NCBI GenBank assembly: GCA_963668695.2
Contig: CAXXLQ010000004.1
Span: 2,432,001-2,496,000 of the forward strand
From: Vicinamibacteria bacterium
GTDB lineage: Bacteria > Acidobacteriota > Vicinamibacteria > Marinacidobacterales > Marinacidobacteraceae
DNA: 64,000 nucleotides
Reading direction: 5' to 3'
Part shown: piece by piece, positions 1 to 64,000 of the stretch
Layout: each line of letters begins with the position of its first letter
How positions within the stretch are numbered: position 1 is the first letter of the stretch
Made by a program: the position numbers and the translations under genes
The notes under the pieces: generated by a model
Database searches by the model: none
What the model was told of the DNA's origin: nothing
The model's input: only the letters and a program-made list of their open reading frames with translations

Positions 1-2
1 AG

Positions 3-1364
3 ATCCCCTGGGCGTTCAAGGTCCTCTGGTCGCCTTTCATGGACCGCTACGTCCCGGGCTTCTGGGGACGGCGGCGCGGCTGGATGGCGATCACCCAGGT
101 GGCTCTCCTGGGCCTCTGCCTCCTGCTCGGGGGTGTCGGGGACCACCCGGACGCCATCTGGCTGGTGGGGGCGCTGGCGCTCGCCCTGGGGGTCGCTTCC
201 GCTTCGCAGGACATCGTGGTGGATGCCTACGCGGTGGAGGTGCTCCGCCCCGAGGAGCACGGGGTGGCGGTGGGCGCCCGGGTGGCGCTCTACCGCGCCG
301 CGATGCTGGTCGCCGGAGGGGGTGCGATCAGCCTGGCGGCGCTCTTCGGTTGGGGGGTGGTGAACGCGCTGCTGGGGCTGATCTTCTTTCCCATGCTGTT
401 CGTCACCTGGCGCGCACCCGAGCCGGAGGAAAGCTTCCAGCCCCCCCGCACCCTGCGCGATGCGGTCTGGAAGCCTTTCCTGGAAGCCCTCTCCCGGCCC
501 CGGGCTTTGGAAATCCTGGCCTTCGTCTTCTTCTACAAGTTCGCCGACAACCTGGCCCAGGCGCTTACCCGGCCCTTCCTGATCGACATGGGATACGGCG
601 GCGGACACCGGGGCATCGCGCTCGGGACCGTAGGCCTGGTCGCCGCGATCGTCGGCACCTTCGCCGGCGGGATGTTCACGACGCTGGCCGGGCTCGGACC
701 GGCGCTCTGGCTCTTCGGCGGGCTCCAGATCTTTTCGAATCTCGGCTACTTCTTCGTCGCCGGCGCCGACGGGAGCCTCGCCTGGATGTACGGGGCCTCG
801 GCCTTCGAGTTGCTGACCGGAGGGCTCGGCACCGGGGCGTTCTCCGTGCTCCTGCTCCGGATCACCGAAAAGCGCTTCTCGGCGACCCAGTACGCGCTCT
901 TTTCCGGGCTCTTCGCGCTGCCGCGCCTGCTCGCCGGCCCCTTCAGCGGTTTTGCGGTGGACGCCATCGGCTGGCGGACCTTTTTCCTGTCCACGATGGC
1001 GATGGGGATCCCCGGCCTGATCCTCCTCCATCGCTTCTCCCCGCTCGGGGTCCGCGATCCGGAGATCCGGTTCGGCGGCGGTGACGAACCGGCAGCTCCC
1101 CGCCTTTCCTCCGGCCTCGCCAGCCGTTTTGGGATCGCGGCCCTTCTCGGCGGCGGGACGGTCTTCGGCTTCGCCGTCCTGCTCGGCGCCCTCAAGGCGA
1201 TGCGGCTCGATCCCGAGTCCGGCTTCTCGCTCATCGCGGGGCTCAATCCCATCCTCAATCCGGCGTCCTTTGCGGATTGGGTGCAGGTGGGGGGCATTGT
1301 GGTGTTGGGCCTGATCTCCGGTCTCTTCGGGGCCGCCTTCGCCGCCGCTCGGCGGCGGGGATAA
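3..1364 (+). CDS. ampG: AmpG-family muropeptide MFS transporter (5' end outside window)
   Basis: Frame open from nt 3 (IPWAFKVLWSPFMDRY). AmpG motifs GRRRGW, SASQDIVVDAY, FFYKFAD and SATQYAL; many TM helices. Confidence 0.88.
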   Translation: MPWAFKVLWSPFMDRYVPGFWGRRRGWMAITQVALLGLCLLLGGVGDHPDAIWLVGALALALGVASASQDIVVDAYAVEVLRPEEHGVAVGARVALYRAAMLVAGGGAISLAALFGWGVVNALLGLIFFPMLFVTWRAPEPEESFQPPRTLRDAVWKPFLEALSRPRALEILAFVFFYKFADNLAQALTRPFLIDMGYGGGHRGIALGTVGLVAAIVGTFAGGMFTTLAGLGPALWLFGGLQIFSNLGYFFVAGADGSLAWMYGASAFELLTGGLGTGAFSVLLLRITEKRFSATQYALFSGLFALPRLLAGPFSGFAVDAIGWRTFFLSTMAMGIPGLILLHRFSPLGVRDPEIRFGGGDEPAAPRLSSGLASRFGIAALLGGGTVFGFAVLLGALKAMRLDPESGFSLIAGLNPILNPASFADWVQVGGIVVLGLISGLFGAAFAAARRRG

Positions 1365-1401
1365 AGGGTTCCATCGACTCGCCCGGTTAGATTCCCGGTA
1401 G

Positions 1402-3594
1402 ATGTACCGGGTGCGCTCTGCGGTTGCGGTTCTGGCCGTTCTGGGCTGGGCTGCGTCGGGCTCCGCGTTCACCGGAACGGTGCTCCTCCTCAACGGCGAG
1501 CCCGCGGCGGGCGCCATCGTTCAGATCCTCGGGCATCCCGGTTCAGCCACCACCGACGCCAACGGCCGCTTCGAGTGGCTACCGGACCCGGTCCCCCCCT
1601 TCCACGTGTTGGTGGTGCTTCCGGGCGAGCGCTACACCGCCCCCGTCATCGTCGAGTCCTTCGACGGGAGCGAGGTGGAACTTCGCGTCGAGCCGCTCGG
1701 GGTGCACGAGAGCGTCACCATCACCAGCGGCGCCGTGCCGCACACCGACGCCACGCCGGGAAGCGCCGCTGCGGTCATTTCCGGCGAGGCGATCCGCGTC
1801 CGCCAGGCGCCGCGGCTCGCCGACGTGCTGGAGGCGGTTCCCGGAGGCGGGCGCGACAGCGATCTCCACGCCGGGGTCCCCTCGATTCGCGGCCTCTCGG
1901 GAGGCCGGACGGTGCTCCTCCTGGACGGGGCGCGGATCACCAGCGAGCGCCGCGCCGGGCCGAGCGCCACCTTCCTCGATCCGTTCTTCCTCGAAGCCGT
2001 CGAAGTGGTGCGCGGTCCGTCTTCGGTGGCCTACGGCTCGGACGCTTTCGGCGGCGTCATCCACGCCCGGACTCGGCGCCCGGTTCCCGGCGACCCCCTC
2101 GCGGCTCGAGCCCGCGCCACCTGGGGCGCCGGCCTTCCGGAAGCGAGCTTCGGGGCCGAGGTCGCGGGGTCCGTTCTCGAGACCGGTCTGCTCGCCCAGG
2201 CGAGGCGCCGGGTCTTTTCCGAGTACTCGAGCCCCGAGGGCAGGGTTGCCCGGTCGGGCGCCGAGGATTACGGATTCCTGCTCCGCGGTTTGCGGGAGGT
2301 CGCGGGCGGCTTGCTCGGGCTGGGACTCCAGGTCGACGCCGCGCGGAACGTGGGGCGCCCCCGGCGTTCCTCGTCGGTCACTTCCTATCCCTTCGAGGAT
2401 TCGGCCCGGCTCGTTGCCGACTACCAGCTTGCTCCGCGCTGGGGGTTCGCGCGGCTCGACGCCACCGCCTTCGTCGGCGCCCACCGCCTGCTGACGCGGC
2501 GCGAGCAGGGCGGGGAAGCCGCGGATTCCGAGGTCGCGGCGCATGACTTCATGCTGCGGACGCGCGGCGTCCGGCCTCTCCGGGACGGCCGCCTCGAACT
2601 CGGCGCCGAGTTCCTGAGCCGGTTCGATATCTATGCCGGGACCGGCGCTGACGGAATGACGGCGGCCCTCCCGGACGGGGGAGAGTTCGGCTCCGGCCTC
2701 GACGGCGCGGTGCGCCGCGAGGCGTCGGTTTACGGCCACGCCGAGCAGCCGTTCGACGGGCGACTTGCCGGGAGCGCGGGAGCGCGGCTTTCGGCGATCG
2801 CCAGCCGAGCCGGCCCGGCGTCCGGCGGCGCCGGCCCCCGGCCGGAAACGAGCCACGGAGCGCTCAGCGGTTTCCTCGCCCTGCGCGCCGACCTGACGCC
2901 CGGGGTCGCGCTTACCGGCCAGCTTTCCCGTGGCTTCCGCGATCCCACCCTCTCGGATCGCTACTACAGCGGGCTCACCGGCCGCGGCGTGGTGTACGGA
3001 AACCCCGATCTCCGCCCGGAGCGCGCGCTCCAGACGGACCTCGCCCTCCGCTTCGACCGGGGCGCCGTCCATGGCGGGCTCTACGCCTTCCGCTACCGCA
3101 TCACCGATCTCGTCGAGCGCTACGAGGACGGTGAGGACCTCTACTTCTTCCGGAACCGGGGCGAGGCGCATCTTTCCGGCGTCGAATTCGAGCTCCAGGT
3201 CGGCGCCCCGGGTGACGCTTTCCTGTTGGATCTCGCCGGCGGACTGACTCGCGGCCGGACGGAGGACGGGGCGGCCCTCGACGGAGTGCGCCCGGCGAAC
3301 TTCCGGGCCGGGCTCCGCCATCGCCTCCGGGCGCGGAGCTTCGCCGAGGTCGTCCTGCTGGCATTTACCGCGGACAGTGATCCAGGTCCCACCGAGTCGG
3401 CCATGGATGCCTACGCCCGCCTCGACGCCGCCGTCGGCTTCCCGATTGCCGGTGGCGCCGAACTGCGCCTCTCGGGTCGCAACCTGTTGAACGCGACCTA
3501 CCCGATCAGCGCCGACGCTCGCGCCGTCCTTGCCCCCGGGCGCAGTCTGGTCGGAACCATCGTCTGGACGCTCGGGAGCGACGCCGGTCCCTGA
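1402..3594 (+). CDS. TonB-dependent outer-membrane receptor with N-terminal carboxypeptidase-regulatory-like domain
   Basis: Signal peptide; plug motifs IRGL, LLDGARI and VEVVRGPSSVAYGSDAFGGVI; GNPDLRPE; C-terminal NLLN..Y..PGR. Confidence 0.9.
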   Translation: MYRVRSAVAVLAVLGWAASGSAFTGTVLLLNGEPAAGAIVQILGHPGSATTDANGRFEWLPDPVPPFHVLVVLPGERYTAPVIVESFDGSEVELRVEPLGVHESVTITSGAVPHTDATPGSAAAVISGEAIRVRQAPRLADVLEAVPGGGRDSDLHAGVPSIRGLSGGRTVLLLDGARITSERRAGPSATFLDPFFLEAVEVVRGPSSVAYGSDAFGGVIHARTRRPVPGDPLAARARATWGAGLPEASFGAEVAGSVLETGLLAQARRRVFSEYSSPEGRVARSGAEDYGFLLRGLREVAGGLLGLGLQVDAARNVGRPRRSSSVTSYPFEDSARLVADYQLAPRWGFARLDATAFVGAHRLLTRREQGGEAADSEVAAHDFMLRTRGVRPLRDGRLELGAEFLSRFDIYAGTGADGMTAALPDGGEFGSGLDGAVRREASVYGHAEQPFDGRLAGSAGARLSAIASRAGPASGGAGPRPETSHGALSGFLALRADLTPGVALTGQLSRGFRDPTLSDRYYSGLTGRGVVYGNPDLRPERALQTDLALRFDRGAVHGGLYAFRYRITDLVERYEDGEDLYFFRNRGEAHLSGVEFELQVGAPGDAFLLDLAGGLTRGRTEDGAALDGVRPANFRAGLRHRLRARSFAEVVLLAFTADSDPGPTESAMDAYARLDAAVGFPIAGGAELRLSGRNLLNATYPISADARAVLAPGRSLVGTIVWTLGSDAGP

Positions 3595-4175
3595 CCGCCG
3601 GTAGGTCACGGGCCCCGGTGCCCCGGTGGGGGCTCGGTCGGGAATACAAGGGGGCCCAATTGGGGTGGTGGAAGACTCACGACAGTGTTTCCCGATTCGA
3701 TCAGGTCAAATACCGTCGTAATCCGCTTATGCCTTTGGCTCTGGGAGCCGTTTCGCCAGTGGTACGGATGTTTGCTCTGCCGGGCCCGCTCATAGCCGAA
3801 CGCCGCACCGCCGTGGTGACAGTCCGGAACACGCGGCGAGGTTTCGACGTAGTGACCCAAGTAACTGCAAATGGAACGGCCGTGAATCGGTGGCTGGCGA
3901 GAATTTTTGGAACCATGACCCCGTTCGAAATATGTGAAGTCCCAAATGTTCCTGACATTCGTATGTGACCGGATGACGTTACATTCATTACACACCGGGA
4001 ATGGGGCACATTCCGTGTCTTGGGAGTGTCTGAAGTGGGTTTGCGCTGTGAAAGAATGCAAATACGTTCCACGCACAAGAAATCACCTTTGGTCCGCGCG
4101 TCGGATGCCGTTATTCCGTGCTGAGTGTGACACATGACATTGACACGCGGTTACGGTTGAGGTGAGAACATCGCG

Positions 4176-5876
4176 ATGAATCTCACGGTCTCCGAGTTGG
4201 CACGTGCCGTAAGGAAGAACGAAAATTACGTGCGCCAACACATACATCGGCGCCATCTTGCCGTTCGGAGACAGGGACGAAGCGTTTGTGTACCGCTTGA
4301 AGAGGCTGTGAAATGGGCCGGGGCACGCGGCCTTCCCTTCACCCCGCCGAAACGGGTCCGGCTGACATTCCTGGAAGAGGGGGAGAGGATTGCGCGGCTC
4401 ACGATTCTCGCCTGGCGCGGCCAGGACGGGAGGGCGCGGAATCTGCTCACGCTCCTGCGTCATCGGAAGCGCGAATCCGTGGGTCCGTGGTCAGGCGAAC
4501 CGGATGCAGTCTGGGCTCTTGAATCACTCGGTGACGGGCTCAGTCTGTTTTCCTTCACCGCTTCGTACGCGGAGTGCCGAAAGCACCTCGACCACATCCT
4601 TGCGTCGGAGACGCTTGAGACGATGGGACACGAGATCCACTACGACCTGGAGGACCAGCCCAGGAATCACTGGGCGTACAGGGACTACCGGCGCCGTTCG
4701 GAAGCGTCCATACGCAGTCCGTTCTCGATGCACAGCGCCGCGATTACCGAGTACTGGAGTTTCGAGGACGAACCACACAAGCGTTGGCTGTCGCTACCCG
4801 ACCCTCCGCCGGCCCGCATCCGGTCGGGACTTCGTCGCCTCGGATTCCCACTGGACCGGTGCCCGGAGCGGGTCGGGAACCTGGTCATCGCCGCTGCCGA
4901 AGACGCGATCACCTGTCGACTGACGGCGCATCAGGACCAGACGCTCCGACTTCACGTAGATGCCAAAGCCCTGTTGCCGGAGACGTATCGCGCGACGGTT
5001 TGGGCGAGCCATAGCGGAGACGAAGTACTGCGCAGGGAGGTGCCAATAACAGCCGGGCAGACAACGATCGAACTGGTCTCCGGGGTGGATCGGACTGGTT
5101 TCGCGATCTGCAGGGACGTCGACGGCCAGTATGTGGATCTTGTCGAGAACGTGGCCAATAGCGAGGCACTGCATACCGTAATGCGGGGATCCGGGCCGGT
5201 GCCGCGGTCTCCGGGGCCGCGATCCCGCGGTCCGCAGCGCGTCGACGCTTCTCGTTCGGTTTCCGGGATTGCCGAGTATCCCGAGGTAACCCCCAGTCGA
5301 CTCGACAGGGACATCCGGCAACAGTGGCTCCATCGAGTGGCTTATCGGAAGGAAGTAGGGGCCAGGCGCGAAGCCAACCTCGTGCGCTTCGGTCCCGGCC
5401 GGTTTGACGAGGCGGCGCGGCACTTCTTGTATCTCATATCCAACGACTCGGACACCGCAGGGCCCATCTACCTCGCCGATCCGTGTTTTGTCGGCCACGC
5501 GATGGCGGACGAGGTGGCACAACTGTTTGTGGACATGAGCGCCGCCATTCAGCGCCGGCCGCTGCGGATTCTGTGTGCCGAACGTGAGCCGGACGATGCT
5601 CCCCCCTGGTGGGCGCGTTACCTCCGAAAGATCCGAGCAAACGTTACCGTGCGGACCTTCGTGAACCGAAGCGACGAGCGCGGATGTTTCCACGACCGAT
5701 ATCTGATCACTCCCGCGCGTGAAGTTCTGATGACGAACTCGTTCAACGGGTGGAACAGGTTCGGGGTGACCTTCGTGAGTCTTCCCTACGGCGTGTACCG
5801 TGCCGAGGCGCAGCAACTGTGGGCCATGGACCTGGATGCGCCTGCTTCCGACATTCTCGTGCGTGAGATCTCGTAG
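4176..5876 (+). CDS. N-terminal HTH (excisionase/MerR-like) fused to a VPA1262-like protein with C-terminal PLD-like domain
   Basis: N-terminus LTVSELARAVRKNENYVRQHIHRRHL is HTH-like. Internal ERVGNLV; C-terminal IYLADPCF...FHDRYLIT...MTNSFNG resembles the DPY/HDR/S-N variant of the PLD fold. GAGGTG RBS upstream. Confidence 0.6.
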   Translation: MNLTVSELARAVRKNENYVRQHIHRRHLAVRRQGRSVCVPLEEAVKWAGARGLPFTPPKRVRLTFLEEGERIARLTILAWRGQDGRARNLLTLLRHRKRESVGPWSGEPDAVWALESLGDGLSLFSFTASYAECRKHLDHILASETLETMGHEIHYDLEDQPRNHWAYRDYRRRSEASIRSPFSMHSAAITEYWSFEDEPHKRWLSLPDPPPARIRSGLRRLGFPLDRCPERVGNLVIAAAEDAITCRLTAHQDQTLRLHVDAKALLPETYRATVWASHSGDEVLRREVPITAGQTTIELVSGVDRTGFAICRDVDGQYVDLVENVANSEALHTVMRGSGPVPRSPGPRSRGPQRVDASRSVSGIAEYPEVTPSRLDRDIRQQWLHRVAYRKEVGARREANLVRFGPGRFDEAARHFLYLISNDSDTAGPIYLADPCFVGHAMADEVAQLFVDMSAAIQRRPLRILCAEREPDDAPPWWARYLRKIRANVTVRTFVNRSDERGCFHDRYLITPAREVLMTNSFNGWNRFGVTFVSLPYGVYRAEAQQLWAMDLDAPASDILVREIS

Positions 5877-8032
5877 TGGCCGGCCCGTCCGGGACCGAAC
5901 CCGCGCTGTCTCCGGAAATTCGGGCGGCGGTCTGGCGGATCTTCAGTGCCGGCGCGGCGCCGGGAGCCAGAGGATCGGCTTTCGAGAACATCGAGCCCGT
6001 GATCCGGTTGCATGTGCCGCCGGCAGACCAGAATCGCGCCATCGCAACCATCGGAAGCTGGTTCGACTCGGGGACGCACGTAAGGTGGCTGAATTCGGAT
6101 CGCGCGGCGTTGGTTGCGGATCTGGTGCTTGAGGGCGTCGGCCCGCGGCGCTCGGAGGATGCGATCTGGGCGATCGCCTCCATCGGGCTCGATCTTTCGG
6201 TTGGCATGATTCGTCGGCGCTGGTCGTCGGGCGAGACTGACTCGTTTGTCGAGGCAGCGATCGAAGCGCTGAACGGGCTGGTGGTCGGCTCTCCGATTGC
6301 GGGTAGTTCGGCTGGGGAAGGGGAAGAAGCGGAGGACAGAGGCTTTCGGGAAGCCGCATTGCGTGACGGGATGGTGGGCGCGTTTGCGCGCCTTGAGAAA
6401 CAGAGTCTTGAACTCCTGAGCCAGGGGCTGCACCCCACGGTGGCCAATCTGATTGATCTGGCGGTTGATCTGTCTCCTGAACGCTCCCCGCTACTCATCG
6501 AACGGCTGAAAGCGCCGACGATGCAGGCGAAGGCGGCCCGCCGAATGGTGGCGTGGGTGGCGCGGACGTCCCCCCGTGAGCAGCACCGGATCGTCGGATG
6601 GATCACGAAGCGCTCGGGTGAGGCCGCCGTGGCGCTGGCCATCGTCCACACCCTGAGCGCGGTCCGGAAGATGGACGAGGGCCGCATGGCCGGGGGCATT
6701 CCGGACTCGCTCAAATCTGTCCGGGACGACGATGTCACCAGGGAGGAGGGCCCCCCGGACGACGCCGCCGCAAGTTTGCTGGTCCAACTGTTGGAACGGT
6801 TGGGACGCCTCGATCCATCGGTTTGCCTCCGTTGGGTCGGCGAACTCTTGAGTCAGGCGTCGCTAGCGCTGTCGGCGCCGGGCGATGGACGAAAACCGCT
6901 CCGGCTCGTGGAGCTGGAAGAAGGGTGTACAAGACTGGCGGCAGGTCTCTTCCAGGATTGCGTGTCCGCGGATTTGCTCTCTCAGTTCCAGTTCGGTCTG
7001 CGTCCTGGCCGAAGGAAGCGCTGGGTCCGTCACCAAACGGGGATTGCCAAGGCGATGCGCGAGTTGTCTCCAGAGCGCGCGGCGGAGCTCGCGCGGGCCA
7101 CGCTCGATGAGCACCGGCGGCGCTTGGCGGAGCAGCGGGACGGCCAATACCTCGCCTCCGAGTGGGGCGATTGGAACGACCGAGAATGGCTGGAAGGGCT
7201 GGGAACAGCGCTCGCGCTGTCTGGTGTGGAGCTCGATCTTCCCGTGTGGGTAGCGAAGGAGTGCCGGGACCTGCGGCTCAGCGTCTGGGATGCGGAGGAG
7301 GATCTCGACTCGTTTGCGATCTCGGAACAGATCGCCCAGCACTGGTTGCTGGTCGCGCTGCTCGCGATTCCGCGCCGGAGCGAGTTCGGCCGGCCAATCG
7401 AGCCCTTTCAGGTCTGTGCTCTGGCCGAAGCCGTGTGGGCGCATTGCAGGTTTTGCCGGCAGCACCTCGACAGTCACCCGGAAGCATCTGTCGCTGCCGA
7501 ACTGGCTGCCCGCTATGCAATGCGGTTCGGCCAGGCAGACGATCAGTGGGTTCTTAACCAGGCCCGCGATGAGGGCGTCGGCCCCAGAGCTCTCTGCGTG
7601 CTCGTGGAAGAGCGACGAGCCCGCCGTCGGCAGTCGGGAGAGGGCAATCCCGACTACGACGAGATGATCATCGCCGATCTCGTGCGCATTGCTTCGAACC
7701 GGTTCGAGGATGGTGGCCAGTTCGATCTGGACACCCTGGAGTACTGGGGAAAGCTGTGGCTCTCCCTCGGCGCGGTGGATCAGGCGGAACGAACGGCCAT
7801 GGCAATCGTCAGTTTTCCCTTGCGGGCGACGGATCGGAACTTCCGCATTCTGGCGCTGAAACTCCTCGGCCTGGTCGTGCGGGTTCGCAAACCGCGGCTC
7901 GAGGTCACGGAGCACGTGGTCCCGCTCTACAACCAGCTCTGGCCCGTGTTCGGCGGAACCCCGGCCGAGGAAAGGGCAGCCCGCCAGGAGATAGAGCAGG
8001 CGTTCATCGGCTCGGAACTCATCGCTCTCTAG
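5876..8032 (+). CDS. Hypothetical, probably alpha-helical 718-aa protein
   Basis: Long ORF whose GTG start overlaps the upstream TAG (TAGTG); Leu/Ala/Glu/Trp-rich; no motif recognised. Confidence 0.7.
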   Translation: MAGPSGTEPALSPEIRAAVWRIFSAGAAPGARGSAFENIEPVIRLHVPPADQNRAIATIGSWFDSGTHVRWLNSDRAALVADLVLEGVGPRRSEDAIWAIASIGLDLSVGMIRRRWSSGETDSFVEAAIEALNGLVVGSPIAGSSAGEGEEAEDRGFREAALRDGMVGAFARLEKQSLELLSQGLHPTVANLIDLAVDLSPERSPLLIERLKAPTMQAKAARRMVAWVARTSPREQHRIVGWITKRSGEAAVALAIVHTLSAVRKMDEGRMAGGIPDSLKSVRDDDVTREEGPPDDAAASLLVQLLERLGRLDPSVCLRWVGELLSQASLALSAPGDGRKPLRLVELEEGCTRLAAGLFQDCVSADLLSQFQFGLRPGRRKRWVRHQTGIAKAMRELSPERAAELARATLDEHRRRLAEQRDGQYLASEWGDWNDREWLEGLGTALALSGVELDLPVWVAKECRDLRLSVWDAEEDLDSFAISEQIAQHWLLVALLAIPRRSEFGRPIEPFQVCALAEAVWAHCRFCRQHLDSHPEASVAAELAARYAMRFGQADDQWVLNQARDEGVGPRALCVLVEERRARRRQSGEGNPDYDEMIIADLVRIASNRFEDGGQFDLDTLEYWGKLWLSLGAVDQAERTAMAIVSFPLRATDRNFRILALKLLGLVVRVRKPRLEVTEHVVPLYNQLWPVFGGTPAEERAARQEIEQAFIGSELIAL

Positions 8033-8283
8033 CCGCGTGACGTTGTCCGCAGACGACCAGTGGTGGGGCAGCCTGTCCGTACCAGGAGGCTCCGTGCCCC
8101 GCCCCGCCGTCGAGGATGCCCTCCGCGCTGCGGGCTCGGTCCGGATCCTGCCTCGCGGTTACGCCCCTTGGGGTGATTCGGATCGCGAGGGGCGGCCCCT
8201 GGGATGCGAAGATCCCCTGCGGTGCGATCTTCCGCCTCTGAGCCCGGCGTTCGGGGCGGCGCCGCGCCGGCGAAGGACGAGCC

Positions 8284-8901
8284 ATGACAACGAGACCCGG
8301 TGACGGACCAGGCGCCCACCGGGAGCGCATGGAGGCGCTCCAGGCCGAAGTGCGGAAAAAGCGCGCCACCGCCCGCGACCCGGGCCGCGGACTCGTGCTG
8401 GTCCACACCGGGGACGGGAAGGGCAAGTCCAGTTCCGCCTTCGGCGTGATCGCGCGGACGCTCGGTTGGGGGCGGCGGGTCGGCGTGGTTCAGTTCATCA
8501 AGGGCAACTGGAAAACCGGCGAGCGCCAGTTCTTTGGCCGTTTCCCGGAGCAGGTGGTCTGGCGGACCCTGGGTGAGGGATTCACCTGGGATACCCAGGA
8601 CCGGGCTCGTGATGTCGAAGTCGCCGAAGCCGCCTTCGCCGCCGCGCGGGAGATGCTCGTTTCCGGCGACTTCGACCTCGTCGTCCTCGACGAGATCAAC
8701 GTGGTGATGAGCTACGACTATCTCGGCTGCGACGCCGTCCTCGATGGCCTCAGGGCGCGCGCCGCGCGCACGAGCGTGATCCTGACCGGCCGCGGCGCCC
8801 TGCCGGAGGTCATGGACTACGCCGATCTGGTCACCGAGATGCGGGAGGTGAAGCATCCCTTTGCGGCCGGGATCAAGGCCCAGCGCGGGATCGACTACTG
8901 A
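8284..8901 (+). CDS. cobO: Cob(I)yrinic acid a,c-diamide adenosyltransferase
   Basis: HTGDGKGKSSSAFG, VVQFIKG, GEGFTW, LDEIN, ILTGR, KHPF..GI.AQRGIDY. Confidence 0.95.
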   Translation: MTTRPGDGPGAHRERMEALQAEVRKKRATARDPGRGLVLVHTGDGKGKSSSAFGVIARTLGWGRRVGVVQFIKGNWKTGERQFFGRFPEQVVWRTLGEGFTWDTQDRARDVEVAEAAFAAAREMLVSGDFDLVVLDEINVVMSYDYLGCDAVLDGLRARAARTSVILTGRGALPEVMDYADLVTEMREVKHPFAAGIKAQRGIDY

Positions 8902-9067
8902 CGGCTGAGACCTGGGAGCCGGGCTGCCGCACCGCCGCCGGGCGCTCGGGCGCCTGCGGAGCCGGGCGGCAAGACGGGCAGATTCTCTTCCCGTGGTGTT
9001 TTCGCGGGCCCGCAGCGGGCGGCCGGTGGGCCAGAATTGCGCCCGTGCCTCCGGTCGCCCCGATTTC

Positions 9068-9832
9068 ATGAGCGAAAACCTGTCGGTGCGGGGCATCACC
9101 GTCACCGTGGGAGGCAGCGCGCTCGTTCGCGACGTCTCCTTCGAACTCGCCCCGGGGGAGTTCATCGCGCTCATCGGCCCGAACGGGGCCGGCAAGACCA
9201 CCCTGCTGCGCGCCGCGCTGGGTCTCCTGAAGCCCACCCGGGGGCAGGCGCTTCTCGGGGGCCGGGACATTCGGCGACTCGCGCCGCTCGAGCGGGCGCG
9301 GCGGGTTTCCTATCTGCCGCAGACGCGGCCGCTCGTCTGGCCCCAGGCGGTGCGGGACGTGGTGGCGCTCGGACGCTTTGCCTACGGCGTGGTCCTCGGC
9401 CGGCTGTCCGGACGAGACGCCGAGGCGGTGGATGCGGCGCTCGGGGTCTGCGACCTCGTTCACCTCAAGGAGCGTTCCGCCGCGACCTTGTCCGGTGGCG
9501 AACGCGCGCGAATGCACTGCGCCCGGGCGCTGGCCGCCGAAGCGCCGCTCCTGGTTGCCGACGAGCCGGTAGCGTCGCTCGACCCGCGCCATCAGTTCGA
9601 GGTGATGGGACTCATTCGGGATTTCGTGAACCGGGGCGGCGGTGCGCTGATCGTGCTGCACGACGTAGGTCTCGCGAGACGGTTCGCGGATCGGTTCCTC
9701 TGGATGAAGGACGGGGAAATCGTTGCCGACGGCTCCGCCGCGGAGACCCTGGCGCCGGAGCGCATGGAGTCCGTGTTCGGGGTGCGCGCCCGCGTCGAGG
9801 GCGACAGCGTCGCGATCGAGGGGCCGGTTTGA
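9068..9832 (+). CDS. ABC transporter ATP-binding subunit (BtuD/FepC-like)
   Basis: GPNGAGKTT, LSGGERAR, DEPVASLDP, VLHD. Confidence 0.9.
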   Translation: MSENLSVRGITVTVGGSALVRDVSFELAPGEFIALIGPNGAGKTTLLRAALGLLKPTRGQALLGGRDIRRLAPLERARRVSYLPQTRPLVWPQAVRDVVALGRFAYGVVLGRLSGRDAEAVDAALGVCDLVHLKERSAATLSGGERARMHCARALAAEAPLLVADEPVASLDPRHQFEVMGLIRDFVNRGGGALIVLHDVGLARRFADRFLWMKDGEIVADGSAAETLAPERMESVFGVRARVEGDSVAIEGPV

Positions 9833-10671
9833 GGACGCTGGTCGTAGCGGCCGTTCTCCTGCTGCTGGCCGCGGATCCCGGCGCCGCCGAAGATCCCGGC
9901 GCCGCCGTGGATCCCGTCGCGGCCGAGGGGACCAAACCTTCGCGGATCGTGAGCCTCGACTACTGCGCCGACCAGTTCGTGCTCAAGCTGGCCGACCGCG
10001 ACCGGATCCTCGCGGTGTCCCCCGACGCCGGGAAGAGTTTTTCCTTCATGCGCGCGGCCGCCGAAGGTCTGCCCCGCGTGCGCCCGCGGGCGGAAGACGT
10101 CTTGCCCCTCGGGCCCGACCTGGTGGTCCGTTCCTACGGCGGGGGTTCCAACATCGCCGCCTTCCTGGAGCGTGCCGGGGTCAGGATCGCGCAGGTCGGG
10201 GTTGCCGAGAACCTCGCCGGGGTGAAACGTGTCCTGCGCGAGATGGCGCAGGCGCTTGGAGAGCCGGGGCGGGGGGAGGCGCTCGTTTCGGAAATGGAGG
10301 AGCGGGAGGCTGCGCTTCGCCGCCGCCCGGGGACGGAGACGATCCTGTACCTGACCCCCTCCGGGATCACCACCGGCCCCGGAACCCTCGTGCACGACAT
10401 GTTGCGCGCCGCTGGTTTTGTGAACTTCCAGCGCGAGCCGGGATGGCGGCCCCTGCCTCTCGAGCGGCTTGCCTACGAGCGGCCGGATCGGGTGGCGGTC
10501 GCGGTCTTCGGCAACGATGCGAGCCGGGTCGAGGCCTGGAGTGCGATGCGCCATCCGCTCGTGCGGGCACGACTGCGGGACTTGCCGGTGACCTCGATTC
10601 CGGGCGCCTGGACCTCCTGCGGAGGGTGGTTCCTGCTCGACGCGATGGAAGCGCTGGCGGCGGGCGAATGA
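9829..10671 (+). CDS. Corrinoid/iron-chelate ABC substrate-binding protein (BtuF-like)
   Basis: TTG start overlapping the previous stop; signal peptide; RIVSLDYCADQ; LERL...PD; W.CGG. Three DPGAA-type 18-bp repeats follow the signal peptide. Confidence 0.85.
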   Translation: MRTLVVAAVLLLLAADPGAAEDPGAAVDPVAAEGTKPSRIVSLDYCADQFVLKLADRDRILAVSPDAGKSFSFMRAAAEGLPRVRPRAEDVLPLGPDLVVRSYGGGSNIAAFLERAGVRIAQVGVAENLAGVKRVLREMAQALGEPGRGEALVSEMEEREAALRRRPGTETILYLTPSGITTGPGTLVHDMLRAAGFVNFQREPGWRPLPLERLAYERPDRVAVAVFGNDASRVEAWSAMRHPLVRARLRDLPVTSIPGAWTSCGGWFLLDAMEALAAGE

Positions 10672-11660
10672 GCGGTCGCCGGCTCGTGGTCCTCCTGGCG
10701 GCGGCCGGGGCGGCGGGGCTCTTTCTCGCGTGCCTGCTCGGTGCGACCCCGCTCTCGCCCGGCCGGGTGCTGGCGGCGTTTTTGGGTCAGGCGAGCCCGG
10801 GCGACCAACTCGTGGTCTGGCAGATTCGTCTGCCGAGGGCGCTCGCCGCCTTCTGTGTTGGCGGAGCGCTCGGCGTGAGCGGCGCGGCGCTTCAGGGACT
10901 GCTCCGGAACCCACTGGCGGAGCCGGGGGTCCTCGGGGTTTCGGCGGGCGCCGCGCTCGGGTCCACGGTGGTGATCTATTACGGGCTCGCCGGCGCCTGG
11001 CTCTGGGCGGTGCCGGTGGCGGCGGTGGTGAGCGCGCTCGCGGTGACCGCGCTCCTCGCGCTCGCGGCGAGCCACACCCGCTCGGTGGTCACTTTGATCC
11101 TGATCGGGGTGGGGATTTCGAGTTTCGCCGGCGCCGTGATGTCCCTGCTTCTGAATCTCGCGCCGAACCCCTTCTCGCTCGCGGAGATGATCAACTGGAC
11201 GCTCGGTTCGGTGGCGAACCGGAGCTACGAGGATCTGCTGCTTTCGGTGCCGCTGATGGCGGTGGGGGCCGCGATTCTCTTCCGCTACCGGCGGGGGCTC
11301 TCGGCTCTGACCCTCGGGGAGGAGGCCGCGAGCGGCGTCGGACTGGATCTTCCCCGGCAGCGAATTGCGGTAGTCGTGGGGGCGGGACTCGCTGCCGGGG
11401 CGTCCGTGGCCCTCGCCGGAGTGATCGGCTTCGTGGGGATCGTGGCGCCCCATATCGTCCGCCCGCTGGTGGGATACGACCCCGCCCGCAGCCTTGCTCC
11501 CTCGGCCCTCCTGGCGGGAGCCATGTTGGTCTTCGCGGACATCGGCGTCCGGCTCCTGCCCACCGCGGTGGAGTTGAACCTCGGAGTGGTGGCGGCGCTC
11601 TTTGGGGCTCCGGCCTTCATCTGGATCGCGATCCGCCAGCGCCCCCCCGTGGATTCGTAA
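10668..11660 (+). CDS. FecCD/BtuC-family ABC permease
   Basis: IRLPRAL, LQGLLRNPLAEPGVLGVS, IGFVGIVAPH; ATGA overlap with the previous gene. Confidence 0.92.
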   Translation: MSGRRLVVLLAAAGAAGLFLACLLGATPLSPGRVLAAFLGQASPGDQLVVWQIRLPRALAAFCVGGALGVSGAALQGLLRNPLAEPGVLGVSAGAALGSTVVIYYGLAGAWLWAVPVAAVVSALAVTALLALAASHTRSVVTLILIGVGISSFAGAVMSLLLNLAPNPFSLAEMINWTLGSVANRSYEDLLLSVPLMAVGAAILFRYRRGLSALTLGEEAASGVGLDLPRQRIAVVVGAGLAAGASVALAGVIGFVGIVAPHIVRPLVGYDPARSLAPSALLAGAMLVFADIGVRLLPTAVELNLGVVAALFGAPAFIWIAIRQRPPVDS

Positions 11661-11666
11661 GGGGCC

Positions 11667-11980
11667 AAGGAGCGCAAGGAGCGCAAGGAGCGCCGGTCTT
11701 CAGACCGGCATCGCGGCCGCAGGCCGCGAAACCCCCACCACTAACCAAGAAGAAGCGCAAGGAGCGCAAGGAGCGCCGGTCTTCAGACCGGCATCGCGGC
11801 CGCAGGCCGCGGAACTCCCATCGCCAACCGCGAAGAAGCGCGGGGGCGGCAAGGAACGCCGGCCTCCGACCGGCACCGCTGCGCGTAGCGCAGCGAAACG
11901 CGCAGAGCCATTAACCCGGACGGCTCGGCAGGCTCGGGAACGCCGCCCTCCGACCGGCACCGCTGCGCGTAGCGCAGCGA
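11667..11980. repeat. Cluster of REP-like hairpins: GGAGCGCCGGTCTTCAGACCGGCA x2 and GGAACGCCG(G/C)CCTCCGACCGGCA x2, with 9-bp AAGGAGCGC tandems
   Basis: Copies start at 11687, 11770, 11853 and 11937; stem GCCGGTC-TTCA-GACCGGC. Confidence 0.8.
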
Positions 11981-12050
11981 GACCGCGGTTCGCTGACCCG
12001 CGTGAAGCGCGTAACCGACGGAGCGCCGGCCCGAATCGCGAGCGGCGGAA

Positions 12051-12122
12051 TTACACCTCAGACCCAAGAGTGCCATACACTTCCGTGACGACGTTACACC
12101 GACATTACATCGGAGATTACAG
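12051..12122. promoter_or_regulatory. Phased TTACA direct repeats (putative response-regulator boxes)
   Basis: TTACA at 12051, 12094, 12105 and 12117 (11-12 bp spacing) just upstream of the nuclease gene. Confidence 0.4.
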
Positions 12123-12145
12123 CCTCCGAGGAACGCATAACGACC

Positions 12146-12901
12146 TTGATCCCGCGCGGCGCCAAAGCAGTTGTCCTCGGGACAATTCTCGCTTCTGCCG
12201 CGGTGGCCTCCGTATCTTCGACGGCCCCACAAGAGACCTGGCGGGGGCTCCGCGTAGCACCCGAAGAGCGTTGCACCCGTTACGACTCGGACGACTACCG
12301 CTACTCGCAACGTGTCGAAGACGACATCATCGTGGACCTCGGCGGAATCTACTCGCCCTATACGGGGGAGTGGTTTGACACGAAGCGGGAGACCGACATC
12401 GAGCACCTGGTGGCCCGTTCCGAGGCGCATGACAGCGGGCTGTGCGCCGCCAGCGCGGACACCAGGCGCCGGTTCGCCAATGACTCGCTGAATCTGACGC
12501 TCGCAAGTCCGGCGGTGAATCGGCATCAGAAAAACGACAAGGACGCGTCCGAGTGGCTGCCGGAGAGGAACCGGTGCTGGTTTGCAGGTCGGGTCGTCCA
12601 GGTGCGGCAGAAGTACGTTCTCTCCATCGACCGGCGCGAGGCGGGCGCACTGGAAGCCGTTCTCTCCCAGTGCGACTCCGTGGCAATGACTCCTCCGGGA
12701 AGGAGGTCGAGTACCGCGCGATCGGCGCAACCGAACCCCGAACCACAGTCGACAAGACAGTCCAGTCGTGGAAGCGAGTGCGGGCCCTTCGCCAACTGCA
12801 CGGCGCTCCGTCAGGTGCACCCACGCGGGGTTCCGCGAGGGCATTGCGCCTATGCCAGCAAGATGGACCGGGATCGAGACGGTTGGGCCTGCGAAAGATG
12901 A
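12146..12901 (+). CDS. Secreted DUF1524/HNH-type nuclease with C-terminal Excalibur Ca-binding domain
   Basis: Signal peptide; DIEHLVARSEAHDSG, FAND..NL, NRHQK..KDASEWLP; C-terminal FANC...MDRDRDGWACE. Confidence 0.85.
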   Translation: MIPRGAKAVVLGTILASAAVASVSSTAPQETWRGLRVAPEERCTRYDSDDYRYSQRVEDDIIVDLGGIYSPYTGEWFDTKRETDIEHLVARSEAHDSGLCAASADTRRRFANDSLNLTLASPAVNRHQKNDKDASEWLPERNRCWFAGRVVQVRQKYVLSIDRREAGALEAVLSQCDSVAMTPPGRRSSTARSAQPNPEPQSTRQSSRGSECGPFANCTALRQVHPRGVPRGHCAYASKMDRDRDGWACER

Positions 12902-13058
12902 TGGCCCGTTCGTCCGGCAGATCCTTGCCGTCGTCGTTCCAACTCCACTGAAGACAGGCCATTCCACTCGCGGCTCGCCTCGCGCGGTCCTTCGGATCCT
13001 GCCGTTCTGATCCCGGTTGCGGGTGGCCGCGGGACCCGCCCCGTGTAACAGTCCTGAC

Positions 13059-14912
13059 ATGCCCAGATCCGTCCTGAACCCGTTCCCGTGCCTTCTTGCC
13101 GTAGCCTTGGTCGCCGCGGGCGCGGCCGACGCCGGCCAGGAAACCCGGGAGCCCCGGATCGTGGTGGATCCCGACTACCTCGTCAGCCGGGATGGCGACC
13201 GGCCTCACGTCGAGATCATGGCGGCCGCGAATCCGCGCAATCCACGGAACCTGCTGGCCGGCGCCATCACCTTCACCCGTCCCGACGGCGGGGCCGCCAC
13301 CAAGGCCTACGTCAGCTTCGACGGCGGTGTTCAGTGGGACGACATCACCTTCCCGGAGCAAAAGGAGACGGGTGGGGGCGATCCCCAGGTGGCGTTCACC
13401 GCGGCCGGCACGGCGATCTTCGCCACCCTCGCCACCCGGGCGGACGAGACCGGGCGCACGCGGGCGTTCCTTCACGCCTACCGGTCCGAAGACGGAGGAC
13501 GGACCTGGTCGGCTCCCTACGACCTCGGGGCTTCGTACGACCACCCCATGCTGGCGGCCGATCAGACGACGGGGCCCTTTGCCGGACGGCTGTACATGAG
13601 TGTCCTCTACGGCCGTGAATACAGCCTCGGCGTCTTCCGCTCGGAAGACGACGGCAGAAGCTGGATCGGCCCGGTGAAGTTCCTGGACGGCGCCGGCGAG
13701 CGAGGGCTCAACGTGGACCCCACGGTGGTGTTTCACGACGGGGCCGTCATGGTTCCCTTTGTGGATTTCCCGTCCACCCCCGAACAGACCGCCAACTGGA
13801 CCGAATCGCGACTCTGGACGGTCGTTTCGACCGACGGTGGAGTGACGTTCTCCGAGCCGAAGCCGGGCCCGGTGAAGATGACGGGCGAGGAGACGCGCCT
13901 GGCGAGGGAGGGGACACCGCGTTTTCGGGGCGGCTCCTGGACCATGCTCGCGGCGGACCGCAGCGAGCGTTTCCGGGATCGCGCCTACGCGGTCTGGCCC
14001 GACTACTCGGAGGGGCTTCCGCGCGTCGTGATTTCCTGGTCCGACGACCGCGGTTCCACCTGGAGCGACCCCGGGCCAGTGGCGTCCCCGGGGGGGCCGG
14101 ATGTCCAGCAGTTCCAGCCCGCGGTCGCCGTCAACCGGGACGGCGTGCTGGGGGTAAGTTGGTACGACACGCGGCACGCTCCGTCGCGGTTCGCCTTCCA
14201 CCAGTACTTCGCGGCTTCCTTCGACGGCGGCGAGACTTTCACCTCACCGATCCAGGTCTCGGGAGCGCTCTCCGAGCCCCTGGGGTCCGGCAATCTGGTG
14301 CCCGCCCCGGTGACCTTCAGCGGAACGGAAGGAGAACTGCGGGTCGCACTGATCTCCGCGGCTTCGCGCTGGGTGAATGGTGGCGACTACATGGGCCTCA
14401 CCACGTCGTCCGACGGGCACTTCCACCCGGTCTGGGCCGACGCGCGGTCGGGCGCCTATCAGGTGTACACCGCCGCAATCCGGATCGTGGACGGACCGCC
14501 CGCGCCGCCGGCAACGGCCGGGGAACCGGTGGACATCACGGGGCGGATCGAGCTCGTGAACGACCCCGGAAGCCATGACGCCGAGACCGGCGTGGCCGAC
14601 CTCTGGATCCGGCTACGGAATGTGTCGGCCACTCCCGTCGCGGGACCGATCGAGGTGGAGATCCGCAAGTTCGGGAGCGGCATGGGAGACATGTTTTCGG
14701 ATCTCGCCCCGGAGGTCCTCAACGCAGATAACGGACTGCGCGGAAACGGCGCCGTCTTCCGCTACGACGAAGTGCTCGGCAGCGACGGCGTCCTGCCTCC
14801 CGGCGGCGTCAGCGGCGCGGTCCTCTGGCGTCTCAAGCTCGCGGAGCCGGTCCGCATTCCCAATCTGCACCTCTACATCACCGGCCGCGAGGTGGTCGCG
14901 GAGCCGCGGTAG
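13059..14912 (+). CDS. Secreted BNR/Asp-box beta-propeller (sialidase-family) protein
   Basis: Signal peptide; repeated S.DGG.TW/F Asp-boxes (six); GDY.GL and WAD.R. Confidence 0.85.
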   Translation: MPRSVLNPFPCLLAVALVAAGAADAGQETREPRIVVDPDYLVSRDGDRPHVEIMAAANPRNPRNLLAGAITFTRPDGGAATKAYVSFDGGVQWDDITFPEQKETGGGDPQVAFTAAGTAIFATLATRADETGRTRAFLHAYRSEDGGRTWSAPYDLGASYDHPMLAADQTTGPFAGRLYMSVLYGREYSLGVFRSEDDGRSWIGPVKFLDGAGERGLNVDPTVVFHDGAVMVPFVDFPSTPEQTANWTESRLWTVVSTDGGVTFSEPKPGPVKMTGEETRLAREGTPRFRGGSWTMLAADRSERFRDRAYAVWPDYSEGLPRVVISWSDDRGSTWSDPGPVASPGGPDVQQFQPAVAVNRDGVLGVSWYDTRHAPSRFAFHQYFAASFDGGETFTSPIQVSGALSEPLGSGNLVPAPVTFSGTEGELRVALISAASRWVNGGDYMGLTTSSDGHFHPVWADARSGAYQVYTAAIRIVDGPPAPPATAGEPVDITGRIELVNDPGSHDAETGVADLWIRLRNVSATPVAGPIEVEIRKFGSGMGDMFSDLAPEVLNADNGLRGNGAVFRYDEVLGSDGVLPPGGVSGAVLWRLKLAEPVRIPNLHLYITGREVVAEPR

Positions 14913-14964
14913 CGTTTTATTCACCGGTAGCGGTGGTCACCTGGCCCGAAGCGTCGGCGGGCTG

Positions 14965-15198
14965 CCGCACTCCGCCGAGATGAAAGTGCCGGGCCGGGCT
15001 TGGCTCCAGTTCGAGGTGGAGCGGACGGAGGGCGGCAGCCGGATCACCCAGACCGCGGTCTTCGATCCGCTCGGGTTGGGAGGGCTCCTCTACTGGTACG
15101 GGCTCTATCCGATCCACTGGTTGATTTTTCGGTGGATGCTGCGGGGGATAAGCGCTCGGGGGACAGCGAACGGCAGTGTCAGAACGCGAAGCCCATGA
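14965..15198 (+). pseudogene. C-terminal remnant of a YbjT-like DUF2867 protein
   Basis: AEMKVPGRAWLQFEV...QTAVFDPLGLGGLLYWY.LYPIH..IF; the N-terminal SDR domain is absent. Confidence 0.75.
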
Positions 15199-15652
15199 CA
15201 TAGAGGGCAAGGCCGGTCGCGCACGTGAGGCACAGACCGAGGAATGTCAGTTGCCCCCAACCTCGGTGATGGCGACTAAAAGTCCCGGGAAGAACAAAGG
15301 TATAGCGCCTCCAGGACACGGTCACCAGGATTCCCCACAGCAAGAATGTCGGGATGGCGATCGCTAGATGGACTCCGAATAGACCACTCATGGCCGGCGT
15401 TCCGTAAAACTCGCTCAACAGGAGTCCCTCCGCGCTACCAAGCTGGAGACTGGTTTCGAGAAGTACCACGGCGCCAAAACCCAACAAGAGTCCGACCAAC
15501 TGAAGATTGCGGTGTTTCAGATACTCCCTGCCTGACGCGAATGTCATCGCGTACCCCATCAAGATCGGCGTTGCGGTCAGAAACACCAAGGAGACGTCAA
15601 TCAAGCTGTCGGCTCGCGTTCCCAAAAAGCCTGTTGAGTCAAGCATCGCCAT
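15179..15652 (-). CDS. DUF420-family membrane protein
   Basis: GFLGTRA, HRNLQ, VHL.IA, HRGWGQ, TG..LY; four TM segments. Confidence 0.75.
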   Translation of the reverse strand: MAMLDSTGFLGTRADSLIDVSLVFLTATPILMGYAMTFASGREYLKHRNLQLVGLLLGFGAVVLLETSLQLGSAEGLLLSEFYGTPAMSGLFGVHLAIAIPTFLLWGILVTVSWRRYTFVLPGTFSRHHRGWGQLTFLGLCLTCATGLALYVMGFAF

Positions 15653-15826
15653 CTGCCTCCCCGAGTTCCCCGCCAAGTCCTACCGACATGGAGTCCACCG
15701 CTCCCAGCTCTCAGGACTGACCCGACGCTCTCAGCCTCCATCAATGGTATTGCACAAGGGTAGTTCGCCCGCGTCCTTGCCGCGATGCCGGCCGAAAGCC
15801 GGCGCCAGGGGGTGTGCGCAGCGGGT

Positions 15827-17110
15827 TCAGGGGGCGAGTGAACTCACCGGCACCACCGTTACCCCATCCGGCCGCTCGTAGCCGTACCCCGTTCCGGTCA
15901 CTACCGCGAGCTTCGGCGGGTGGCCGACCCGGGCTGTATCCACTCGGTCGCGCAGCCGGAGAAGGTTCCGGGCTGCCTCATCGATGTTGGCCGCCCCACC
16001 GAGCTTGATTTCGATCGGCATCCACCCACCTTGGGCAGTCTCGATGATCACATCCACTTCGAGGCCGGTGTTGTCGCGATAGTGGCTCAATTCGGCATCG
16101 TGAGCCTGCGCGTAAACCCGTAGATCCCGAACCACCAGCGCTTCGAAGAGGAAGCCGAGGTAGGGGAGGTCGCGAAGAAGTGCTTCAGGTGAGGCGCCGA
16201 GCGCCGCGGTGGCCAGCGACGGGTCGATGAGATAACGCTTTGGCGTGGTCCGCAGGCGGGATCGGGACCGGAGATGCGGTGAAAAAGCGGGGAGATCCTC
16301 GATCACGAAGAGCCGGGCAACGTCGTCCAGATACTCGGCTGCGGTGCGCGGGGTGGTTCCGTTGCCGATATCCGCCGCGAGCGTCCTGAGAGTGACGGCA
16401 GTCCCGATATTCCGAGCGAGAGAACGCAGGAGGCGTAGCGCCCGGGTCGGATCTCGTCTTCTTCCCGAGACCCGGTTCAAGTCGGCGAGACGGATCTCGT
16501 TCAGGTAGTTCCGTACGAAGCGACGGGCGGCCGGGAGGTCCTCCCCCAGACTCCCGGGCCAACCTCCGCGACAGATCGCTTCAGCTAGGTCCGGAACGCC
16601 GATGTCCGGGGCTGGAACCGAAACGCGCTCACCCGCAATCAGATCACCGAGCGAGACCTCGCCCGTCGACAGCCCCAGCTCGAACAGGGACATCGGACGC
16701 ATTCGCACCCGAGCGAGCCGCCCGGCACCGGTGTGGCGGGTGAGGTCGTCGGGTGGGACGGCGGATCCAGTCAGTAAGAACTGTCCCTTTTTCCCGCTTA
16801 GATCGGCTGCGCGGCGTACCGGGTTCCACAGCTCAGGTGCGACCTGCCATTCATCGAGGAGACGAGGCTTCGGCCCCTCCAGAACGAGCCAGGGATCGGT
16901 TCTTGCCGCTTCGAGGGCCTTGGGGTCGGCGTCGAGGAAAACCTCGCTGGCGGCTGCGCGCCGGGCGGTTGCGGTCTTTCCACATGCCTTGGGCCCCTCG
17001 ATGAGCAACACCGCCGCACTCCGGAGCTGCTCTTGAAGCTCTGTGTCCACGATGCGGGGCCGGTAAGGGTCCGGGACGCCGGGCGGTGGAAATGCGGAGG
17101 GGAAGTCCAT
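15827..17110 (-). CDS. AAA_14 ATPase with DUF4143 (restriction-endonuclease-like) C-terminus
   Basis: GPKACGKT, LLDEWQ, FLLTGS, PKRYLIDPS, LFE, YRD..G.EVD...IEIKLG. Confidence 0.92.
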   Translation of the reverse strand: MDFPSAFPPPGVPDPYRPRIVDTELQEQLRSAAVLLIEGPKACGKTATARRAAASEVFLDADPKALEAARTDPWLVLEGPKPRLLDEWQVAPELWNPVRRAADLSGKKGQFLLTGSAVPPDDLTRHTGAGRLARVRMRPMSLFELGLSTGEVSLGDLIAGERVSVPAPDIGVPDLAEAICRGGWPGSLGEDLPAARRFVRNYLNEIRLADLNRVSGRRRDPTRALRLLRSLARNIGTAVTLRTLAADIGNGTTPRTAAEYLDDVARLFVIEDLPAFSPHLRSRSRLRTTPKRYLIDPSLATAALGASPEALLRDLPYLGFLFEALVVRDLRVYAQAHDAELSHYRDNTGLEVDVIIETAQGGWMPIEIKLGGAANIDEAARNLLRLRDRVDTARVGHPPKLAVVTGTGYGYERPDGVTVVPVSSLAP

Positions 17111-17157
17111 GGGGAGGCGGCGCGGCGCAGTCGCAGCCGCGCCTGGCATCACCATAG

Positions 17158-17239
17158 CATGTTTTGCAACGAGTCTATAACATGTATTGCAACGGATTCA
17201 TGGCATGTTTCGCAACATCCCTAGGGCAGGGTTTGCAAG
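17158..17239. promoter_or_regulatory. Four direct repeats, consensus CATGTTTTGCAAC, at an exact 23-bp period
   Basis: CATGTTTTGCAAC (17158), CATGTATTGCAAC (17181), CATGTTTCGCAAC (17204), CAGGGTTTGCAAG (17227). Confidence 0.7.
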
Positions 17240-17327
17240 CTACCGAGACCTGCTCCGGAGCCGCAACTCTCTTTCACGCGCTCGACGTGAGCCGGCAGTA
17301 CGCGATTTCGCCCGCCTTCGGCGGGCT

Positions 17328-17520
17328 GTGCCGACCTGGAGGTCGGCGGCCAGTTCTCCCGGTGGGGGCCCCTGTCCAGCGGTGCCATCTGCGCGCGCGG
17401 CGGTACGCGGTTTCGGCGCCCTGTCGGGCGACGGTGCCGGTCTGAAGACCGGCGTTCCCTGGCTCCCGCGCAGCGGTGCCGACCTGGAGGTCGGCGGCCA
17501 GTTCTCCCGGTGGGGGCCCC
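17328..17520. repeat. REP-like hairpin cluster; two copies carry the CCAGTTCTCCCGGTGGGGGC 20-mer
   Basis: TGCCGACCTGGAGGTCGGCG x2, each followed by the 20-mer (17350, 17498); plain TGCCGGTCTGAAGACCGGCGTTCCC at 17435. Confidence 0.8.
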
Positions 17521-17543
17521 TTGGTTCCCGGCCGTTCCGACCC

Positions 17544-18797
17544 TCAGGCCATGATGAGGGGTCGCAGGGCCTTCAGCCCGGCCAGCGCCCGCTCCACGTG
17601 CTCCGCCGTGTTGTAGAGGTGCGGCGAGAGGCGGAGGCCGCCCGAAGTCGAGCCCGCGATCCCGTGGTCGTCGTACATCCGGGAGAAGACTTCGGCGCGG
17701 GATTCGGCGGGCACCTCGATGATGACCACGCCCGCCGAGAGCTCGTCTGCCATCGGCGTGACGAGCGGGATCCCGGCTTCCCTGATGCCCTCCTTGAGGC
17801 GGCGGGCCAGGTCGATCATGCGTTTCTCGACCCGGTCCGGGCCGATCTCGCCGTGGAATTCCGCGGTGGTGCCCATCGCCGCGAGACAGGCGTCGTCGCG
17901 CTGCCCCATGGACTCGAATTTCCGGGCGCCGGTGGGATCGGGGTCCGCATCGCCGCCCCAGCCGGGGGCGACGATCGACGGCCACAGACGCGGAATGATC
18001 TCCGCGCGGATCGCGAGCACTCCGCACTCCTTCGGGCCGCAGAACCACTTGTGCGAGCTGCTCGAGAAGGTGTCGGCGCCGATCCCCGGGACGTCCACCG
18101 ACAGTCCGCCGAAGCTCTGGGCGCCATCGACGTGGACGTGGATTCCCCGTTCGTGGGCGGCATCGGCGATCAGGCGTGACGGCATCCGGATGCCCGACAC
18201 GTTGGACACGTGGGTGATCGCGACCACCTTGGTGTTGGCCCCGAACGCCTCGATGAACGGGGCGGCAAGGTCTTCCCCGCTTGCGGGGGCCTTCGGGACC
18301 GACACCCGGCGCACCGAGAACCCGTAGCGGGCGGCGCGCACGTCCCACGCCACGTTGTTCGTGGGGTGGTTCTGGTCCCAGAGGAGGACCTCGTCGCCCT
18401 CCCCGAGCGGGATCCCGGCATTCACGATGTTGTTCGCTTCGCTGGTGTTGCGTACGAGCGCCAACTCGTCGCCCGAGACTCCGAGTTGCGCTGCGACCTG
18501 CTCCCGGGCCATTTCCCGGAGATCCGCGAACTTCCCGCGGTTCTGGAACGAGCAGTCGTGGTCGATGTCCCGGGTCAGCTCGCTGACCCGGTCGCCGACC
18601 GATCTCGGCGACGGACACAGGTTCGCGGCGTTCATCGGCACCCGGTCCTCGTCGAAGGGGAACTCCCGACGCACCATGCGGAACAGCGTTTCGTCGTCGG
18701 CGGCAGCGGCCCGGACGACGGGCAGGAGGGCCGGCGTCGCGGCGGCGGTGCGCAGGAATGCGCGCCGGGTCAGGGCATTGGAGAGTGACGTCGTCAT
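17544..18797 (-). CDS. Tat-exported class V PLP-dependent aminotransferase (isopenicillin-N-epimerase-like)
   Basis: TRRAFL Tat motif; RNTSEAN; HVDGAQ; SSSHKWFCGP; LRLSPHLYN. Confidence 0.9.
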   Translation of the reverse strand: MTTSLSNALTRRAFLRTAAATPALLPVVRAAAADDETLFRMVRREFPFDEDRVPMNAANLCPSPRSVGDRVSELTRDIDHDCSFQNRGKFADLREMAREQVAAQLGVSGDELALVRNTSEANNIVNAGIPLGEGDEVLLWDQNHPTNNVAWDVRAARYGFSVRRVSVPKAPASGEDLAAPFIEAFGANTKVVAITHVSNVSGIRMPSRLIADAAHERGIHVHVDGAQSFGGLSVDVPGIGADTFSSSSHKWFCGPKECGVLAIRAEIIPRLWPSIVAPGWGGDADPDPTGARKFESMGQRDDACLAAMGTTAEFHGEIGPDRVEKRMIDLARRLKEGIREAGIPLVTPMADELSAGVVIIEVPAESRAEVFSRMYDDHGIAGSTSGGLRLSPHLYNTAEHVERALAGLKALRPLIMA

Positions 18798-18822
18798 GGC
18801 GGGCGCCTCCGGATTTCGGAGT

Positions 18823-20010
18823 CTACCGGGTTCCCGGAGCCGCCGCCGTTACCGCCCCTGCGGCCGCGCGGGCGCTGCCCCCGCTGATGATGCGGCGGAA
18901 GAGGATGGGGCAGGTGATCGAGGTGGCGGCCGCGATCATCACCGCGATGGCGCGGTCCTCCCGGTCGAGCAGGCCGAGTTCGAGTCCGACGGTGGCCACC
19001 GCGATGACGAGGCTCAGGCGGGCGGACAACAAGAACCCGGTCGCCGCCGCGGCGCGCAGCGAGAAACCCCAGATCATGAAGAGCAGCGCCGGCACGAACT
19101 TGACGAAGAAGGCCACCGCGATGATGACCCCGGCGCGCGCGAGCACCTCGGGATCGAGCAGCACGGCGACTTCGAAGCGGAGCCCGACGCCGATGAAGAA
19201 GATCGGGATCAGGAAGCCCCAGGAGATTCCGGAGAGTTGGCGGCGGAGTCCTTCGGGCGGATGGAACAGCAGCGCGAAGACTCCTCCCGCGAGGAAGGCC
19301 GCGAGAATCGGCTCCACGTCAAGAACGGTCGAGAGCCCGACGAAAATGAGGAGCAGCGCGAGCGCCCCGCGGATCCCCATCTCGTCGGGATCGTCTTCCC
19401 GGAAGAGTCTCGTTGCCGCGCGCGGGTGCCACCAGAGGAAGAGCTTCATCACGCGGAGCACCAGCACCACCGCGATGAGCAGGACGGGACCGTTGATGAG
19501 TTCGATGCCCCACCCGTCGCGCGCCCAGATGGTGATCTCCGCGACCAGCAGCAACGTGACGAGGTCCGCGATCACCGCGGAAACCAGGATGGACTGCCCC
19601 AGGCTTTCGGCGGTGATCCCCGCGCTTCGCAGGCTGGGGAGGACGAGGGCCGCCGAGGTGGTTGCGAGCAGCGGGGCGTAGAAGACCGGCAGGTCCAGCC
19701 AGACGGTCGCGAGGAACGAAAGCGCGAACGTGCCCGCGAAGACGATGAGCGCCTGACCGATCGGGCCCGCTCCCCCCCGTCTCAGCGCGGGGAAATCGAT
19801 CTCGAAGCCGGCGAGGAACATCAGCATCAGGAGCCCGAGTTCCCCGATCTGGTCCAGCAGCGCGGTCCCTTCGACCAGCCCGAATACGGGGCCGACCAGC
19901 ACCCCGAACAGGATCTCGACGACCACTGCGGGCACCCGCAGCCAGTTGGCCACCGGGGGCAGCAGGAAGGCGGCGATCCCGATGATCACCAGCGCGCCGG
20001 AACCGTCCAT
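18823..20010 (-). CDS. Cation:proton antiporter (CPA2/Kef-type membrane subunit)
   Basis: LMFLAGFEID, TTSAALV, IADL, FLIPIFFIGVG, LLSARLSL. Confidence 0.88.
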   Translation of the reverse strand: MDGSGALVIIGIAAFLLPPVANWLRVPAVVVEILFGVLVGPVFGLVEGTALLDQIGELGLLMLMFLAGFEIDFPALRRGGAGPIGQALIVFAGTFALSFLATVWLDLPVFYAPLLATTSAALVLPSLRSAGITAESLGQSILVSAVIADLVTLLLVAEITIWARDGWGIELINGPVLLIAVVLVLRVMKLFLWWHPRAATRLFREDDPDEMGIRGALALLLIFVGLSTVLDVEPILAAFLAGGVFALLFHPPEGLRRQLSGISWGFLIPIFFIGVGLRFEVAVLLDPEVLARAGVIIAVAFFVKFVPALLFMIWGFSLRAAAATGFLLSARLSLVIAVATVGLELGLLDREDRAIAVMIAAATSITCPILFRRIISGGSARAAAGAVTAAAPGTR

Positions 20011-21299
20011 CAGGGACTTGCTCCCAGCACGGCGGCCGCGGCAAGGGCGAGGGCGCCGGTGGCCCGCACGAGTTCCTCGACCGGGCAGTGCTCGTCCGGC
20101 CGGTGCGCCAACTCGAGGATCCCCGGCCCGTAGGCGACGCAGTCCGGGACTCCCGCGATCCGGGCCACGTGCTTGTGGTCATAGGTGCCGGGGCTCGCTA
20201 CCTCCTCGACCTCGACGCCCAGCGCGCCCCGCACCCCGTAGCGGACGGCCTCGATGGCGAGGGAGCCCGGTGGCGTCGTTACCGGTTCCACGGTGAGCAG
20301 TTCCTCGATCCGGTAACGCCGGCCGGGATCCCGGCCGGCGCAAGCCGCCACCCGGCGGGCTACCTCCTCGCGAACCTCGTCGAGTCCTTCTTCGGGAAGA
20401 AAGCGCCGGTCCACCACGACCTCGGCCCGGTCGGGAACCTGGGGGCTTTCGGTTCCGGCGCCCGCCTGACCTCCCCGGATGCTGTTCACGTTGACGGTCG
20501 CTGCCCGCGCGCCCTCGGGAACCACCGGAAGCGCGGTTCTCCGGGCAGCCAGCTCCGGAACCCATACGGTTCGGATGTCCTCGAGGAGCGGTGCGAGGTG
20601 GGTGATGGCGTTGTGGCCCAGGAACGGCATGCTCCCGTGTGCGACCTCGCCCTCGGAAATGACCCGAAACCAGTACACCCCGCGGTGCCCCACACACACC
20701 CGGCGGGACCCGAAAGGTTCGGGGATGATCACTGCGTCCGTGTCGGGAGCGATGCGGCCGGACTCGGCCAGCCAGGCGACTCCGGCGTGTCCCCCGGTCT
20801 CCTCGTCCACCGTGCCAGAGACCTCGAGGGTGCCGTGGAGCCGGGCGCCCGCCCGCCGGAGCACCTCCGCCGCGAAGAACGCGGCCGCGATGCCCCCCTT
20901 CATGTCGCTCGCCCCGCGTCCCCAAACCGCCCCGTTTCGCACCTCCCCGGAAAAAGGATCCGTGGTCCAGCCGCTTCCGGCGGGGACCACGTCGAGGTGA
21001 CCGTTCAGATGCAGGCGCCGGCCGCCGCTCCCCAGCCGGCCCATGACGTTTTGCCGGGGGTAGCGCTCCGAACCCGGGGGACACGACTCCCGGGGGGGAT
21101 CGTCGAACTCCACCTCGAAACCGGCGCCTGCCAGCCGCTCGCCGAGAAGTGCGGCGCACTCCGGATAGTTCTCCCCGGGAGGGTTCACGGTGGGGACCCG
21201 GATCAACTCGCCGCAGAAGGCGGCGATCTCGTCGCGGGCCGCTTCCGCCTGGCGCAGGATCCTGGCTTCGAGGCCGGAGGCAACCGGGTGGAGCGGCAT
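20010..21299 (-). CDS. M20 metallopeptidase (ArgE/DapE family)
   Basis: NGHLDVVP, GRGASDMKGG, VDEETGG, IPEP, YGPG...AH.PDE. Confidence 0.92.
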   Translation of the reverse strand: MPLHPVASGLEARILRQAEAARDEIAAFCGELIRVPTVNPPGENYPECAALLGERLAGAGFEVEFDDPPRESCPPGSERYPRQNVMGRLGSGGRRLHLNGHLDVVPAGSGWTTDPFSGEVRNGAVWGRGASDMKGGIAAAFFAAEVLRRAGARLHGTLEVSGTVDEETGGHAGVAWLAESGRIAPDTDAVIIPEPFGSRRVCVGHRGVYWFRVISEGEVAHGSMPFLGHNAITHLAPLLEDIRTVWVPELAARRTALPVVPEGARAATVNVNSIRGGQAGAGTESPQVPDRAEVVVDRRFLPEEGLDEVREEVARRVAACAGRDPGRRYRIEELLTVEPVTTPPGSLAIEAVRYGVRGALGVEVEEVASPGTYDHKHVARIAGVPDCVAYGPGILELAHRPDEHCPVEELVRATGALALAAAAVLGASP

Positions 21300-21382
21300 C
21301 GAAACCGAGGATACCGCCCTGCTGCGCCGCTGGCGGAAGCTTGGGGTTGACTTGCCGTAGTTATTTCGATACTATTGGAACT

Positions 21383-21736
21383 ATGGAAAGGACAGCCGCC
21401 TACTCCACCACCAACGCTCTGGAGACGCTCTGCGCACTTTCCCAGGAGAGCCGTCTCGACATCTTCCGGTTGCTGGTCAGCAACGGTCCGGAGGGACTTC
21501 CCGCCGGCGCCATCGCCAGGCAGTGCAACCTGCCGGCGCCAACCTGCTCGTTCCATCTCAAGGAACTCAAGAAGGGTGGGCTCCTCAATTGCTGCCGCCA
21601 CGGGAGGTTCCAGATCTACACCGTGAACTTCCGGGCGATCCGGGCGCTGCTCGGCTATCTGACGGAGCACTGCTGTGCCGATCACGCCTGCGACCATGAG
21701 GGTTCGAACGGCGCCGCAAATGGGGAACTTCGATGA
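21383..21736 (+). CDS. arsR: ArsR/SmtB regulator, copy 1 (C-terminal CC type)
   Basis: ALSQESRLDIFRLLV..GPEG..AG.IA, SFHLKEL, YLTEHCC; operator-like TATTTCGATACTATTGGAACTA upstream. Confidence 0.85.
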   Translation: MERTAAYSTTNALETLCALSQESRLDIFRLLVSNGPEGLPAGAIARQCNLPAPTCSFHLKELKKGGLLNCCRHGRFQIYTVNFRAIRALLGYLTEHCCADHACDHEGSNGAANGELR

Positions 21737-22074
21737 GACCGGGATCCGGGGGCGGATCGCCCCCCCCGGAGGTGATGCGGATAGACCGGGCATCGGAAGT
21801 CGCCAGCGAGGCCGCCTGTTATCCCGTCTGGCGGCTGCGGGCGCCAAAGGGGCAACGAGGGGACGAACCGCCGGGAAGATGAGACCCCGTGGAACTACCT
21901 GGCGCGAATCCTGATCTGGCGGTCGCATCGCGTCTGGCGGTCCCATCGCATTCGGCGGTCTGTGGACAAAGTGGCATGAGCGCGGAGACCCCCACCGGGA
22001 GAACCCGGTGACTCGCGCGGCTCCGGTTACGGATGGGGGTTGACTTTCTGTTTTAGTTCGATATTATTGGAAAT

Positions 22075-22425
22075 ATGGAAACGCCGCCCGCCTATTCCAC
22101 CGATAACGCCTTGGAGATGCTCTGCGCACTCTCCCAGGAAAGCCGTCTCGATATCTTCCGGTTGCTGGTCAGCAGCGGTCCGGAGGGACTTTCCGCGGGC
22201 GCCATCGCCAGACATTGCAACCTCCCGGCGCCAACCTGCTCGTTCCACCTCAAGGAACTCAAGAAGGGTGGGCTGCTCAGTTGCTGCCGCCACGGGAGGT
22301 CCCAGATCTACACGGCGAACTTCCGGGCGATCCGGGGGCTGCTCGGATACCTGACGGAACACTGCTGTGCCGAGGACGACTGCGAGCACGAGAGTTCGAA
22401 CGGCGCCGCAAACGGGAAACCTTGA
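22075..22425 (+). CDS. arsR: ArsR/SmtB regulator, copy 2
   Basis: Near-identical paralog of 21383..21736 with a similar upstream inverted repeat, TAGTTCGATATTATTGGAAATA. Confidence 0.85.
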   Translation: METPPAYSTDNALEMLCALSQESRLDIFRLLVSSGPEGLSAGAIARHCNLPAPTCSFHLKELKKGGLLSCCRHGRSQIYTANFRAIRGLLGYLTEHCCAEDDCEHESSNGAANGKP

Positions 22426-22539
22426 TCAGGACAGGGAACCGGGGGCGGATCGGCCGCCCCCGGAGGTGATGCGGCTGGACCGGCTATCTGAGGTCGGCTG
22501 CCCGGTGCTTCCGGCACAGAAATAGGGGGCCACAGGCTG

Positions 22540-22784
22540 TTAACAGCCGGTGGTGGAACCCGGGTGAGCGCCGAGAGCGGCCAGTCCTCCCGGTGGGGCG
22601 AGGCGCCCGGCTGACAAGGCGCGTGAGGGAGGAGCCCCCACCGGGAGAACTGGCCCGAGTGTATTCCGACCGAAACGCAACGATGAGCGGCGCGCAGCGA
22701 CGCGGTCAACAGCCGGTGGTGGAACCCGCGTGAGCGCCGAGGTTGGCCAGTTCTCCCGGTGGGGGCGAGGCCCAGTTCTCCCGA
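22540..22784. mobile_element. MITE-like composite repeat with 20-mer inserts, truncated by IS21
   Basis: TAACAGCCGGTGGTGGAACCC end; same body as 49994..50178; the last 20-mer is cut at the IS21 TG. Confidence 0.8.
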
Positions 22785-22865
22785 TGTCAGGCGACACCCA
22801 AAACTGGGCCACCTGGCGACATCTAGAACTGGGCCACCCCCAGTGGTCCGGAAGGGGGCCGAGAG

Positions 22866-24164
22866 ATGAGTGGAGGGGCGTGTACTTCCGTTCCGACGCC
22901 GGAGCAGGGCGTCGGGAGGGAAGAGATGTGGACTCCGGAGGACGTTTTGGAGATGCGGCGGCTCCACCGGCTGGGACTGGGGACGCGTCAGATCGCGGCC
23001 CGGCTGGGCTGCTCCCGGACGACAGTTCAGGCATGGCTGCAACGGGGGCGGTGGCGGAAGCCGGCGAGGCGTCCGAGACGTCGAGCGCTCGCGAGCTGGG
23101 AGGAGTGGCTTCGTGACCGGCTGGTGCAGCATGCGGGGAACGCGGACGTGGTTCGCCAGGAACTGGGGGTTTTGGGGGTGCGGGTGAGCCTGCGAACAGT
23201 GGAGCGGGCGGTGGAGCCGTTTCGTCGGGAGTTACGGGCGGCGGTAGTGGCGACGACCCGATTTGAGACGCCGCCGGGCTATCAACTGCAGATTGATTTC
23301 GGCCAGCGGCAGGTATGGATCGGTGGGGAGAAGAGGAAGGTGTCGCTGTTCGTGGCGACCCTGGGGTGTTCGCGTCGGATGCACGTGAGGGTGTTCGTGG
23401 GAGAACGACAGGCGCACTGGTTCGCGGGCCTGGAGAGCACCTTCGAGGAGATCGGGGGTGTCCCGGAGACGGTGTTGCTGGACAACGCCAAGGCGCTGGT
23501 GAAGCACCACAACGCAGCGACGCGGGAAGTGGTGTTCCACCATCGTTTCCTGGCCTTCGCGAAGCACTGGGGGTTCCGGCCGCAAGCCTGCGCTCCGTAT
23601 CGGGCGCGGACGAAGGGGAAGGATGAATCGGGGGTGGGTTATGTGAAGAAGAACGGGATCGCGGGACGGCGGTTCGAGAGCCTGGCGGAACTCGAGGCGC
23701 ATCTGGCCCGGTGGACCCGTGAGGTGGCGGACCGGCGGATCCACGGGACGACCGGGCGGGTTCCGATCGAGCACTTCGCGGAGGAAGAGGCGCAGCGGCT
23801 CCAGCCACTCCCCGCCTACGGACGGTTCGAGCGGGTCCGGGAGCTGACGCGGCGGGTCGCGACGGACTGTTCGGTGGTCGTGGACACCAACGCGTATTCG
23901 GTTCCGTGGCTGTTGATCGGGGAACGGGTTCGGGTTCGGGTGAGCGACACTCAGATGCGCATCCACCACGGCACCGCGGAGGTTGCGGTGCATCCACGGA
24001 ACCGGGGACGCCGGCAGAGGATCACGGACCCGGCGCACTTCGCCGGGGTGGCGGGGGCCGGGGGTCAGGCGGTTCGGAGAACACGGGAACCTGAAGGATC
24101 GCGTTCGGAGAGTCTCCTGCGTCCTCTGGAGGCGTATGCGGAGATCGTGGGAGGCGGATGGTGA
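22866..24164 (+). CDS. istA: IS21 transposase IstA (start may be 22926)
   Basis: RFETPPG.QLQIDFG, LGCSRR, LLDNAK, PYRARTKGKDE..V.YVK. Confidence 0.95.
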   Translation: MSGGACTSVPTPEQGVGREEMWTPEDVLEMRRLHRLGLGTRQIAARLGCSRTTVQAWLQRGRWRKPARRPRRRALASWEEWLRDRLVQHAGNADVVRQELGVLGVRVSLRTVERAVEPFRRELRAAVVATTRFETPPGYQLQIDFGQRQVWIGGEKRKVSLFVATLGCSRRMHVRVFVGERQAHWFAGLESTFEEIGGVPETVLLDNAKALVKHHNAATREVVFHHRFLAFAKHWGFRPQACAPYRARTKGKDESGVGYVKKNGIAGRRFESLAELEAHLARWTREVADRRIHGTTGRVPIEHFAEEEAQRLQPLPAYGRFERVRELTRRVATDCSVVVDTNAYSVPWLLIGERVRVRVSDTQMRIHHGTAEVAVHPRNRGRRQRITDPAHFAGVAGAGGQAVRRTREPEGSRSESLLRPLEAYAEIVGGGW

Positions 24165-24841
24165 GGGGCGACGAAGTGATGGATCCGCTGCCGCAGATGC
24201 TGACGCGCCTGCGTCTCAACGCGATCCGGGATCAGTTGGACACCCTCCTGGACGAGGCGGCGCGCCGCGAGTTGAACCTGCGCGATGCCCTGCGCTTCCT
24301 GTGTGAACGGGAGATCGCGCGCAAGGACGAACGACGGATCACCATGGGAATGAAGCTGGCGAAGTTCCCGGCGATCCGTGACCTGAGCGGTTTCGACTTT
24401 GGGGCGCAGCCGTCGGTAAATGAGGAGCAGATGCGCGACCTGGCGACGGGGCGATTCATCGCACACGGCGAATCGGTGCTCCTGCTCGGTCCCCCGGGAG
24501 TGGGGAAGACCCACTTGGCGGTGGCGATCGGCCGGGGAGCGATCCTGTCGGGTTACACGGTGCTGTTCACCACCGCGGCGGCGCTGGTGGCGAGCTTGGC
24601 GAAGGCCCATCTGACCGGCCGTCTGGAGGAGCAGTTCCTCAACTACACGAAGCCGAAGCTCCTGATCGTGGACGAACTCGGATATCTGCCGCTCGAAGTC
24701 GACGCCGCGCATCTGTTCTTCCAGCTCGTCAGCCGACGCTACGAGCGCGGCGGCTTCCTGGTGACCTCGAACCGGCCGGTGGGAGAGTGGGGGCGGGTCT
24801 TTGGTGACGACGTGGTGGCCATGGAGACCCTGAATCGCTGA
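24158..24841 (+). pseudogene. istB: IstB ATPase, 5' part (interrupted at ~24821)
   Basis: GPPGVGKTHLA, VDELGYLP, TSNRP..EWG.VFGD, then diverges into non-IS sequence. Confidence 0.9.
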
Positions 24842-25029
24842 TTTGGCGGGCCCAAATGAACTCCGGACGCGGGACTGGATCGGGTCGCGGCGATTCGCTT
24901 GGCGGCGCCGGTGTGTCCCGGCTCCTCCGGTGCTTCCGGCGAAAGCCCCGCCACGACAGTTGCCGCCGAGCGTCGGGGAGAACCCCCGGTGGGCAAAGGG
25001 GTCGCGGCCGCGCGGCGCCCCGCCGCCCG

Positions 25030-26451
25030 CTACTCGTCCGTCAGGAGCAGTTTGACATCGCTCGGGATCACCCAGGGACAGCTAACGGAATTATTGGAAC
25101 TAAAACGGATCCGGTGCCGGGTCTCTCCCTGGATTTCCTCGGTTGGCAGTACGGTCATGTGAAAGACGAGTGTCCCGGACCCGGAGGAACCCACCGGGAT
25201 CACCCGTTCTCGGGGATCGAACCGCACCTCGCGAGTTTTTCGGAAATCAATCACAGGGCGCGAGCCGGGATCGTCCGAGACCACCGAAGGGGCGAACCGC
25301 AATTGGTATTCAAGAGGCGAATATATCTCGTAGTCCACGAGTAGTTGGTGAGTGGTTCCTTCCGCTGCCGACCCGAGCGAGGCTGGGTTCCCGCGGACTC
25401 GAAACATCCCCAAGATCGGCCCCGGCCGGAACGGGGGCACCGCCGCTTCGTCCTCGTACGTCCTGCACGAGACATCCGTGCAAGCCAGGACGGGTCCCGC
25501 CTGTCCCGGACAGGTGCGAAAGATGAGGGGCGGGATTGGCCAGCGGCCATGTGGCACGAACTCGTAAGGAGCCCAGTAGAGCGTAAAGTCATGCCGCACC
25601 CCGGCGGCGCCGGCGCTCCGGATCCGCCAGTCCTTGATCGCGTAGGGGATCAGAAAGTCGGCAACCATGCCGTCGTCTGCCCGGTCGACCTGCAACGAGA
25701 TGTCGACCTCATAGGCCTCCGGACAGGTGTTTCTGCCGGCCTCGACGTTGCTGGAACCCGAGAACAGCGGCCTTGGGGGGGCGGCGGTCACGGTCACGCC
25801 CTCGCACTGCGCCACCGCGTCGACGGCGACCTCCAGCCTGACTCCTCCTCCCGTCCCCGAGAGTCCCGGGCCGAGCCCCGGGAACGGCCGGTGCAACAGA
25901 TCGAATCGCGTCGTCCTGGCGGGACACACTTCCCGGGAGCCGGTTGAGGCCACGCCGACCCCCAAGGGCTCCAGCGTCCAAAACTGATTTTCCCACCCCG
26001 GCCATACGCGGGGAATACTCGATTCCCAGCGCAGGGTCGCGCATTCGGTGATTTCGATCTTCTCCGGCTCCACGGTCAGCGTCGCGGTGTGGAAGGCCGC
26101 TACCGGAAGTTGAACCGATGGAGGCGGCTGCGGCGTCCCTCCCGGGCCTTCCACCACCAGCGTGTAAGTGGTGATCTCGTCAACGCAGACGCGGGTGGAT
26201 CCGCTCGGCTCGACAGTCCCGATGTCGGGCTCGATCCTGACGGACGTCGCGTTGGTCGTCGACCAGAACAGTTCGGAACACTCCCACCTGGCGCGTTGGA
26301 AGTCGAGTCTGGCGGTCAGGGTCGCCTCCAGTCGAGTGGACCCGACGGTTGGAACACCCGGGCCGGTTTCGGAGTCGCAGCCAGCCCAGCCCGCCAGCAG
26401 ACACCCGGCCATCAACCCCCACCGGACGGCGCTTCGAGATTCGTGATGCAT
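25030..26451 (-). CDS. Putative lipoprotein with tandem Ig/PKD-like repeats (cassette copy 2)
   Basis: Lipobox-like WAGC; W.TTNATSVRIEP.IG.V..SGS..V...TTYTL repeat x2; paralog of 28842..30266. Confidence 0.7.
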   Translation of the reverse strand: MHHESRSAVRWGLMAGCLLAGWAGCDSETGPGVPTVGSTRLEATLTARLDFQRARWECSELFWSTTNATSVRIEPDIGTVEPSGSTRVCVDEITTYTLVVEGPGGTPQPPPSVQLPVAAFHTATLTVEPEKIEITECATLRWESSIPRVWPGWENQFWTLEPLGVGVASTGSREVCPARTTRFDLLHRPFPGLGPGLSGTGGGVRLEVAVDAVAQCEGVTVTAAPPRPLFSGSSNVEAGRNTCPEAYEVDISLQVDRADDGMVADFLIPYAIKDWRIRSAGAAGVRHDFTLYWAPYEFVPHGRWPIPPLIFRTCPGQAGPVLACTDVSCRTYEDEAAVPPFRPGPILGMFRVRGNPASLGSAAEGTTHQLLVDYEIYSPLEYQLRFAPSVVSDDPGSRPVIDFRKTREVRFDPRERVIPVGSSGSGTLVFHMTVLPTEEIQGETRHRIRFSSNNSVSCPWVIPSDVKLLLTDE

Positions 26452-26453
26452 GG

Positions 26454-27563
26454 CTAGGGGTTGCGGTTGAAGCCGCGGGAAGGCAATCCAATATGCTCGG
26501 GGCCGCGCTGCACTCTCAAAACCGTGACCCCGCGGGGTCCGCCAGCGTGGACGGTGATCGGACGCGCCCGAATGGAGGGACGGATGTCGAGCGTCAGACG
26601 TCCGAAATATGCCGCCAGCGACGAAGCAATGTAAACCGGCCGCACCGTGAGGGCGTACTGCGCCGGGGCGAGTCCGGCGAGGAAGAAAAAGCCGTCCTTG
26701 TTGGTGAGGGCGCCCACGCTCTCCACCGGTCTGCCGTCGGTCCCCAGTCGGGTAGCGAGGACGTAGAGGAATCGGACTTCCCCATCGTCGTCGGGAAGAA
26801 CCACCCCTCGAACGCCTCCGGTCGTCTCGATCCAGTTGGTTCGCGGACGAATCAGCGACGCCCCGATCCTGTCGTCCACCGTCAGCCGACCGTCCTGCCG
26901 CAAACCGTAGGACATGAGGGGATCCCGCTGTTGAGGCGCCGACAGCGGTAGCAACCCATCGCGCGACTCATCCCAGGGTCGGTCGGTAGTCGTGCCGGAA
27001 TGCTGGAGGCCGAGGCAGTGCCCGAACTCGTGACGCGCGACAGCGGCGATGTGCGGCAGGCCTTTCGAAGTCGGGGCCAAGAAGACCTGGCACGCCACGA
27101 TTTTCCCGTCCTTGACCACGGCAAGTCCATGCGACGGACCTACGCCCTGGGACACGTACGTCTCCGTCTCGCCGAACGCCTCGTCTTCTTCCGCGACCCG
27201 CCCGATCTCCCAGCGGATGTCCGCGGTTTCGATTGCCGACCACGCGCCCAGCACCTCCCGGTCCAGGAAGCGGACGGCGTTCGCGGTGCTCCCGAATTTG
27301 GTCTTCCACTTCGGAGAATCCACCAGGGTGACGGACAACGTCTGCCCCGGCGCCCACACATCGGGGCTCCAGAGAACCGCCGGCCGCGCGCCGGGGCTTC
27401 CTGTGTAGTAGTTGACCGGGTAGAACACGTAACCCGAGGCCTCGCGCGCCCCGGCGCCCAGCCAGGACGACAGCAACACCACTGCCAGGCTGGCGCCTCC
27501 GAGGAAGCCGCCAGCGGAGAGATGCCGAGTCCATCGTTGCGGTCCGGTGGGTTTCGCGTGCAT
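26454..27563 (-). CDS. Secreted metzincin (matrixin-like) Zn-metalloprotease with C-terminal carboxypeptidase-regulatory-like domain (copy 2)
   Basis: Signal peptide; HEFGHCLGLQH; Met-turn PLMSYG; DD.IG. Confidence 0.85.
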   Translation of the reverse strand: MHAKPTGPQRWTRHLSAGGFLGGASLAVVLLSSWLGAGAREASGYVFYPVNYYTGSPGARPAVLWSPDVWAPGQTLSVTLVDSPKWKTKFGSTANAVRFLDREVLGAWSAIETADIRWEIGRVAEEDEAFGETETYVSQGVGPSHGLAVVKDGKIVACQVFLAPTSKGLPHIAAVARHEFGHCLGLQHSGTTTDRPWDESRDGLLPLSAPQQRDPLMSYGLRQDGRLTVDDRIGASLIRPRTNWIETTGGVRGVVLPDDDGEVRFLYVLATRLGTDGRPVESVGALTNKDGFFFLAGLAPAQYALTVRPVYIASSLAAYFGRLTLDIRPSIRARPITVHAGGPRGVTVLRVQRGPEHIGLPSRGFNRNP

Positions 27564-27936
27564 CGTCGGCTACTCCTGTTCGAAACGGTCCCGGATTCTG
27601 CGAGGGCTGCGGGGGCTGAACGCGCCCGGACCCCAAATGGAAGTATCGCACTGCACCCCACCAGGCCAATGACGAACAACTCCCAAGAAGGACGCCCAAT
27701 TGGTTGATTTCGCCGGACCCAAACAAATCCGGGCGCGGGGCTCGGTCAGGTCCGGGCGATTACCACCCGGCGGCGGCGGCGGGCGCGGCGCGTTCCCGGC
27801 GCTCGCGGCCCGGCGCACCCGGGCGCCTGCGCGTCTACCGCCCCGGCGCCTGCGATCTGCCGGGCCCCGGGATCGCCCCGGCCGCCGCGTCTCCCCTTCC
27901 GATACCTCGGCGCGACGCCGAGCAACTCCCCGGCCG

Positions 27937-28061
27937 TCAGCGCGTGGACTGTGAGAGCTCCGTCTCGTTCTGCCCGGGGATTCGAAAACGGAAAAATGAG
28001 GAAGCGAGACCACGCAGGGGGCGGACCGCTGCCAGGCGTTGATGCGAAACTCCGTGCCGCT
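27937..28061 (-). pseudogene. 3' remnant of a 31759..32751-type lipoprotein gene
   Basis: Near-identical to 31759..31873 (FRINAWQ.SAPCVVSLPHF...NETELSQSTR). Confidence 0.75.
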
Positions 28062-28275
28062 GCCGGTGGGAGAGTGGGGGCGGGTCTTTGGTGACGACGT
28101 GGTGGCCACCGCCATCCTCGATCGGCTGCTCCATCACAGCCACGTGATCACCATCCGTGGGGAAAGCTACCGGCTCCGCGAGAAGCGTCGCAGCGGCCTC
28201 TTCCGGGGCTCCTCCAGCATCCTCTTCTCCTCCGCCGAGCGCACAACGGGGAACCAGCCAAAGGAAACGCCATGA
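28062..28275 (+). pseudogene. istB: IstB 3' part
   Basis: PVGEWGRVFGDDVVATAILDRLLHHSHVITIRGESYRLREK; first 47 bp duplicate 24775..24821. Confidence 0.9.
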
Positions 28276-28334
28276 ACGTCCCGGACCCTTCGGGGTGGCC
28301 CAGTTTTATCTGTCGCCTGACAACCTCCCGGCCG

Positions 28335-28504
28335 TCAGCGCGCGGACTGCGAGAGCTCCGCTGCTCCGGCCGGGGGACTCGAAACGAGAACGAATGAGGG
28401 AGCCCCATCAGGCACCCAACAGAGAGGCTCTCCGCAGGCCAATGGGAGGCGCCGATGCGAAACTTCGGCCCGGGTAACGAAGGGGGTGTCAGGCGGAGCC
28501 GCAT
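28335..28504 (-). pseudogene. Divergent 3' remnant of another lipoprotein paralog
   Basis: PGPKFRI...LPHSFSFRVP...ELSQSAR is similar to the C-terminus of 31759..32751. Confidence 0.55.
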
Positions 28505-28841
28505 GAGGGGTCGCCTTTCGTCCGGATTCGGTTGTCCGCGGGGGGCGCACCGCGGGCGGAGCGGACAAAGAGTGCGCGGTCCTCGGAACCCGAGACAGAC
28601 GTGTCAACCCCGAAGACGAGGGTCGACAATCGATGGAGACCCTGAAACGCTGATTTGGCGGACCCAAATGAACTCCGGACGCGGGACTGGAGCGGGTCGC
28701 GGCGATTCGCTTGGCGGCGCCGATGTGTCCCGGCTCCTCCGGTGCTTCCGGCGAAAGCCCCGCCGCGACAGTTGCGGCCGAGCGTCGGGGAGAACCCCCG
28801 GTGGGCAAAGGGGTCGCGGCCGCGCGGCGCCCCGCCGCCCG

Positions 28842-30266
28842 TTACTCGTCCGTCAGGAGCAGTTTGACATCGCTCGGGACCACCAAGGGACAGCTATCGA
28901 AACTTTTGGAGGACCCAAAACGGATCCGGTGCCGGGTCTCTCCCTGGACTTCCTCGTTCGGGAGTACGGTCATGCGAAAGACGAGCGTCCCGGACCCGGA
29001 GGAACCCACCGGGAGCACCCGTTCTCGGGGATCGAACCGCACCTTGCGAGTTTTTCGGAAATCACGCAGAGGTCTCAAGCCGGGATCGTCCAAGACCACC
29101 CAAGCGGTGAGCCCCACTTCGTATTCAAGAGGCGAATAGATCTCGTAGTCCACGAGTAGTTGGTGAGTGGTTCCTTCCGCTGCCAACTCGAGCGAGGCTG
29201 GGTTCCCGCGGACTCGAAACATCCCCAAGATCGGCCCCGGCCGGAACGGGGGCACCGCCGCTTCGTCCTCGTACGTCCTGCACGAGACATCCGTGCAAGC
29301 CAGGACGGGTCCCGCCTGTCCCGGACAGGTACGAAGGATGAGGGGCGGGATTGGCCAGCGGCTATGTGGCACGAACTCGTAAGGAGCCCAGTAGAGCGTG
29401 AAGTCATGCCGCACTCCGGCGGCGCCGGCGCTCCGGATCCGCCAGTCCTTGATCGCGTAGGGCATCAGAAAGTCGGCGACCATGCCCTCGTCTGCCCGGT
29501 CGACCTGCAACGAGATGTCGACCTCATAGACCTCCGGACAGGTGTTTCTGCCGGCGAAGACGTTCCTGAAACCCGGGAACAGCGGCCTTGGGGGGGCGGC
29601 GGTCACGGTCACGCCCTCGCACCGCGCCACCGCGTCGACGGCGACCTCCAGCCTGACTCCTCCTCCCGTCCCCGAGAGTCCCGGGCCGAGCCCCGGGAAC
29701 GGCCGGTGCAACAGATCGAATCGCGTCGTCCTGACGGGACACACTTCCCGGGAGCCGGTTGAGGCCACGGGGACCCCCAAGGGCTCCAGCGTCCAAAACT
29801 GTTCGCCCCGCCCCGGCCATGAATGGGGAAGACTCGATTCCCAGCGCAGGGTCGCGCATTCGGTGAATTCGATCTTCTCCGGCTCCACGGTCAGCGTCGC
29901 GGTGTGGAAGGCCGCTACCGGAAGTTGAACCGATGGAGGCGGCTGCGGCGTCCCTCCCGGGCCTTCCACCACCAGCGTGTACGTGGTGATCTCGTCAACG
30001 CAGACGCGGGTGGATCCGCTCGGCTCGACAGTCCCGATGTCGGGTTCGATCCTGACGGATGTCGCGTTGGTCGTCAACCAGAACAGTTCGGAACACTCCC
30101 ACCTGGCGCGTTGGTAGTCGAGTCTGGCGGTCAGGGTCGCCACCAGTCGAGTGGACCCGACGGTTGGAACACCCGGGCCGGTTTCGGAGTCGCAGCCAGC
30201 CCAGCCCGCCAGCAGACACACGGCCATCAACCCCCACCGGACGGCGCTTCGAGATTCGTGATGCAT
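28842..30266 (-). CDS. Putative Ig/PKD-repeat lipoprotein (cassette copy 1)
   Basis: MHHESRSAVRWG...WAGC; collinear paralog of 25030..26451. Confidence 0.7.
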   Translation of the reverse strand: MHHESRSAVRWGLMAVCLLAGWAGCDSETGPGVPTVGSTRLVATLTARLDYQRARWECSELFWLTTNATSVRIEPDIGTVEPSGSTRVCVDEITTYTLVVEGPGGTPQPPPSVQLPVAAFHTATLTVEPEKIEFTECATLRWESSLPHSWPGRGEQFWTLEPLGVPVASTGSREVCPVRTTRFDLLHRPFPGLGPGLSGTGGGVRLEVAVDAVARCEGVTVTAAPPRPLFPGFRNVFAGRNTCPEVYEVDISLQVDRADEGMVADFLMPYAIKDWRIRSAGAAGVRHDFTLYWAPYEFVPHSRWPIPPLILRTCPGQAGPVLACTDVSCRTYEDEAAVPPFRPGPILGMFRVRGNPASLELAAEGTTHQLLVDYEIYSPLEYEVGLTAWVVLDDPGLRPLRDFRKTRKVRFDPRERVLPVGSSGSGTLVFRMTVLPNEEVQGETRHRIRFGSSKSFDSCPLVVPSDVKLLLTDE

Positions 30267-30268
30267 GG

Positions 30269-31372
30269 CTAGGGTTTGAAGTTGAAGCCGCGGGAAGCCC
30301 ATCCAATATGCTCGGGGCCGCGCCCCACTCTCAAAACCGTGATCTCGCGGGGTCCGCCAGCGTCGACGGTGATCGGACGCGCCCGAATGGAGGGACGGAT
30401 GTCGAGCGTCACTCCACCTCCGAAATATGCCGCCACCGACGAAGCAATGTAAAACGGCCGCACCGTAAGGGCGTACTGTGCAGGGGCGAGTCCGGCGAGG
30501 AAGAAAACGCCGTCCTTGTTGGTGAGGGCGCCCACGCTCTCCACCGGTCTGCCGTCGGTCCCCAGTCGGGTAGCGACGACGTAGAGGAATCGGACTTCTC
30601 CATCGTCGTCGGGAAGAACCACCCCCCGAACGCCTCCGGTCGTCTCGATCCAGCCGGTTCGCGGACGAATCAGCGACGCCCCGATCCTGTCGTCCACCGT
30701 CAGCCGACCGTCCTGCCACAAACCGTAGGACATGAGGGGATCCCCCTGTTGAGGCGCCGACAGCGGTAGCAACCCATCGCGCCTCCGATGCCAGGGTCGG
30801 TCGGTAGTCGTGCCCGAATGCAGGAGGCCGAGGCAGTGCCCGAACTCGTGACGCGCGACAGCGGCGACGTACGGCAGGCCTTGCGAAATCGGGCCCAGGG
30901 AGACCCGGCACGCCACGATTTTCCGGTCCCTGATCACGGCAAGTCCATACGTATCTCCGCCCCGGTACACGTACGTGTCCGTCTCGTCGAACGGCTCGTC
31001 TTCTCCCGCGACCCGCCCGATCTCCCAGCGGATGTCCGCGGTTTCGATGGCCGACCACGCGCCCAGCACCTCCCGGTCCAGGAAACGGGCGGCGTTCGCG
31101 GTGCTCCCGAATGTGCTCTTCCACTCCGGAGAATCCACCAGGGTGACGGACAGCGTCTGCCCCGGCGCCCACACATCGGGGCTCCAGAGAACCGCCGGCC
31201 GCGCGCCGGGGCTTGTGTAGTTGATCCGCTGGAACGCGTAACCCGAGGCCTCGCGCGCCCCGGCGCCCAGCCAAGACGACAGCAACACCACTGCCAGGCT
31301 GGCGCCTCCGAGGAAGCCGCCGGCGGAGAGATGCCGAGTCCATCGTTGCGGTCCGGTGGGTTTCGTAGGCAT
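30269..31372 (-). CDS. Secreted metzincin metalloprotease (copy 1)
   Basis: HEFGHCLGLLH; PLMSYG; paralog of 26454..27563. Confidence 0.85.
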   Translation of the reverse strand: MPTKPTGPQRWTRHLSAGGFLGGASLAVVLLSSWLGAGAREASGYAFQRINYTSPGARPAVLWSPDVWAPGQTLSVTLVDSPEWKSTFGSTANAARFLDREVLGAWSAIETADIRWEIGRVAGEDEPFDETDTYVYRGGDTYGLAVIRDRKIVACRVSLGPISQGLPYVAAVARHEFGHCLGLLHSGTTTDRPWHRRRDGLLPLSAPQQGDPLMSYGLWQDGRLTVDDRIGASLIRPRTGWIETTGGVRGVVLPDDDGEVRFLYVVATRLGTDGRPVESVGALTNKDGVFFLAGLAPAQYALTVRPFYIASSVAAYFGGGVTLDIRPSIRARPITVDAGGPREITVLRVGRGPEHIGWASRGFNFKP

Positions 31373-31758
31373 CGGCGGCTACTCCTGTTCGAAACGGTTC
31401 CGGATTCTGCGAGGGCTGCGGGGGCTGAACGCGCCCAGACCACAAATGGAAGTATTGCACTGCACCCCACCAAGCCAATGAACGAACAACTCCCAAGAAG
31501 GACGCCCAATTAGTTGATTTTGCCGGACCCAAACAGATCCGGGGGCGGGGCTCGGTCAGGTCCGGGCGATTACCACCCGGCGGCGTCGGCGGGCGCGGCG
31601 CGGCACGTTCCCGGCGCCTCAGCCCGGCGCACCCGGGCGCCTGCGCGTCCTACGGCCGCGGCGTCCGCGATCTGCCGGGCCCGGATCGCCCCGGCCGCTG
31701 CGTTCTCCCCTTCCGATACCTCGGCGCGACGCCGAGCAGCCGAGCAACTCCCCGGCCG

Positions 31759-32751
31759 TCAGCGCGTGGACTGTGAGAGCTCCGTCTCGTTCGGCCCGGG
31801 GATTCGAAAACGGAAGAAATGAGGAAGCGAGACCACGCAGGGGGCGGAGTGCTGCCAAGCGTTGATGCGAAACCTCGCGCCGGGTGTCCCTCCCCCGGTC
31901 GCGGCCTGGAACCCCTCGTAGTCAAAGCGGTTCAGCGTCACCCGGAGCACCTCCGTGGTCTTCGACCGCGACCACCATCCCGCCGGCAGCACGATCTCCC
32001 GCGGCTCGTACTCCACGTCGACATACGGTGTGATTTCCTCAAACACCTTGAATTCGAACTCGACGGCCAGCTCTCGCGTCAAGGGCCGGAAGCTATGGAA
32101 GGTCACCGGGATCGCCACCGTCTCGCCCTCCCGAATGATGCTGGACTGGCGGAAGCGTTCCGAGACGGTGAGCGCCATTTCCAGATGCTCGGGGGTCAGC
32201 GGCGGAACCTCGCTCACGTCGTCATAGATTCCGCACCGCACGTTCGTGCACGCCAGCACCGGCCCCTCCCCGGCCCCCTCGGGACAGCGCTGCACCACGA
32301 TCGCTTCGTGCGACCGGATCCCCGGAAGAGGAAAGCCCCGAGAAGGAAGGCCCCAGTGGGGCGCCAGCCGCAGGCTGAACTCGTGGCGAACCGTCTCCCC
32401 CGCTTCGCTCACCCGCCAGTTCCACAGCGTTTGCGACTGGAACATGTCCAGCAGCATGGTGTCCGCGGGCCCCGCCTCCACCACGAAATCCACCTCGTAC
32501 TGTTCGGTGCAAAAAACCGGGCTCGACTCGTCGATCCGCCGCGGCGCCCCGACCCGGATCGTCCCACTCGCGCACTGCGACACCACCGGATAGGGCTCCT
32601 CCGGCGGCTCCGGCGGTTCGGTCGGCACCGCCGGAGGCCCGGGAGCGGGGACCGGGGGCGCCGGGGTCTCGCAGCCGGGGCTCGCCGCCAGCGCGAGGCC
32701 CAACCACAGCACCCACCCCGGAGCCGGCGTCCCCATGCCGCGAAGCCTCAC
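31759..32751 (-). CDS. Divergent lipoprotein of the same family, lacking the N-terminal Ig repeats (start GTG 32751 or ATG 32736)
   Basis: Lipobox-like SPGC and Pro-rich linker; shares V.QC...C.E.YEVD, WR...VRHEF.L and CP...GPVLACT.V.C..Y.D...VPP with the other two. Confidence 0.7.
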   Translation of the reverse strand: MRLRGMGTPAPGWVLWLGLALAASPGCETPAPPVPAPGPPAVPTEPPEPPEEPYPVVSQCASGTIRVGAPRRIDESSPVFCTEQYEVDFVVEAGPADTMLLDMFQSQTLWNWRVSEAGETVRHEFSLRLAPHWGLPSRGFPLPGIRSHEAIVVQRCPEGAGEGPVLACTNVRCGIYDDVSEVPPLTPEHLEMALTVSERFRQSSIIREGETVAIPVTFHSFRPLTRELAVEFEFKVFEEITPYVDVEYEPREIVLPAGWWSRSKTTEVLRVTLNRFDYEGFQAATGGGTPGARFRINAWQHSAPCVVSLPHFFRFRIPGPNETELSQSTR

Positions 32752-33133
32752 GGAAGGGGCTCGCTCCGCCGCACCGCCAGCGGCACCGGACCGCTCTCCT
32801 CGCCCGCCCGGACCCGGACCGCCCCCACCCGCAACGCCTGCCGCAGGTCCAGCACGGCCCCGACACTCGGGTAGAAGAAGTGGTTGTTCGCTACCCCCGT
32901 GGGGGAGCGGATGATCAACTGGTAGTCGCCCGGAACCAGACCCCGGGATCCCACGAGCGAACATCGCGCCTATCGGGATCGGATTCGATGAAGTGGTACA
33001 CCTCCGCACGTCCTGCCGGGAACACGCTCAGGGCGCAAACCAGGCCGGCGAACAGGGCTGCCGCCGGGACGGCACGGCGCCCCGAGCGGCGGGCACGCCC
33101 GGAAGGAACGCGGATCGCAGGGAGTCGGTTCAT
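32748..33133 (-). pseudogene. Internally deleted metzincin paralog (signal peptide joined out of frame to the C-terminal domain)
   Basis: N-terminus ...AEVYHF...RSWDPG, then GLVPGDYQLIIRS...LDLRQALR..VRVRAG, matching the C-termini of the proteases; HExxH region missing. Confidence 0.65.
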
Positions 33134-33404
33134 GGCGCTGCCGGCAAGAGGCGGCTGAGCAAGCCGGACGTGTCGGTTGGCGAGGAATGGTACCGAACCC
33201 CTGTTGGGGTTGGGTTGCCACAAGTGGGGCGCCGGCGCTCGCGGAGCTCCGGAAGCGGCCGCTGCCTGGAGGAAAACCACCATGCGGCCGCCCCCTGTCC
33301 GGAGTCTCATCGTTCCTGAAGCGCGTACCGCTTGGGGATTGGCCCCGGCCGGGACGAGCCCGCGCGGAGGCCCGCCGGGAACCGGCGACCCGCGCTAGCG
33401 CCGG

Positions 33405-34583
33405 ATGGGTGAAGCGAAGCGGCCCGTCTCTCCCGCGCGAACGCCGCATAGAATCAAAGCCGTTCTGTTCCCTCGCCGAGCCTCGGTTCCTCTGCTGCTC
33501 CTCGCTCTCGGGATCGTTCTTGCTCACCGGGCAAACGCGGGGGTGCCAGAACGCCAACCGGGTGTTCCTTTTTCCCTCGATCCCGGACTCGTTGCGGTTC
33601 CCGGCATCGAGGTCGGCCAGCATGAGCTCGATGGCCTGCCCACCGGCTGCACCGTAGTCCTCGCCCGCGAGGGCGCGGTCGCGGGGGTGGACGTCCGGGG
33701 CTCCGCTCCCGGGACCCGTGAGACCGACCTGCTCGATCCCGAGAACACCGTGGAGCGGGTCCACGCGGTGGTGCTTTCCGGGGGGAGCGCCTTCGGGCTC
33801 GCGGCGGCCGACGGGACAATGCGCTTTCTCGAAGAAGCCGGCATCGGATACCCGGTGGGCCCCTTCCGGATACCCATCGTCCCCGCCGCCATCCTGTTCG
33901 ATCTGGGGGTCCAGGGACCGGGCGCCGTCCGTCCGGGGCCCGACTGCGGCTACCGGGCGGCCGCCGCCGCGGGTGCGCATCCGGTCCGCCGCGGCAACGC
34001 CGGCGCGGGCGCCGGGGCGACCGTCGGGAAGAGCCGGGGCATGGCTCGGGCGATGAAGGGTGGGATCGGCTCGGCCTCGCTGAGCTTTCCGGACGGCCTG
34101 ATCGTGGCGGCGCTCATCGCCGTGAACGCGGTGGGCGACGTGGTGGACCCCGCGGACGGAACGGTGGTGGCGGGCGTGCGCGACGACGACGGGGGCCTCG
34201 CGGATTCGCGCCGTTTACTGCTCGAATCCCTTCCCGGCCGGGGTTTTGGGGCGGACGCGGAAGGCGCCGGTCCGCTTGGCGGAGCGAACACCACCATCGG
34301 GGTGGTGGCCGTCAACGCTCCGCTCACCAAGGCGGAAGCGAACAAGGTGGCCGAGATGGCGCACGACGGTCTGGCGCGGGCCATTTATCCGGTGCACACC
34401 CCCTCCGACGGGGACACGCTGTTCGCGCTCTCCACCGGAAGCGGGCCGGAAGCCCGCGTCGGGAGGATTGGCGCCCTCGCCGCCGAGGCGGTAGCGCGCG
34501 CCGTGCTGGACGCGGTCCGCTCGGCGGAGTCGCTGCCCGGGCTTCCCTCGATCCACGACCTCCCGGCACCGCCGGAGCGGTAA
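33405..34583 (+). CDS. P1/S58 (DmpA-like) peptidase
   Basis: TGCTV, DVRGSAPGTRETDLL, LSGGSAFGL, NTTIGVV, HDGLARAI.P.HT..DGDT.F. Confidence 0.93.
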   Translation: MGEAKRPVSPARTPHRIKAVLFPRRASVPLLLLALGIVLAHRANAGVPERQPGVPFSLDPGLVAVPGIEVGQHELDGLPTGCTVVLAREGAVAGVDVRGSAPGTRETDLLDPENTVERVHAVVLSGGSAFGLAAADGTMRFLEEAGIGYPVGPFRIPIVPAAILFDLGVQGPGAVRPGPDCGYRAAAAAGAHPVRRGNAGAGAGATVGKSRGMARAMKGGIGSASLSFPDGLIVAALIAVNAVGDVVDPADGTVVAGVRDDDGGLADSRRLLLESLPGRGFGADAEGAGPLGGANTTIGVVAVNAPLTKAEANKVAEMAHDGLARAIYPVHTPSDGDTLFALSTGSGPEARVGRIGALAAEAVARAVLDAVRSAESLPGLPSIHDLPAPPER

Positions 34584-35055
34584 CAGTCTGTGGCGAAACC
34601 CAGGCGGCCCAGTTCTCCCGGTGGGGGCTCGGCCGGCGATCCATCCCGGCCAAACAGCCTGTGATGAAACCCGCGCGGCGTTCGGCAGGCGATCCATCCC
34701 GGCTGACCGCGTCGCTTCGCGCCGCTCATCGTTGCGTTTCGGTCGGAATACACCCGGGCCAGTTCTCCCGGTGGGGGCTCCTCCCTCACGCGCCTCGTCA
34801 GCCGGGCCCCCACCGGGAGAACTGGCCCCACCGGGAGAACTGGGCCTCGCCGGCCTCGGCGCTCACGCGGGTTCCACCACCGGCTGTTCACCGCGTCGCT
34901 TCGCGCCGCTCATCGTTGCGCTTCGGTCGAAATACACTCGGGCCAGTTCTCCCGGTGGGGGCTCCTCCCTCGCGCGCCTTGTCAGCCGGGTGCCTCCCCC
35001 CCACCGGGAGAACTGGCGCTCTCGGCGCTCACGCCACCTTGTCCACAGGCTGTTA
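34581..35055. mobile_element. MITE-like composite repeat with six 20-mer inserts
   Basis: Ends TAACAGTCTGTGG ... CCACAGGCTGTTA; the left TAA is the peptidase stop codon. Confidence 0.8.
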
Positions 35056-35062
35056 AGCGGGC

Positions 35063-36423
35063 GTGTCCCCGCATCTCCTCGTCCTCGCGGCCTATTCGGT
35101 CCTGCTGATCGCGGTCGGCTGGTACGTCTCCCGGAGGGGGCGTTCCGCCGAAAGCTTCTTCGTGGCCGGACGCCGCCTGCCGGCGCGGCTGATCTTCGCG
35201 ACCGTGCTCGCCGCGAACATCGGGGCCGGCTCGACCATCGGCGCGGCCGCGCTCGGCTACGAGTACGGGCTCGCCGCCTTCTGGTGGGTGGGGGCCGCGG
35301 GCATCGGCACCCTGCTCCTCGCCGTCTGGCTGGGCCCCCGGATGTGGCGGGTCGCCACCGAAGCCCGGCTCCGCACGGTGGGCGACTTCCTCGAGCTGCG
35401 CTACGGCGTTGCGGTCCGGATCGCACTCACCGGTCTCCTGCTCGTCGCCACCCTCTTCGTGCTTGCGGCGCAGTTGCTCGCCGCCGGATTGCTCATCGAA
35501 GGCGCCGCGGGGATACCGCTGCCGTTCGCCATCCTCGCCGCGGCGGTGGTGATGACCGCCTACTTCGCGGTGGGGGGGCTCCAGAGTGCGGCATCGGTGA
35601 ACTTCGTGCAGCTCGGGGTCTTGCTCCTGGGACTCGGCCTCGCCGTGCCTTACGCCCTGTCCGCCGCCGGGGGCGGGGCCGGAATCCGCGGCGCCTCGGA
35701 GAGGGCGCGTTCGACATCTTCGGGAATGCGTCCCTCGCCTTCGGCTACACCGCGCTATTGATCCCGGCCTTCCTGGTGTCCCCCGGCATCCTGCAGAAGC
35801 TCTTCGGGGCCCGCAGTGAGAGCGCCGTGCGCCGCGGCCTCACCGCCGCCGGCGCCGTGTTGCTCGTTTTCGCCGCGGTCCCGCCGCTCCTCGGCGCCGC
35901 GGCAGCGGTCCTCCATCCCGAACTGGCAAGCGCCGACGCCGCCCTTCCGGCGCTCCTCGTCGAGTCGCTTCCCCTCTGGCTCGGAACCCTCGGGGTGGCG
36001 GCGCTTTTCTCGGCCGAGGTGTCGAGCGCCGACGCGGTGCTCTTCATGCTTTCCACCTCGCTCTCCCGGGATGTCTTCCACCGCTTCCTGCGGCCGGGAG
36101 CCGACGACCGCACCGTCCTGCGGGTGGCGCGCGCGGCCGCGGTGGTTTCCGGCCTTGTCGGTGTCGTGATCGCGATCCTCGCGCAGAGCGTGATCGCTTC
36201 CCTCACGGTCTTCTACTCGATCCTGGGCGTCTCTCTCTTCGTGCCGGTGGTGGTCGGCCTCCACCGCTTCCGGCCCCCCGCCCGCGCCATCCTGAGCGGC
36301 GCGGCGGTCGGGGTTTTGGTGTTCTGGTTGGCTCCGGAGAACGGGATTCTCCCGCCGCCGCTACTCGGCATCGCGGCCTCCGGGGTGGTGGTGTTTCTCC
36401 ACCTGCGGACCGCAAGGCCCTGA
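35063..36423 (+). CDS. Sodium:solute symporter, frameshifted near 35700
   Basis: FFVAGR, AANIGAGSTIG; second frame QKLFGARS and SAEVSSADA.L..ST...D. Confidence 0.85.
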
Positions 36424-36503
36424 TTCGCCGGGAAGGCGCGGCGCGGTAGCGCCTGCCGGCCGGACGCCCCGGAGGCGGCGGGTGGGGGCACAATCCGCGG
36501 GCC

Positions 36504-37649
36504 ATGGCTCCCGACCGCGCCGGCCCGGACCTCGCGTCCGCCGATGTCGTCATCGTGGGAGCCGGTCTCGCCGGGCTGCAGTGCGCCCGTCTGGTTGGCG
36601 AGGCGGGGCTCGACGTCGTCCTGCTGGATCGGAAGGAAGACCTGCGCGACCGCGTGCATACCACCGGGATCTTCGTGCGGAAGTCCCTCGAAGACTTCGA
36701 TCTGCCGCCGTCCTGCCTCGGTCCGCCGATCCGCCGGGTCGCGCTCTATTCCCCGGCGCGGCGCGCGCTCCGGCTGTCGAGCCGGCGCGACGAGTTCCGG
36801 GTGGGGCGGATGGGGACGCTCTACCGCGAACTTCTCGATCGCTGTCTTGCGGCGGGCGTTCGGTTTCTCCCCGGCACGCGCTATCGCGGGTCCCGTCCGG
36901 CCGGAACAGGCCTCGTGGTCGAGCTGGAGCGCGACGGAAAGGGGCTGAATATCGAGACGCGCCTTCTCGTAGGGGCCGACGGCGCGAACTCCCAGGTGGC
37001 TCGTGACCTCGGGCTCGATTCCAACTCGGACTGGCTGGTGGGCCTGGAGTGGGTGTACACCGGGGTGCCCCTCTCGGGACCGGCGACCCTGCACTGTTTT
37101 CTGGATCCCCGGATCGCGCCGGGCTACCTCGCCTGGGTTGTCCAGGATGGCGAGGAGACGCACGTGGGGGTCGGCGGCTATCCCGGCCGCTTCCGGCCCC
37201 AGACCGCGCTCGCGGAATTCGCGGGCAGCCTGGAGAGCCTCTTCGCCCTCGACCGGGGCCGGCTCGTGGAGCAGCGCGGGGGCCGGATCCCGGTCAACGG
37301 GGTGTTGCGCCGGATCGGCGGCGACCGCGGCCTGCTCGTCGGCGACGCGGCGGGGGCGGTTTCACCGCTGACCGCTGGCGGCTTCGACGCCTGCCTCCGG
37401 CTTTCCCGGCGTGCCGCAGGCGTCATCGTGCGCCGTTTCGAGACCGGCGACCCGAGTGTGCTGGCGACCTATTCGGGGGCGAGGCTCCGGTCTCGATTTC
37501 TCTCCCGGCGCTGGATGCGCCTCCTGCTCGCGGGAATCCGGAGTCCGGCGGTGATGGAGGCGGTGTGCCTGATGTTGCGGTGCCCCCCGTTCCGCAACCT
37601 CGCGTGGCAGGTCTTCTTTCGCCGGCGCTCCTTCCCCGACCTGGAGTGA
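36504..37649 (+). CDS. FAD-dependent oxidoreductase (geranylgeranyl-reductase-like)
   Basis: VIVGAGLAG, VGADGANS, LVGDAAGAVSPLTAGG. Confidence 0.85.
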   Translation: MAPDRAGPDLASADVVIVGAGLAGLQCARLVGEAGLDVVLLDRKEDLRDRVHTTGIFVRKSLEDFDLPPSCLGPPIRRVALYSPARRALRLSSRRDEFRVGRMGTLYRELLDRCLAAGVRFLPGTRYRGSRPAGTGLVVELERDGKGLNIETRLLVGADGANSQVARDLGLDSNSDWLVGLEWVYTGVPLSGPATLHCFLDPRIAPGYLAWVVQDGEETHVGVGGYPGRFRPQTALAEFAGSLESLFALDRGRLVEQRGGRIPVNGVLRRIGGDRGLLVGDAAGAVSPLTAGGFDACLRLSRRAAGVIVRRFETGDPSVLATYSGARLRSRFLSRRWMRLLLAGIRSPAVMEAVCLMLRCPPFRNLAWQVFFRRRSFPDLE

Positions 37650-37660
37650 TGCCCGCCAGC

Positions 37661-37710
37661 GGGCCCCCACCGGGAGAACTGGCCACCGGTCTCCGGCCGG
37701 CATCGCGCGG
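37661..37710. repeat. Degenerate REP-like hairpin with the 20-mer at its head
   Basis: GCCCCCACCGGGAGAACTGG followed by CCACCGGTCTCCGGCCGGCATCGCG (compare 11687). Confidence 0.65.
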
Positions 37711-37907
37711 GAGCGCGAAACCAGCGCCGATGATGCTGCGCCATGCCAACGTGAGGGCCCACCACCTTTCAGTCCCGGAGGGCGTGTCCGCTCGCTGCTC
37801 CCGCTCCCTCGGCCTCATCGGCACCGCCTGCCGGAGGCTGGCGCGACGCGTGACGCTTACCGTCCTGATGGCGTCGAGTCCGACGTCCCACGTCGGGGCG
37901 GAACCCG

Positions 37908-38135
37908 TCAGAAGATCTCTTCCGGCTTCACCGACGGATCGTCGATCGACCCGAACTCCTCCTCCAGCGGTACGAGTCCGGACAGGACCTCACGTAGCGT
38001 CGGGGATCGTTCGGCGAGCCCAGGAACCGGAAGAATCTCCTCGCGACAGGTGGCGACTTCGTCCGTGGCCAGCTCCGATTCCGAAGGAGTCCGGCCCGGC
38101 TGATTCCGGCTGTTGCGAAATGGGCGAGTCTGACT
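37908..38135 (-). pseudogene. Degenerate AbrB-type VapB/VagC antitoxin without an adjacent toxin
   Basis: FRNSRNQPGRTP.E.EL..DE and L..L.PLEEEF..IDDP resemble the FRNGRNQAVRIP.EFEL..DE / LDEEFP.IDD family pattern. Confidence 0.55.
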
Positions 38136-38250
38136 GGTTGGCCGCGGCCACTTCGGGGCGTTCGCTCTCGGCATCTGCGAAGCCTCTGTCGAAGTCGGCC
38201 CGAGGTCAAATCACGGGGCACGAATTGTCCCGGGCGATAATGCGCGCGCT

Positions 38251-39054
38251 GTGAATCCCGCCGCCTCTCCCTTCTCCCTCGACGGGATGGACGTAGTCGT
38301 GATCGGCGGCGCCTCCGGGATCGGCGAAGCGAGCGCCCGGCTGGCGGCCCGGTCGGGGGCGAGGGTAGTGATCGCCGATCGGGATGAAGTCGCGGCCGAG
38401 GCGGTAGCTGCCGCAATCAGCACCGAAGGCGGGACCGCTGTTTCCCGGGGTGTGGACATTCGCTCCGGCGAATCGGTCGAGAGCCTCTTCCGGGGCCTCG
38501 AAACCGAAGGTTTCCGGCCCCGCGGACTCGTCTCCACTCCGGGCGTGAACGTCCGAAAGAGGCTCGCCGACACCAGTGAAGAAGAGTTCGAAAGGGTCGT
38601 CTCGCTGAACTTGAAGGGGACGTTCCACGCGCTCCGCCACGGGGCAGCGAGCCTGGCGCGGTCCGGCGGCGGGAGCATCGTGCTGCTCTCGTCGATCCGC
38701 TCGCAGGTGGTGGAGCCGGGGCAGGGGGTCTATGCGGCCACCAAGGCGGGGATTGTGCAACTCGCCCGCACCGCGGCGGCCGAATGGGCTGCCTCCGGAT
38801 TGCGCGTGAACGCCCTCGCCCCCGGCGTCGTCGAGACGCCGCTCACCGCCCCCATCGAGAGCCGCCCCGACTGGAAACAGGCGTACACCGACAAGACGCT
38901 GCTGGGACGCTGGGCGACCGCGGACGAAATGGCCGCGCCGACAGTGTTCCTGCTGTCCCCGGCGGCGAGCTACGTCACCGGGTCGGTGCTCTTCGCGGAT
39001 GGCGGCTGGACCGCGGTGGACGGCCGGTTCGACCCGCTGCCCAACGCTCCATGA
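38251..39054 (+). CDS. SDR-family oxidoreductase
   Basis: GGASGIG, YAATK, RVNALAPG, YVTGSVLFADGG. Confidence 0.93.
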   Translation: MNPAASPFSLDGMDVVVIGGASGIGEASARLAARSGARVVIADRDEVAAEAVAAAISTEGGTAVSRGVDIRSGESVESLFRGLETEGFRPRGLVSTPGVNVRKRLADTSEEEFERVVSLNLKGTFHALRHGAASLARSGGGSIVLLSSIRSQVVEPGQGVYAATKAGIVQLARTAAAEWAASGLRVNALAPGVVETPLTAPIESRPDWKQAYTDKTLLGRWATADEMAAPTVFLLSPAASYVTGSVLFADGGWTAVDGRFDPLPNAP

Positions 39055-39890
39055 GTCTGCGCGTGGGGTTGAGTCCGCCGCGGGCTTCACCAGCTATTCG
39101 AACGGCGTACGTCGGAGTGGACGTATCCGTGTCCAGGAGAAAGCGAATTCCCATTTCCGTATGCGTTCGTGATGAGGCCGGCCGGCTGTCACCTCTGGCT
39201 CTCAAGGGCTCCAAGAAGGTGAAAGCGCCGCCAGGGATCGGAAACGCTGCGACTCTGTGCGACAACCGGGTAGCTGAGTTCGCACAAGAGATGGCAGATT
39301 TCCTCAAGGCGCTCGTTGGACAGGAGAAGCTTGAGATCCGCCGCATCGCGATTGACGCGCCCCGGGACTATCGATCAGCAGACTCCGGGCGAAGAGCGTC
39401 GGAGCAGGCGCTATATAAGGAGGGTATTCCCTATTTCTCAACGCCTTCCGAGGCCGAGTTCGCGGAGATTCGCAAGAAAGCCGAAAAACACTTGAGAAAC
39501 AAAGGTAGCCAGAGCAGGCTTCCTCATGCCAACCAACTCTGGATGCTCGCGGGGTTCCAAATCTGGCGAGAATTGATCGCTACATTCGCCGAAAGCGAGT
39601 GTCTCGAAACGCATCCACATGCGATTTCTGTCCGGCTCAAGGCCGAAAGCAGCAAGAAATCCTCGTCGGCTGGTTTTACGGACAGATTGAATGCTGTGTA
39701 TTCGTTGACGGGATGGGACTCCCCCGATGTTCTCAAGCGCCGAATCGACAAGCAGGGTTATGGGTCAAGCCACGACAAACTGGATGCGTTCCTGTGTGCC
39801 TGGCTAGCGAGTCTTGATGAGGGAAAGCGGGAGGCTCTTGGGAAACCAGCGGACGATGCCATCTGGGTGCCAGTTGGCTCCAGGAGGTAG
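39051..39890 (+). CDS. DUF429-family (RNase H-like fold) putative nuclease
   Basis: YVGVD, IAIDAP, R.SE, ETHPH, DKLDAFLCA, IWVP; lower GC than neighbours. Confidence 0.78.
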   Translation: MSLRVGLSPPRASPAIRTAYVGVDVSVSRRKRIPISVCVRDEAGRLSPLALKGSKKVKAPPGIGNAATLCDNRVAEFAQEMADFLKALVGQEKLEIRRIAIDAPRDYRSADSGRRASEQALYKEGIPYFSTPSEAEFAEIRKKAEKHLRNKGSQSRLPHANQLWMLAGFQIWRELIATFAESECLETHPHAISVRLKAESSKKSSSAGFTDRLNAVYSLTGWDSPDVLKRRIDKQGYGSSHDKLDAFLCAWLASLDEGKREALGKPADDAIWVPVGSRR

Positions 39891-40326
39891 AACGGGTGTC
39901 ACATCGCGACCGCGGATCTGCTGGCCTTGCTTCGCGGGCTCCTCGGCGCCGCTGTGGCCATTCTCGGTATCCGCGTCACACACCTCCACACCCGTCGGGG
40001 GTGTGAATCTCGCCCGCCTCTGGCGGGCGATCTCGGTTTATGACCGGCGTTCCCTGGCCCTTCCGCGCTACAGGCGGGTCAGCATTACGCGCTTTCGCTG
40101 GGCTGCGCCCAGCGGTGCCGACCAGAGGTCTATACCTTTCCGGGCATCACATTTTCATGGGGCAGACACCCTGCGAACGAATGGCGCCGGACGGGGTGCG
40201 TTGGGGCGCGGCAGGTAGCCGGGAGGCGGTGTCAAGAGGAGGAAGGCGGCGAAGGTCCGGCGTTCCAAGCCGTCCCCGCGCTTTTTCTCGGTCAACGGTG
40301 CGGTCTGGCGGCCCTGCGGGCTGCGG

Positions 40327-40370
40327 TGCCGGTCTGAATGCCCCCACCGGGAGAACCGGCCGGCGATCCC
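40327..40370. repeat. REP-like hairpin with the 20-mer inserted in its loop
   Basis: TGCCGGTCTGAA-TGCCCCCACCGGGAGAACCGG-CCGGCGATCCC versus plain TGCCGGTCTGAA-GA-CCGGCGTTCCC at 17435. Confidence 0.7.
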
Positions 40371-40388
40371 TGGCCTCCGCGCGTCCTC

Positions 40389-43300
40389 TCACACGTAGAG
40401 CAGCACCGACTTCGCTGGCTGGCCGGTGGCTCGCTCCACCGCCCGGGCGTAGAGGCTGACCTGGCGGCGGTAGCGGGCCTCGACCGCCGCGAACTCCGGA
40501 TCATCCGGCGCTCGGGAATCCGTCTTGAAGTCCACCACGGTCCAGGGGCCGCCCGACTCCGGCTGGAATACCAGATCGGCGACGCCCTCCACGAGGAGAG
40601 GACCGTCTCCTCCATCCGCCCGGGTCCCTGCGGGGGCAGGGGCGGCCGCCCCTTCGTCCGACGCTTCGACTTCGAGCGCCGACGCCGTCTCGAATCGGTC
40701 TTGGCTCGGCTGGCTGCCGGCAGCGGGCCCCGCGGCGTTTTCGAAATGGAGCAGCGGCAATTCCCGGTAGCACCTGCCGTGCTCTTCGGCCCGCCGCGCC
40801 TCGGCGAGCAAGGGGTGGCCGAGCGCACCGAGCACCGCCGCTCCTACGGACGTCGAGAGTTCCGCCGGGCGTTCGAGTTCGCGGGACATCCGTTCAACTT
40901 CGCGGGACGCGCGGGCGGCTTCGCGGCGGACCGCCGGTTCATCAGCGTCGAGCGGTATCCGCTCGAGAACCCGGTGGACCAGCTCTCCGAACAAAACGCC
41001 TCGGGGCCGCCCCGGATCCGTCGCGAGCTGGTGGACTTCGGCCGCTCCCCTCCTCCGTCCCAGGCGCCGCCAGCGCGGTCCCGGGCGCCGCCAGCGCGGT
41101 CCCAGAAGCCGCCAGCGCCGTCGCGGAAGCCACCGCGCGGCTCGGCGCGCGTCCTTCGTCGAGGGCGCGCGTCCGGCGGGCCAGAAACGCCGCTTCCGCC
41201 GCCTTCCCTTCCTCCGGCGCGCCGTCGGCCGAGTCCTTCCGAAGCAGTTCCCACAGCGGTTTTCCGCCTCGCGCGTTTCCCGGAGCGCTCGGCTGTCCGG
41301 CTTCGGCCACTCGCGGCGTGATTCCGCCGCGTCCGCGCAGCGGTTTCAGAGCCGCGGCGACGGGGGCGAGCAGGCTGTCCCGGGGGAAGTCCCCTTCGGC
41401 CACCGGCGCCGCGACGAGATCCCGCGCCCGGGTGAGCGAGACGTAGAGCAGTCGGTCCAGCTCCGCGAGATCCTCCGCCTCTTCGGCCGGTGCCCCCTCG
41501 ATCAGGTCCCACGGAACGATGCCCGAGCCGAGATCGCAGGCGTAGAGCCGCCGCTCGGCGTTCACGACCCGGCTCGCCCGCCCGTGCCGCTGAAAGGCTC
41601 CGTCGCAGAGGATCACGACCGGGAACTCCAGTCCCTTTGCGGTGTGGGTGGTCATGATCCGCACCCCGCTCACGTCCTCATCGATGGCGTGCGCCGATCC
41701 GGCGTCCGGGTTCTCCGCTTCGGCGGCAAGCTGTTCCACGAACGCCCGGAAAGAGAGGCCGCCGCCAGCCTCGAAGGCGCGCGCCGCCTCGGCGAGCCGC
41801 CTCAGATTCGAGAGCACCTGATCCGGCGAGTTCCAGAACGCGAAACCGGTTTCCGCGCGGTTCCTGCCGAGGAGCTGTTGCAGCGTCACCGCAATGGGTT
41901 GGTGGGTACGGCGCCGGTGGAGACGGTAGAGGAACGCCAGTCCGTCCCGGATCGCCCGGTCCATCGTTCGGTCCGGCGCTCGGTCCGGCGTTCGGTCCGG
42001 CGTTCGGTCCCCCGGTCCCCCGTTCGGTCCCCCGTTCGTTCCGTCGTCCGGTCGATCGTTCCGCTTCGGGGAGCGGCCTCGTCGTCCAGTTCAAGAAGGC
42101 GCGCCCGGGCAGGCCGGAGCCGGATTTCCGGATGGCGTTCCCGAAAGAGGAACAGGTCCTGGTCGGGAATGGCGAACAGCGGACCCCGGAGGGTCGCGTA
42201 GACGCTCAACTCGTCGTCAGGGAACTCGATGGCGGTGAGAGCCGCGCGCAGGAACGACAGTTCGGCGCTGCCGATGTAGGTCTGGACCGCTGCCAGCGAG
42301 TGCGGGATGCCCAGGTCCCGAAGGGCGTCGGCATAGGGCTGCGGCACCAGTCGTCCATACGTCCGGAAGCGCCGGAACAGCAGACAGATGTCGCTCGGTT
42401 CCACCGGCCGGGTCCCCTCTTTATCGGCTTGGGAGACCCGGAACCCGCTGTCGAGGAGCCCGCCCACGAAGTCCGCCACCGCCTTCGGTTCCTGTTCCTC
42501 GAGCTGGCGGGCATAGGGGGCGTGAGCGAGCGGAATCGCGGCCAGCGGAATGCTCTCCCGGATGGATTCCCGAGAGGGGTGGAGTGGCACGTAGTCCACC
42601 TGCCGGGCGAGTCCCCCGAGTCCCGGCGCCTCCTCGAAGACCGGCTTCATGACCCGGTTCACGAAATCGCAGATGGCGGGAACCGAGCGGAAATTCGTGG
42701 TCAGCCGGATCTCGGCGGCGCCGTTCGCGAGCAGGCGCTCCTTCACCTCGAGGTAGTGGGCCACGTCGGCCCGCCGGAACCGGTAAATGGACTGCTTGGG
42801 ATCCCCTACAGGCAGAGACTTCCCGGGACCGGAATGGCGGCCCGCCAGTCGCCCCCCGGCGGTTCCGGCGCGGTGAGCAGCAGGACGATCTCCGTCTGCA
42901 TCGGGTCGGTGTCCTGGTACTCGTCCACCACGATGTGCCGAAGGCGGCCCCCGAGTTCCTCGCGGACCTCCGCGTGGTCCCGCAGCAGGCCTTGCGTCCG
43001 GAGCAGCAGGTCGTCGAAGTCCAGCATCCCGGCCTTCTGCTTGGCCGCCTCGTAGTCCTCGATCAGCCCTCGAAGGTCCTCGCGAAGCAGCGCCGCCAGG
43101 TCGGCGTTGCTTTCTTGCTGGAATGCGAGCAGGCGGGCCCGGAAAGCGTCGCGCCACTTGCGGGCGTGGCGGAAGCCGGACGGGGTGCGGCCGGAATAGC
43201 CCGGAACCTTGAGTTCCGCGAGGGCCTGTTCCAGCCAGTCGACATCTCTTCCGGAAGAGGCGTCGCGCACCCGGATCTCGCGACCGAGGTCCGCGGCCGC

Positions 43301-44152
43301 CGCCATGGAACGGACCAGCCAGTTGGGCCTGGTTCCCGGCGGGTCCTTCGGAAGCGAGCGGTAGAGCTTCTCGATCATGAAGAGGGAAGGGATCTCTTCG
43401 TCGCCCGAACCTCCCGGTTTCTCCACGATGTCCTCGACCGCCGTCCCGGCATGCCAGGACCGGCGCTTCCAGGGGGCCTCGAAGGGCCGGTAGTCGAGAA
43501 GGCGCCTTCCCGCCTCCCGGAGGACCTCGAGCGGACTCACGGCGGGGTTCCGGCTGCGGCGCAGCAGCCGCGCGATTCCCGGGCCGGGGTTTTCCAGTTG
43601 CCGGTCCACGAAGCGGCGAAAAACCCGGTCGAAGAAAGCCCGCTGATCCGCGTCGGTCAAGATCTGGAAATCCGGATCCACTCCCGCCTCGATGGGCCGC
43701 TCCCGCAGGACCGTGGCGCAAAAGGCGTGGATGGTCCCGATGGATGCTTCTTCGAGCTGGGAAAGCGCCACCTCGAGCCGCTCTCTCCGTGCCCCCGCAT
43801 CGGGGTCCCTTTCCTCGTCTTCGATACGGGACTCGAGTCCCTGCCGGATTCGCAGCCGCAACTCCCCGGCGGCCTTCTCCGTGAAAGTGATGGCGGCAAT
43901 CTGTCCTATCCGGGCGGTGCCGGCGGCGACCATCTCCACCACTCTGCTGACCACCGAGGTGGTCTTGCCGGTGCCGGCCGCGGCCTCCACGATCAGCGTG
44001 GTGTCGTGGTCCCGGCGGATGCGCTCCCGCTCGGCCAGGTCCGGGAGCCGGGGCGGCCGCTTGGGGAGCTGCGCGGGCTTTTTGGGGAGCTGCGCTGGCT
44101 GGCGCGGTGCTCCCGCGCCGGGGAGGGGCGGGAGATCCGTTGTCCGGTTCAT
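40389..44152 (-). CDS. addA: AddA-like UvrD helicase + PD-(D/E)XK nuclease, three frameshifts (~42810, ~42015, ~41000)
   Basis: EAAAGTGKT, ITFTEKAA, VDEYQDT, VGDPKQSIYRFR, MTTHTAKGLEFP, LLYVSLTRA, GVADL..VVDFKT...Q..LY, spread over four ORF pieces. Confidence 0.85.
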
Positions 44153-44183
44153 CGCGCCGTTTCGCGGCGGCCGGGACCCAGGC

Positions 44184-47100
44184 TCATGGCAGGCTCCGGA
44201 TCTGGACGACTTCGTCGAGGGCGGCAGCGAATCCGGCCCGGGCCTTCGTTCGCGCGTGATTCGCGGGCCGCGGACCGCATACCGGCAGGTAGTCGCAGTA
44301 GTCACACACCCGGTAGGAAACCCCGGGGTTCGGCAGTGCGGGAAAGCGTCCATTGCGGGTCGCCCGGTCGAGGCCGTCGACGAACGCCTCGAAGACGGCC
44401 CGGGATTCCTCGCTGGCGGCGTCCACCACGGTCTCCAGGTAGGTCCCCCGAATGGTCGCGTAGTAGAGCCGGCCGGACGCCGTAGGCGTTCCGGAAAGGG
44501 CCTCGTAGGCGAGCGCGTAGAGGAGCGGCTGCAGGGCGCGCCCACCGAAGAGGATTCGTTGCTGCCGGGTGGTTTCGATCGACGCCCGCCCCGTCTTGTA
44601 GTCGGTGATCTGGATCGCTCCGTCCGCGAGTCGTTCCACCACGTCAATCGAACCGTGGAGCCGGAGCCCGCCGGGAAGCACCGCCGCCTCGGTGCGGCTG
44701 GCCGGGTCGGCAGGCTGCCTCGCCCCCATCCCGAACGTGAGTTCGTTCGCGAGCGGCATGCGTCCGGTAGCCGCGTAGCGCTGCAGGAAGCCCCTCAAAT
44801 CGCCGAGCAGTCCGTCCATCTGATCCTGCCAGATGCGGTCGATGGCGGGGGCTACCCGCTCCCTCACCTCTTCCTCGACCCGCCAGAAGACCGTCTCCAG
44901 CATCGCGAAAGCCTCACTCAGCCGCCCCTCGGCCAGCGGAGCGAGGTTTCGCTCCCGGAATTCGCGACCCAGGTGGAAGAACACGTCGTGCAGAAGCGAA
45001 CCCCGCGTCAACGGATCGAGATGAAGAAGGGCCTCCGGACGCTCGATGGGGCGTAGGCGGACGATGTTCTTGAGGAAGAACTGGTAAGGACACGACGCGT
45101 AAGCCTCGAGGCCGGTCACGGAAAAGGAGCGGTTCCCGGGCCGGTGTCGTTCCAGCGCCGCGAGCGCTTCCGGGTCGGGGTTCAGGAAGCCGTCGGGGGA
45201 CTGCCATTTCCACTGCTGGCGCATGTACTCCTGGCGGAGGGAGCGCGCCACCGCCGGGTCGGAGAGCAGGTAGGCCGCGGTCCCGGCGCCGGCGCCGCCT
45301 GCTTCCGGTCTTCCGAGAGCTCCAGCGACCCGCCCGAGATCGAACTCGCGGCGATCGATCGCGTAGGACGGGTTGCGTGGCGCGCGGATCCCGCGGACTA
45401 CCTGGCTCTCCTTGCCTGCCTGGGCTCGGATTTCGGCGAGGGTGGGGATCTTCCCGAGGCCCGCCCGGAAGGCTTCCGCGAGGTAGTACGACGGAACCTG
45501 GGGGCGGCCTTCGACCAGGTTCAGCGAGGAATAGCTGAGGATGAGTTTCCGGGTGGCCGCTCCCACCGCAATCCGGAGCCGGAGACGCTCGCGCTCGGCG
45601 AGATCGCTGCGCACCGGCAGGTCCGCCGAGATCGCGCCGCGTTGCCGGTCGAGGAGCATGGGGTCTTCGCGGATCACGCGAGGGAACGCCCGCTCGGAAA
45701 GGCCGGGCACCGCCACCACGTCGAAGGTGAGGCCGCGCGCCGCATCGATGGGGCCCACCCACACCCGGCCGTAGCGGTCGCCCCGGGAGCGGGTCACCAC
45801 TTCAGCGAGGCGCCGCGCCAGACTCTCCCGCACCTCGTCGAGGGTGACTTCGTTCACGTCTCGCATCGGGTCCGTCTCGGCGAGGCATTCGAGGACCCCC
45901 TCGGGGTGGAGCAGCGCGGCGCGGGCCAACTCCGCGAGCTGGCGCGTCCATTCGTAAAAGCCCGCGTGGGGGGTGGGGAAAGCGGCCAGCCGATGCAGGA
46001 TGGGCAGGGCCGTCTCGGTCAGCCGGCGAAGATCCCGCCGGCGCCGGCGCACCGCTTCCCGCCTCGATTCATCCGATTCCGCCTCTTCGTCCCGCTGGAG
46101 TTGTCGCTCGAAACGGGCAAGCCGCCCTTCCCAGCGGTCAAGACCCCCGATCACCTCGGAATCCAGGATGAGTCGTTCCCACCTCCGGGGAGCCACAAAA
46201 CCCGTGTTTTCCTCCGCCTCCGTCCCCCGGGCGCCGGCCCCGATGTCTTCCGTCGGACTGGCTTCCGTCGGACTGGCTTCCGTCCGACTGGCCGGCGTCT
46301 CTCCGAGGGAGAGGTATTCCGCGAATCGCGTGGCGGAGAGGCCCTCCCGGGCGCAGTCGAGGAGCACCAGGAAGGCGCGCCCCGCGGGGTGTGGCCGCCG
46401 GGCGCCGGCCTCGAAGAAGGCGGGGATTTCTGCGCGTTCGAATGCTTCCTGGAATGCCGAGGCCTGGTTCGCCGGCTCGGGAAGCAGGACCGCCATCCGG
46501 TCGAAGGGGATCCCGTCGGCCGCCTCGGCCAGGAAGGCGCGCGCGTGCTCGATCGCCTCCGCCGCCGTCCCCGGCGCGGCGACTACCGAGAGGCCCCGGC
46601 GCCCAGTACCCGGATCCGGCCGCCGGGTGGCGAACAGGTGGCGTTGCGCGGAGGCGACGGCATCGTCTTGCGAGGTGTCGCCAAAGTCCCTTTCGGCAGC
46701 TGGTAGCGGTAGGGCTCCCAGCGCCAGCGGCTCCCAGCGGCAGGGCTCCCAGCGGCAGGGTTCCCGGCGCCACGGCTCCCGGCGGCATGGTTCCCGGCGC
46801 CAGGGTTCCCGGCGCCACGGCTCCCGGCGGCATGGTTCCCGGCAGGGGCGGCGTTCCCAGCGGCAGGGCTCCCAGCGGCAGGGCTCCCAGCGCCAGGGCG
46901 GCTTCCTCGGTGTGCCGGTCTCCCTCGGGCAGGGTCAGGAACACCTCGGATGCTGCCGCTGCCAGGGCTGCGGCGAAACGGCGGGAAGCCTGGTCCACGA
47001 GCGGCACGTCCAGGAGCAGCAACGGCAGCCCGACCGGAAGGCCGGCGCCGTTCGTGATCGCTCGTCGAGCGGACTCGAACGTTTCGGCCCGGTCCGCCAG

Positions 47101-47589
47101 CTTCACTTCGGCCAGCGTCTCCAAGTAGGCGCGGTAGAGCCTTCCGAGCGACTCCTCCGCGGCTCCGACCTCGTCAGCGGTGACGCCGGCCAACCGCAGT
47201 TCATCGAACGTCGAGGCAAGCCGGACCGCAAGCCCGGGACCCTGGGCGGCCTCTTCGAAGCGTCCGAGCTCGCCGGCCCGCCGGGCCCGGTGGATGATCC
47301 GGACCACGGCGGCGAGCCGCGCGGCGGGGGTGAGCGTCCTGAGTTCCCGCGCCGCCAGCTCCGGCCGGGCCAACTGCTGCGCGAGGACGAACAGCCCGAA
47401 GCGAAACGCGCCGAAGAGCCCGCCCTGATGGCCTCGCCCCTCCGCCGCCTCATGCACCAGTCGGTCCGCCGCGTGGCGGGACGCTCCCACCACCAGGAAC
47501 GGGTTTCCCGCGCCCAGCCCCTCGAGAAACCGAACGGCCGCCGCGGTCCGCACGGCGGCCCGCGGACTCTTGATGAATCGCCTCTGCAC
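44184..47589 (-). CDS. addB: AddB-like inactive helicase + PD-(D/E)XK nuclease with Fe-S cysteines, frameshift at ~46730
   Basis: FSVTGLE.YASCPYQFF, GSIDVV, DYKTG, LQ..LY, CDYCDYLPVC; N-terminal half in another frame. Confidence 0.8.
46711..46895. repeat. Intragenic 15-bp VNTR in addB (LPLGA/VAPGT/MPPGA units)
   Basis: About 12 units of AGGGCTCCCAGCGGC and variants; one 16-bp unit shifts the frame. Confidence 0.85.
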
Positions 47590-47646
47590 CGCGCCCACTA
47601 TAGAACCGAACCCCGACAAATTCCGTCGTGCCGGGACGTGGGGGTG

Positions 47647-48684
47647 TCAGGCGCGGGGAAGCCCGCGGGTTGCAGCACGAAAGAGCAGCTTGAGGCCGAA
47701 GTCCCAGCGGGCCATTACGCTCGTGAGAACAAGGGCGGCGCCCGCGCTCAGCCGGGACACCCGCACGTTCCGGCCGAGCCGGAAGCTGCGCTCGCTGTGC
47801 ACGCGCCGGAGCGCCAGAACGGCCAATCCGAGCGCCCAGAGCAGATGCCGCCGGATACCGGCTTCCCGAGCCGGAATGAGCAGGATGAATTCGAGGGCGT
47901 GCCCGAGGTGGCGCCGGGTGATCGCCACCAGCCGCGACAGTCCTTCGTCGAAACCGGGGCCGCCGCCCCCGGCCGAGAGATCGCGCAGATCGAAGCCCGC
48001 GGCGTCGAAGACGTCGCGGGGGAGCCAGCAGGAGCCCCTCGCCCAGTCATCCCACACATCCTTGAGGATGTTGGCCATCTGGAGTCCCTGGGCGTGCGAT
48101 GTCGCGAGCGCCAGCAACTCCTCGCGGCGCCGCTCGACTTCCGCGGAGTAATCGCCGAACAGGTCCACGAGCAACTCGCCGACCACCCCGGCGGCGAAAT
48201 AGCAGTAGCGGTCGAGCTGGCGCATGTCCTCGAGGCCGACGGAGGGCGTGTCCTGCTGGAACTCGACCATGCCGTTCGACATGGTCCGGATGCAGCGTTC
48301 GATGGCCGTTCGCTGCCTCGGACGAAACCCTGCCGTCACGCGGACGATGCGAGCCGTGTTGGCCGCGAGGTCGTGCTCCGGCTCCGGGGTCGCCGGCGAC
48401 AGCGCCGCCGAGAGGTCGCGTGCGAAGGATGCGGCGTCGTCCCGGCCGGACACCACCTCGACGAAGCGCTCCCAGAGCGACTGCTTCCGGTGGAGGGAAA
48501 GTTCAGGTTCGTCTTCGATGGTGTCCGCAATCCGGCACAGCAGATAGGCGTTTCCCACCACCTCCCGCAGGCCCTCGGGCAGCACGGGAATCGTGAGCGC
48601 GTAGGTTCGCGAAACGGACAGGAGAATCCTTGTCTGATAGGCGAGATCACCCGCGCTTCCGCTGCGCGACGGATCCTTGTTCAT
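47647..48684 (-). CDS. Squalene/phytoene synthase family (FDFT1-like squalene synthase)
   Basis: VSRTYALTI, YLLCRIADTIED, YCYFAAGVVG, GLQMANILKD...D. Confidence 0.9.
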   Translation of the reverse strand: MNKDPSRSGSAGDLAYQTRILLSVSRTYALTIPVLPEGLREVVGNAYLLCRIADTIEDEPELSLHRKQSLWERFVEVVSGRDDAASFARDLSAALSPATPEPEHDLAANTARIVRVTAGFRPRQRTAIERCIRTMSNGMVEFQQDTPSVGLEDMRQLDRYCYFAAGVVGELLVDLFGDYSAEVERRREELLALATSHAQGLQMANILKDVWDDWARGSCWLPRDVFDAAGFDLRDLSAGGGGPGFDEGLSRLVAITRRHLGHALEFILLIPAREAGIRRHLLWALGLAVLALRRVHSERSFRLGRNVRVSRLSAGAALVLTSVMARWDFGLKLLFRAATRGLPRA

Positions 48685-48706
48685 CGGGAGGCCCCGGGAA
48701 GAGCTG

Positions 48707-49495
48707 TAACAGTCGGTGGACAAAGTGACGTGAGTACCGAGACCGGTGAGGCCCAGTTCTCCCGGTGGGGGCGAGGCGCCCGGCTGACAAGGCGCGCGAG
48801 GGAGGAGCCCCCACCGGGAGAACTGGCCCGAGTGTATTTCGACCGAAGCGCAACGATGAGCGACGCGGTGAACAGCCGGTGGTGGAACCCGCGTGAGCGC
48901 CGAGGCCGGCCAGTTCTCCCGGTGGGGGCGAGGCCCAGTTCTCCCGGTGGGGCCAGTCCTCCCGGTGGGGGCCCGGCTGACAAGGCGCGTGAGAGAGGAG
49001 CCCCCACCGGGAGAACTGGCCCGGGTGTATTTCGACCGAAGCGCAACGATGAGCGGCGCGCAGCGACGCGGTTCAGCCGGGATGGATCGCCGGCCGAGCC
49101 CCCACCGGGAGAACTGGGCCGCGTGGGTTTCATCGCCGGTTGTTTGGCCGGGATGCATCGCCGGTCGGATGCCGCGTGACTTCGTCCACAGGCTGTTCAG
49201 GTTTCGCTCCCTGCCGTCCAGCTCGGGGACGGACTACTAACAGCCTGTGGTGGAACCCGGGTGAGCGCCGAGACCGGCCAGTTCTCCCGGTGGGGGCGAG
49301 GCCCAGTTCTCCCGGTGGGGGTCCGGCTGACAAAGCGCGTGAGGGAGGAGCCCCCACCGGGAGAACCGGCCCGGGTGTATTTCGACCGAAACGCAACGAA
49401 GAACGGAGCGAAGCGGAGTGGTTCAGCCGGGATGGATCGCCGGGCGAGCCCCCACCGGGAGAACTGGGCCGCCTGGGTTTCACCACAGGTTGTTA
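48707..49495. mobile_element. Two MITE-like composites (48707..49197 and 49238..49495) with eleven 20-mer inserts
   Basis: TAACAG(C/T)C(T/G)GTGG ... CCACAGG(C/T)TGTT ends. Confidence 0.8.
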
Positions 49496-49663
49496 AGTCT
49501 GCGTGTCGTCGGAATGCACTTTGGGGGGCAGGCGGTAGGAGATCAGGGGATCGCGCAGGCGCGAGTTGTCCACGAAGGTGTATCGGTCCACTTTCGCCTT
49601 CGCCTCCCACGCCGGAACCAGACCGTCCTCGACGGAAGTCCCGTCGGCCCCGCGACCCTCCTC
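49493..49663 (-). pseudogene. Possible C-terminal remnant of a second MpaB-like oxygenase
   Basis: ...ISYRLPPKVHSDDTQT* resembles VSYKMPDHVKTAQQSPW* of the neighbouring gene; flanked by MITEs. Confidence 0.35.
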
Positions 49664-49922
49664 TAGCAGCCGGTGGATAAAGTGGTGTGAGCGCCGAGAG
49701 CGGCCAGTCCTCCCGGTGGGGGCGAGGCCCAGTTCTCCCGGTGGGGGTCCGGCTGACAAGGCGCGCGAGGGAGGAGCCCCCACCGGGAGAACTGGCCCGA
49801 GTGTATTTCGACCGAAGCGCAACGATAGAGCGACGCGAAACGGAGTGTTTCAGCCGGGATGCATCGCCGGTCGAGCCCCCACCGGGAGAACTGGGCCGCA
49901 TGACTTTGTCCACAGGCTGCTA
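49664..49922. mobile_element. MITE-like element with four 20-mer inserts
   Basis: TAGCAGCCGGTGG ... CCACAGGCTGCTA. Confidence 0.8.
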
Positions 49923-49993
49923 AGCGGCCCCGGCCCGGCGTTCGGGCGACCCGTGCGGCGACCGTTCTACCGCGGGGGACTGTCGACCGGGCT

Positions 49994-50178
49994 TAACAGC
50001 CTGTGGCAAAACCCACGCGGCGTTCGGCCGGCGATGCATCCCGCCCGAACCACTCCGCTTCGCTCCGTTCTTCGTTGCGTTTCGGTCGAAATACACCCGG
50101 TATTCCTCCCTCACGCGCCTCGTCGGACGGGCGCCTCACCGACCTCGGCGCTCACGTGAGTTTCACCACAGGCTGTTA
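49994..50178. mobile_element. Empty 185-bp MITE (no 20-mer inserts)
   Basis: Perfect 13-bp TIR TAACAGCCTGTGG / CCACAGGCTGTTA; the right end supplies the TAA stop of the oxygenase gene. Confidence 0.85.
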
Positions 50179-51032
50179 CCACGGCGACTGTTGCGCCGTC
50201 TTGACATGGTCGGGCATCTTGTAGCTCACTCCGTCGTCGTCGTACACCGAGATCTGGAGAAGCTGGGTGAAATTGTGTGCCCGAACCTTCTGACTTCCCG
50301 CCAAAGTGCGCAGAACACGCTGTTTCGTCCGGTACTTGAAGAGCGTTCCCCGGTCCCACCAGGCCCTGGGCGGGAAATGAAATGCCCCGGCGAGATCCTC
50401 TCCGATGAGCGCCCGCGAAAGACGGTATGCGAGACCCCGCAGCTTTTCTTGCGCGGCCTCACCCTCGACATCCGCAACGGCCGGAATCGCCTGGATCAGC
50501 ATGTTCGCCACCGCGATGGAGTCCTCGTCCGGCGGCGGCTCGCACAGATAGGCCGTCTGGTACATCCTGTCAGCGGACTCGGCGGAGGTGTAGAGGATGG
50601 TTTCCGGGATCCCCATGACATATCCGGCGTACCGCCAGACATCGAGAACGCTCTGCCCTTCCTCGTCGTTGAATTCGGCGCCCAGCAGCCTCGAGAAATC
50701 CAGCAGCCGCTTCGAGAAGACGGAGATTGCGAAGCCCAGATGCGCCGCGCTCAGTGGGACGCCCCAGGCTTCGCGATCCCATTCCTCCGAATGCGCCAGC
50801 AGGCCCCGGATGCGGGTATGGATGAAACGAATGCGGATGGACAGCTTCCATCCGTCGCCGTCCCGGCGGAGACCGGCGGGAAAGAAGATGTCCAGCATGT
50901 GGCGGTTGTTCTGCTGCAGACGTCTTCTTGTCGAGGCCACCCGCCCGGTGATGTTGAAGGACTGGGCGATCATGGTCGAAAAGCCCTCGACCAGCACTCC
51001 GGTGACGAATGCGGCCAGCGTCAGGTCCACAT
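50176..51032 (-). pseudogene. MpaB/Lcp-like (DUF2236) heme oxygenase, N-terminally truncated
   Basis: RRLQQN, GWKLSIRIRFIHTRIR, WGVPLS, WRYAGYVMGIPE; 5' part replaced by IS DNA. Confidence 0.8.
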
Positions 51033-51262
51033 GCCAGCCGCCAGTAGGTCCGCACGATCTCCTCCGTGTTCCAGTCCGTATGGCTCGACCGCAGCAGATA
51101 CGAACCCGCCCCCGCGTCCCGCGCCCCATACCGCTTCGTCCGGGTCACCCGCACCGCCGTCGCGTTGGCACCCTCCCCCTTCGTCACCTGCACCTCAACC
51201 TGCGACGACACCCCCGCATACCGCTCCCGCAGCCGGCCTGGCAGACCGGGCATTCCGCAGAC
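51033..51262 (-). mobile_element. Internal fragment of an IS1634-like transposase
   Basis: GRLRERY..VS..V.V...G.YLLRSS.TDW..EEIVRTYWRL. Confidence 0.65.
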
Positions 51263-51264
51263 TG

Positions 51265-54200
51265 CTAGCGCTTCAGGATGGAGGAGCCGTCGTCGGCGAG
51301 GCTGTAAAGCGCTGGCACGATGAGCAGCGTCACCAGGGTAGCGAACGCGACCCCGAACACGAGCGAGGCGGCCATCGGAATGAGGAACTGCGCCTGGATG
51401 CTGCGCTCCGCCATGAGCGGCGCGAGCCCGGCGCAGGTGGTCACCGTGGTCAGGATGATGGGGCGGAAGCGGAGCGGCCCTGCCGTGAGTACGGCCTCGC
51501 GGGTCGGCATGCCCGCGCGGCGGCTCTGGTTGATGAAGTCGAGCAGCACCAGGGCGTCGTTCACCACGATCCCGACGAGCGGCACCATGCCGAAGAAACT
51601 GGTGATGGAGAACTCCACCCCCATCACGATGTGGCCGAAGATGGCGCCCGCGAGGCCGAACGGCACGGCGGCCATGATGACGAAGGGTTGGGTCCAGGAG
51701 GAAAGGGGGATGGCGAGCAGCGCGTAGATCAGGATCAGCGCGAGCAGCAGGTTCTGACCGAGAGCCTCGAACGTCTCCGCCTGATCGCCGGCGAGGCCGG
51801 CCACTTCGAATCGAAGGTCGGGAAAACGCTCTCCGAGATCCGGAAGCACCTGGTTCTGGATGTCGGCAAGCACCGCTCCGGCGGAGGCGACACCCGGGTC
51901 CACGTTGGTGTGGACCGTCACCGCCCGCCCGCCGTCCACGCGGTGGATCGCCGCCAGCTTCTCGGTGCGGGCGAGTTCGGCCACCTCGCCGATAGGGGCC
52001 ACGCCTCCGTCGGCCCGGCGCACCCTCATCCCGGTCACGTCTTCCGGCCGCGTGCGGTCCGAATCCGGGTAGCGCAGCAGCACCCGAATTTCGTCGCGTC
52101 CGCGCTGGATCCGCTGAACCTCCTCTCCGTAGAACGCCTGGCGGATCTGGCGTCCGAACTCGGTGGCGCCGATGCCGATCCCGGCGCCGTCGCTGCGGAC
52201 GCGGGCCACCAGTTCCGGAGCGCTCCCTTCCAGGTCGTCCTTGACCGAACTGACTCCCCGGTACTCGCGGAAGAGCGTCTGCAGCACCGCCGACGCCTCG
52301 CGCAGTTCCTCCATGTCGCTCCCGCTGATCCGGATCGAGATGTCCGCTTCCTCGCCCAGCAGCGACGTCAGAATCGTCACCTCGCCGCCGTGCGGCAGCG
52401 AGCCGGTGAGACTCCGCAGCCGGTCGCCGATCTCACGGGTCGTAAAGCCGACCCGCTCCTCGGCGGCGATCAGTTCGAGCGTGAGCTGGCCGATCGTGGT
52501 TCCGGAACTCGCTATCGCCCCTCCGATGGCGCCGCCCGGGCCGAAGGGAAGCCGCTGACCCACGAGCGCCGTCAGGTTCCGCAGCGGGTCCACGCCGTGA
52601 TCGTCCCGGACTTCTTCCCGGATCCGGAGAATCGCCGCTTCGACTTCTCCGACAACTTCCGCGGTGGCGTTCGCCGAGGAGCCGGGCGGGAGCGAAACCT
52701 GCACGGTGATCACGTCGCTGTCGAACGGCGGCGTGGTCTCCACCGGCACCCAGCCGCCGCCCACCAGCCCCATGGCCAGCGCCAGCGCCAGGATCCCGAG
52801 GGCGACCGTCGCCAGCCGGTTCCCGAGCGACCACCCCAGGGCGGGGCGGTAGAGGGTTTCGATAGTCCAGTCCAGGGCGCTCTGGAATCCGGCCCGGATG
52901 CGCGCGAGCCGGAGGTTGGGCCGCACGCCGAGTCTCCCGTGCGCCATGTGGTGGGGGAGGATCCAGGCGGCGTCCAGCAGCGAGAAGGCGAGCACCGGGA
53001 TGACGATGCGGGGGAGCGTCCCCATGAGTTCGCCCCAGATACCGGGCAGGCCCAGGAGCGGCGCGAACGCGGCCATGGTGGTCAGGACCCCGAAGGCGGC
53101 GGGGAAGAGCACCTGCCGCACCCCCTTGACGGCCGCCGCTTCGACGCCCGTTTTCGCGGCGGAGACATGGCGCTGCACGTTCTCCCCCACCACGATGGCG
53201 TCGTCGACCACGATCCCGAGGGTCAGGATGAACCCGAACAGGCTGAACATGTTCACGGTGACCCCGAGTCCGGGCATCATCAGGAAGGCGCCGAAGAACG
53301 CCACCGGAAGTCCAGCGGCGGTCCAGACGGCGAGCCGGCTCGACAGCGTGAAGAAGAGGACCAGGAAGATCAGCGCCAGCCCCTGGAGCCCGTTCCGGAC
53401 CAGTACGTCCATGCGGCTCTCGAAGAGCCGCCAGGCATCGAACCAGGGGGTGACGGCGAGCCCTTCCGGCAGAGCGCGTTCGAGCTCGCGGACCTCGGCA
53501 TGGACCGCGCTCGCGGTGTCGAGGAGATGGGCGCCGCTCGCCAGCATCACTTCGAGCAGCACCGCGGGTTCCCCGTTCATTCGCGCCACCCGCTCCACGT
53601 CCGCGAAGCCGTCGGTGACGACCGCCACGTCTCCGACGGTGACCACGCCGCCGCCGGGCGCGGCGATCAGGGGAATCCTCGCGAAATCGTCCGCGGTCGC
53701 CGCTTCCGCCTCGGTGCTCAGCCGCAGTTCGCCGCTCGCGGAGCGAAGCGCGCCGCCCGGAATGTCCGCCGAACCCCGGCGAATCGCCGCCGCCACCCGG
53801 TCAAATGTGAGCCCGAACCGGGTGAGGACGTCCTCCGAGATCTCGATCGAGATCTCGTAGTCCCTCCCGGTAGCGATATCCACCGTCGCCACCCCGGGAA
53901 TGGGGGTGAGCGCGTCCCGCACCCGGTGCGCGACCTCGGTGAGGGTCCGCTCGTCGGCCTCTCCGTGGACCGCGATCCGCAGCAGCAGCGCGTCCGGCGT
54001 CACCTCCGAGATCACCGGTTCCTCGGCATCCGCCGGCAGGGTCGTGAGGGACTCCACCCGTTCCCGGATTTCGTCGCTGACGGTCCGGAAGTCGGCCCAG
54101 CGCTCGACCTCGACGGTGAGCATCCCGAGTCCCTCGGTCGCGAGTCCGACGGTCTCCTTGACGCCCGAGATTTCGCTGAGCGCCTCTTCGAGTCCCAGCA

Positions 54201-54429
54201 GGATGCTGTCCTCGATCACCTCGGCGCCGGCGCCCGGGAAGACGGTGCGGATGGTGAGGGCCGAGGACTGGGTCTTCGGGATCATCTCCTGCGGGACGCC
54301 GCCGACGGTGAGCAGGCCGCCGAGTGAGATCCCGAGCAGCATCAGGTTCGCCGCGACCCGGTTCCGTACGAACCACCCGATCACGCCGGATACGGGCTCG
54401 GCGCCCGGAGGAAGGGAGCGCGGGGCCAA
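51265..54429 (-). CDS. RND efflux permease (AcrB-like; start may be ~54393)
   Basis: RNRVAANL, GIVVDDAIVVGEN, GIVVNDALVL, RFRPIILTTVTT. Confidence 0.95.
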   Translation of the reverse strand: MAPRSLPPGAEPVSGVIGWFVRNRVAANLMLLGISLGGLLTVGGVPQEMIPKTQSSALTIRTVFPGAGAEVIEDSILLGLEEALSEISGVKETVGLATEGLGMLTVEVERWADFRTVSDEIRERVESLTTLPADAEEPVISEVTPDALLLRIAVHGEADERTLTEVAHRVRDALTPIPGVATVDIATGRDYEISIEISEDVLTRFGLTFDRVAAAIRRGSADIPGGALRSASGELRLSTEAEAATADDFARIPLIAAPGGGVVTVGDVAVVTDGFADVERVARMNGEPAVLLEVMLASGAHLLDTASAVHAEVRELERALPEGLAVTPWFDAWRLFESRMDVLVRNGLQGLALIFLVLFFTLSSRLAVWTAAGLPVAFFGAFLMMPGLGVTVNMFSLFGFILTLGIVVDDAIVVGENVQRHVSAAKTGVEAAAVKGVRQVLFPAAFGVLTTMAAFAPLLGLPGIWGELMGTLPRIVIPVLAFSLLDAAWILPHHMAHGRLGVRPNLRLARIRAGFQSALDWTIETLYRPALGWSLGNRLATVALGILALALAMGLVGGGWVPVETTPPFDSDVITVQVSLPPGSSANATAEVVGEVEAAILRIREEVRDDHGVDPLRNLTALVGQRLPFGPGGAIGGAIASSGTTIGQLTLELIAAEERVGFTTREIGDRLRSLTGSLPHGGEVTILTSLLGEEADISIRISGSDMEELREASAVLQTLFREYRGVSSVKDDLEGSAPELVARVRSDGAGIGIGATEFGRQIRQAFYGEEVQRIQRGRDEIRVLLRYPDSDRTRPEDVTGMRVRRADGGVAPIGEVAELARTEKLAAIHRVDGGRAVTVHTNVDPGVASAGAVLADIQNQVLPDLGERFPDLRFEVAGLAGDQAETFEALGQNLLLALILIYALLAIPLSSWTQPFVIMAAVPFGLAGAIFGHIVMGVEFSITSFFGMVPLVGIVVNDALVLLDFINQSRRAGMPTREAVLTAGPLRFRPIILTTVTTCAGLAPLMAERSIQAQFLIPMAASLVFGVAFATLVTLLIVPALYSLADDGSSILKR

Positions 54430-54449
54430 AGCGGAACCTGGGCCTGCGA

Positions 54450-55655
54450 TCAGCGTTCGGCGGCTGGTGCCCCGCCGCCGCCCGGGTCGGCTGGCATGTC
54501 CACCAGAGAGACGCGCACCTCCATTCCCTCGGTAACGATCGCGGGAGGGTTGGTCACCACCCGCTCCCCGTCGCGAAGGCCGGAGCGAACCAGCAGATCC
54601 CCGTCACGAGATGACCAAAAGGCGTCCACCTCGCGGATCCGGATCCGGTCTTCCCCATCGACCACGAGCACCCGTCCGTCTTCCCGTAACGCGCTGCGCG
54701 GCACGACCGCGACCTCCGGATACTCCCTTCCTTCAATCTCCGCCCGGACGAACATCCCGGCGACCAGCGGCGGTCTGCCGTCCGGTCCGCCCGCATACGG
54801 GTTCGGCACCTCGATGACGCCGGGGAAGAACCGGGTCGCCGGGTCCACCTCACCCTCCATCCGCACGAGCCGGCCCTCCCAGGTCCAGGTCGACGACGCG
54901 AGCGCCGGCCCCAGTACGGCGGTCAACTGAGCCCGCGGCCCGCGTCCCGACGGGACACCGCCGAACGGAAGGTCCACCAGTTCGAGCGCGGCGTCCGGCA
55001 ACGACACCCGCGTTTCCACCACCTCCACCAAAAGGAGTTCGAGCAGTGGCAGCCCCGGCGCCGCCCATTCCCCGACCTCGGCGTGCCGTTTCCCCACGAG
55101 ACCCGCGTGGGGCGCCCGCACCTCGGTCTTTTCGACGTCTCGTTCCGCTCGCCTGAGCGCCGCTGCCGCCGCCGCGAGTCCCGCCCGGGCCACCGCGAGT
55201 TGGGGAACCCGGAGCGCGAGCGGATCGGGCGGCGTTCCCTCTCCCGCCCACTCCTCCTCCGCGAGCCGCGCCAGGCTTTCCTCGGTCTGCAACTGCAGCC
55301 TGACCTGTTCGAGCTGGCTCTGCGCCTGGATCACCGCCTGCTCGTAAACCAGGGGTTCGATCCGGAAGAGGGGGGCCCCTTCTTCGACCCGAACCCCGTC
55401 CCGGAGCCCGGGAGCGCCCCACACCACCTGGCCGGCGACTTCCGCCGCCACCGTCGTCCGACGCGCCGGACGGACCGCTCCGTCGGCGCTCACCGTCACG
55501 CGGTGCGGGCCGACCCGCACCCGGGCCGCCCGGACTTCGGGCAGCACGGTCTCGATCTCCTGGGCTTCCGGTTTCGGTCCGAGCGCGGTGAGCAAAGCCG
55601 CCAGCACCACCGCCGCGAGCAGGATGGGAACGAAAAGGAATCTCCGCAACATCAC
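54450..55655 (-). CDS. RND periplasmic adaptor (MFP)
   Basis: AEVAGQV, VRAPHAG, VDPATR, LVAGMFVRAEI, GLRDGERVV. Confidence 0.92.
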   Translation of the reverse strand: MMLRRFLFVPILLAAVVLAALLTALGPKPEAQEIETVLPEVRAARVRVGPHRVTVSADGAVRPARRTTVAAEVAGQVVWGAPGLRDGVRVEEGAPLFRIEPLVYEQAVIQAQSQLEQVRLQLQTEESLARLAEEEWAGEGTPPDPLALRVPQLAVARAGLAAAAAALRRAERDVEKTEVRAPHAGLVGKRHAEVGEWAAPGLPLLELLLVEVVETRVSLPDAALELVDLPFGGVPSGRGPRAQLTAVLGPALASSTWTWEGRLVRMEGEVDPATRFFPGVIEVPNPYAGGPDGRPPLVAGMFVRAEIEGREYPEVAVVPRSALREDGRVLVVDGEDRIRIREVDAFWSSRDGDLLVRSGLRDGERVVTNPPAIVTEGMEVRVSLVDMPADPGGGGAPAAER

Positions 55656-57142
55656 CGGGACCTCAAGCCTGAGCCGACTGTTTCGCCGGCCCCTGCCGAC
55701 TCTTCCCCGTTCGTGCGCTCGAATCCGCCGCCGAGCGCCAGCGAGAGGTTCACCCGGTTGTCCAGCCGCGCCCGCACCTGGGATAGATGGGCCGATTCGG
55801 CCATCAGAACCGCCCGCTCGGCGTCCAGTTCCGCCAGGAGCGAAGCGAATCCGCTCCGCCGCTGCGCCTCGGTCCTCGAGAGCGCCCGCCGGCTGGCCTC
55901 AAGCGCCTCCGCCGACCGCGACTCCACCTCGGAAAGCGCCTCCTCCGCCGAGAGGGCCGCCTCCACCTCCTGATACGCCGTCAGCACCGTCCGGGCATAG
56001 ACCGCCAGCGCCTCGCTGTCCCGGGCCTCTTCCTGCCGGATCTGGGCCCGGATCCGCCCTCCCTGAAACACCGGCGCCGCGATCCGCGCGATCAGGCTCC
56101 ATACCGAGAAGTCGCCCTTCACCAGGTCCTTCAAACGCGCGGTCGCGGTGCCGACCGAACTGGTCAGGGGAAACTGGGGATAGCGCGCCCGCCGCGCGAT
56201 CTCGGTGAACTCCTTCGACATCGCGAGGCGCCGCTCCGCGCTCGCTACGTCCGGACGCCGCGAGATCAGATCCGCCGGGGCCCCGGCCGGAACCGGGCCT
56301 GCCGTTGCCGGCAGACCGCCCCCGAGCGCCCAGTCCGGACCCGGCTCTCCGTCCGGATAGTCGGTAAGGAGAACCTCCAGGCCCCTCACCGCCGCCGAGC
56401 GCGCCTGCCGCCTGCTCGCGGCGGTCGCTTGCGCCTCCGCCAGTCGAGCCTGCGCGGCGTCTACCTGGGCGAGCGCCGCCTCTCCGATCCGCGCCCGCGC
56501 CCGCGTCCAGCGAACCGTCTCTTGCAGGCTTGCCGCGATCGCCTCCGCGATGCGCGTCTGCTCGCGGGCCTCGATCGCCAGGAAATAGAGCCGGGCGGCC
56601 TGACCGGCCAGCGAAACCCGGGCGCCCGCTACCTCCGCGACCGCTGCCTCCACCACGGCGTTGGCGGCGCGGGCCCGCGGCGTCGCCGCGCGCCAGAGAT
56701 TCGCCTCCCAGGAAAGATCCAGCGACAGTCCGTACCGGACGTAGTCCGCGGTCAGCACCTCGTCTTCCCCGATCCCCGGGATCGGCAGCCCGATGAACGC
56801 CTGCCGCGCCGCGATCCGTTCCACCCCGGTGCCGACCTGGGGAAAGAGCGCGCTCCTCGCAATCCCGGCGTCCGCCGCAGCCTGGGCGAGCCGCGCCGCC
56901 GCCTCCTGAAGCGTCAGGTTCCCGGAGAGCGCGCGTTCCACCACCAGGTCGAGTGCCGGATCCCCGAACGACGTCCACCAATCCGCGGCCGGTTTCCCGG
57001 CCGATTCCGGCGCCGGGGTCGCCGCCGGCTCGGGCGCGAGGTCCAACTCCGGGTCGAGAACGGGCGCCCGCAAGCTGGCGCAACCCGCGGCCAGCAGGCA
57101 GATCGCGACGAGGGAAGGCACACGGCGTGCGGCCACGTTCAT
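55652..57142 (-). CDS. NodT/TolC-family outer-membrane lipoprotein
   Basis: LAAGC lipobox, WWTSFGDPAL, RRPDV..AE, PVFQGG, LALGGG. Confidence 0.93.
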   Translation of the reverse strand: MNVAARRVPSLVAICLLAAGCASLRAPVLDPELDLAPEPAATPAPESAGKPAADWWTSFGDPALDLVVERALSGNLTLQEAAARLAQAAADAGIARSALFPQVGTGVERIAARQAFIGLPIPGIGEDEVLTADYVRYGLSLDLSWEANLWRAATPRARAANAVVEAAVAEVAGARVSLAGQAARLYFLAIEAREQTRIAEAIAASLQETVRWTRARARIGEAALAQVDAAQARLAEAQATAASRRQARSAAVRGLEVLLTDYPDGEPGPDWALGGGLPATAGPVPAGAPADLISRRPDVASAERRLAMSKEFTEIARRARYPQFPLTSSVGTATARLKDLVKGDFSVWSLIARIAAPVFQGGRIRAQIRQEEARDSEALAVYARTVLTAYQEVEAALSAEEALSEVESRSAEALEASRRALSRTEAQRRSGFASLLAELDAERAVLMAESAHLSQVRARLDNRVNLSLALGGGFERTNGEESAGAGETVGSGLRSR

Positions 57143-57349
57143 GTCGGTCGCCGAAGTCTATTCGTTCGGGTGCGAAGCTTCCGGTGCCGACAGACCCCAT
57201 GCTCCCGGTGGATCGCGCCGGCGGAAATCCTGCGCCGACGGGCAGGTGAAGCGTCCTCCCTGGTTGAAGGCCCGCCCCCCGCTCGCTTACGATCTTGGGT
57301 TCGAAGCGCGGTTCCCGTCGGGCTCCGGCCTGAACTCACGGAGGCTTTC

Positions 57350-59086
57350 ATGATCCAAATGACGTTCCACCCGGCATCCCGCCGTCCGGCCGGTCTCCTT
57401 CGCCGGCTCGGTCCTCTCGCCGCCCTGGGGCTGGTCGCCGTGTTCGGAGCCTCCCACGCCGCCGCGCAGGAAGAGCAGGAAGAACCGCTGAACCGCCGCG
57501 AGGTCTCGCGGGCGCTCGACATCGCGGAGGAACACATCGACGACGCTGAGAAGGCGGTCCGCGACGGCGACATGGAAGCCGCCAACGCCGCCTGGAGCCA
57601 GGCGGGAGGCCTCTTCCTGAGGGTCCTTCGGGACTACCCGGACCGCCACGACGTGAGGCTGGAAATCGCCCGCATCTACCGGCATTTCGAGGAATGGGAA
57701 AACGTCGCGGGCGCCTACGAGCTGGCGATCGCGGGGCTCGAGGACGACGACGAGATCCTCGAGGCGTGGACCGAGTTGACGACCGCCTACGCGAACCTCG
57801 AAAACGACGTGAAGGTCATCGAGGCGGGGCAGAAGGTCATCGAGTTGAACCCGAACCCGCCGGCCTCGATCTATCTCGGCCTCGGGGGCGCCATGGCCCG
57901 CCAGGGGCAGTTCGCGGAGGCCGCGGACATGGCGCGGAAGGCTCTCGAAATGGAGCCGGACAGCGCGATCGCCCACTCCACCCTCGGTCAGGCCTCCGCC
58001 GCCGCGGAGGACTGGGACGCCGCCGAGGCGTCCTTCCGGCGCGCTGTCGAAATCGATCCCAACACCGCCCGCGCCCACGCCGGACTCGCCAACATCTACA
58101 TTGCGCGCGAGGAGTTCCAGGCGGCGGTGGATGCGGCCACGGCGGCGCTCGCTGTGAACGATCAGTTGACGGCGGCCTACGGCATCCGGGGGCTCGCGAA
58201 CAACGCGCTCGGGAACCAGCAGGAGGCCTACGGCGATCTGGCGATGGCGATCACCGTGAACGCCAACGACCCGGCAGCGAACCTCGCCTTCGCCCAGGTG
58301 TATGAAGCGCAGGACAACAAGGGCCAGGCGGCGACCTACTACCGCAAGGTGACGACATTCGACAACTCGCCCCCGGCCTCCCGGGCGGAGGCGCACATCG
58401 CCCTCGGCCGCTTCGCCATCGACGCCATGAACCCCGACCAGGCAGTGATCGAGATGGAGGCGGCGGCTGCCGCCGACCCGGGTTCGGCGGAAGCCAAGGC
58501 CGCACTCGGGATGGCGCACCGCGCCAAGGCGAAGGCCCTGCGCCAGGCGCAGGATCTGGCGGGAGCGCTGGTCTCCGCGGAAGCGGCGAACGCCGCCAAT
58601 CCCGATGACCCGCTCACCAATCTGGAATACGGCATCGCGCTCTTCTCGAATCAGGCGTTGGCCGAGGCGGCCCCGTTGCTCGAGGCGGCGATTCCCGCCT
58701 TCCCGGCCGACGGCGACCTGAACGACCTTGCGGTCGGCCACTACGCTCTCGGGCAGGCGTACATGGGGCAGAGCAACTTCGCGGGTGCGGAGTCCCAGTT
58801 CATCGAGGCGAGCCAGAAGATGGCCAGTTGGGGCGAGCCATTCCGGATGCTGGCCTGGGCCCAGTCCGTGCAGATCAGTTACGGCCCCTGCCGGCTGAAG
58901 GACGCCGCCTTCGGCGAGCGCTTGCAGGCGGCCCAGGTGGGTTGCCCGGCGAGCGATGCCGACTACGAACGGGTCGCCGAAGCGGCGGCGCAGTACCAGA
59001 AGGCCGTGGAACTCGGCGTCCAGGACCCGGCGCTCGCCGAGCGGCTTGCGGTGCTGCAGGAGGTCCGGAATCAGCTCATCGAATAG
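57350..59086 (+). CDS. Secreted tetratricopeptide-repeat protein
   Basis: GGAGG RBS; signal peptide; repeated A...P..A.AH..LG TPR pattern. Confidence 0.88.
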   Translation: MIQMTFHPASRRPAGLLRRLGPLAALGLVAVFGASHAAAQEEQEEPLNRREVSRALDIAEEHIDDAEKAVRDGDMEAANAAWSQAGGLFLRVLRDYPDRHDVRLEIARIYRHFEEWENVAGAYELAIAGLEDDDEILEAWTELTTAYANLENDVKVIEAGQKVIELNPNPPASIYLGLGGAMARQGQFAEAADMARKALEMEPDSAIAHSTLGQASAAAEDWDAAEASFRRAVEIDPNTARAHAGLANIYIAREEFQAAVDAATAALAVNDQLTAAYGIRGLANNALGNQQEAYGDLAMAITVNANDPAANLAFAQVYEAQDNKGQAATYYRKVTTFDNSPPASRAEAHIALGRFAIDAMNPDQAVIEMEAAAAADPGSAEAKAALGMAHRAKAKALRQAQDLAGALVSAEAANAANPDDPLTNLEYGIALFSNQALAEAAPLLEAAIPAFPADGDLNDLAVGHYALGQAYMGQSNFAGAESQFIEASQKMASWGEPFRMLAWAQSVQISYGPCRLKDAAFGERLQAAQVGCPASDADYERVAEAAAQYQKAVELGVQDPALAERLAVLQEVRNQLIE

Positions 59087-59144
59087 GGCCGATCCGGCCG
59101 ACATCCGGGGGCTGCTGTCCCGCCTCGAGGGACAGCAGCCCCCG

Positions 59145-60269
59145 ATGGAGGACATGCTCGGTCGGTTCGTCCGGATCGAGTCCCCCACCGACGATCCCGA
59201 TGCGACGGCCCGGATGGGCGAGGAGGCCGTCTCCGCGCTCACGGCCGGCGCCTCGTCCTTCCTGAACGACGCAGTCACGTCCCGGACCCTCGGTACGGAC
59301 GGTGGCGCCCCGCGCGGACCCCAGGTGCTGGTCCGGATTCCGGGAACTGCGGCGACGGAGAAACCGCTGCTGCTCCTCGGTCATCTAGACACCGTCTGGC
59401 CGCACGGCACTCTCGAGGAGATTCCCTTCCGGATCGAGGACGGAGTGGCGCGGGGCCCCGGCGTCTACGACATGAAGGCAGGCCTGGTGCAGACGATCTG
59501 GGCGCTCAGGATTCTCGACCGCGAGGGTGTCCGGCCGCGCCGGCCGCTAAGGGTCCTGTGGAACACCGACGAAGAGGCGGGAAGCGCCGCAAGCCGCCAA
59601 CTCATCGAGGCGGAGGCGGCTGCTGCTGCTGCCTGCCTGGTGATGGAGCCCTCGCTGCCGGACGGCGGCGCCAAGACGAGCCGCCGGGGTGTCGGAATCC
59701 TGAGCGCGCGGGTCCTCGGACGCGCCGCCCATGCCGGTCTGGAGCCCGAGCGCGGGATCAATGCGATCACCGAACTGGCCCGGATCGTGACCGCCGCCGC
59801 CGCCCTTTCGGCGCCGGAGCGCGGCGTCACCGCGAACGTCGGACTGATCCGGGGCGGGTCACGGACCAATGTCGTCCCCGCCGAGGCGTCGGCCGACGTG
59901 GACATCCGGATGGATGATCCGGAGTCGGGAGCGCAGATCATCGCGGCGCTCCGGGACCTCGGCGCGGAACATCCGGAAGCCCGGGTTGAATGGACCGGCG
60001 GCGTGAACCGGCCTCCGCTGCTGCGGAACGCGGGCGTCGTCGCCCTCTACGAGCGAGCCCGGCAGTTGGCTGCCGAACTCGACTGGGATCTCGGCGAGGG
60101 TTCGGCGGGCGGCGGTTCGGACGGCAACATCGTGGCCGGGCTGGGTGTTCCGGTACTTGACGGCCTCGGCCCGCTCGGGGACGGCGCCCACGCGCGGCAC
60201 GAACAGGTTGTCACCGGGGACCTCCCCCGCCGCGTCGCCCTCCTGGCGGCCCTCCTCCTCGAACTCTGA
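59145..60269 (+). CDS. M20 metallopeptidase (glutamate carboxypeptidase-like); start uncertain
   Basis: LGHLDTVW, GPGVYDMKAG, DEEAGS, AAHAG, GGGSDGN, DGLG..G.GAH. Confidence 0.92.
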   Translation: MEDMLGRFVRIESPTDDPDATARMGEEAVSALTAGASSFLNDAVTSRTLGTDGGAPRGPQVLVRIPGTAATEKPLLLLGHLDTVWPHGTLEEIPFRIEDGVARGPGVYDMKAGLVQTIWALRILDREGVRPRRPLRVLWNTDEEAGSAASRQLIEAEAAAAAACLVMEPSLPDGGAKTSRRGVGILSARVLGRAAHAGLEPERGINAITELARIVTAAAALSAPERGVTANVGLIRGGSRTNVVPAEASADVDIRMDDPESGAQIIAALRDLGAEHPEARVEWTGGVNRPPLLRNAGVVALYERARQLAAELDWDLGEGSAGGGSDGNIVAGLGVPVLDGLGPLGDGAHARHEQVVTGDLPRRVALLAALLLEL

Positions 60270-60296
60270 TCGGCGGAGGCGCCGTCGCCCGCCGGG

Positions 60297-61040
60297 TCAG
60301 TGAGACAGGATCCGGCTCAGAAAAAGCTTCGTCCGATCGTCAGCGGGGTTCGTGAAGAACGCTTCCGGAGACAGGCATTCGACGATGCTGCCCTCGTCCA
60401 TGAAGGCGATCCGGTCGGCGACGGTCCGGGCGAACCCCATTTCGTGCGTGACCACGATCATCGTCATCCCGCTCTGGGCGAGATCGTTCATCACGTCGAG
60501 GACTTCCTTGATCATCACGGGATCGAGCGCCGACGTGGGTTCGTCGAACAGCAAGACCCTTGGCTGCATGCACAGCGACCTTGCGATCGCCGCCCGCTGC
60601 TGCTGACCGCCTGAGAGCTGGCCCGGATACTTCCCGGCCTGCTCCGGGATCCGCACGCGGGCGAGGAGCTCCATGGCGCGTTTCCGCGCCTCCGCCGCCG
60701 CCATCCCCAGCACCCGGGTCGGCCCCAGCATGCAGTTATCCAGCACGGAAAGGTGGGGGAAGAGATTGAACTCCTGAAACACCATGCCGATCTCGCGCCG
60801 GACCGCGGCGAGGTCCTTCGTCTCCGCGCTCATCTCCCGTCCGGCCAAGACGATGCGCCCTTCCTCGTGTTCCTCGAGACGGTTGATGCAGCGGATCAGG
60901 GTGGACTTTCCCGACCCGGACGGACCGCAGATCACGACCCGCTCGCCTTCCGAGATCCGAAGCTGCACATCCCTGAGAACGTGAAAGTCGCCGAACCACT
61001 TGTTCACGCCGTCGAGTTCGATCAGCACCTTGCCCGCCAT
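60297..61040 (-). CDS. Polar amino-acid ABC transporter ATP-binding protein (GlnQ-like)
   Basis: [41 protein letters not shown]. Confidence 0.95.
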
Positions 61041-61129
61041 GAGACCCCCCCCGGCGTCAGGCCCTGCGGGGCGCGGCCCCGCCGCCGCCAACGCGCCCCG
61101 GTAGGGAGGTCATGCAGTCGCCCCGGACT

Positions 61130-62019
61130 TCATGGCCGGGCCCCCACCGTGCTCTTCTCGAGGCGGTTGAACACCAGCGACAGGAAGTAGCACAGGCAGA
61201 AGTACAGACCGGCGACCGTAATCCACACCTCGAACACCCGGGTGGTCGAAACGGCGGTTTCCATGGCCAGGAAGGTCAGTTCCTGGATCGAGATCAGGGA
61301 GAGGATCGAAGAGTCCTTCACCAGGGTGATGAACTGCCCGGCGAGGGGCGGGATCACCCGCCGGACGGCCTGGGGAAGGATCACGCGGCGCCAGAGTTGC
61401 CAGCGGGAAAGCCCGATGCTGAGTCCGGCCTCGCTCTGCGCCTTCGGAATGGACTGGATCCCGGCGCGCACGATCTCCGTCATGTAGGCGCCTTGAAACA
61501 TGGAGAGACAGATGACGCCGGAGATCACGTTCGGAATGAGGGTGGATGGGCCGAACAGCAGTTCCAGCGGGCGCAGTGTTCCGGGGAGGCCGCGCGTACG
61601 AAGTCCTCCACCCCCAGGATCGGCATGATCTGGCTGCTGATGAAGAAGTAGAAGATGAAGATGAAGACGAGCGGCGGGATGTTCCGGATCAACTCGACGT
61701 AGCTCCGGCTGAGCAGTCGCGGAAAGAGGCGCCGGCTTGTCCGCATGATGCCGAAGACGGCTCCGAGCAGCGCGGCCGGGATCATGCTCAGCAGCGCCAG
61801 GCGAACCGTCGTGTAGAACCCCTGCATCAGCAGGTTCGGGACCCAGCGCCGCAGTTCTTCGTCCCACCGGTACAGGAAGTGTGGGATGACCGTCTAGTCC
61901 CAGCGGTATTCCAGGACGGAGTCCACCCGGTATGCGACGTAAGCGACGGCCGCGATCAGCGCGGCAAAAACCACGGCATCGAACCAGCCGAGTCGAGGGG
62001 CGTGTCCAGGTAGTCTCAC
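61130..62019 (-). pseudogene. Amino-acid ABC permease with in-frame TAG (~61895) and frameshift (~61570)
   Basis: YVELIRNIP, AYMTEIVRAGI, PQAVRRVIPPL, VKDSS; reads WD*TVIP where Trp is expected. Confidence 0.8.
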
Positions 62020-62050
62020 GTTCGGCGGCGCCCCACGCTGTCCACCGGAG

Positions 62051-62892
62051 TTACTCCCGGGGACGAACCTCGTCGATCCAGTTCGTCGTCTTGAACCAGT
62101 AGTCGTAACGCTCCGTCAGCCAGCCGCTGGTGGTGTTGACCCGGATCCAGTTGGAGAAGAGTTCAGCGCGTCCGGATCACCTTTGCGCAGCCCGAACGCT
62201 TCGTCCCCCTGCGAAAGGCTTTCGGTCGTCGGAAGAAAGAGGAGTTCCGGTTTGCGGCCCACCCATTCCACCGGGTTCGGGTATGAGGACACGATGGCGT
62301 GGGCGTTGCCGTTCAGAACCTCCTGCAGGGCCTGGATGTCGTCGTCGAACCTGCGCACCGTCGCCTTCGGGAACAGCCGGCCCACGTCGCTGCACGAGGT
62401 CGCGCCGCGCCGGCAGGTGAGGGTCACTTCCTCGTGGTCGTAGTCGTCCGGCCACCGCAGGTTCGCGGTCAGCGCCCGGTTGGCCGCGACCCCCATACCG
62501 GAGTGCGCATAGGGGATGGTGAAGTTGATCGTCAGGTTCCGTTGGGGGCGGACGCTCAGGCCGCCGATGATCACGTCGAACTTGCCCGCGATGAGGGCCG
62601 GGATGATGCCGTCCCAGGAAGTGGGCACAAACTCGAGATCCACGCCCATGTCCGCGGCGACCTTCGTCGCGACGTCCACTTCAAAGCCGACGAGTTCCCC
62701 GTTCCGGTTGCGCATCGCCCACGGCTCGAAGGTTGAAACCCCGACCTTCAGCGCACCGCGTTTCTGGATCGTCTCGATGACGCTCTCGCCCGTGCGCTGC
62801 GGCGCGGCGCACTGCGCCAGGAGCCCGGCGGCGACGCCCAGCGTGAGGAGCGAGACGAGCGTCCGTGGTAACCGGCTGCCGGCAGGACTCAT
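62051..62892 (-). CDS. Amino-acid ABC substrate-binding protein, frameshift at ~62160
   Basis: GFEVDVA, WDGIIPALIAGKFDVIIGG, RKGDPD.LN; tail (YDYWFKTTNW) lies in another frame. Confidence 0.85.
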
Positions 62893-62933
62893 TCGCTTCT
62901 CCTTGATCTTGGGATGGTGCGGAACCCGGGACG

Positions 62934-63760
62934 TCACGCTCGCACGCGCTGCTCGAGGCGGCTCGCGGCTGCGGAGAGGGCCACGGTGAACGCCAGGTAG
63001 ATGGCGGCGACCGTAATCCATACCTCGAAACTCAGGAACGTCTCCGCGATGATGTTTCGCGCCTCGGTGGTGAGGTCGAACACGGCGATGACGCTGACGA
63101 TCGCCGAGTTCCTGATGAGCGAGATCACGATCCCCGTGAGGGGCGGAAGCATCAAGGGTACCGCCTGCGGAAGGATCACCGACCGGTAGAGCTGCGCCCG
63201 GCTGAGGCCGAGGCCGGCGCCCGCCTCCCACTGTCCGCGCGGGACGGAGAGGATGCCCGCCCGGATCGCTTCGCCGGCAAACGCTCCCTCGAAGACCGAC
63301 AGCGCCAGGACCCCGACCCAGAACCGGTCCATGCCGAGGATCGGGCCGAGAACGAAGTAGAACAGGTAGACCTGGATCAGCAGCGGGGTGCTGCGTACCG
63401 CTTCGAGATAGATCTTCGCGAGGATGCGTCCCGAGAACGAATCCGAGAGGCGCAGGAGCGCGGCCGTCAGTCCGATCGCGAGGGTGATGAGGACGCTCCA
63501 GGCGGTGAGCGCCAGCGTGACCGTGAGCCCGCGCGTGAGCGGCCCCACAGAAGCTCGCCCTCGGCGATCTGGAAGAGGTAATCGGGAATCCGGTACCACT
63601 GCCAGTTGTAGCCCATCCTCAGGGCGCCGGAGACCGCGAGTCCCAACAGGGCGCCGACGAACACCGTGAACTGGAGGGCGTCGAACCACGGCGCGTTCCA
63701 CCAGCGTCCGCGCCGGACGTCCGGCGGCGGCGGGCGGGAGGCGGGGAGCGCCCGGCCCAT
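62934..63760 (-). CDS. Amino-acid ABC permease, frameshift at ~63550
   Basis: YNWQWYRIP then GPLTRGL in another frame; RSTPLLIQ, E.IRAGI, PQAV...PPL. Confidence 0.85.
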
Positions 63761-64000
63761 CAGCGACGCCTCCCGTGCCGATTCCTCTTGTCCACGGAAT
63801 GCGCGGCCGGTGCGGATCGCGTTGTTTGAAATTCCGTCATGTTCACAGCTTCAGGACACAGCGGCCGGCGATGCGGGATTCGGCTCTTTTCGGATTGGGC
63901 GACTCAGTCGTTTTTTGCTGCCCGGGGGGCTCTTTTCCTCTTCCGGTTCGGTGCTTCCGCGGCCTTCATTTGCCGGCGCGATACCCGCCGCGACAATGGG

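Follow-up and report, generated by a model that had tools for sequence, protein, structure and literature searches.

A 20-nucleotide sequence of a marine acidobacterium and related genomes, apparently inserted many times into hairpin repeats and then multiplied along with them

The window, that is, the whole 64-kb stretch of DNA analysed here, holds 29 matches at ≤3 mismatches to a 20-mer with the invariant core CAGTTCTCCCGGTGGGG and the usual reading CCAGTTCTCCCGGTGGGGGC, all inside positions 17350-49894. These comprise 16 exact copies, nine with one mismatch and four with three mismatches; 0.01 copies are expected from shuffles of the window, none of the 100 shuffles reaching 29. A first-pass annotation of the window had counted about 30 copies, in both orientations and all intergenic. 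Our count and orientations agree with it, and the intergenic placement is supported at the loci compared with relatives.

The carriers are TA-bounded modular MITEs and REP hairpins. A canonical MITE of 185 bp (49994..50178, +) has all of its slots empty, with GT in slot A, TATT in slot B-left and TGAGGCGC in slot B-right, and copies 99-100% identical to it occur in the related genomes G001, G004 and G008. The 475-bp modular MITE at 34581..35055 (+), bounded by TA at both ends and situated after a stop codon, carries copies at 34609 in slot A, at 34759 and 34943 in slot B-left, at 34806/34824 as an 18-nt tandem (-) and at 34997 (-, with a GGGGGG end); its second module A, at 34675, is empty. 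The orthologue in G004 is ~190 bp long with a different interior, and no MITE occupies this place in G008, G010 or G014. Seven copies (48753, 48807, 48910, 48935, 48953, 49000 and 49098) lie in a 493-bp modular MITE at 48707..49199 (-), the G004 orthologue of which is a canonical ~190-bp copy devoid of the 20-mer, and which is missing from the corresponding place in G001 and G008. The sequence GAGGC stands on both sides of the first of these copies (48748-48777), as had been annotated, and the G004 orthologue has one GAGGC and no 20-mer; this duplication is seen in one arrangement only. Two further MITEs, of 258 bp (49238..49495, -) and 259 bp (49664..49922, -), hold copies at 49278, 49303, 49350 and 49448 and at 49704, 49729, 49776 and 49875, respectively. 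A degenerate copy with three mismatches (21988..22007, -) marks a broken MITE end. Another MITE (22541..22790, +) has been shortened by an IS21-type insertion and carries copies at 22581 (three mismatches), 22634 (-) and 22747, along with a truncated copy at 22772-22790. The IS21-type element itself (22791..24841, +, its extent given to the end of istB) lies inside a 20-mer and encodes istA (22866-24164) and istB (24158-24841), with rve, Mu-transpos_C_2 and IstB_IS21 domains (E 2e-62 for the last).

Among the REP-associated copies, that at 17350..17369 (+) follows directly on a hairpin (GGTCGGCGG-20-CCC), and the orthologous REP in G001 is without it. A plain hairpin, GCCGGTC-TGAA-GACCGGC at 17435..17453 (-8.6 kcal/mol, z -2.2), provides the empty comparison. 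The copy after the hairpin at 17498..17517 (+) is polymorphic, being present in the genome of the window (G000) and in G001, where G004, G008 and G010 read GGCGG-T-CCTTGG. The copy beside a hairpin at 37663..37682 (-) is shared with G001 and G004 at the orthologous site, and that at 40340..40359 (-, one mismatch) replaces part of the 3' arm of a hairpin. The REP contexts described in the first-pass annotation are thus present, but the 20-mer lies not in the loop, as had been proposed, but in the stem arm (GCCGG-T-C) or directly after the hairpin.

The annotation had also suggested counting the motif genome-wide. The 4.1-Mb genome yields 1601 copies at ≤2 mismatches, 1497 of them at ≤1 mismatch and 962 exact, and 0 matches to a reversed-pattern control. 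Positions 0-17 are 98-100% invariant genome-wide and the flanks are variable, so that the ends are sharp; neither strand nor replichore bias is evident. Repeat DNA lies on both sides of 1452 of 1550 copies, and none stands in plainly unique DNA. The left flanks are CGG, GGC or GCG, the same as in every possible donor. The 20-mer is asymmetric and not palindromic, and it lacks both a terminal inverted repeat and a regular target duplication. It has no hairpin of its own (-1.9 kcal/mol, z -0.10, with equally stable folds in 83 of 200 shuffles) and no likeness to the empty MITE, since the local score of 6 is equalled in 997 of 1000 shuffles. On these comparisons, the 20-mer appears to be a discrete insertion module with a range of one family of marine Acidobacteria. 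An adapter or assembly artefact is ruled out by its presence in 22 of the 41 related genomes examined and in contigs of public runs from separate studies, where the copies at 37663 and 40340 are each bridged by a single contig; one contig of run X10 extends to 37686, and an RNA-library contig covers 40257-40523 without a gap. The viral contigs searched contained 0 exact matches.

At least 13 distinct points of the MITEs and REP hairpins of this genome are occupied, and across the family sequence comparison indicates ~20 different entry points in MITE modules, REP hairpins and rare one-off hairpins, all of them GC-rich hairpin DNA. The ends of the 20-mer are constant within 1-2 nt at every one of these points. 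At each slot with an empty partner the 20-mer replaces 1-4 bases, mostly containing T, and target bases are lost at all of them. Both pairs of empty and filled sites singled out by the annotation recur genome-wide: slot A (GCGGC-GT-TCGG or GCGGC-[20]-TCGG) is empty in 265 cases and filled in 304, and slot B-left (TATT or G+20-mer+T) is empty in 285 and filled in 297. Slot B-right is empty in 195 cases, the remainder holding 1-3 copies; slot D is empty in 183 and filled in 44; and the REP-arm slot is empty in 129 and filled with 19-20 nt in 51. Several rarer slots have empty partners too, and an empty paralogue exists for 294 of the 474 exact flank classes. In both arms of the REP hairpins, the orientation of the 20-mer is fixed relative to the local motif CGG-T-C. 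The empty forms are intact hairpins, such as GGAATAC-ACCCG-GTATTCC and the 7-bp REP stem, and the direction of change is for this reason read as insertion.

Presence and absence at orthologous sites, which the annotation had proposed to look for in related genomes, occur in both directions, orthologous repeats of sister species differing by the 20-mer alone. Among 26 copies of G000 with both flanks aligned in G004, 12 are shared, 10 are clean G000-only copies and four are partial; the reverse comparison gives 16 shared, seven clean and two partial. A one-off hairpin reads GGCGCG-AAT-CGCGC in G004 and G+20-mer in G000 and G001, and in one orthologous REP the point of entry in G000 is not the same as in G004. 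In other genera of the family, as read from 20 loci each in G018 and G019, the 20-mer occupies different positions in the homologous MITE and is also found in a different REP family, and one copy is nested inside the 20-mer's own CCGG-T-G. The main slot differs between genera, several of which have the exact 20-mer in common. Copy number ranges from 16 to 1601 among the one- to four-contig genomes of the genus.

The annotation took the 20-mer for an independent micro-insert. That it is an entity of its own, present at many points of two unrelated hairpin families for which empty counterparts exist, is supported; the copies do not, however, represent as many insertions. Judged from their arrangement, the majority of the ~1600 copies were not separately inserted but derive from their carriers, apparently by transposition of MITEs, by tandem duplication of 71- and 148-bp MITE modules, by 18- and 25-nt slippage, and by recombination or gene conversion between copies, for which the 20-mer itself would supply the homology. 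Passive amplification and recombination through the 20-mer are indicated by slot-specific end variants, tandem modules, the 18- and 25-nt periods and deletion between direct copies. Slot D ends in GG in 55 of 57 cases, 67 of 205 B-right copies show a T-ending form peculiar to that slot, and 27 copies spread over two REP slots belong to a REP-specific variant with G at position 0 and a terminal CC. Carriers contain one to four units of the 71-bp module A, and the 148-bp module B also recurs, with spacings of 71 and 98 nt between copies. The head-to-tail doublets noticed in the annotation are real and have an 18-nt period, 139 full copies being directly preceded by the 18-nt unit. Adjacent plus-minus pairs within 400 nt number 298 (148 at 47 nt and 63 at 54 nt), and such an inverted pair folds as a long hairpin (-36.9 kcal/mol, z -5.4). 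Between haplotype contigs that are 99.5% identical, one difference of ~210 nt is bounded by two direct copies and two others are changes of 18-nt units; the 62 aligned copies include no new slot. Nine copies have chimeric flanks, slot A on the left and B-left on the right. Whether a slot is filled shows no linkage to flanking variants (r2 ≤0.11), some of which are linked to one another at r2 0.6-0.9. The inserts of the two MITE slots are near-invariant (280 of 292 and 267 of 291 identical), whereas REP-borne copies decay (14 of 69 identical; 12% non-consensus per site).

As the enzyme, HUH/RAYT-type joining or reverse transcription had been put forward. Searches of G000, scored 92% complete, with the two Pfam families concerned found neither Y1/RAYT (PF01797) nor the reverse transcriptase RVT_1 (PF00078) that an RT-templated (retron, DGR) origin calls for. 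A Y1 gene occurs in 15 of 28 genomes of the family and is absent from G000, G004, G018 and G019, all rich in the 20-mer. At the flanks of RAYT genes, where the annotation proposed to look for a source locus, plain REP hairpins lie near three of the four Y1 loci inspected in relatives and the 20-mer near one. The sole IS110-type gene sits in a REP and not in a 20-mer. A longer element of ~227 nt carries both ends of the 20-mer (16 nt and 4-6 nt), has hairpins near both ends and gives 28 signature matches in this genome; it occupies the same slots as the 20-mer, once exactly slot A, and has the look of cargo enclosed by fixed ends.

BIMEs of Escherichia coli and BOX elements of Streptococcus pneumoniae are modular mosaic repeats whose small modules vary in number and order, as do those of the carriers here; we know of no single oligomer described as entering different BIME or BOX modules together with an unrelated repeat family. 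In the templated insertions formed at repaired breaks by microhomology-mediated copy-choice, a short tract from elsewhere replaces a few junction bases. The 20-mer resembles these in the 1-2 nt wobble of its ends and its donor-like left flank; such tracts, however, usually differ from one another in size and origin, and here it is one stretch of 17-20 nt with constant ends that keeps recurring. With IS200/IS605-derived PATEs and other end-defined non-autonomous elements the 20-mer shares asymmetric ends, the lack of terminal inverted repeats and target duplication, and the link to hairpin DNA, and its ~227-nt relative has hairpins near the ends; unlike PATEs, it is devoid of the subterminal hairpins needed by IS200/IS605 enzymes, there is no Y1 gene here and target bases are lost. 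Like REP and REPIN sequences, the 20-mer is short, extragenic, very abundant and often in inverted doublets, but it is not an imperfect palindrome and has no cognate RAYT in G000; the RAYT genes of relatives are flanked by another, truly palindromic REP family, in which the 20-mer is a guest. It is not itself a MITE, for want of terminal inverted repeats and target-site duplication, although its carrier, with TA at both ends, is one. Unlike DNA uptake sequences, Chi or KOPS, it is not spread through unique or coding DNA, its number is unstable among congeners and it has no polarity. The closest known analogue is the neisserial NIME/dRS3 system, in which hundreds of copies of the ~20-bp dRS3 are interspersed among short intergenic repeat modules of many families, and arrays at syntenic positions vary in unit number between strains; dRS3, thought to serve recombination, consists of a variable centre between 6-bp terminal inverted repeats and acts as a filamentous-phage integration site (PMC1797815). 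Here, too, a ~20-bp repeat bounds diverse modules in arrays variable at syntenic sites; unlike dRS3, the 20-mer is asymmetric and invariant, has no terminal inverted hexamers, lies inside TA-bounded MITEs and REP stems and replaces target bases, and no phage or IS was seen to integrate specifically into it, the IS21 at 22791 being the only interruption found.

We favour, at somewhat less than even probability, an insertion module spread by its carriers whose founding events were copy-in templated patches, made with no resident transposase. A lesion or stalled fork at a hairpin would have been filled by copy-choice from an existing copy, possibly primed by 2-3 nt of left-side microhomology (CGG/GGC). 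Patching is preferred over a transposase because neither PF01797 nor PF00078 was found, because the 20-mer has no fold, terminal inverted repeat or regular target duplication, and because insertion removes target bases, the 3' end shifts slightly from slot to slot and left flanks are donor-like. Tract length, however, does not vary as copy-choice predicts: both ends are constant within 1-2 nt over ~20 independent slots, as would be expected rather of a unit whose ends are defined. The ~227-nt element with the same termini in the same slots also speaks against patching, as does the REP-specific variant in two REP slots, expected of a replicating lineage. The negative search for an enzyme, moreover, covered two Pfam families in a 92%-complete genome, and founding direction and mechanism are read from comparison, no de novo event having been caught. 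A dedicated enzyme is nearly as likely for the founding insertions. In its explicit form, which we consider possible but less probable, a mobile element of 17-20 bases, the smallest known, would have both ends read by a putative trans-acting enzyme that inserts the unit or enclosed cargo at T-containing positions of GC-rich hairpins in single-stranded DNA, removing a base or two. The identical ends, the fixed orientation to CGG-T-C in both REP arms, the copy nested at CCGG-T-G, the ~227-nt element and the variant shared by two REP slots are all in its favour. So is the occurrence of Y1 transposase in three of four genera that hold the 20-mer in numbers and in none of three with ≤2 copies, a small sample of non-independent kin. 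Opposed to it are the four genomes rich in the 20-mer without Y1, the plain REPs that flank Y1 loci, one in four of which has the 20-mer, the lack of RVT_1, the IS110-type gene's place in a REP, the unfolded 20-mer and the absence of new slots between near-identical haplotypes; to our knowledge, moreover, HUH, DDE and serine transposases do not delete target bases.

If the 20-mer were mainly a recombination site like dRS3, where a site-specific recombinase or plain homology exchanges, deletes or duplicates the intervening DNA, the insertions would be side products. This is unlikely overall, although the chimeric flanks, the haplotype deletion between direct copies, orthologous MITEs of 190 and 475-495 bp differing in module number, the unlinked slot states and the similar behaviour of NIME arrays (PMC1797815) all suit it, and a crossover within the 20-mer, between a B-right-1 and a B-right-2 copy, would yield the GAGGC-flanked copy at 48753. 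Exchange between existing copies cannot explain how empty slots, one-off hairpins and REP arms first acquired the 20-mer; the 20-mer is not an inverted repeat as recombinase core sites typically are, and specific integration into it was not seen. A site selected by the host, for a nucleoid or regulatory protein or for DNA uptake, with the repeats as mere carriers, would account for the exact sequence common to several genera and for the near-invariant MITE inserts. That identity is better read as youth than as constraint, because empty MITE copies are equally alike (99-100%) across species; given also the decay of REP-borne copies, which weakens the binding-site alternative of the annotation, the unstable copy number, the lack of strand or replichore bias and the confinement to repeat DNA, host selection is highly improbable. 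Least credible of all is one ancestral composite already holding 20-mers, its empty sites being deletions. The main slots are filled roughly as often as they are empty, and a deletion between copies has been observed, but the empty forms are intact hairpins disrupted by the 20-mer, TATT is not derivable from it, and the main slot differs between genera. The 20-mer, moreover, lacks likeness to the MITE, occurs in unrelated REP families and a one-off hairpin, and is missing from the canonical empty MITE, which is the form common to species; derivation of all filled sites from one composite, which the annotation named as fatal to its reading, is contradicted.

Should the founding events prove enzymatic, they would represent a novel means by which a short sequence of fixed content is written into structured DNA, and the 20-mer would be the smallest mobile unit so far described. 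On the ordinary reading too, one 20-base word can drive very fast intergenic remodelling: orthologous repeats measure 190 and 495 bp in species ~90% identical, and changes are seen even between 99.5%-identical haplotypes. The arrays constitute a second, independent example of NIME-type architecture, which the 2007 paper reports as not seen outside Neisseria (PMC1797815). The 20-mer also accounts for the interruption of short-read assemblies of these symbionts at each of these loci, and loose contig ends carry the 20-mer.

The 20-base word CCAGTTCTCCCGGTGGGGGC occurs in 29 copies in the window, counted on both strands at up to three mismatches, where shuffles lead to an expectation of 0.01. A genome-wide count, which the first-pass annotation had proposed, yields 1497 copies at up to one mismatch and 1601 at up to two across the four contigs (4.1 Mb) of the genome, G000, with 962 of the latter being exact; a reversed-pattern control gave no matches. 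The details that this annotation had listed for the word were all found in place. In a position table of all copies, the word is a sharply bounded unit. Positions 0-17 hold one base in 98-100% of copies, except for position 5 (T in 89%, C in 11%), while positions 18-19 are less fixed (87-88%) and position -2 (G, 92%) alone stands out from the flanks. Plus and minus copies are equal in number in every 200-kb bin of the genome; thus, there is no strand bias or replichore polarity, and a polar host motif is ruled out.

The majority of copies lie within a modular MITE that has TA at both ends and inverted termini of about 25 nt (TAACAGCC...GGCTGTTA), and which is composed of one to four 71-bp modules A and a 148-bp module B that is repeated as well. 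The word is also carried by a second family, of true REP hairpins (for example GCCGGTC-TGAA-GACCGGC). By 11-mer frequency, repeat DNA flanks the word on both sides in 1452 of the 1550 copies outside contig C1, and only six copies have "unique" DNA on both sides, each of them in a diverged copy of the MITE or REP. A 10-nt-unit short satellite (GGTAATCCCC) directly adjoins a MITE at G000:C4:353150-353230, and a small gene for an ArsR/HTH_20-type regulator is found between two repeat-filled gaps at window positions 22075-22425.

Sorted by their 12-nt flanks, the copies in the genome form 190 flank pairs, a handful of which are dominant, and each main slot also occurs empty in the genome. Slot A (GCGGC-GT-TCGG) is empty in 265 cases and filled in 304, and slot B-left (CCCGG-TATT-CCTCC) is empty in 285 and filled in 297, here as G+word+T. 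Slot B-right (CCGG-N-GAGGC-GC-CCGG) is empty in 195, the rest holding the word one to three times, at two adjacent points. Slot D (GCG-NN-GCGG) is empty in 183 and filled in 44, and the REP arm (GCCGG-T-CTTCAG) is empty in 129 and filled with 19-20 nt in 51. In a general search of the genome, 294 of 474 exact flank classes (757 of 1133 sites) had an empty paralogue, a figure that undercounts slot B-left because its filled form carries the extra G and T. This search also returned rare slots in the other REP arm (CCGG-T-CGGC), the REP tail (GGCGG-T-CC) and the loop of the module-A hairpin (GCGATCC-AT-CCCGG; 2 filled vs 282 empty), along with further rare ones. In every slot the word replaces one to four bases, nearly always with a T among them.

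The empty slots are intact hairpins, namely GGAATAC-ACCCG-GTATTCC at B-left, a 7-bp stem in the REP and a stem of about 10 bp in module A, and each is broken by the word. The TATT of the empty B-left slot is not derivable from the word, and the MITE was rejected as the origin of the word, given a best local score of 6 that was reached by 997 of 1000 shuffles. Together, the intact empty forms, the underivable TATT and the unlikeness of word and empty MITE mean that the direction of change is insertion of the word, rather than deletion from a composite. Two variable positions of module B, situated 20 nt to the left and 9 nt to the right of slot B-left and so spanning it, co-vary as C-G or T-A (r2 0.69 over 563 copies; e.g. 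the region of window positions 50073 and 50113), as they would in a conserved stem of the folded MITE.

Of 41 related genomes, 22 contain the exact word. Every one of the other 15 genomes in the genus has it (11 to 807 copies at up to two mismatches), as do six of nine from the other genera of the family, where two complete genomes have 363 and 71 copies and two others just 1 or 2; none of the 16 genomes from two neighbouring families contains it. A one-copy genome was considered as the source locus and dismissed, as the single exact word of G020 sits in an ordinary MITE slot. Among the matches listed for the species collection, the exact word is found in MAGs of 'Candidatus Marinacidobacterium', Vicinamibacteria and Acidobacteria, and in one record outside the Acidobacteria labels, a 6-kb contig binned as Gammaproteobacteria (L124), which may be mis-binned or represent a transfer. 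No exact match was found in viral contigs. The context of the word was also read at 20 loci each in G018 and G019, which belong to other genera of the family. In the homologous MITE of G019, the word is chiefly in a hairpin loop slot that is nearly always empty in G000, and also at GAGCGGT-..-GGCGCC. In G018, it occupies yet further points of the MITE plus a different REP family, often as a full word nested in another at the word's own CCGG-T-G (CCAGTTCTCCCGG[word]GGGG(G)C), a form absent from G000. Since the main slots differ from genus to genus, a single ancestral composite for all slots is excluded, contrary to the refuting case named in the first-pass annotation, that all filled sites derive from one composite by deletion.

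Orthologous sites in sister species, a comparison suggested at the outset, differ in the presence of the word in both directions. The REP tail at window position 17498 has the word in G000 and G001 (GGCGG[word]CCCTTGG) and a lone T in its place in G004, G008 and G010 (GGCGG-T-CCTTGG), while the word at 17350 is missing from the orthologous REP of G001. Over 400 kb of syntenic DNA each from G004 and G001, copies were classified as presence/absence states, unpolarised with respect to gain and loss. Against G004, 186 copies of G000 were in the span, with 145 lacking an orthologous alignment, 15 aligned by one flank and, with both flanks aligned, 12 shared, 10 cleanly G000-only and 4 partial; the reciprocal 91 copies of G004 gave 57, 9, 16 shared, 7 cleanly G004-only and 2 partial, respectively. 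Against G001, the 122 copies of G000 comprised 92 without orthologous alignment, 13 with one flank aligned, 13 shared, 3 cleanly G000-only and 1 partial, and the 48 of G001 comprised 26, 7, 12 shared, 2 cleanly G001-only and 1 partial. Similarity among the sister species is mosaic, identity to G001 being 97% over one block and 83% over another. A one-off hairpin in G004, GGCGCG-AAT-CGCGC, has its AAT replaced by G+word in G000 and G001, and G000 and G004 carry the word at separate points of one orthologous REP, oppositely oriented. The MITE at 48707 spans 493 bp with seven word matches in G000 and is a canonical 190-bp empty copy in G004; that at 34581 is 475 bp in G000 vs about 190 bp in G004. 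In G001, the MITE orthologous to 34581 (L062/L057) contains REP-bearing units of about 118 bp in a tandem array exceeding 1 kb, and a transposase-like insertion of about 1.5 kb. The public runs, all in the form of Logan contigs, stop at MITE borders and give no evidence for or against filled/empty variants in populations; 22 gap positions are present in one X10 contig, which covers 40309-41075.

Most copies of the word are not separate insertions. Copies in slot D end in GG in 55 of 57 cases, those at B-right-2 end in T in 67 of 205 cases and have the T5C form in 77, and those in slots A and B-left are almost purely consensus. Such slot-specific end variants are consistent with each slot having been founded once or a few times. 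Copies are spaced at 71, 98 and 148 nt, and also recur with periods of 18 nt (139 cases) and, together with GAGGC, 25 nt; these distances reflect the duplication of modules and units. Contigs C1, C2 and C3 were considered as enzyme-bearing plasmids and rejected, as they are alternative haplotypes of stretches of C4, the main contig (310000-421000, 3408000-3414000 and 3505000-3538000, at about 99.3-99.7%, 80-92% and 97.6-99.7% identity, respectively). They probably account for the 9% contamination figure of the genome, and amount to a strain-level comparison within it. Among 62 copies aligned between haplotypes, no new slot was found; the differences were two 18-nt unit changes and one of about 210 nt, bounded by two direct copies of the word in slots A and B-left, and this chimeric flank pair occurs nine times genome-wide. 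Because no flanking variant is linked to whether B-left is filled or empty (r2 <= 0.11), while some of these variants are linked to one another (r2 0.6-0.9), slot state is reshuffled between copies, either through gene conversion or because slots fill and empty repeatedly, and is not clonally inherited.

With inserts anchored by their flanks alone, 280 of 292 in slot A and 267 of 291 in B-left are identical to consensus, compared with only 14 of 69 in the REP arm, where 12% per site is non-consensus. Rates of rare variants per site, 0.0015-0.0030 in MITE inserts, are close to the 0.002-0.004 of the flanks, and from these data there is no sign of selection on the word itself. The canonical empty MITE (window 49994-50178) has copies 99-100% identical in G001, G004 and G008, where genes are 83-97% identical, which suggests either recent spread among co-occurring species or a strongly conserved master copy. 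Taken together, insert identity, flank-like variant rates and near-identical empty MITEs indicate that MITE-borne copies are young, and REP-borne copies old and decaying.

A longer non-coding relative, of about 227 nt or more, matches by signature at some 28 places in the genome. Its first 16 nt are those of the reverse-complemented word, and its end, ...CAGCAACTGG, is the last 4-6 nt of the word. This element occupies the slots of the word, in both REP arms, in B-left and once exactly in slot A. The example at G000:C4:2157839-2158064 carries an internal REP as well as a hairpin close to its start (TCATGATCGGG...CCCGTCATGA). The signature was found in 11 of 15 other genomes of the genus and in none of 12 searched from other genera, though word-rich ones were among them; thus, the element derives from the word and is ruled out as its parent. 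It would be either cargo enclosed by the two ends of the word or an insertion into copies of the word. Four of its loci had no Rfam match at E <= 1.

The word stands apart from its carriers as a discrete foreign unit that has entered hairpin DNA some 20 times across the family with few target bases lost each time, and has since been amplified and shuffled with, and through, those carriers. As to how the founding insertions were made, the HUH/RAYT or RT agents put forward in the first-pass annotation find no counterpart in G000, where neither Y1/RAYT (PF01797) nor RVT_1 was found. Elsewhere in the genus, Y1 occurs in 13 of 15 genomes, its loci flanked by plain REP hairpins with the word nearby at one of four, and it is missing from G004, G018 and G019, all of which are word-rich. 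A templated patch is slightly favoured, in which a lesion would arise at a hairpin and be filled by copying from one of the many existing words, because target bases are lost, the ends wobble, the left flanks are donor-like and a resident enzyme is absent. Nearly as likely, an undescribed enzyme that recognises defined ends would make these insertions. The constancy of the word's ends, its fixed orientation at CGG-T-C, the nesting of word inside word, the cargo-bearing long relative and a variant lineage common to two REP slots all speak for such an enzyme.

A tRNA origin was rejected, the best local score against 58 aragorn tRNA/tmRNA calls being 12 of 20, in an odd 98-nt call, and the window has no Rfam match at gathering score. 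No report of the word, its complement or two 14-mers was found in the papers searched, nor any mention of 'Marinacidobacterium'. The closest described system is the neisserial NIME/dRS3 mosaic, which the word resembles in architecture and dynamics; unlike that repeat, which is symmetric and has a known integrating phage, the word is without such symmetry and such a phage (PMC1797815).

The single IS110-type transposase gene of G000 (Transposase_20) is part of an insertion in a REP hairpin at C4:482100-483850, and short fragments of the left end of this element (TATACCCTT...) recur at REPs in G000 and G004. An IS21-type element at window positions 22791-24841, encoding istA (rve and Mu-transposase C domains) and istB, lies inside a copy of the word in a MITE, and is the only element found to interrupt the word.
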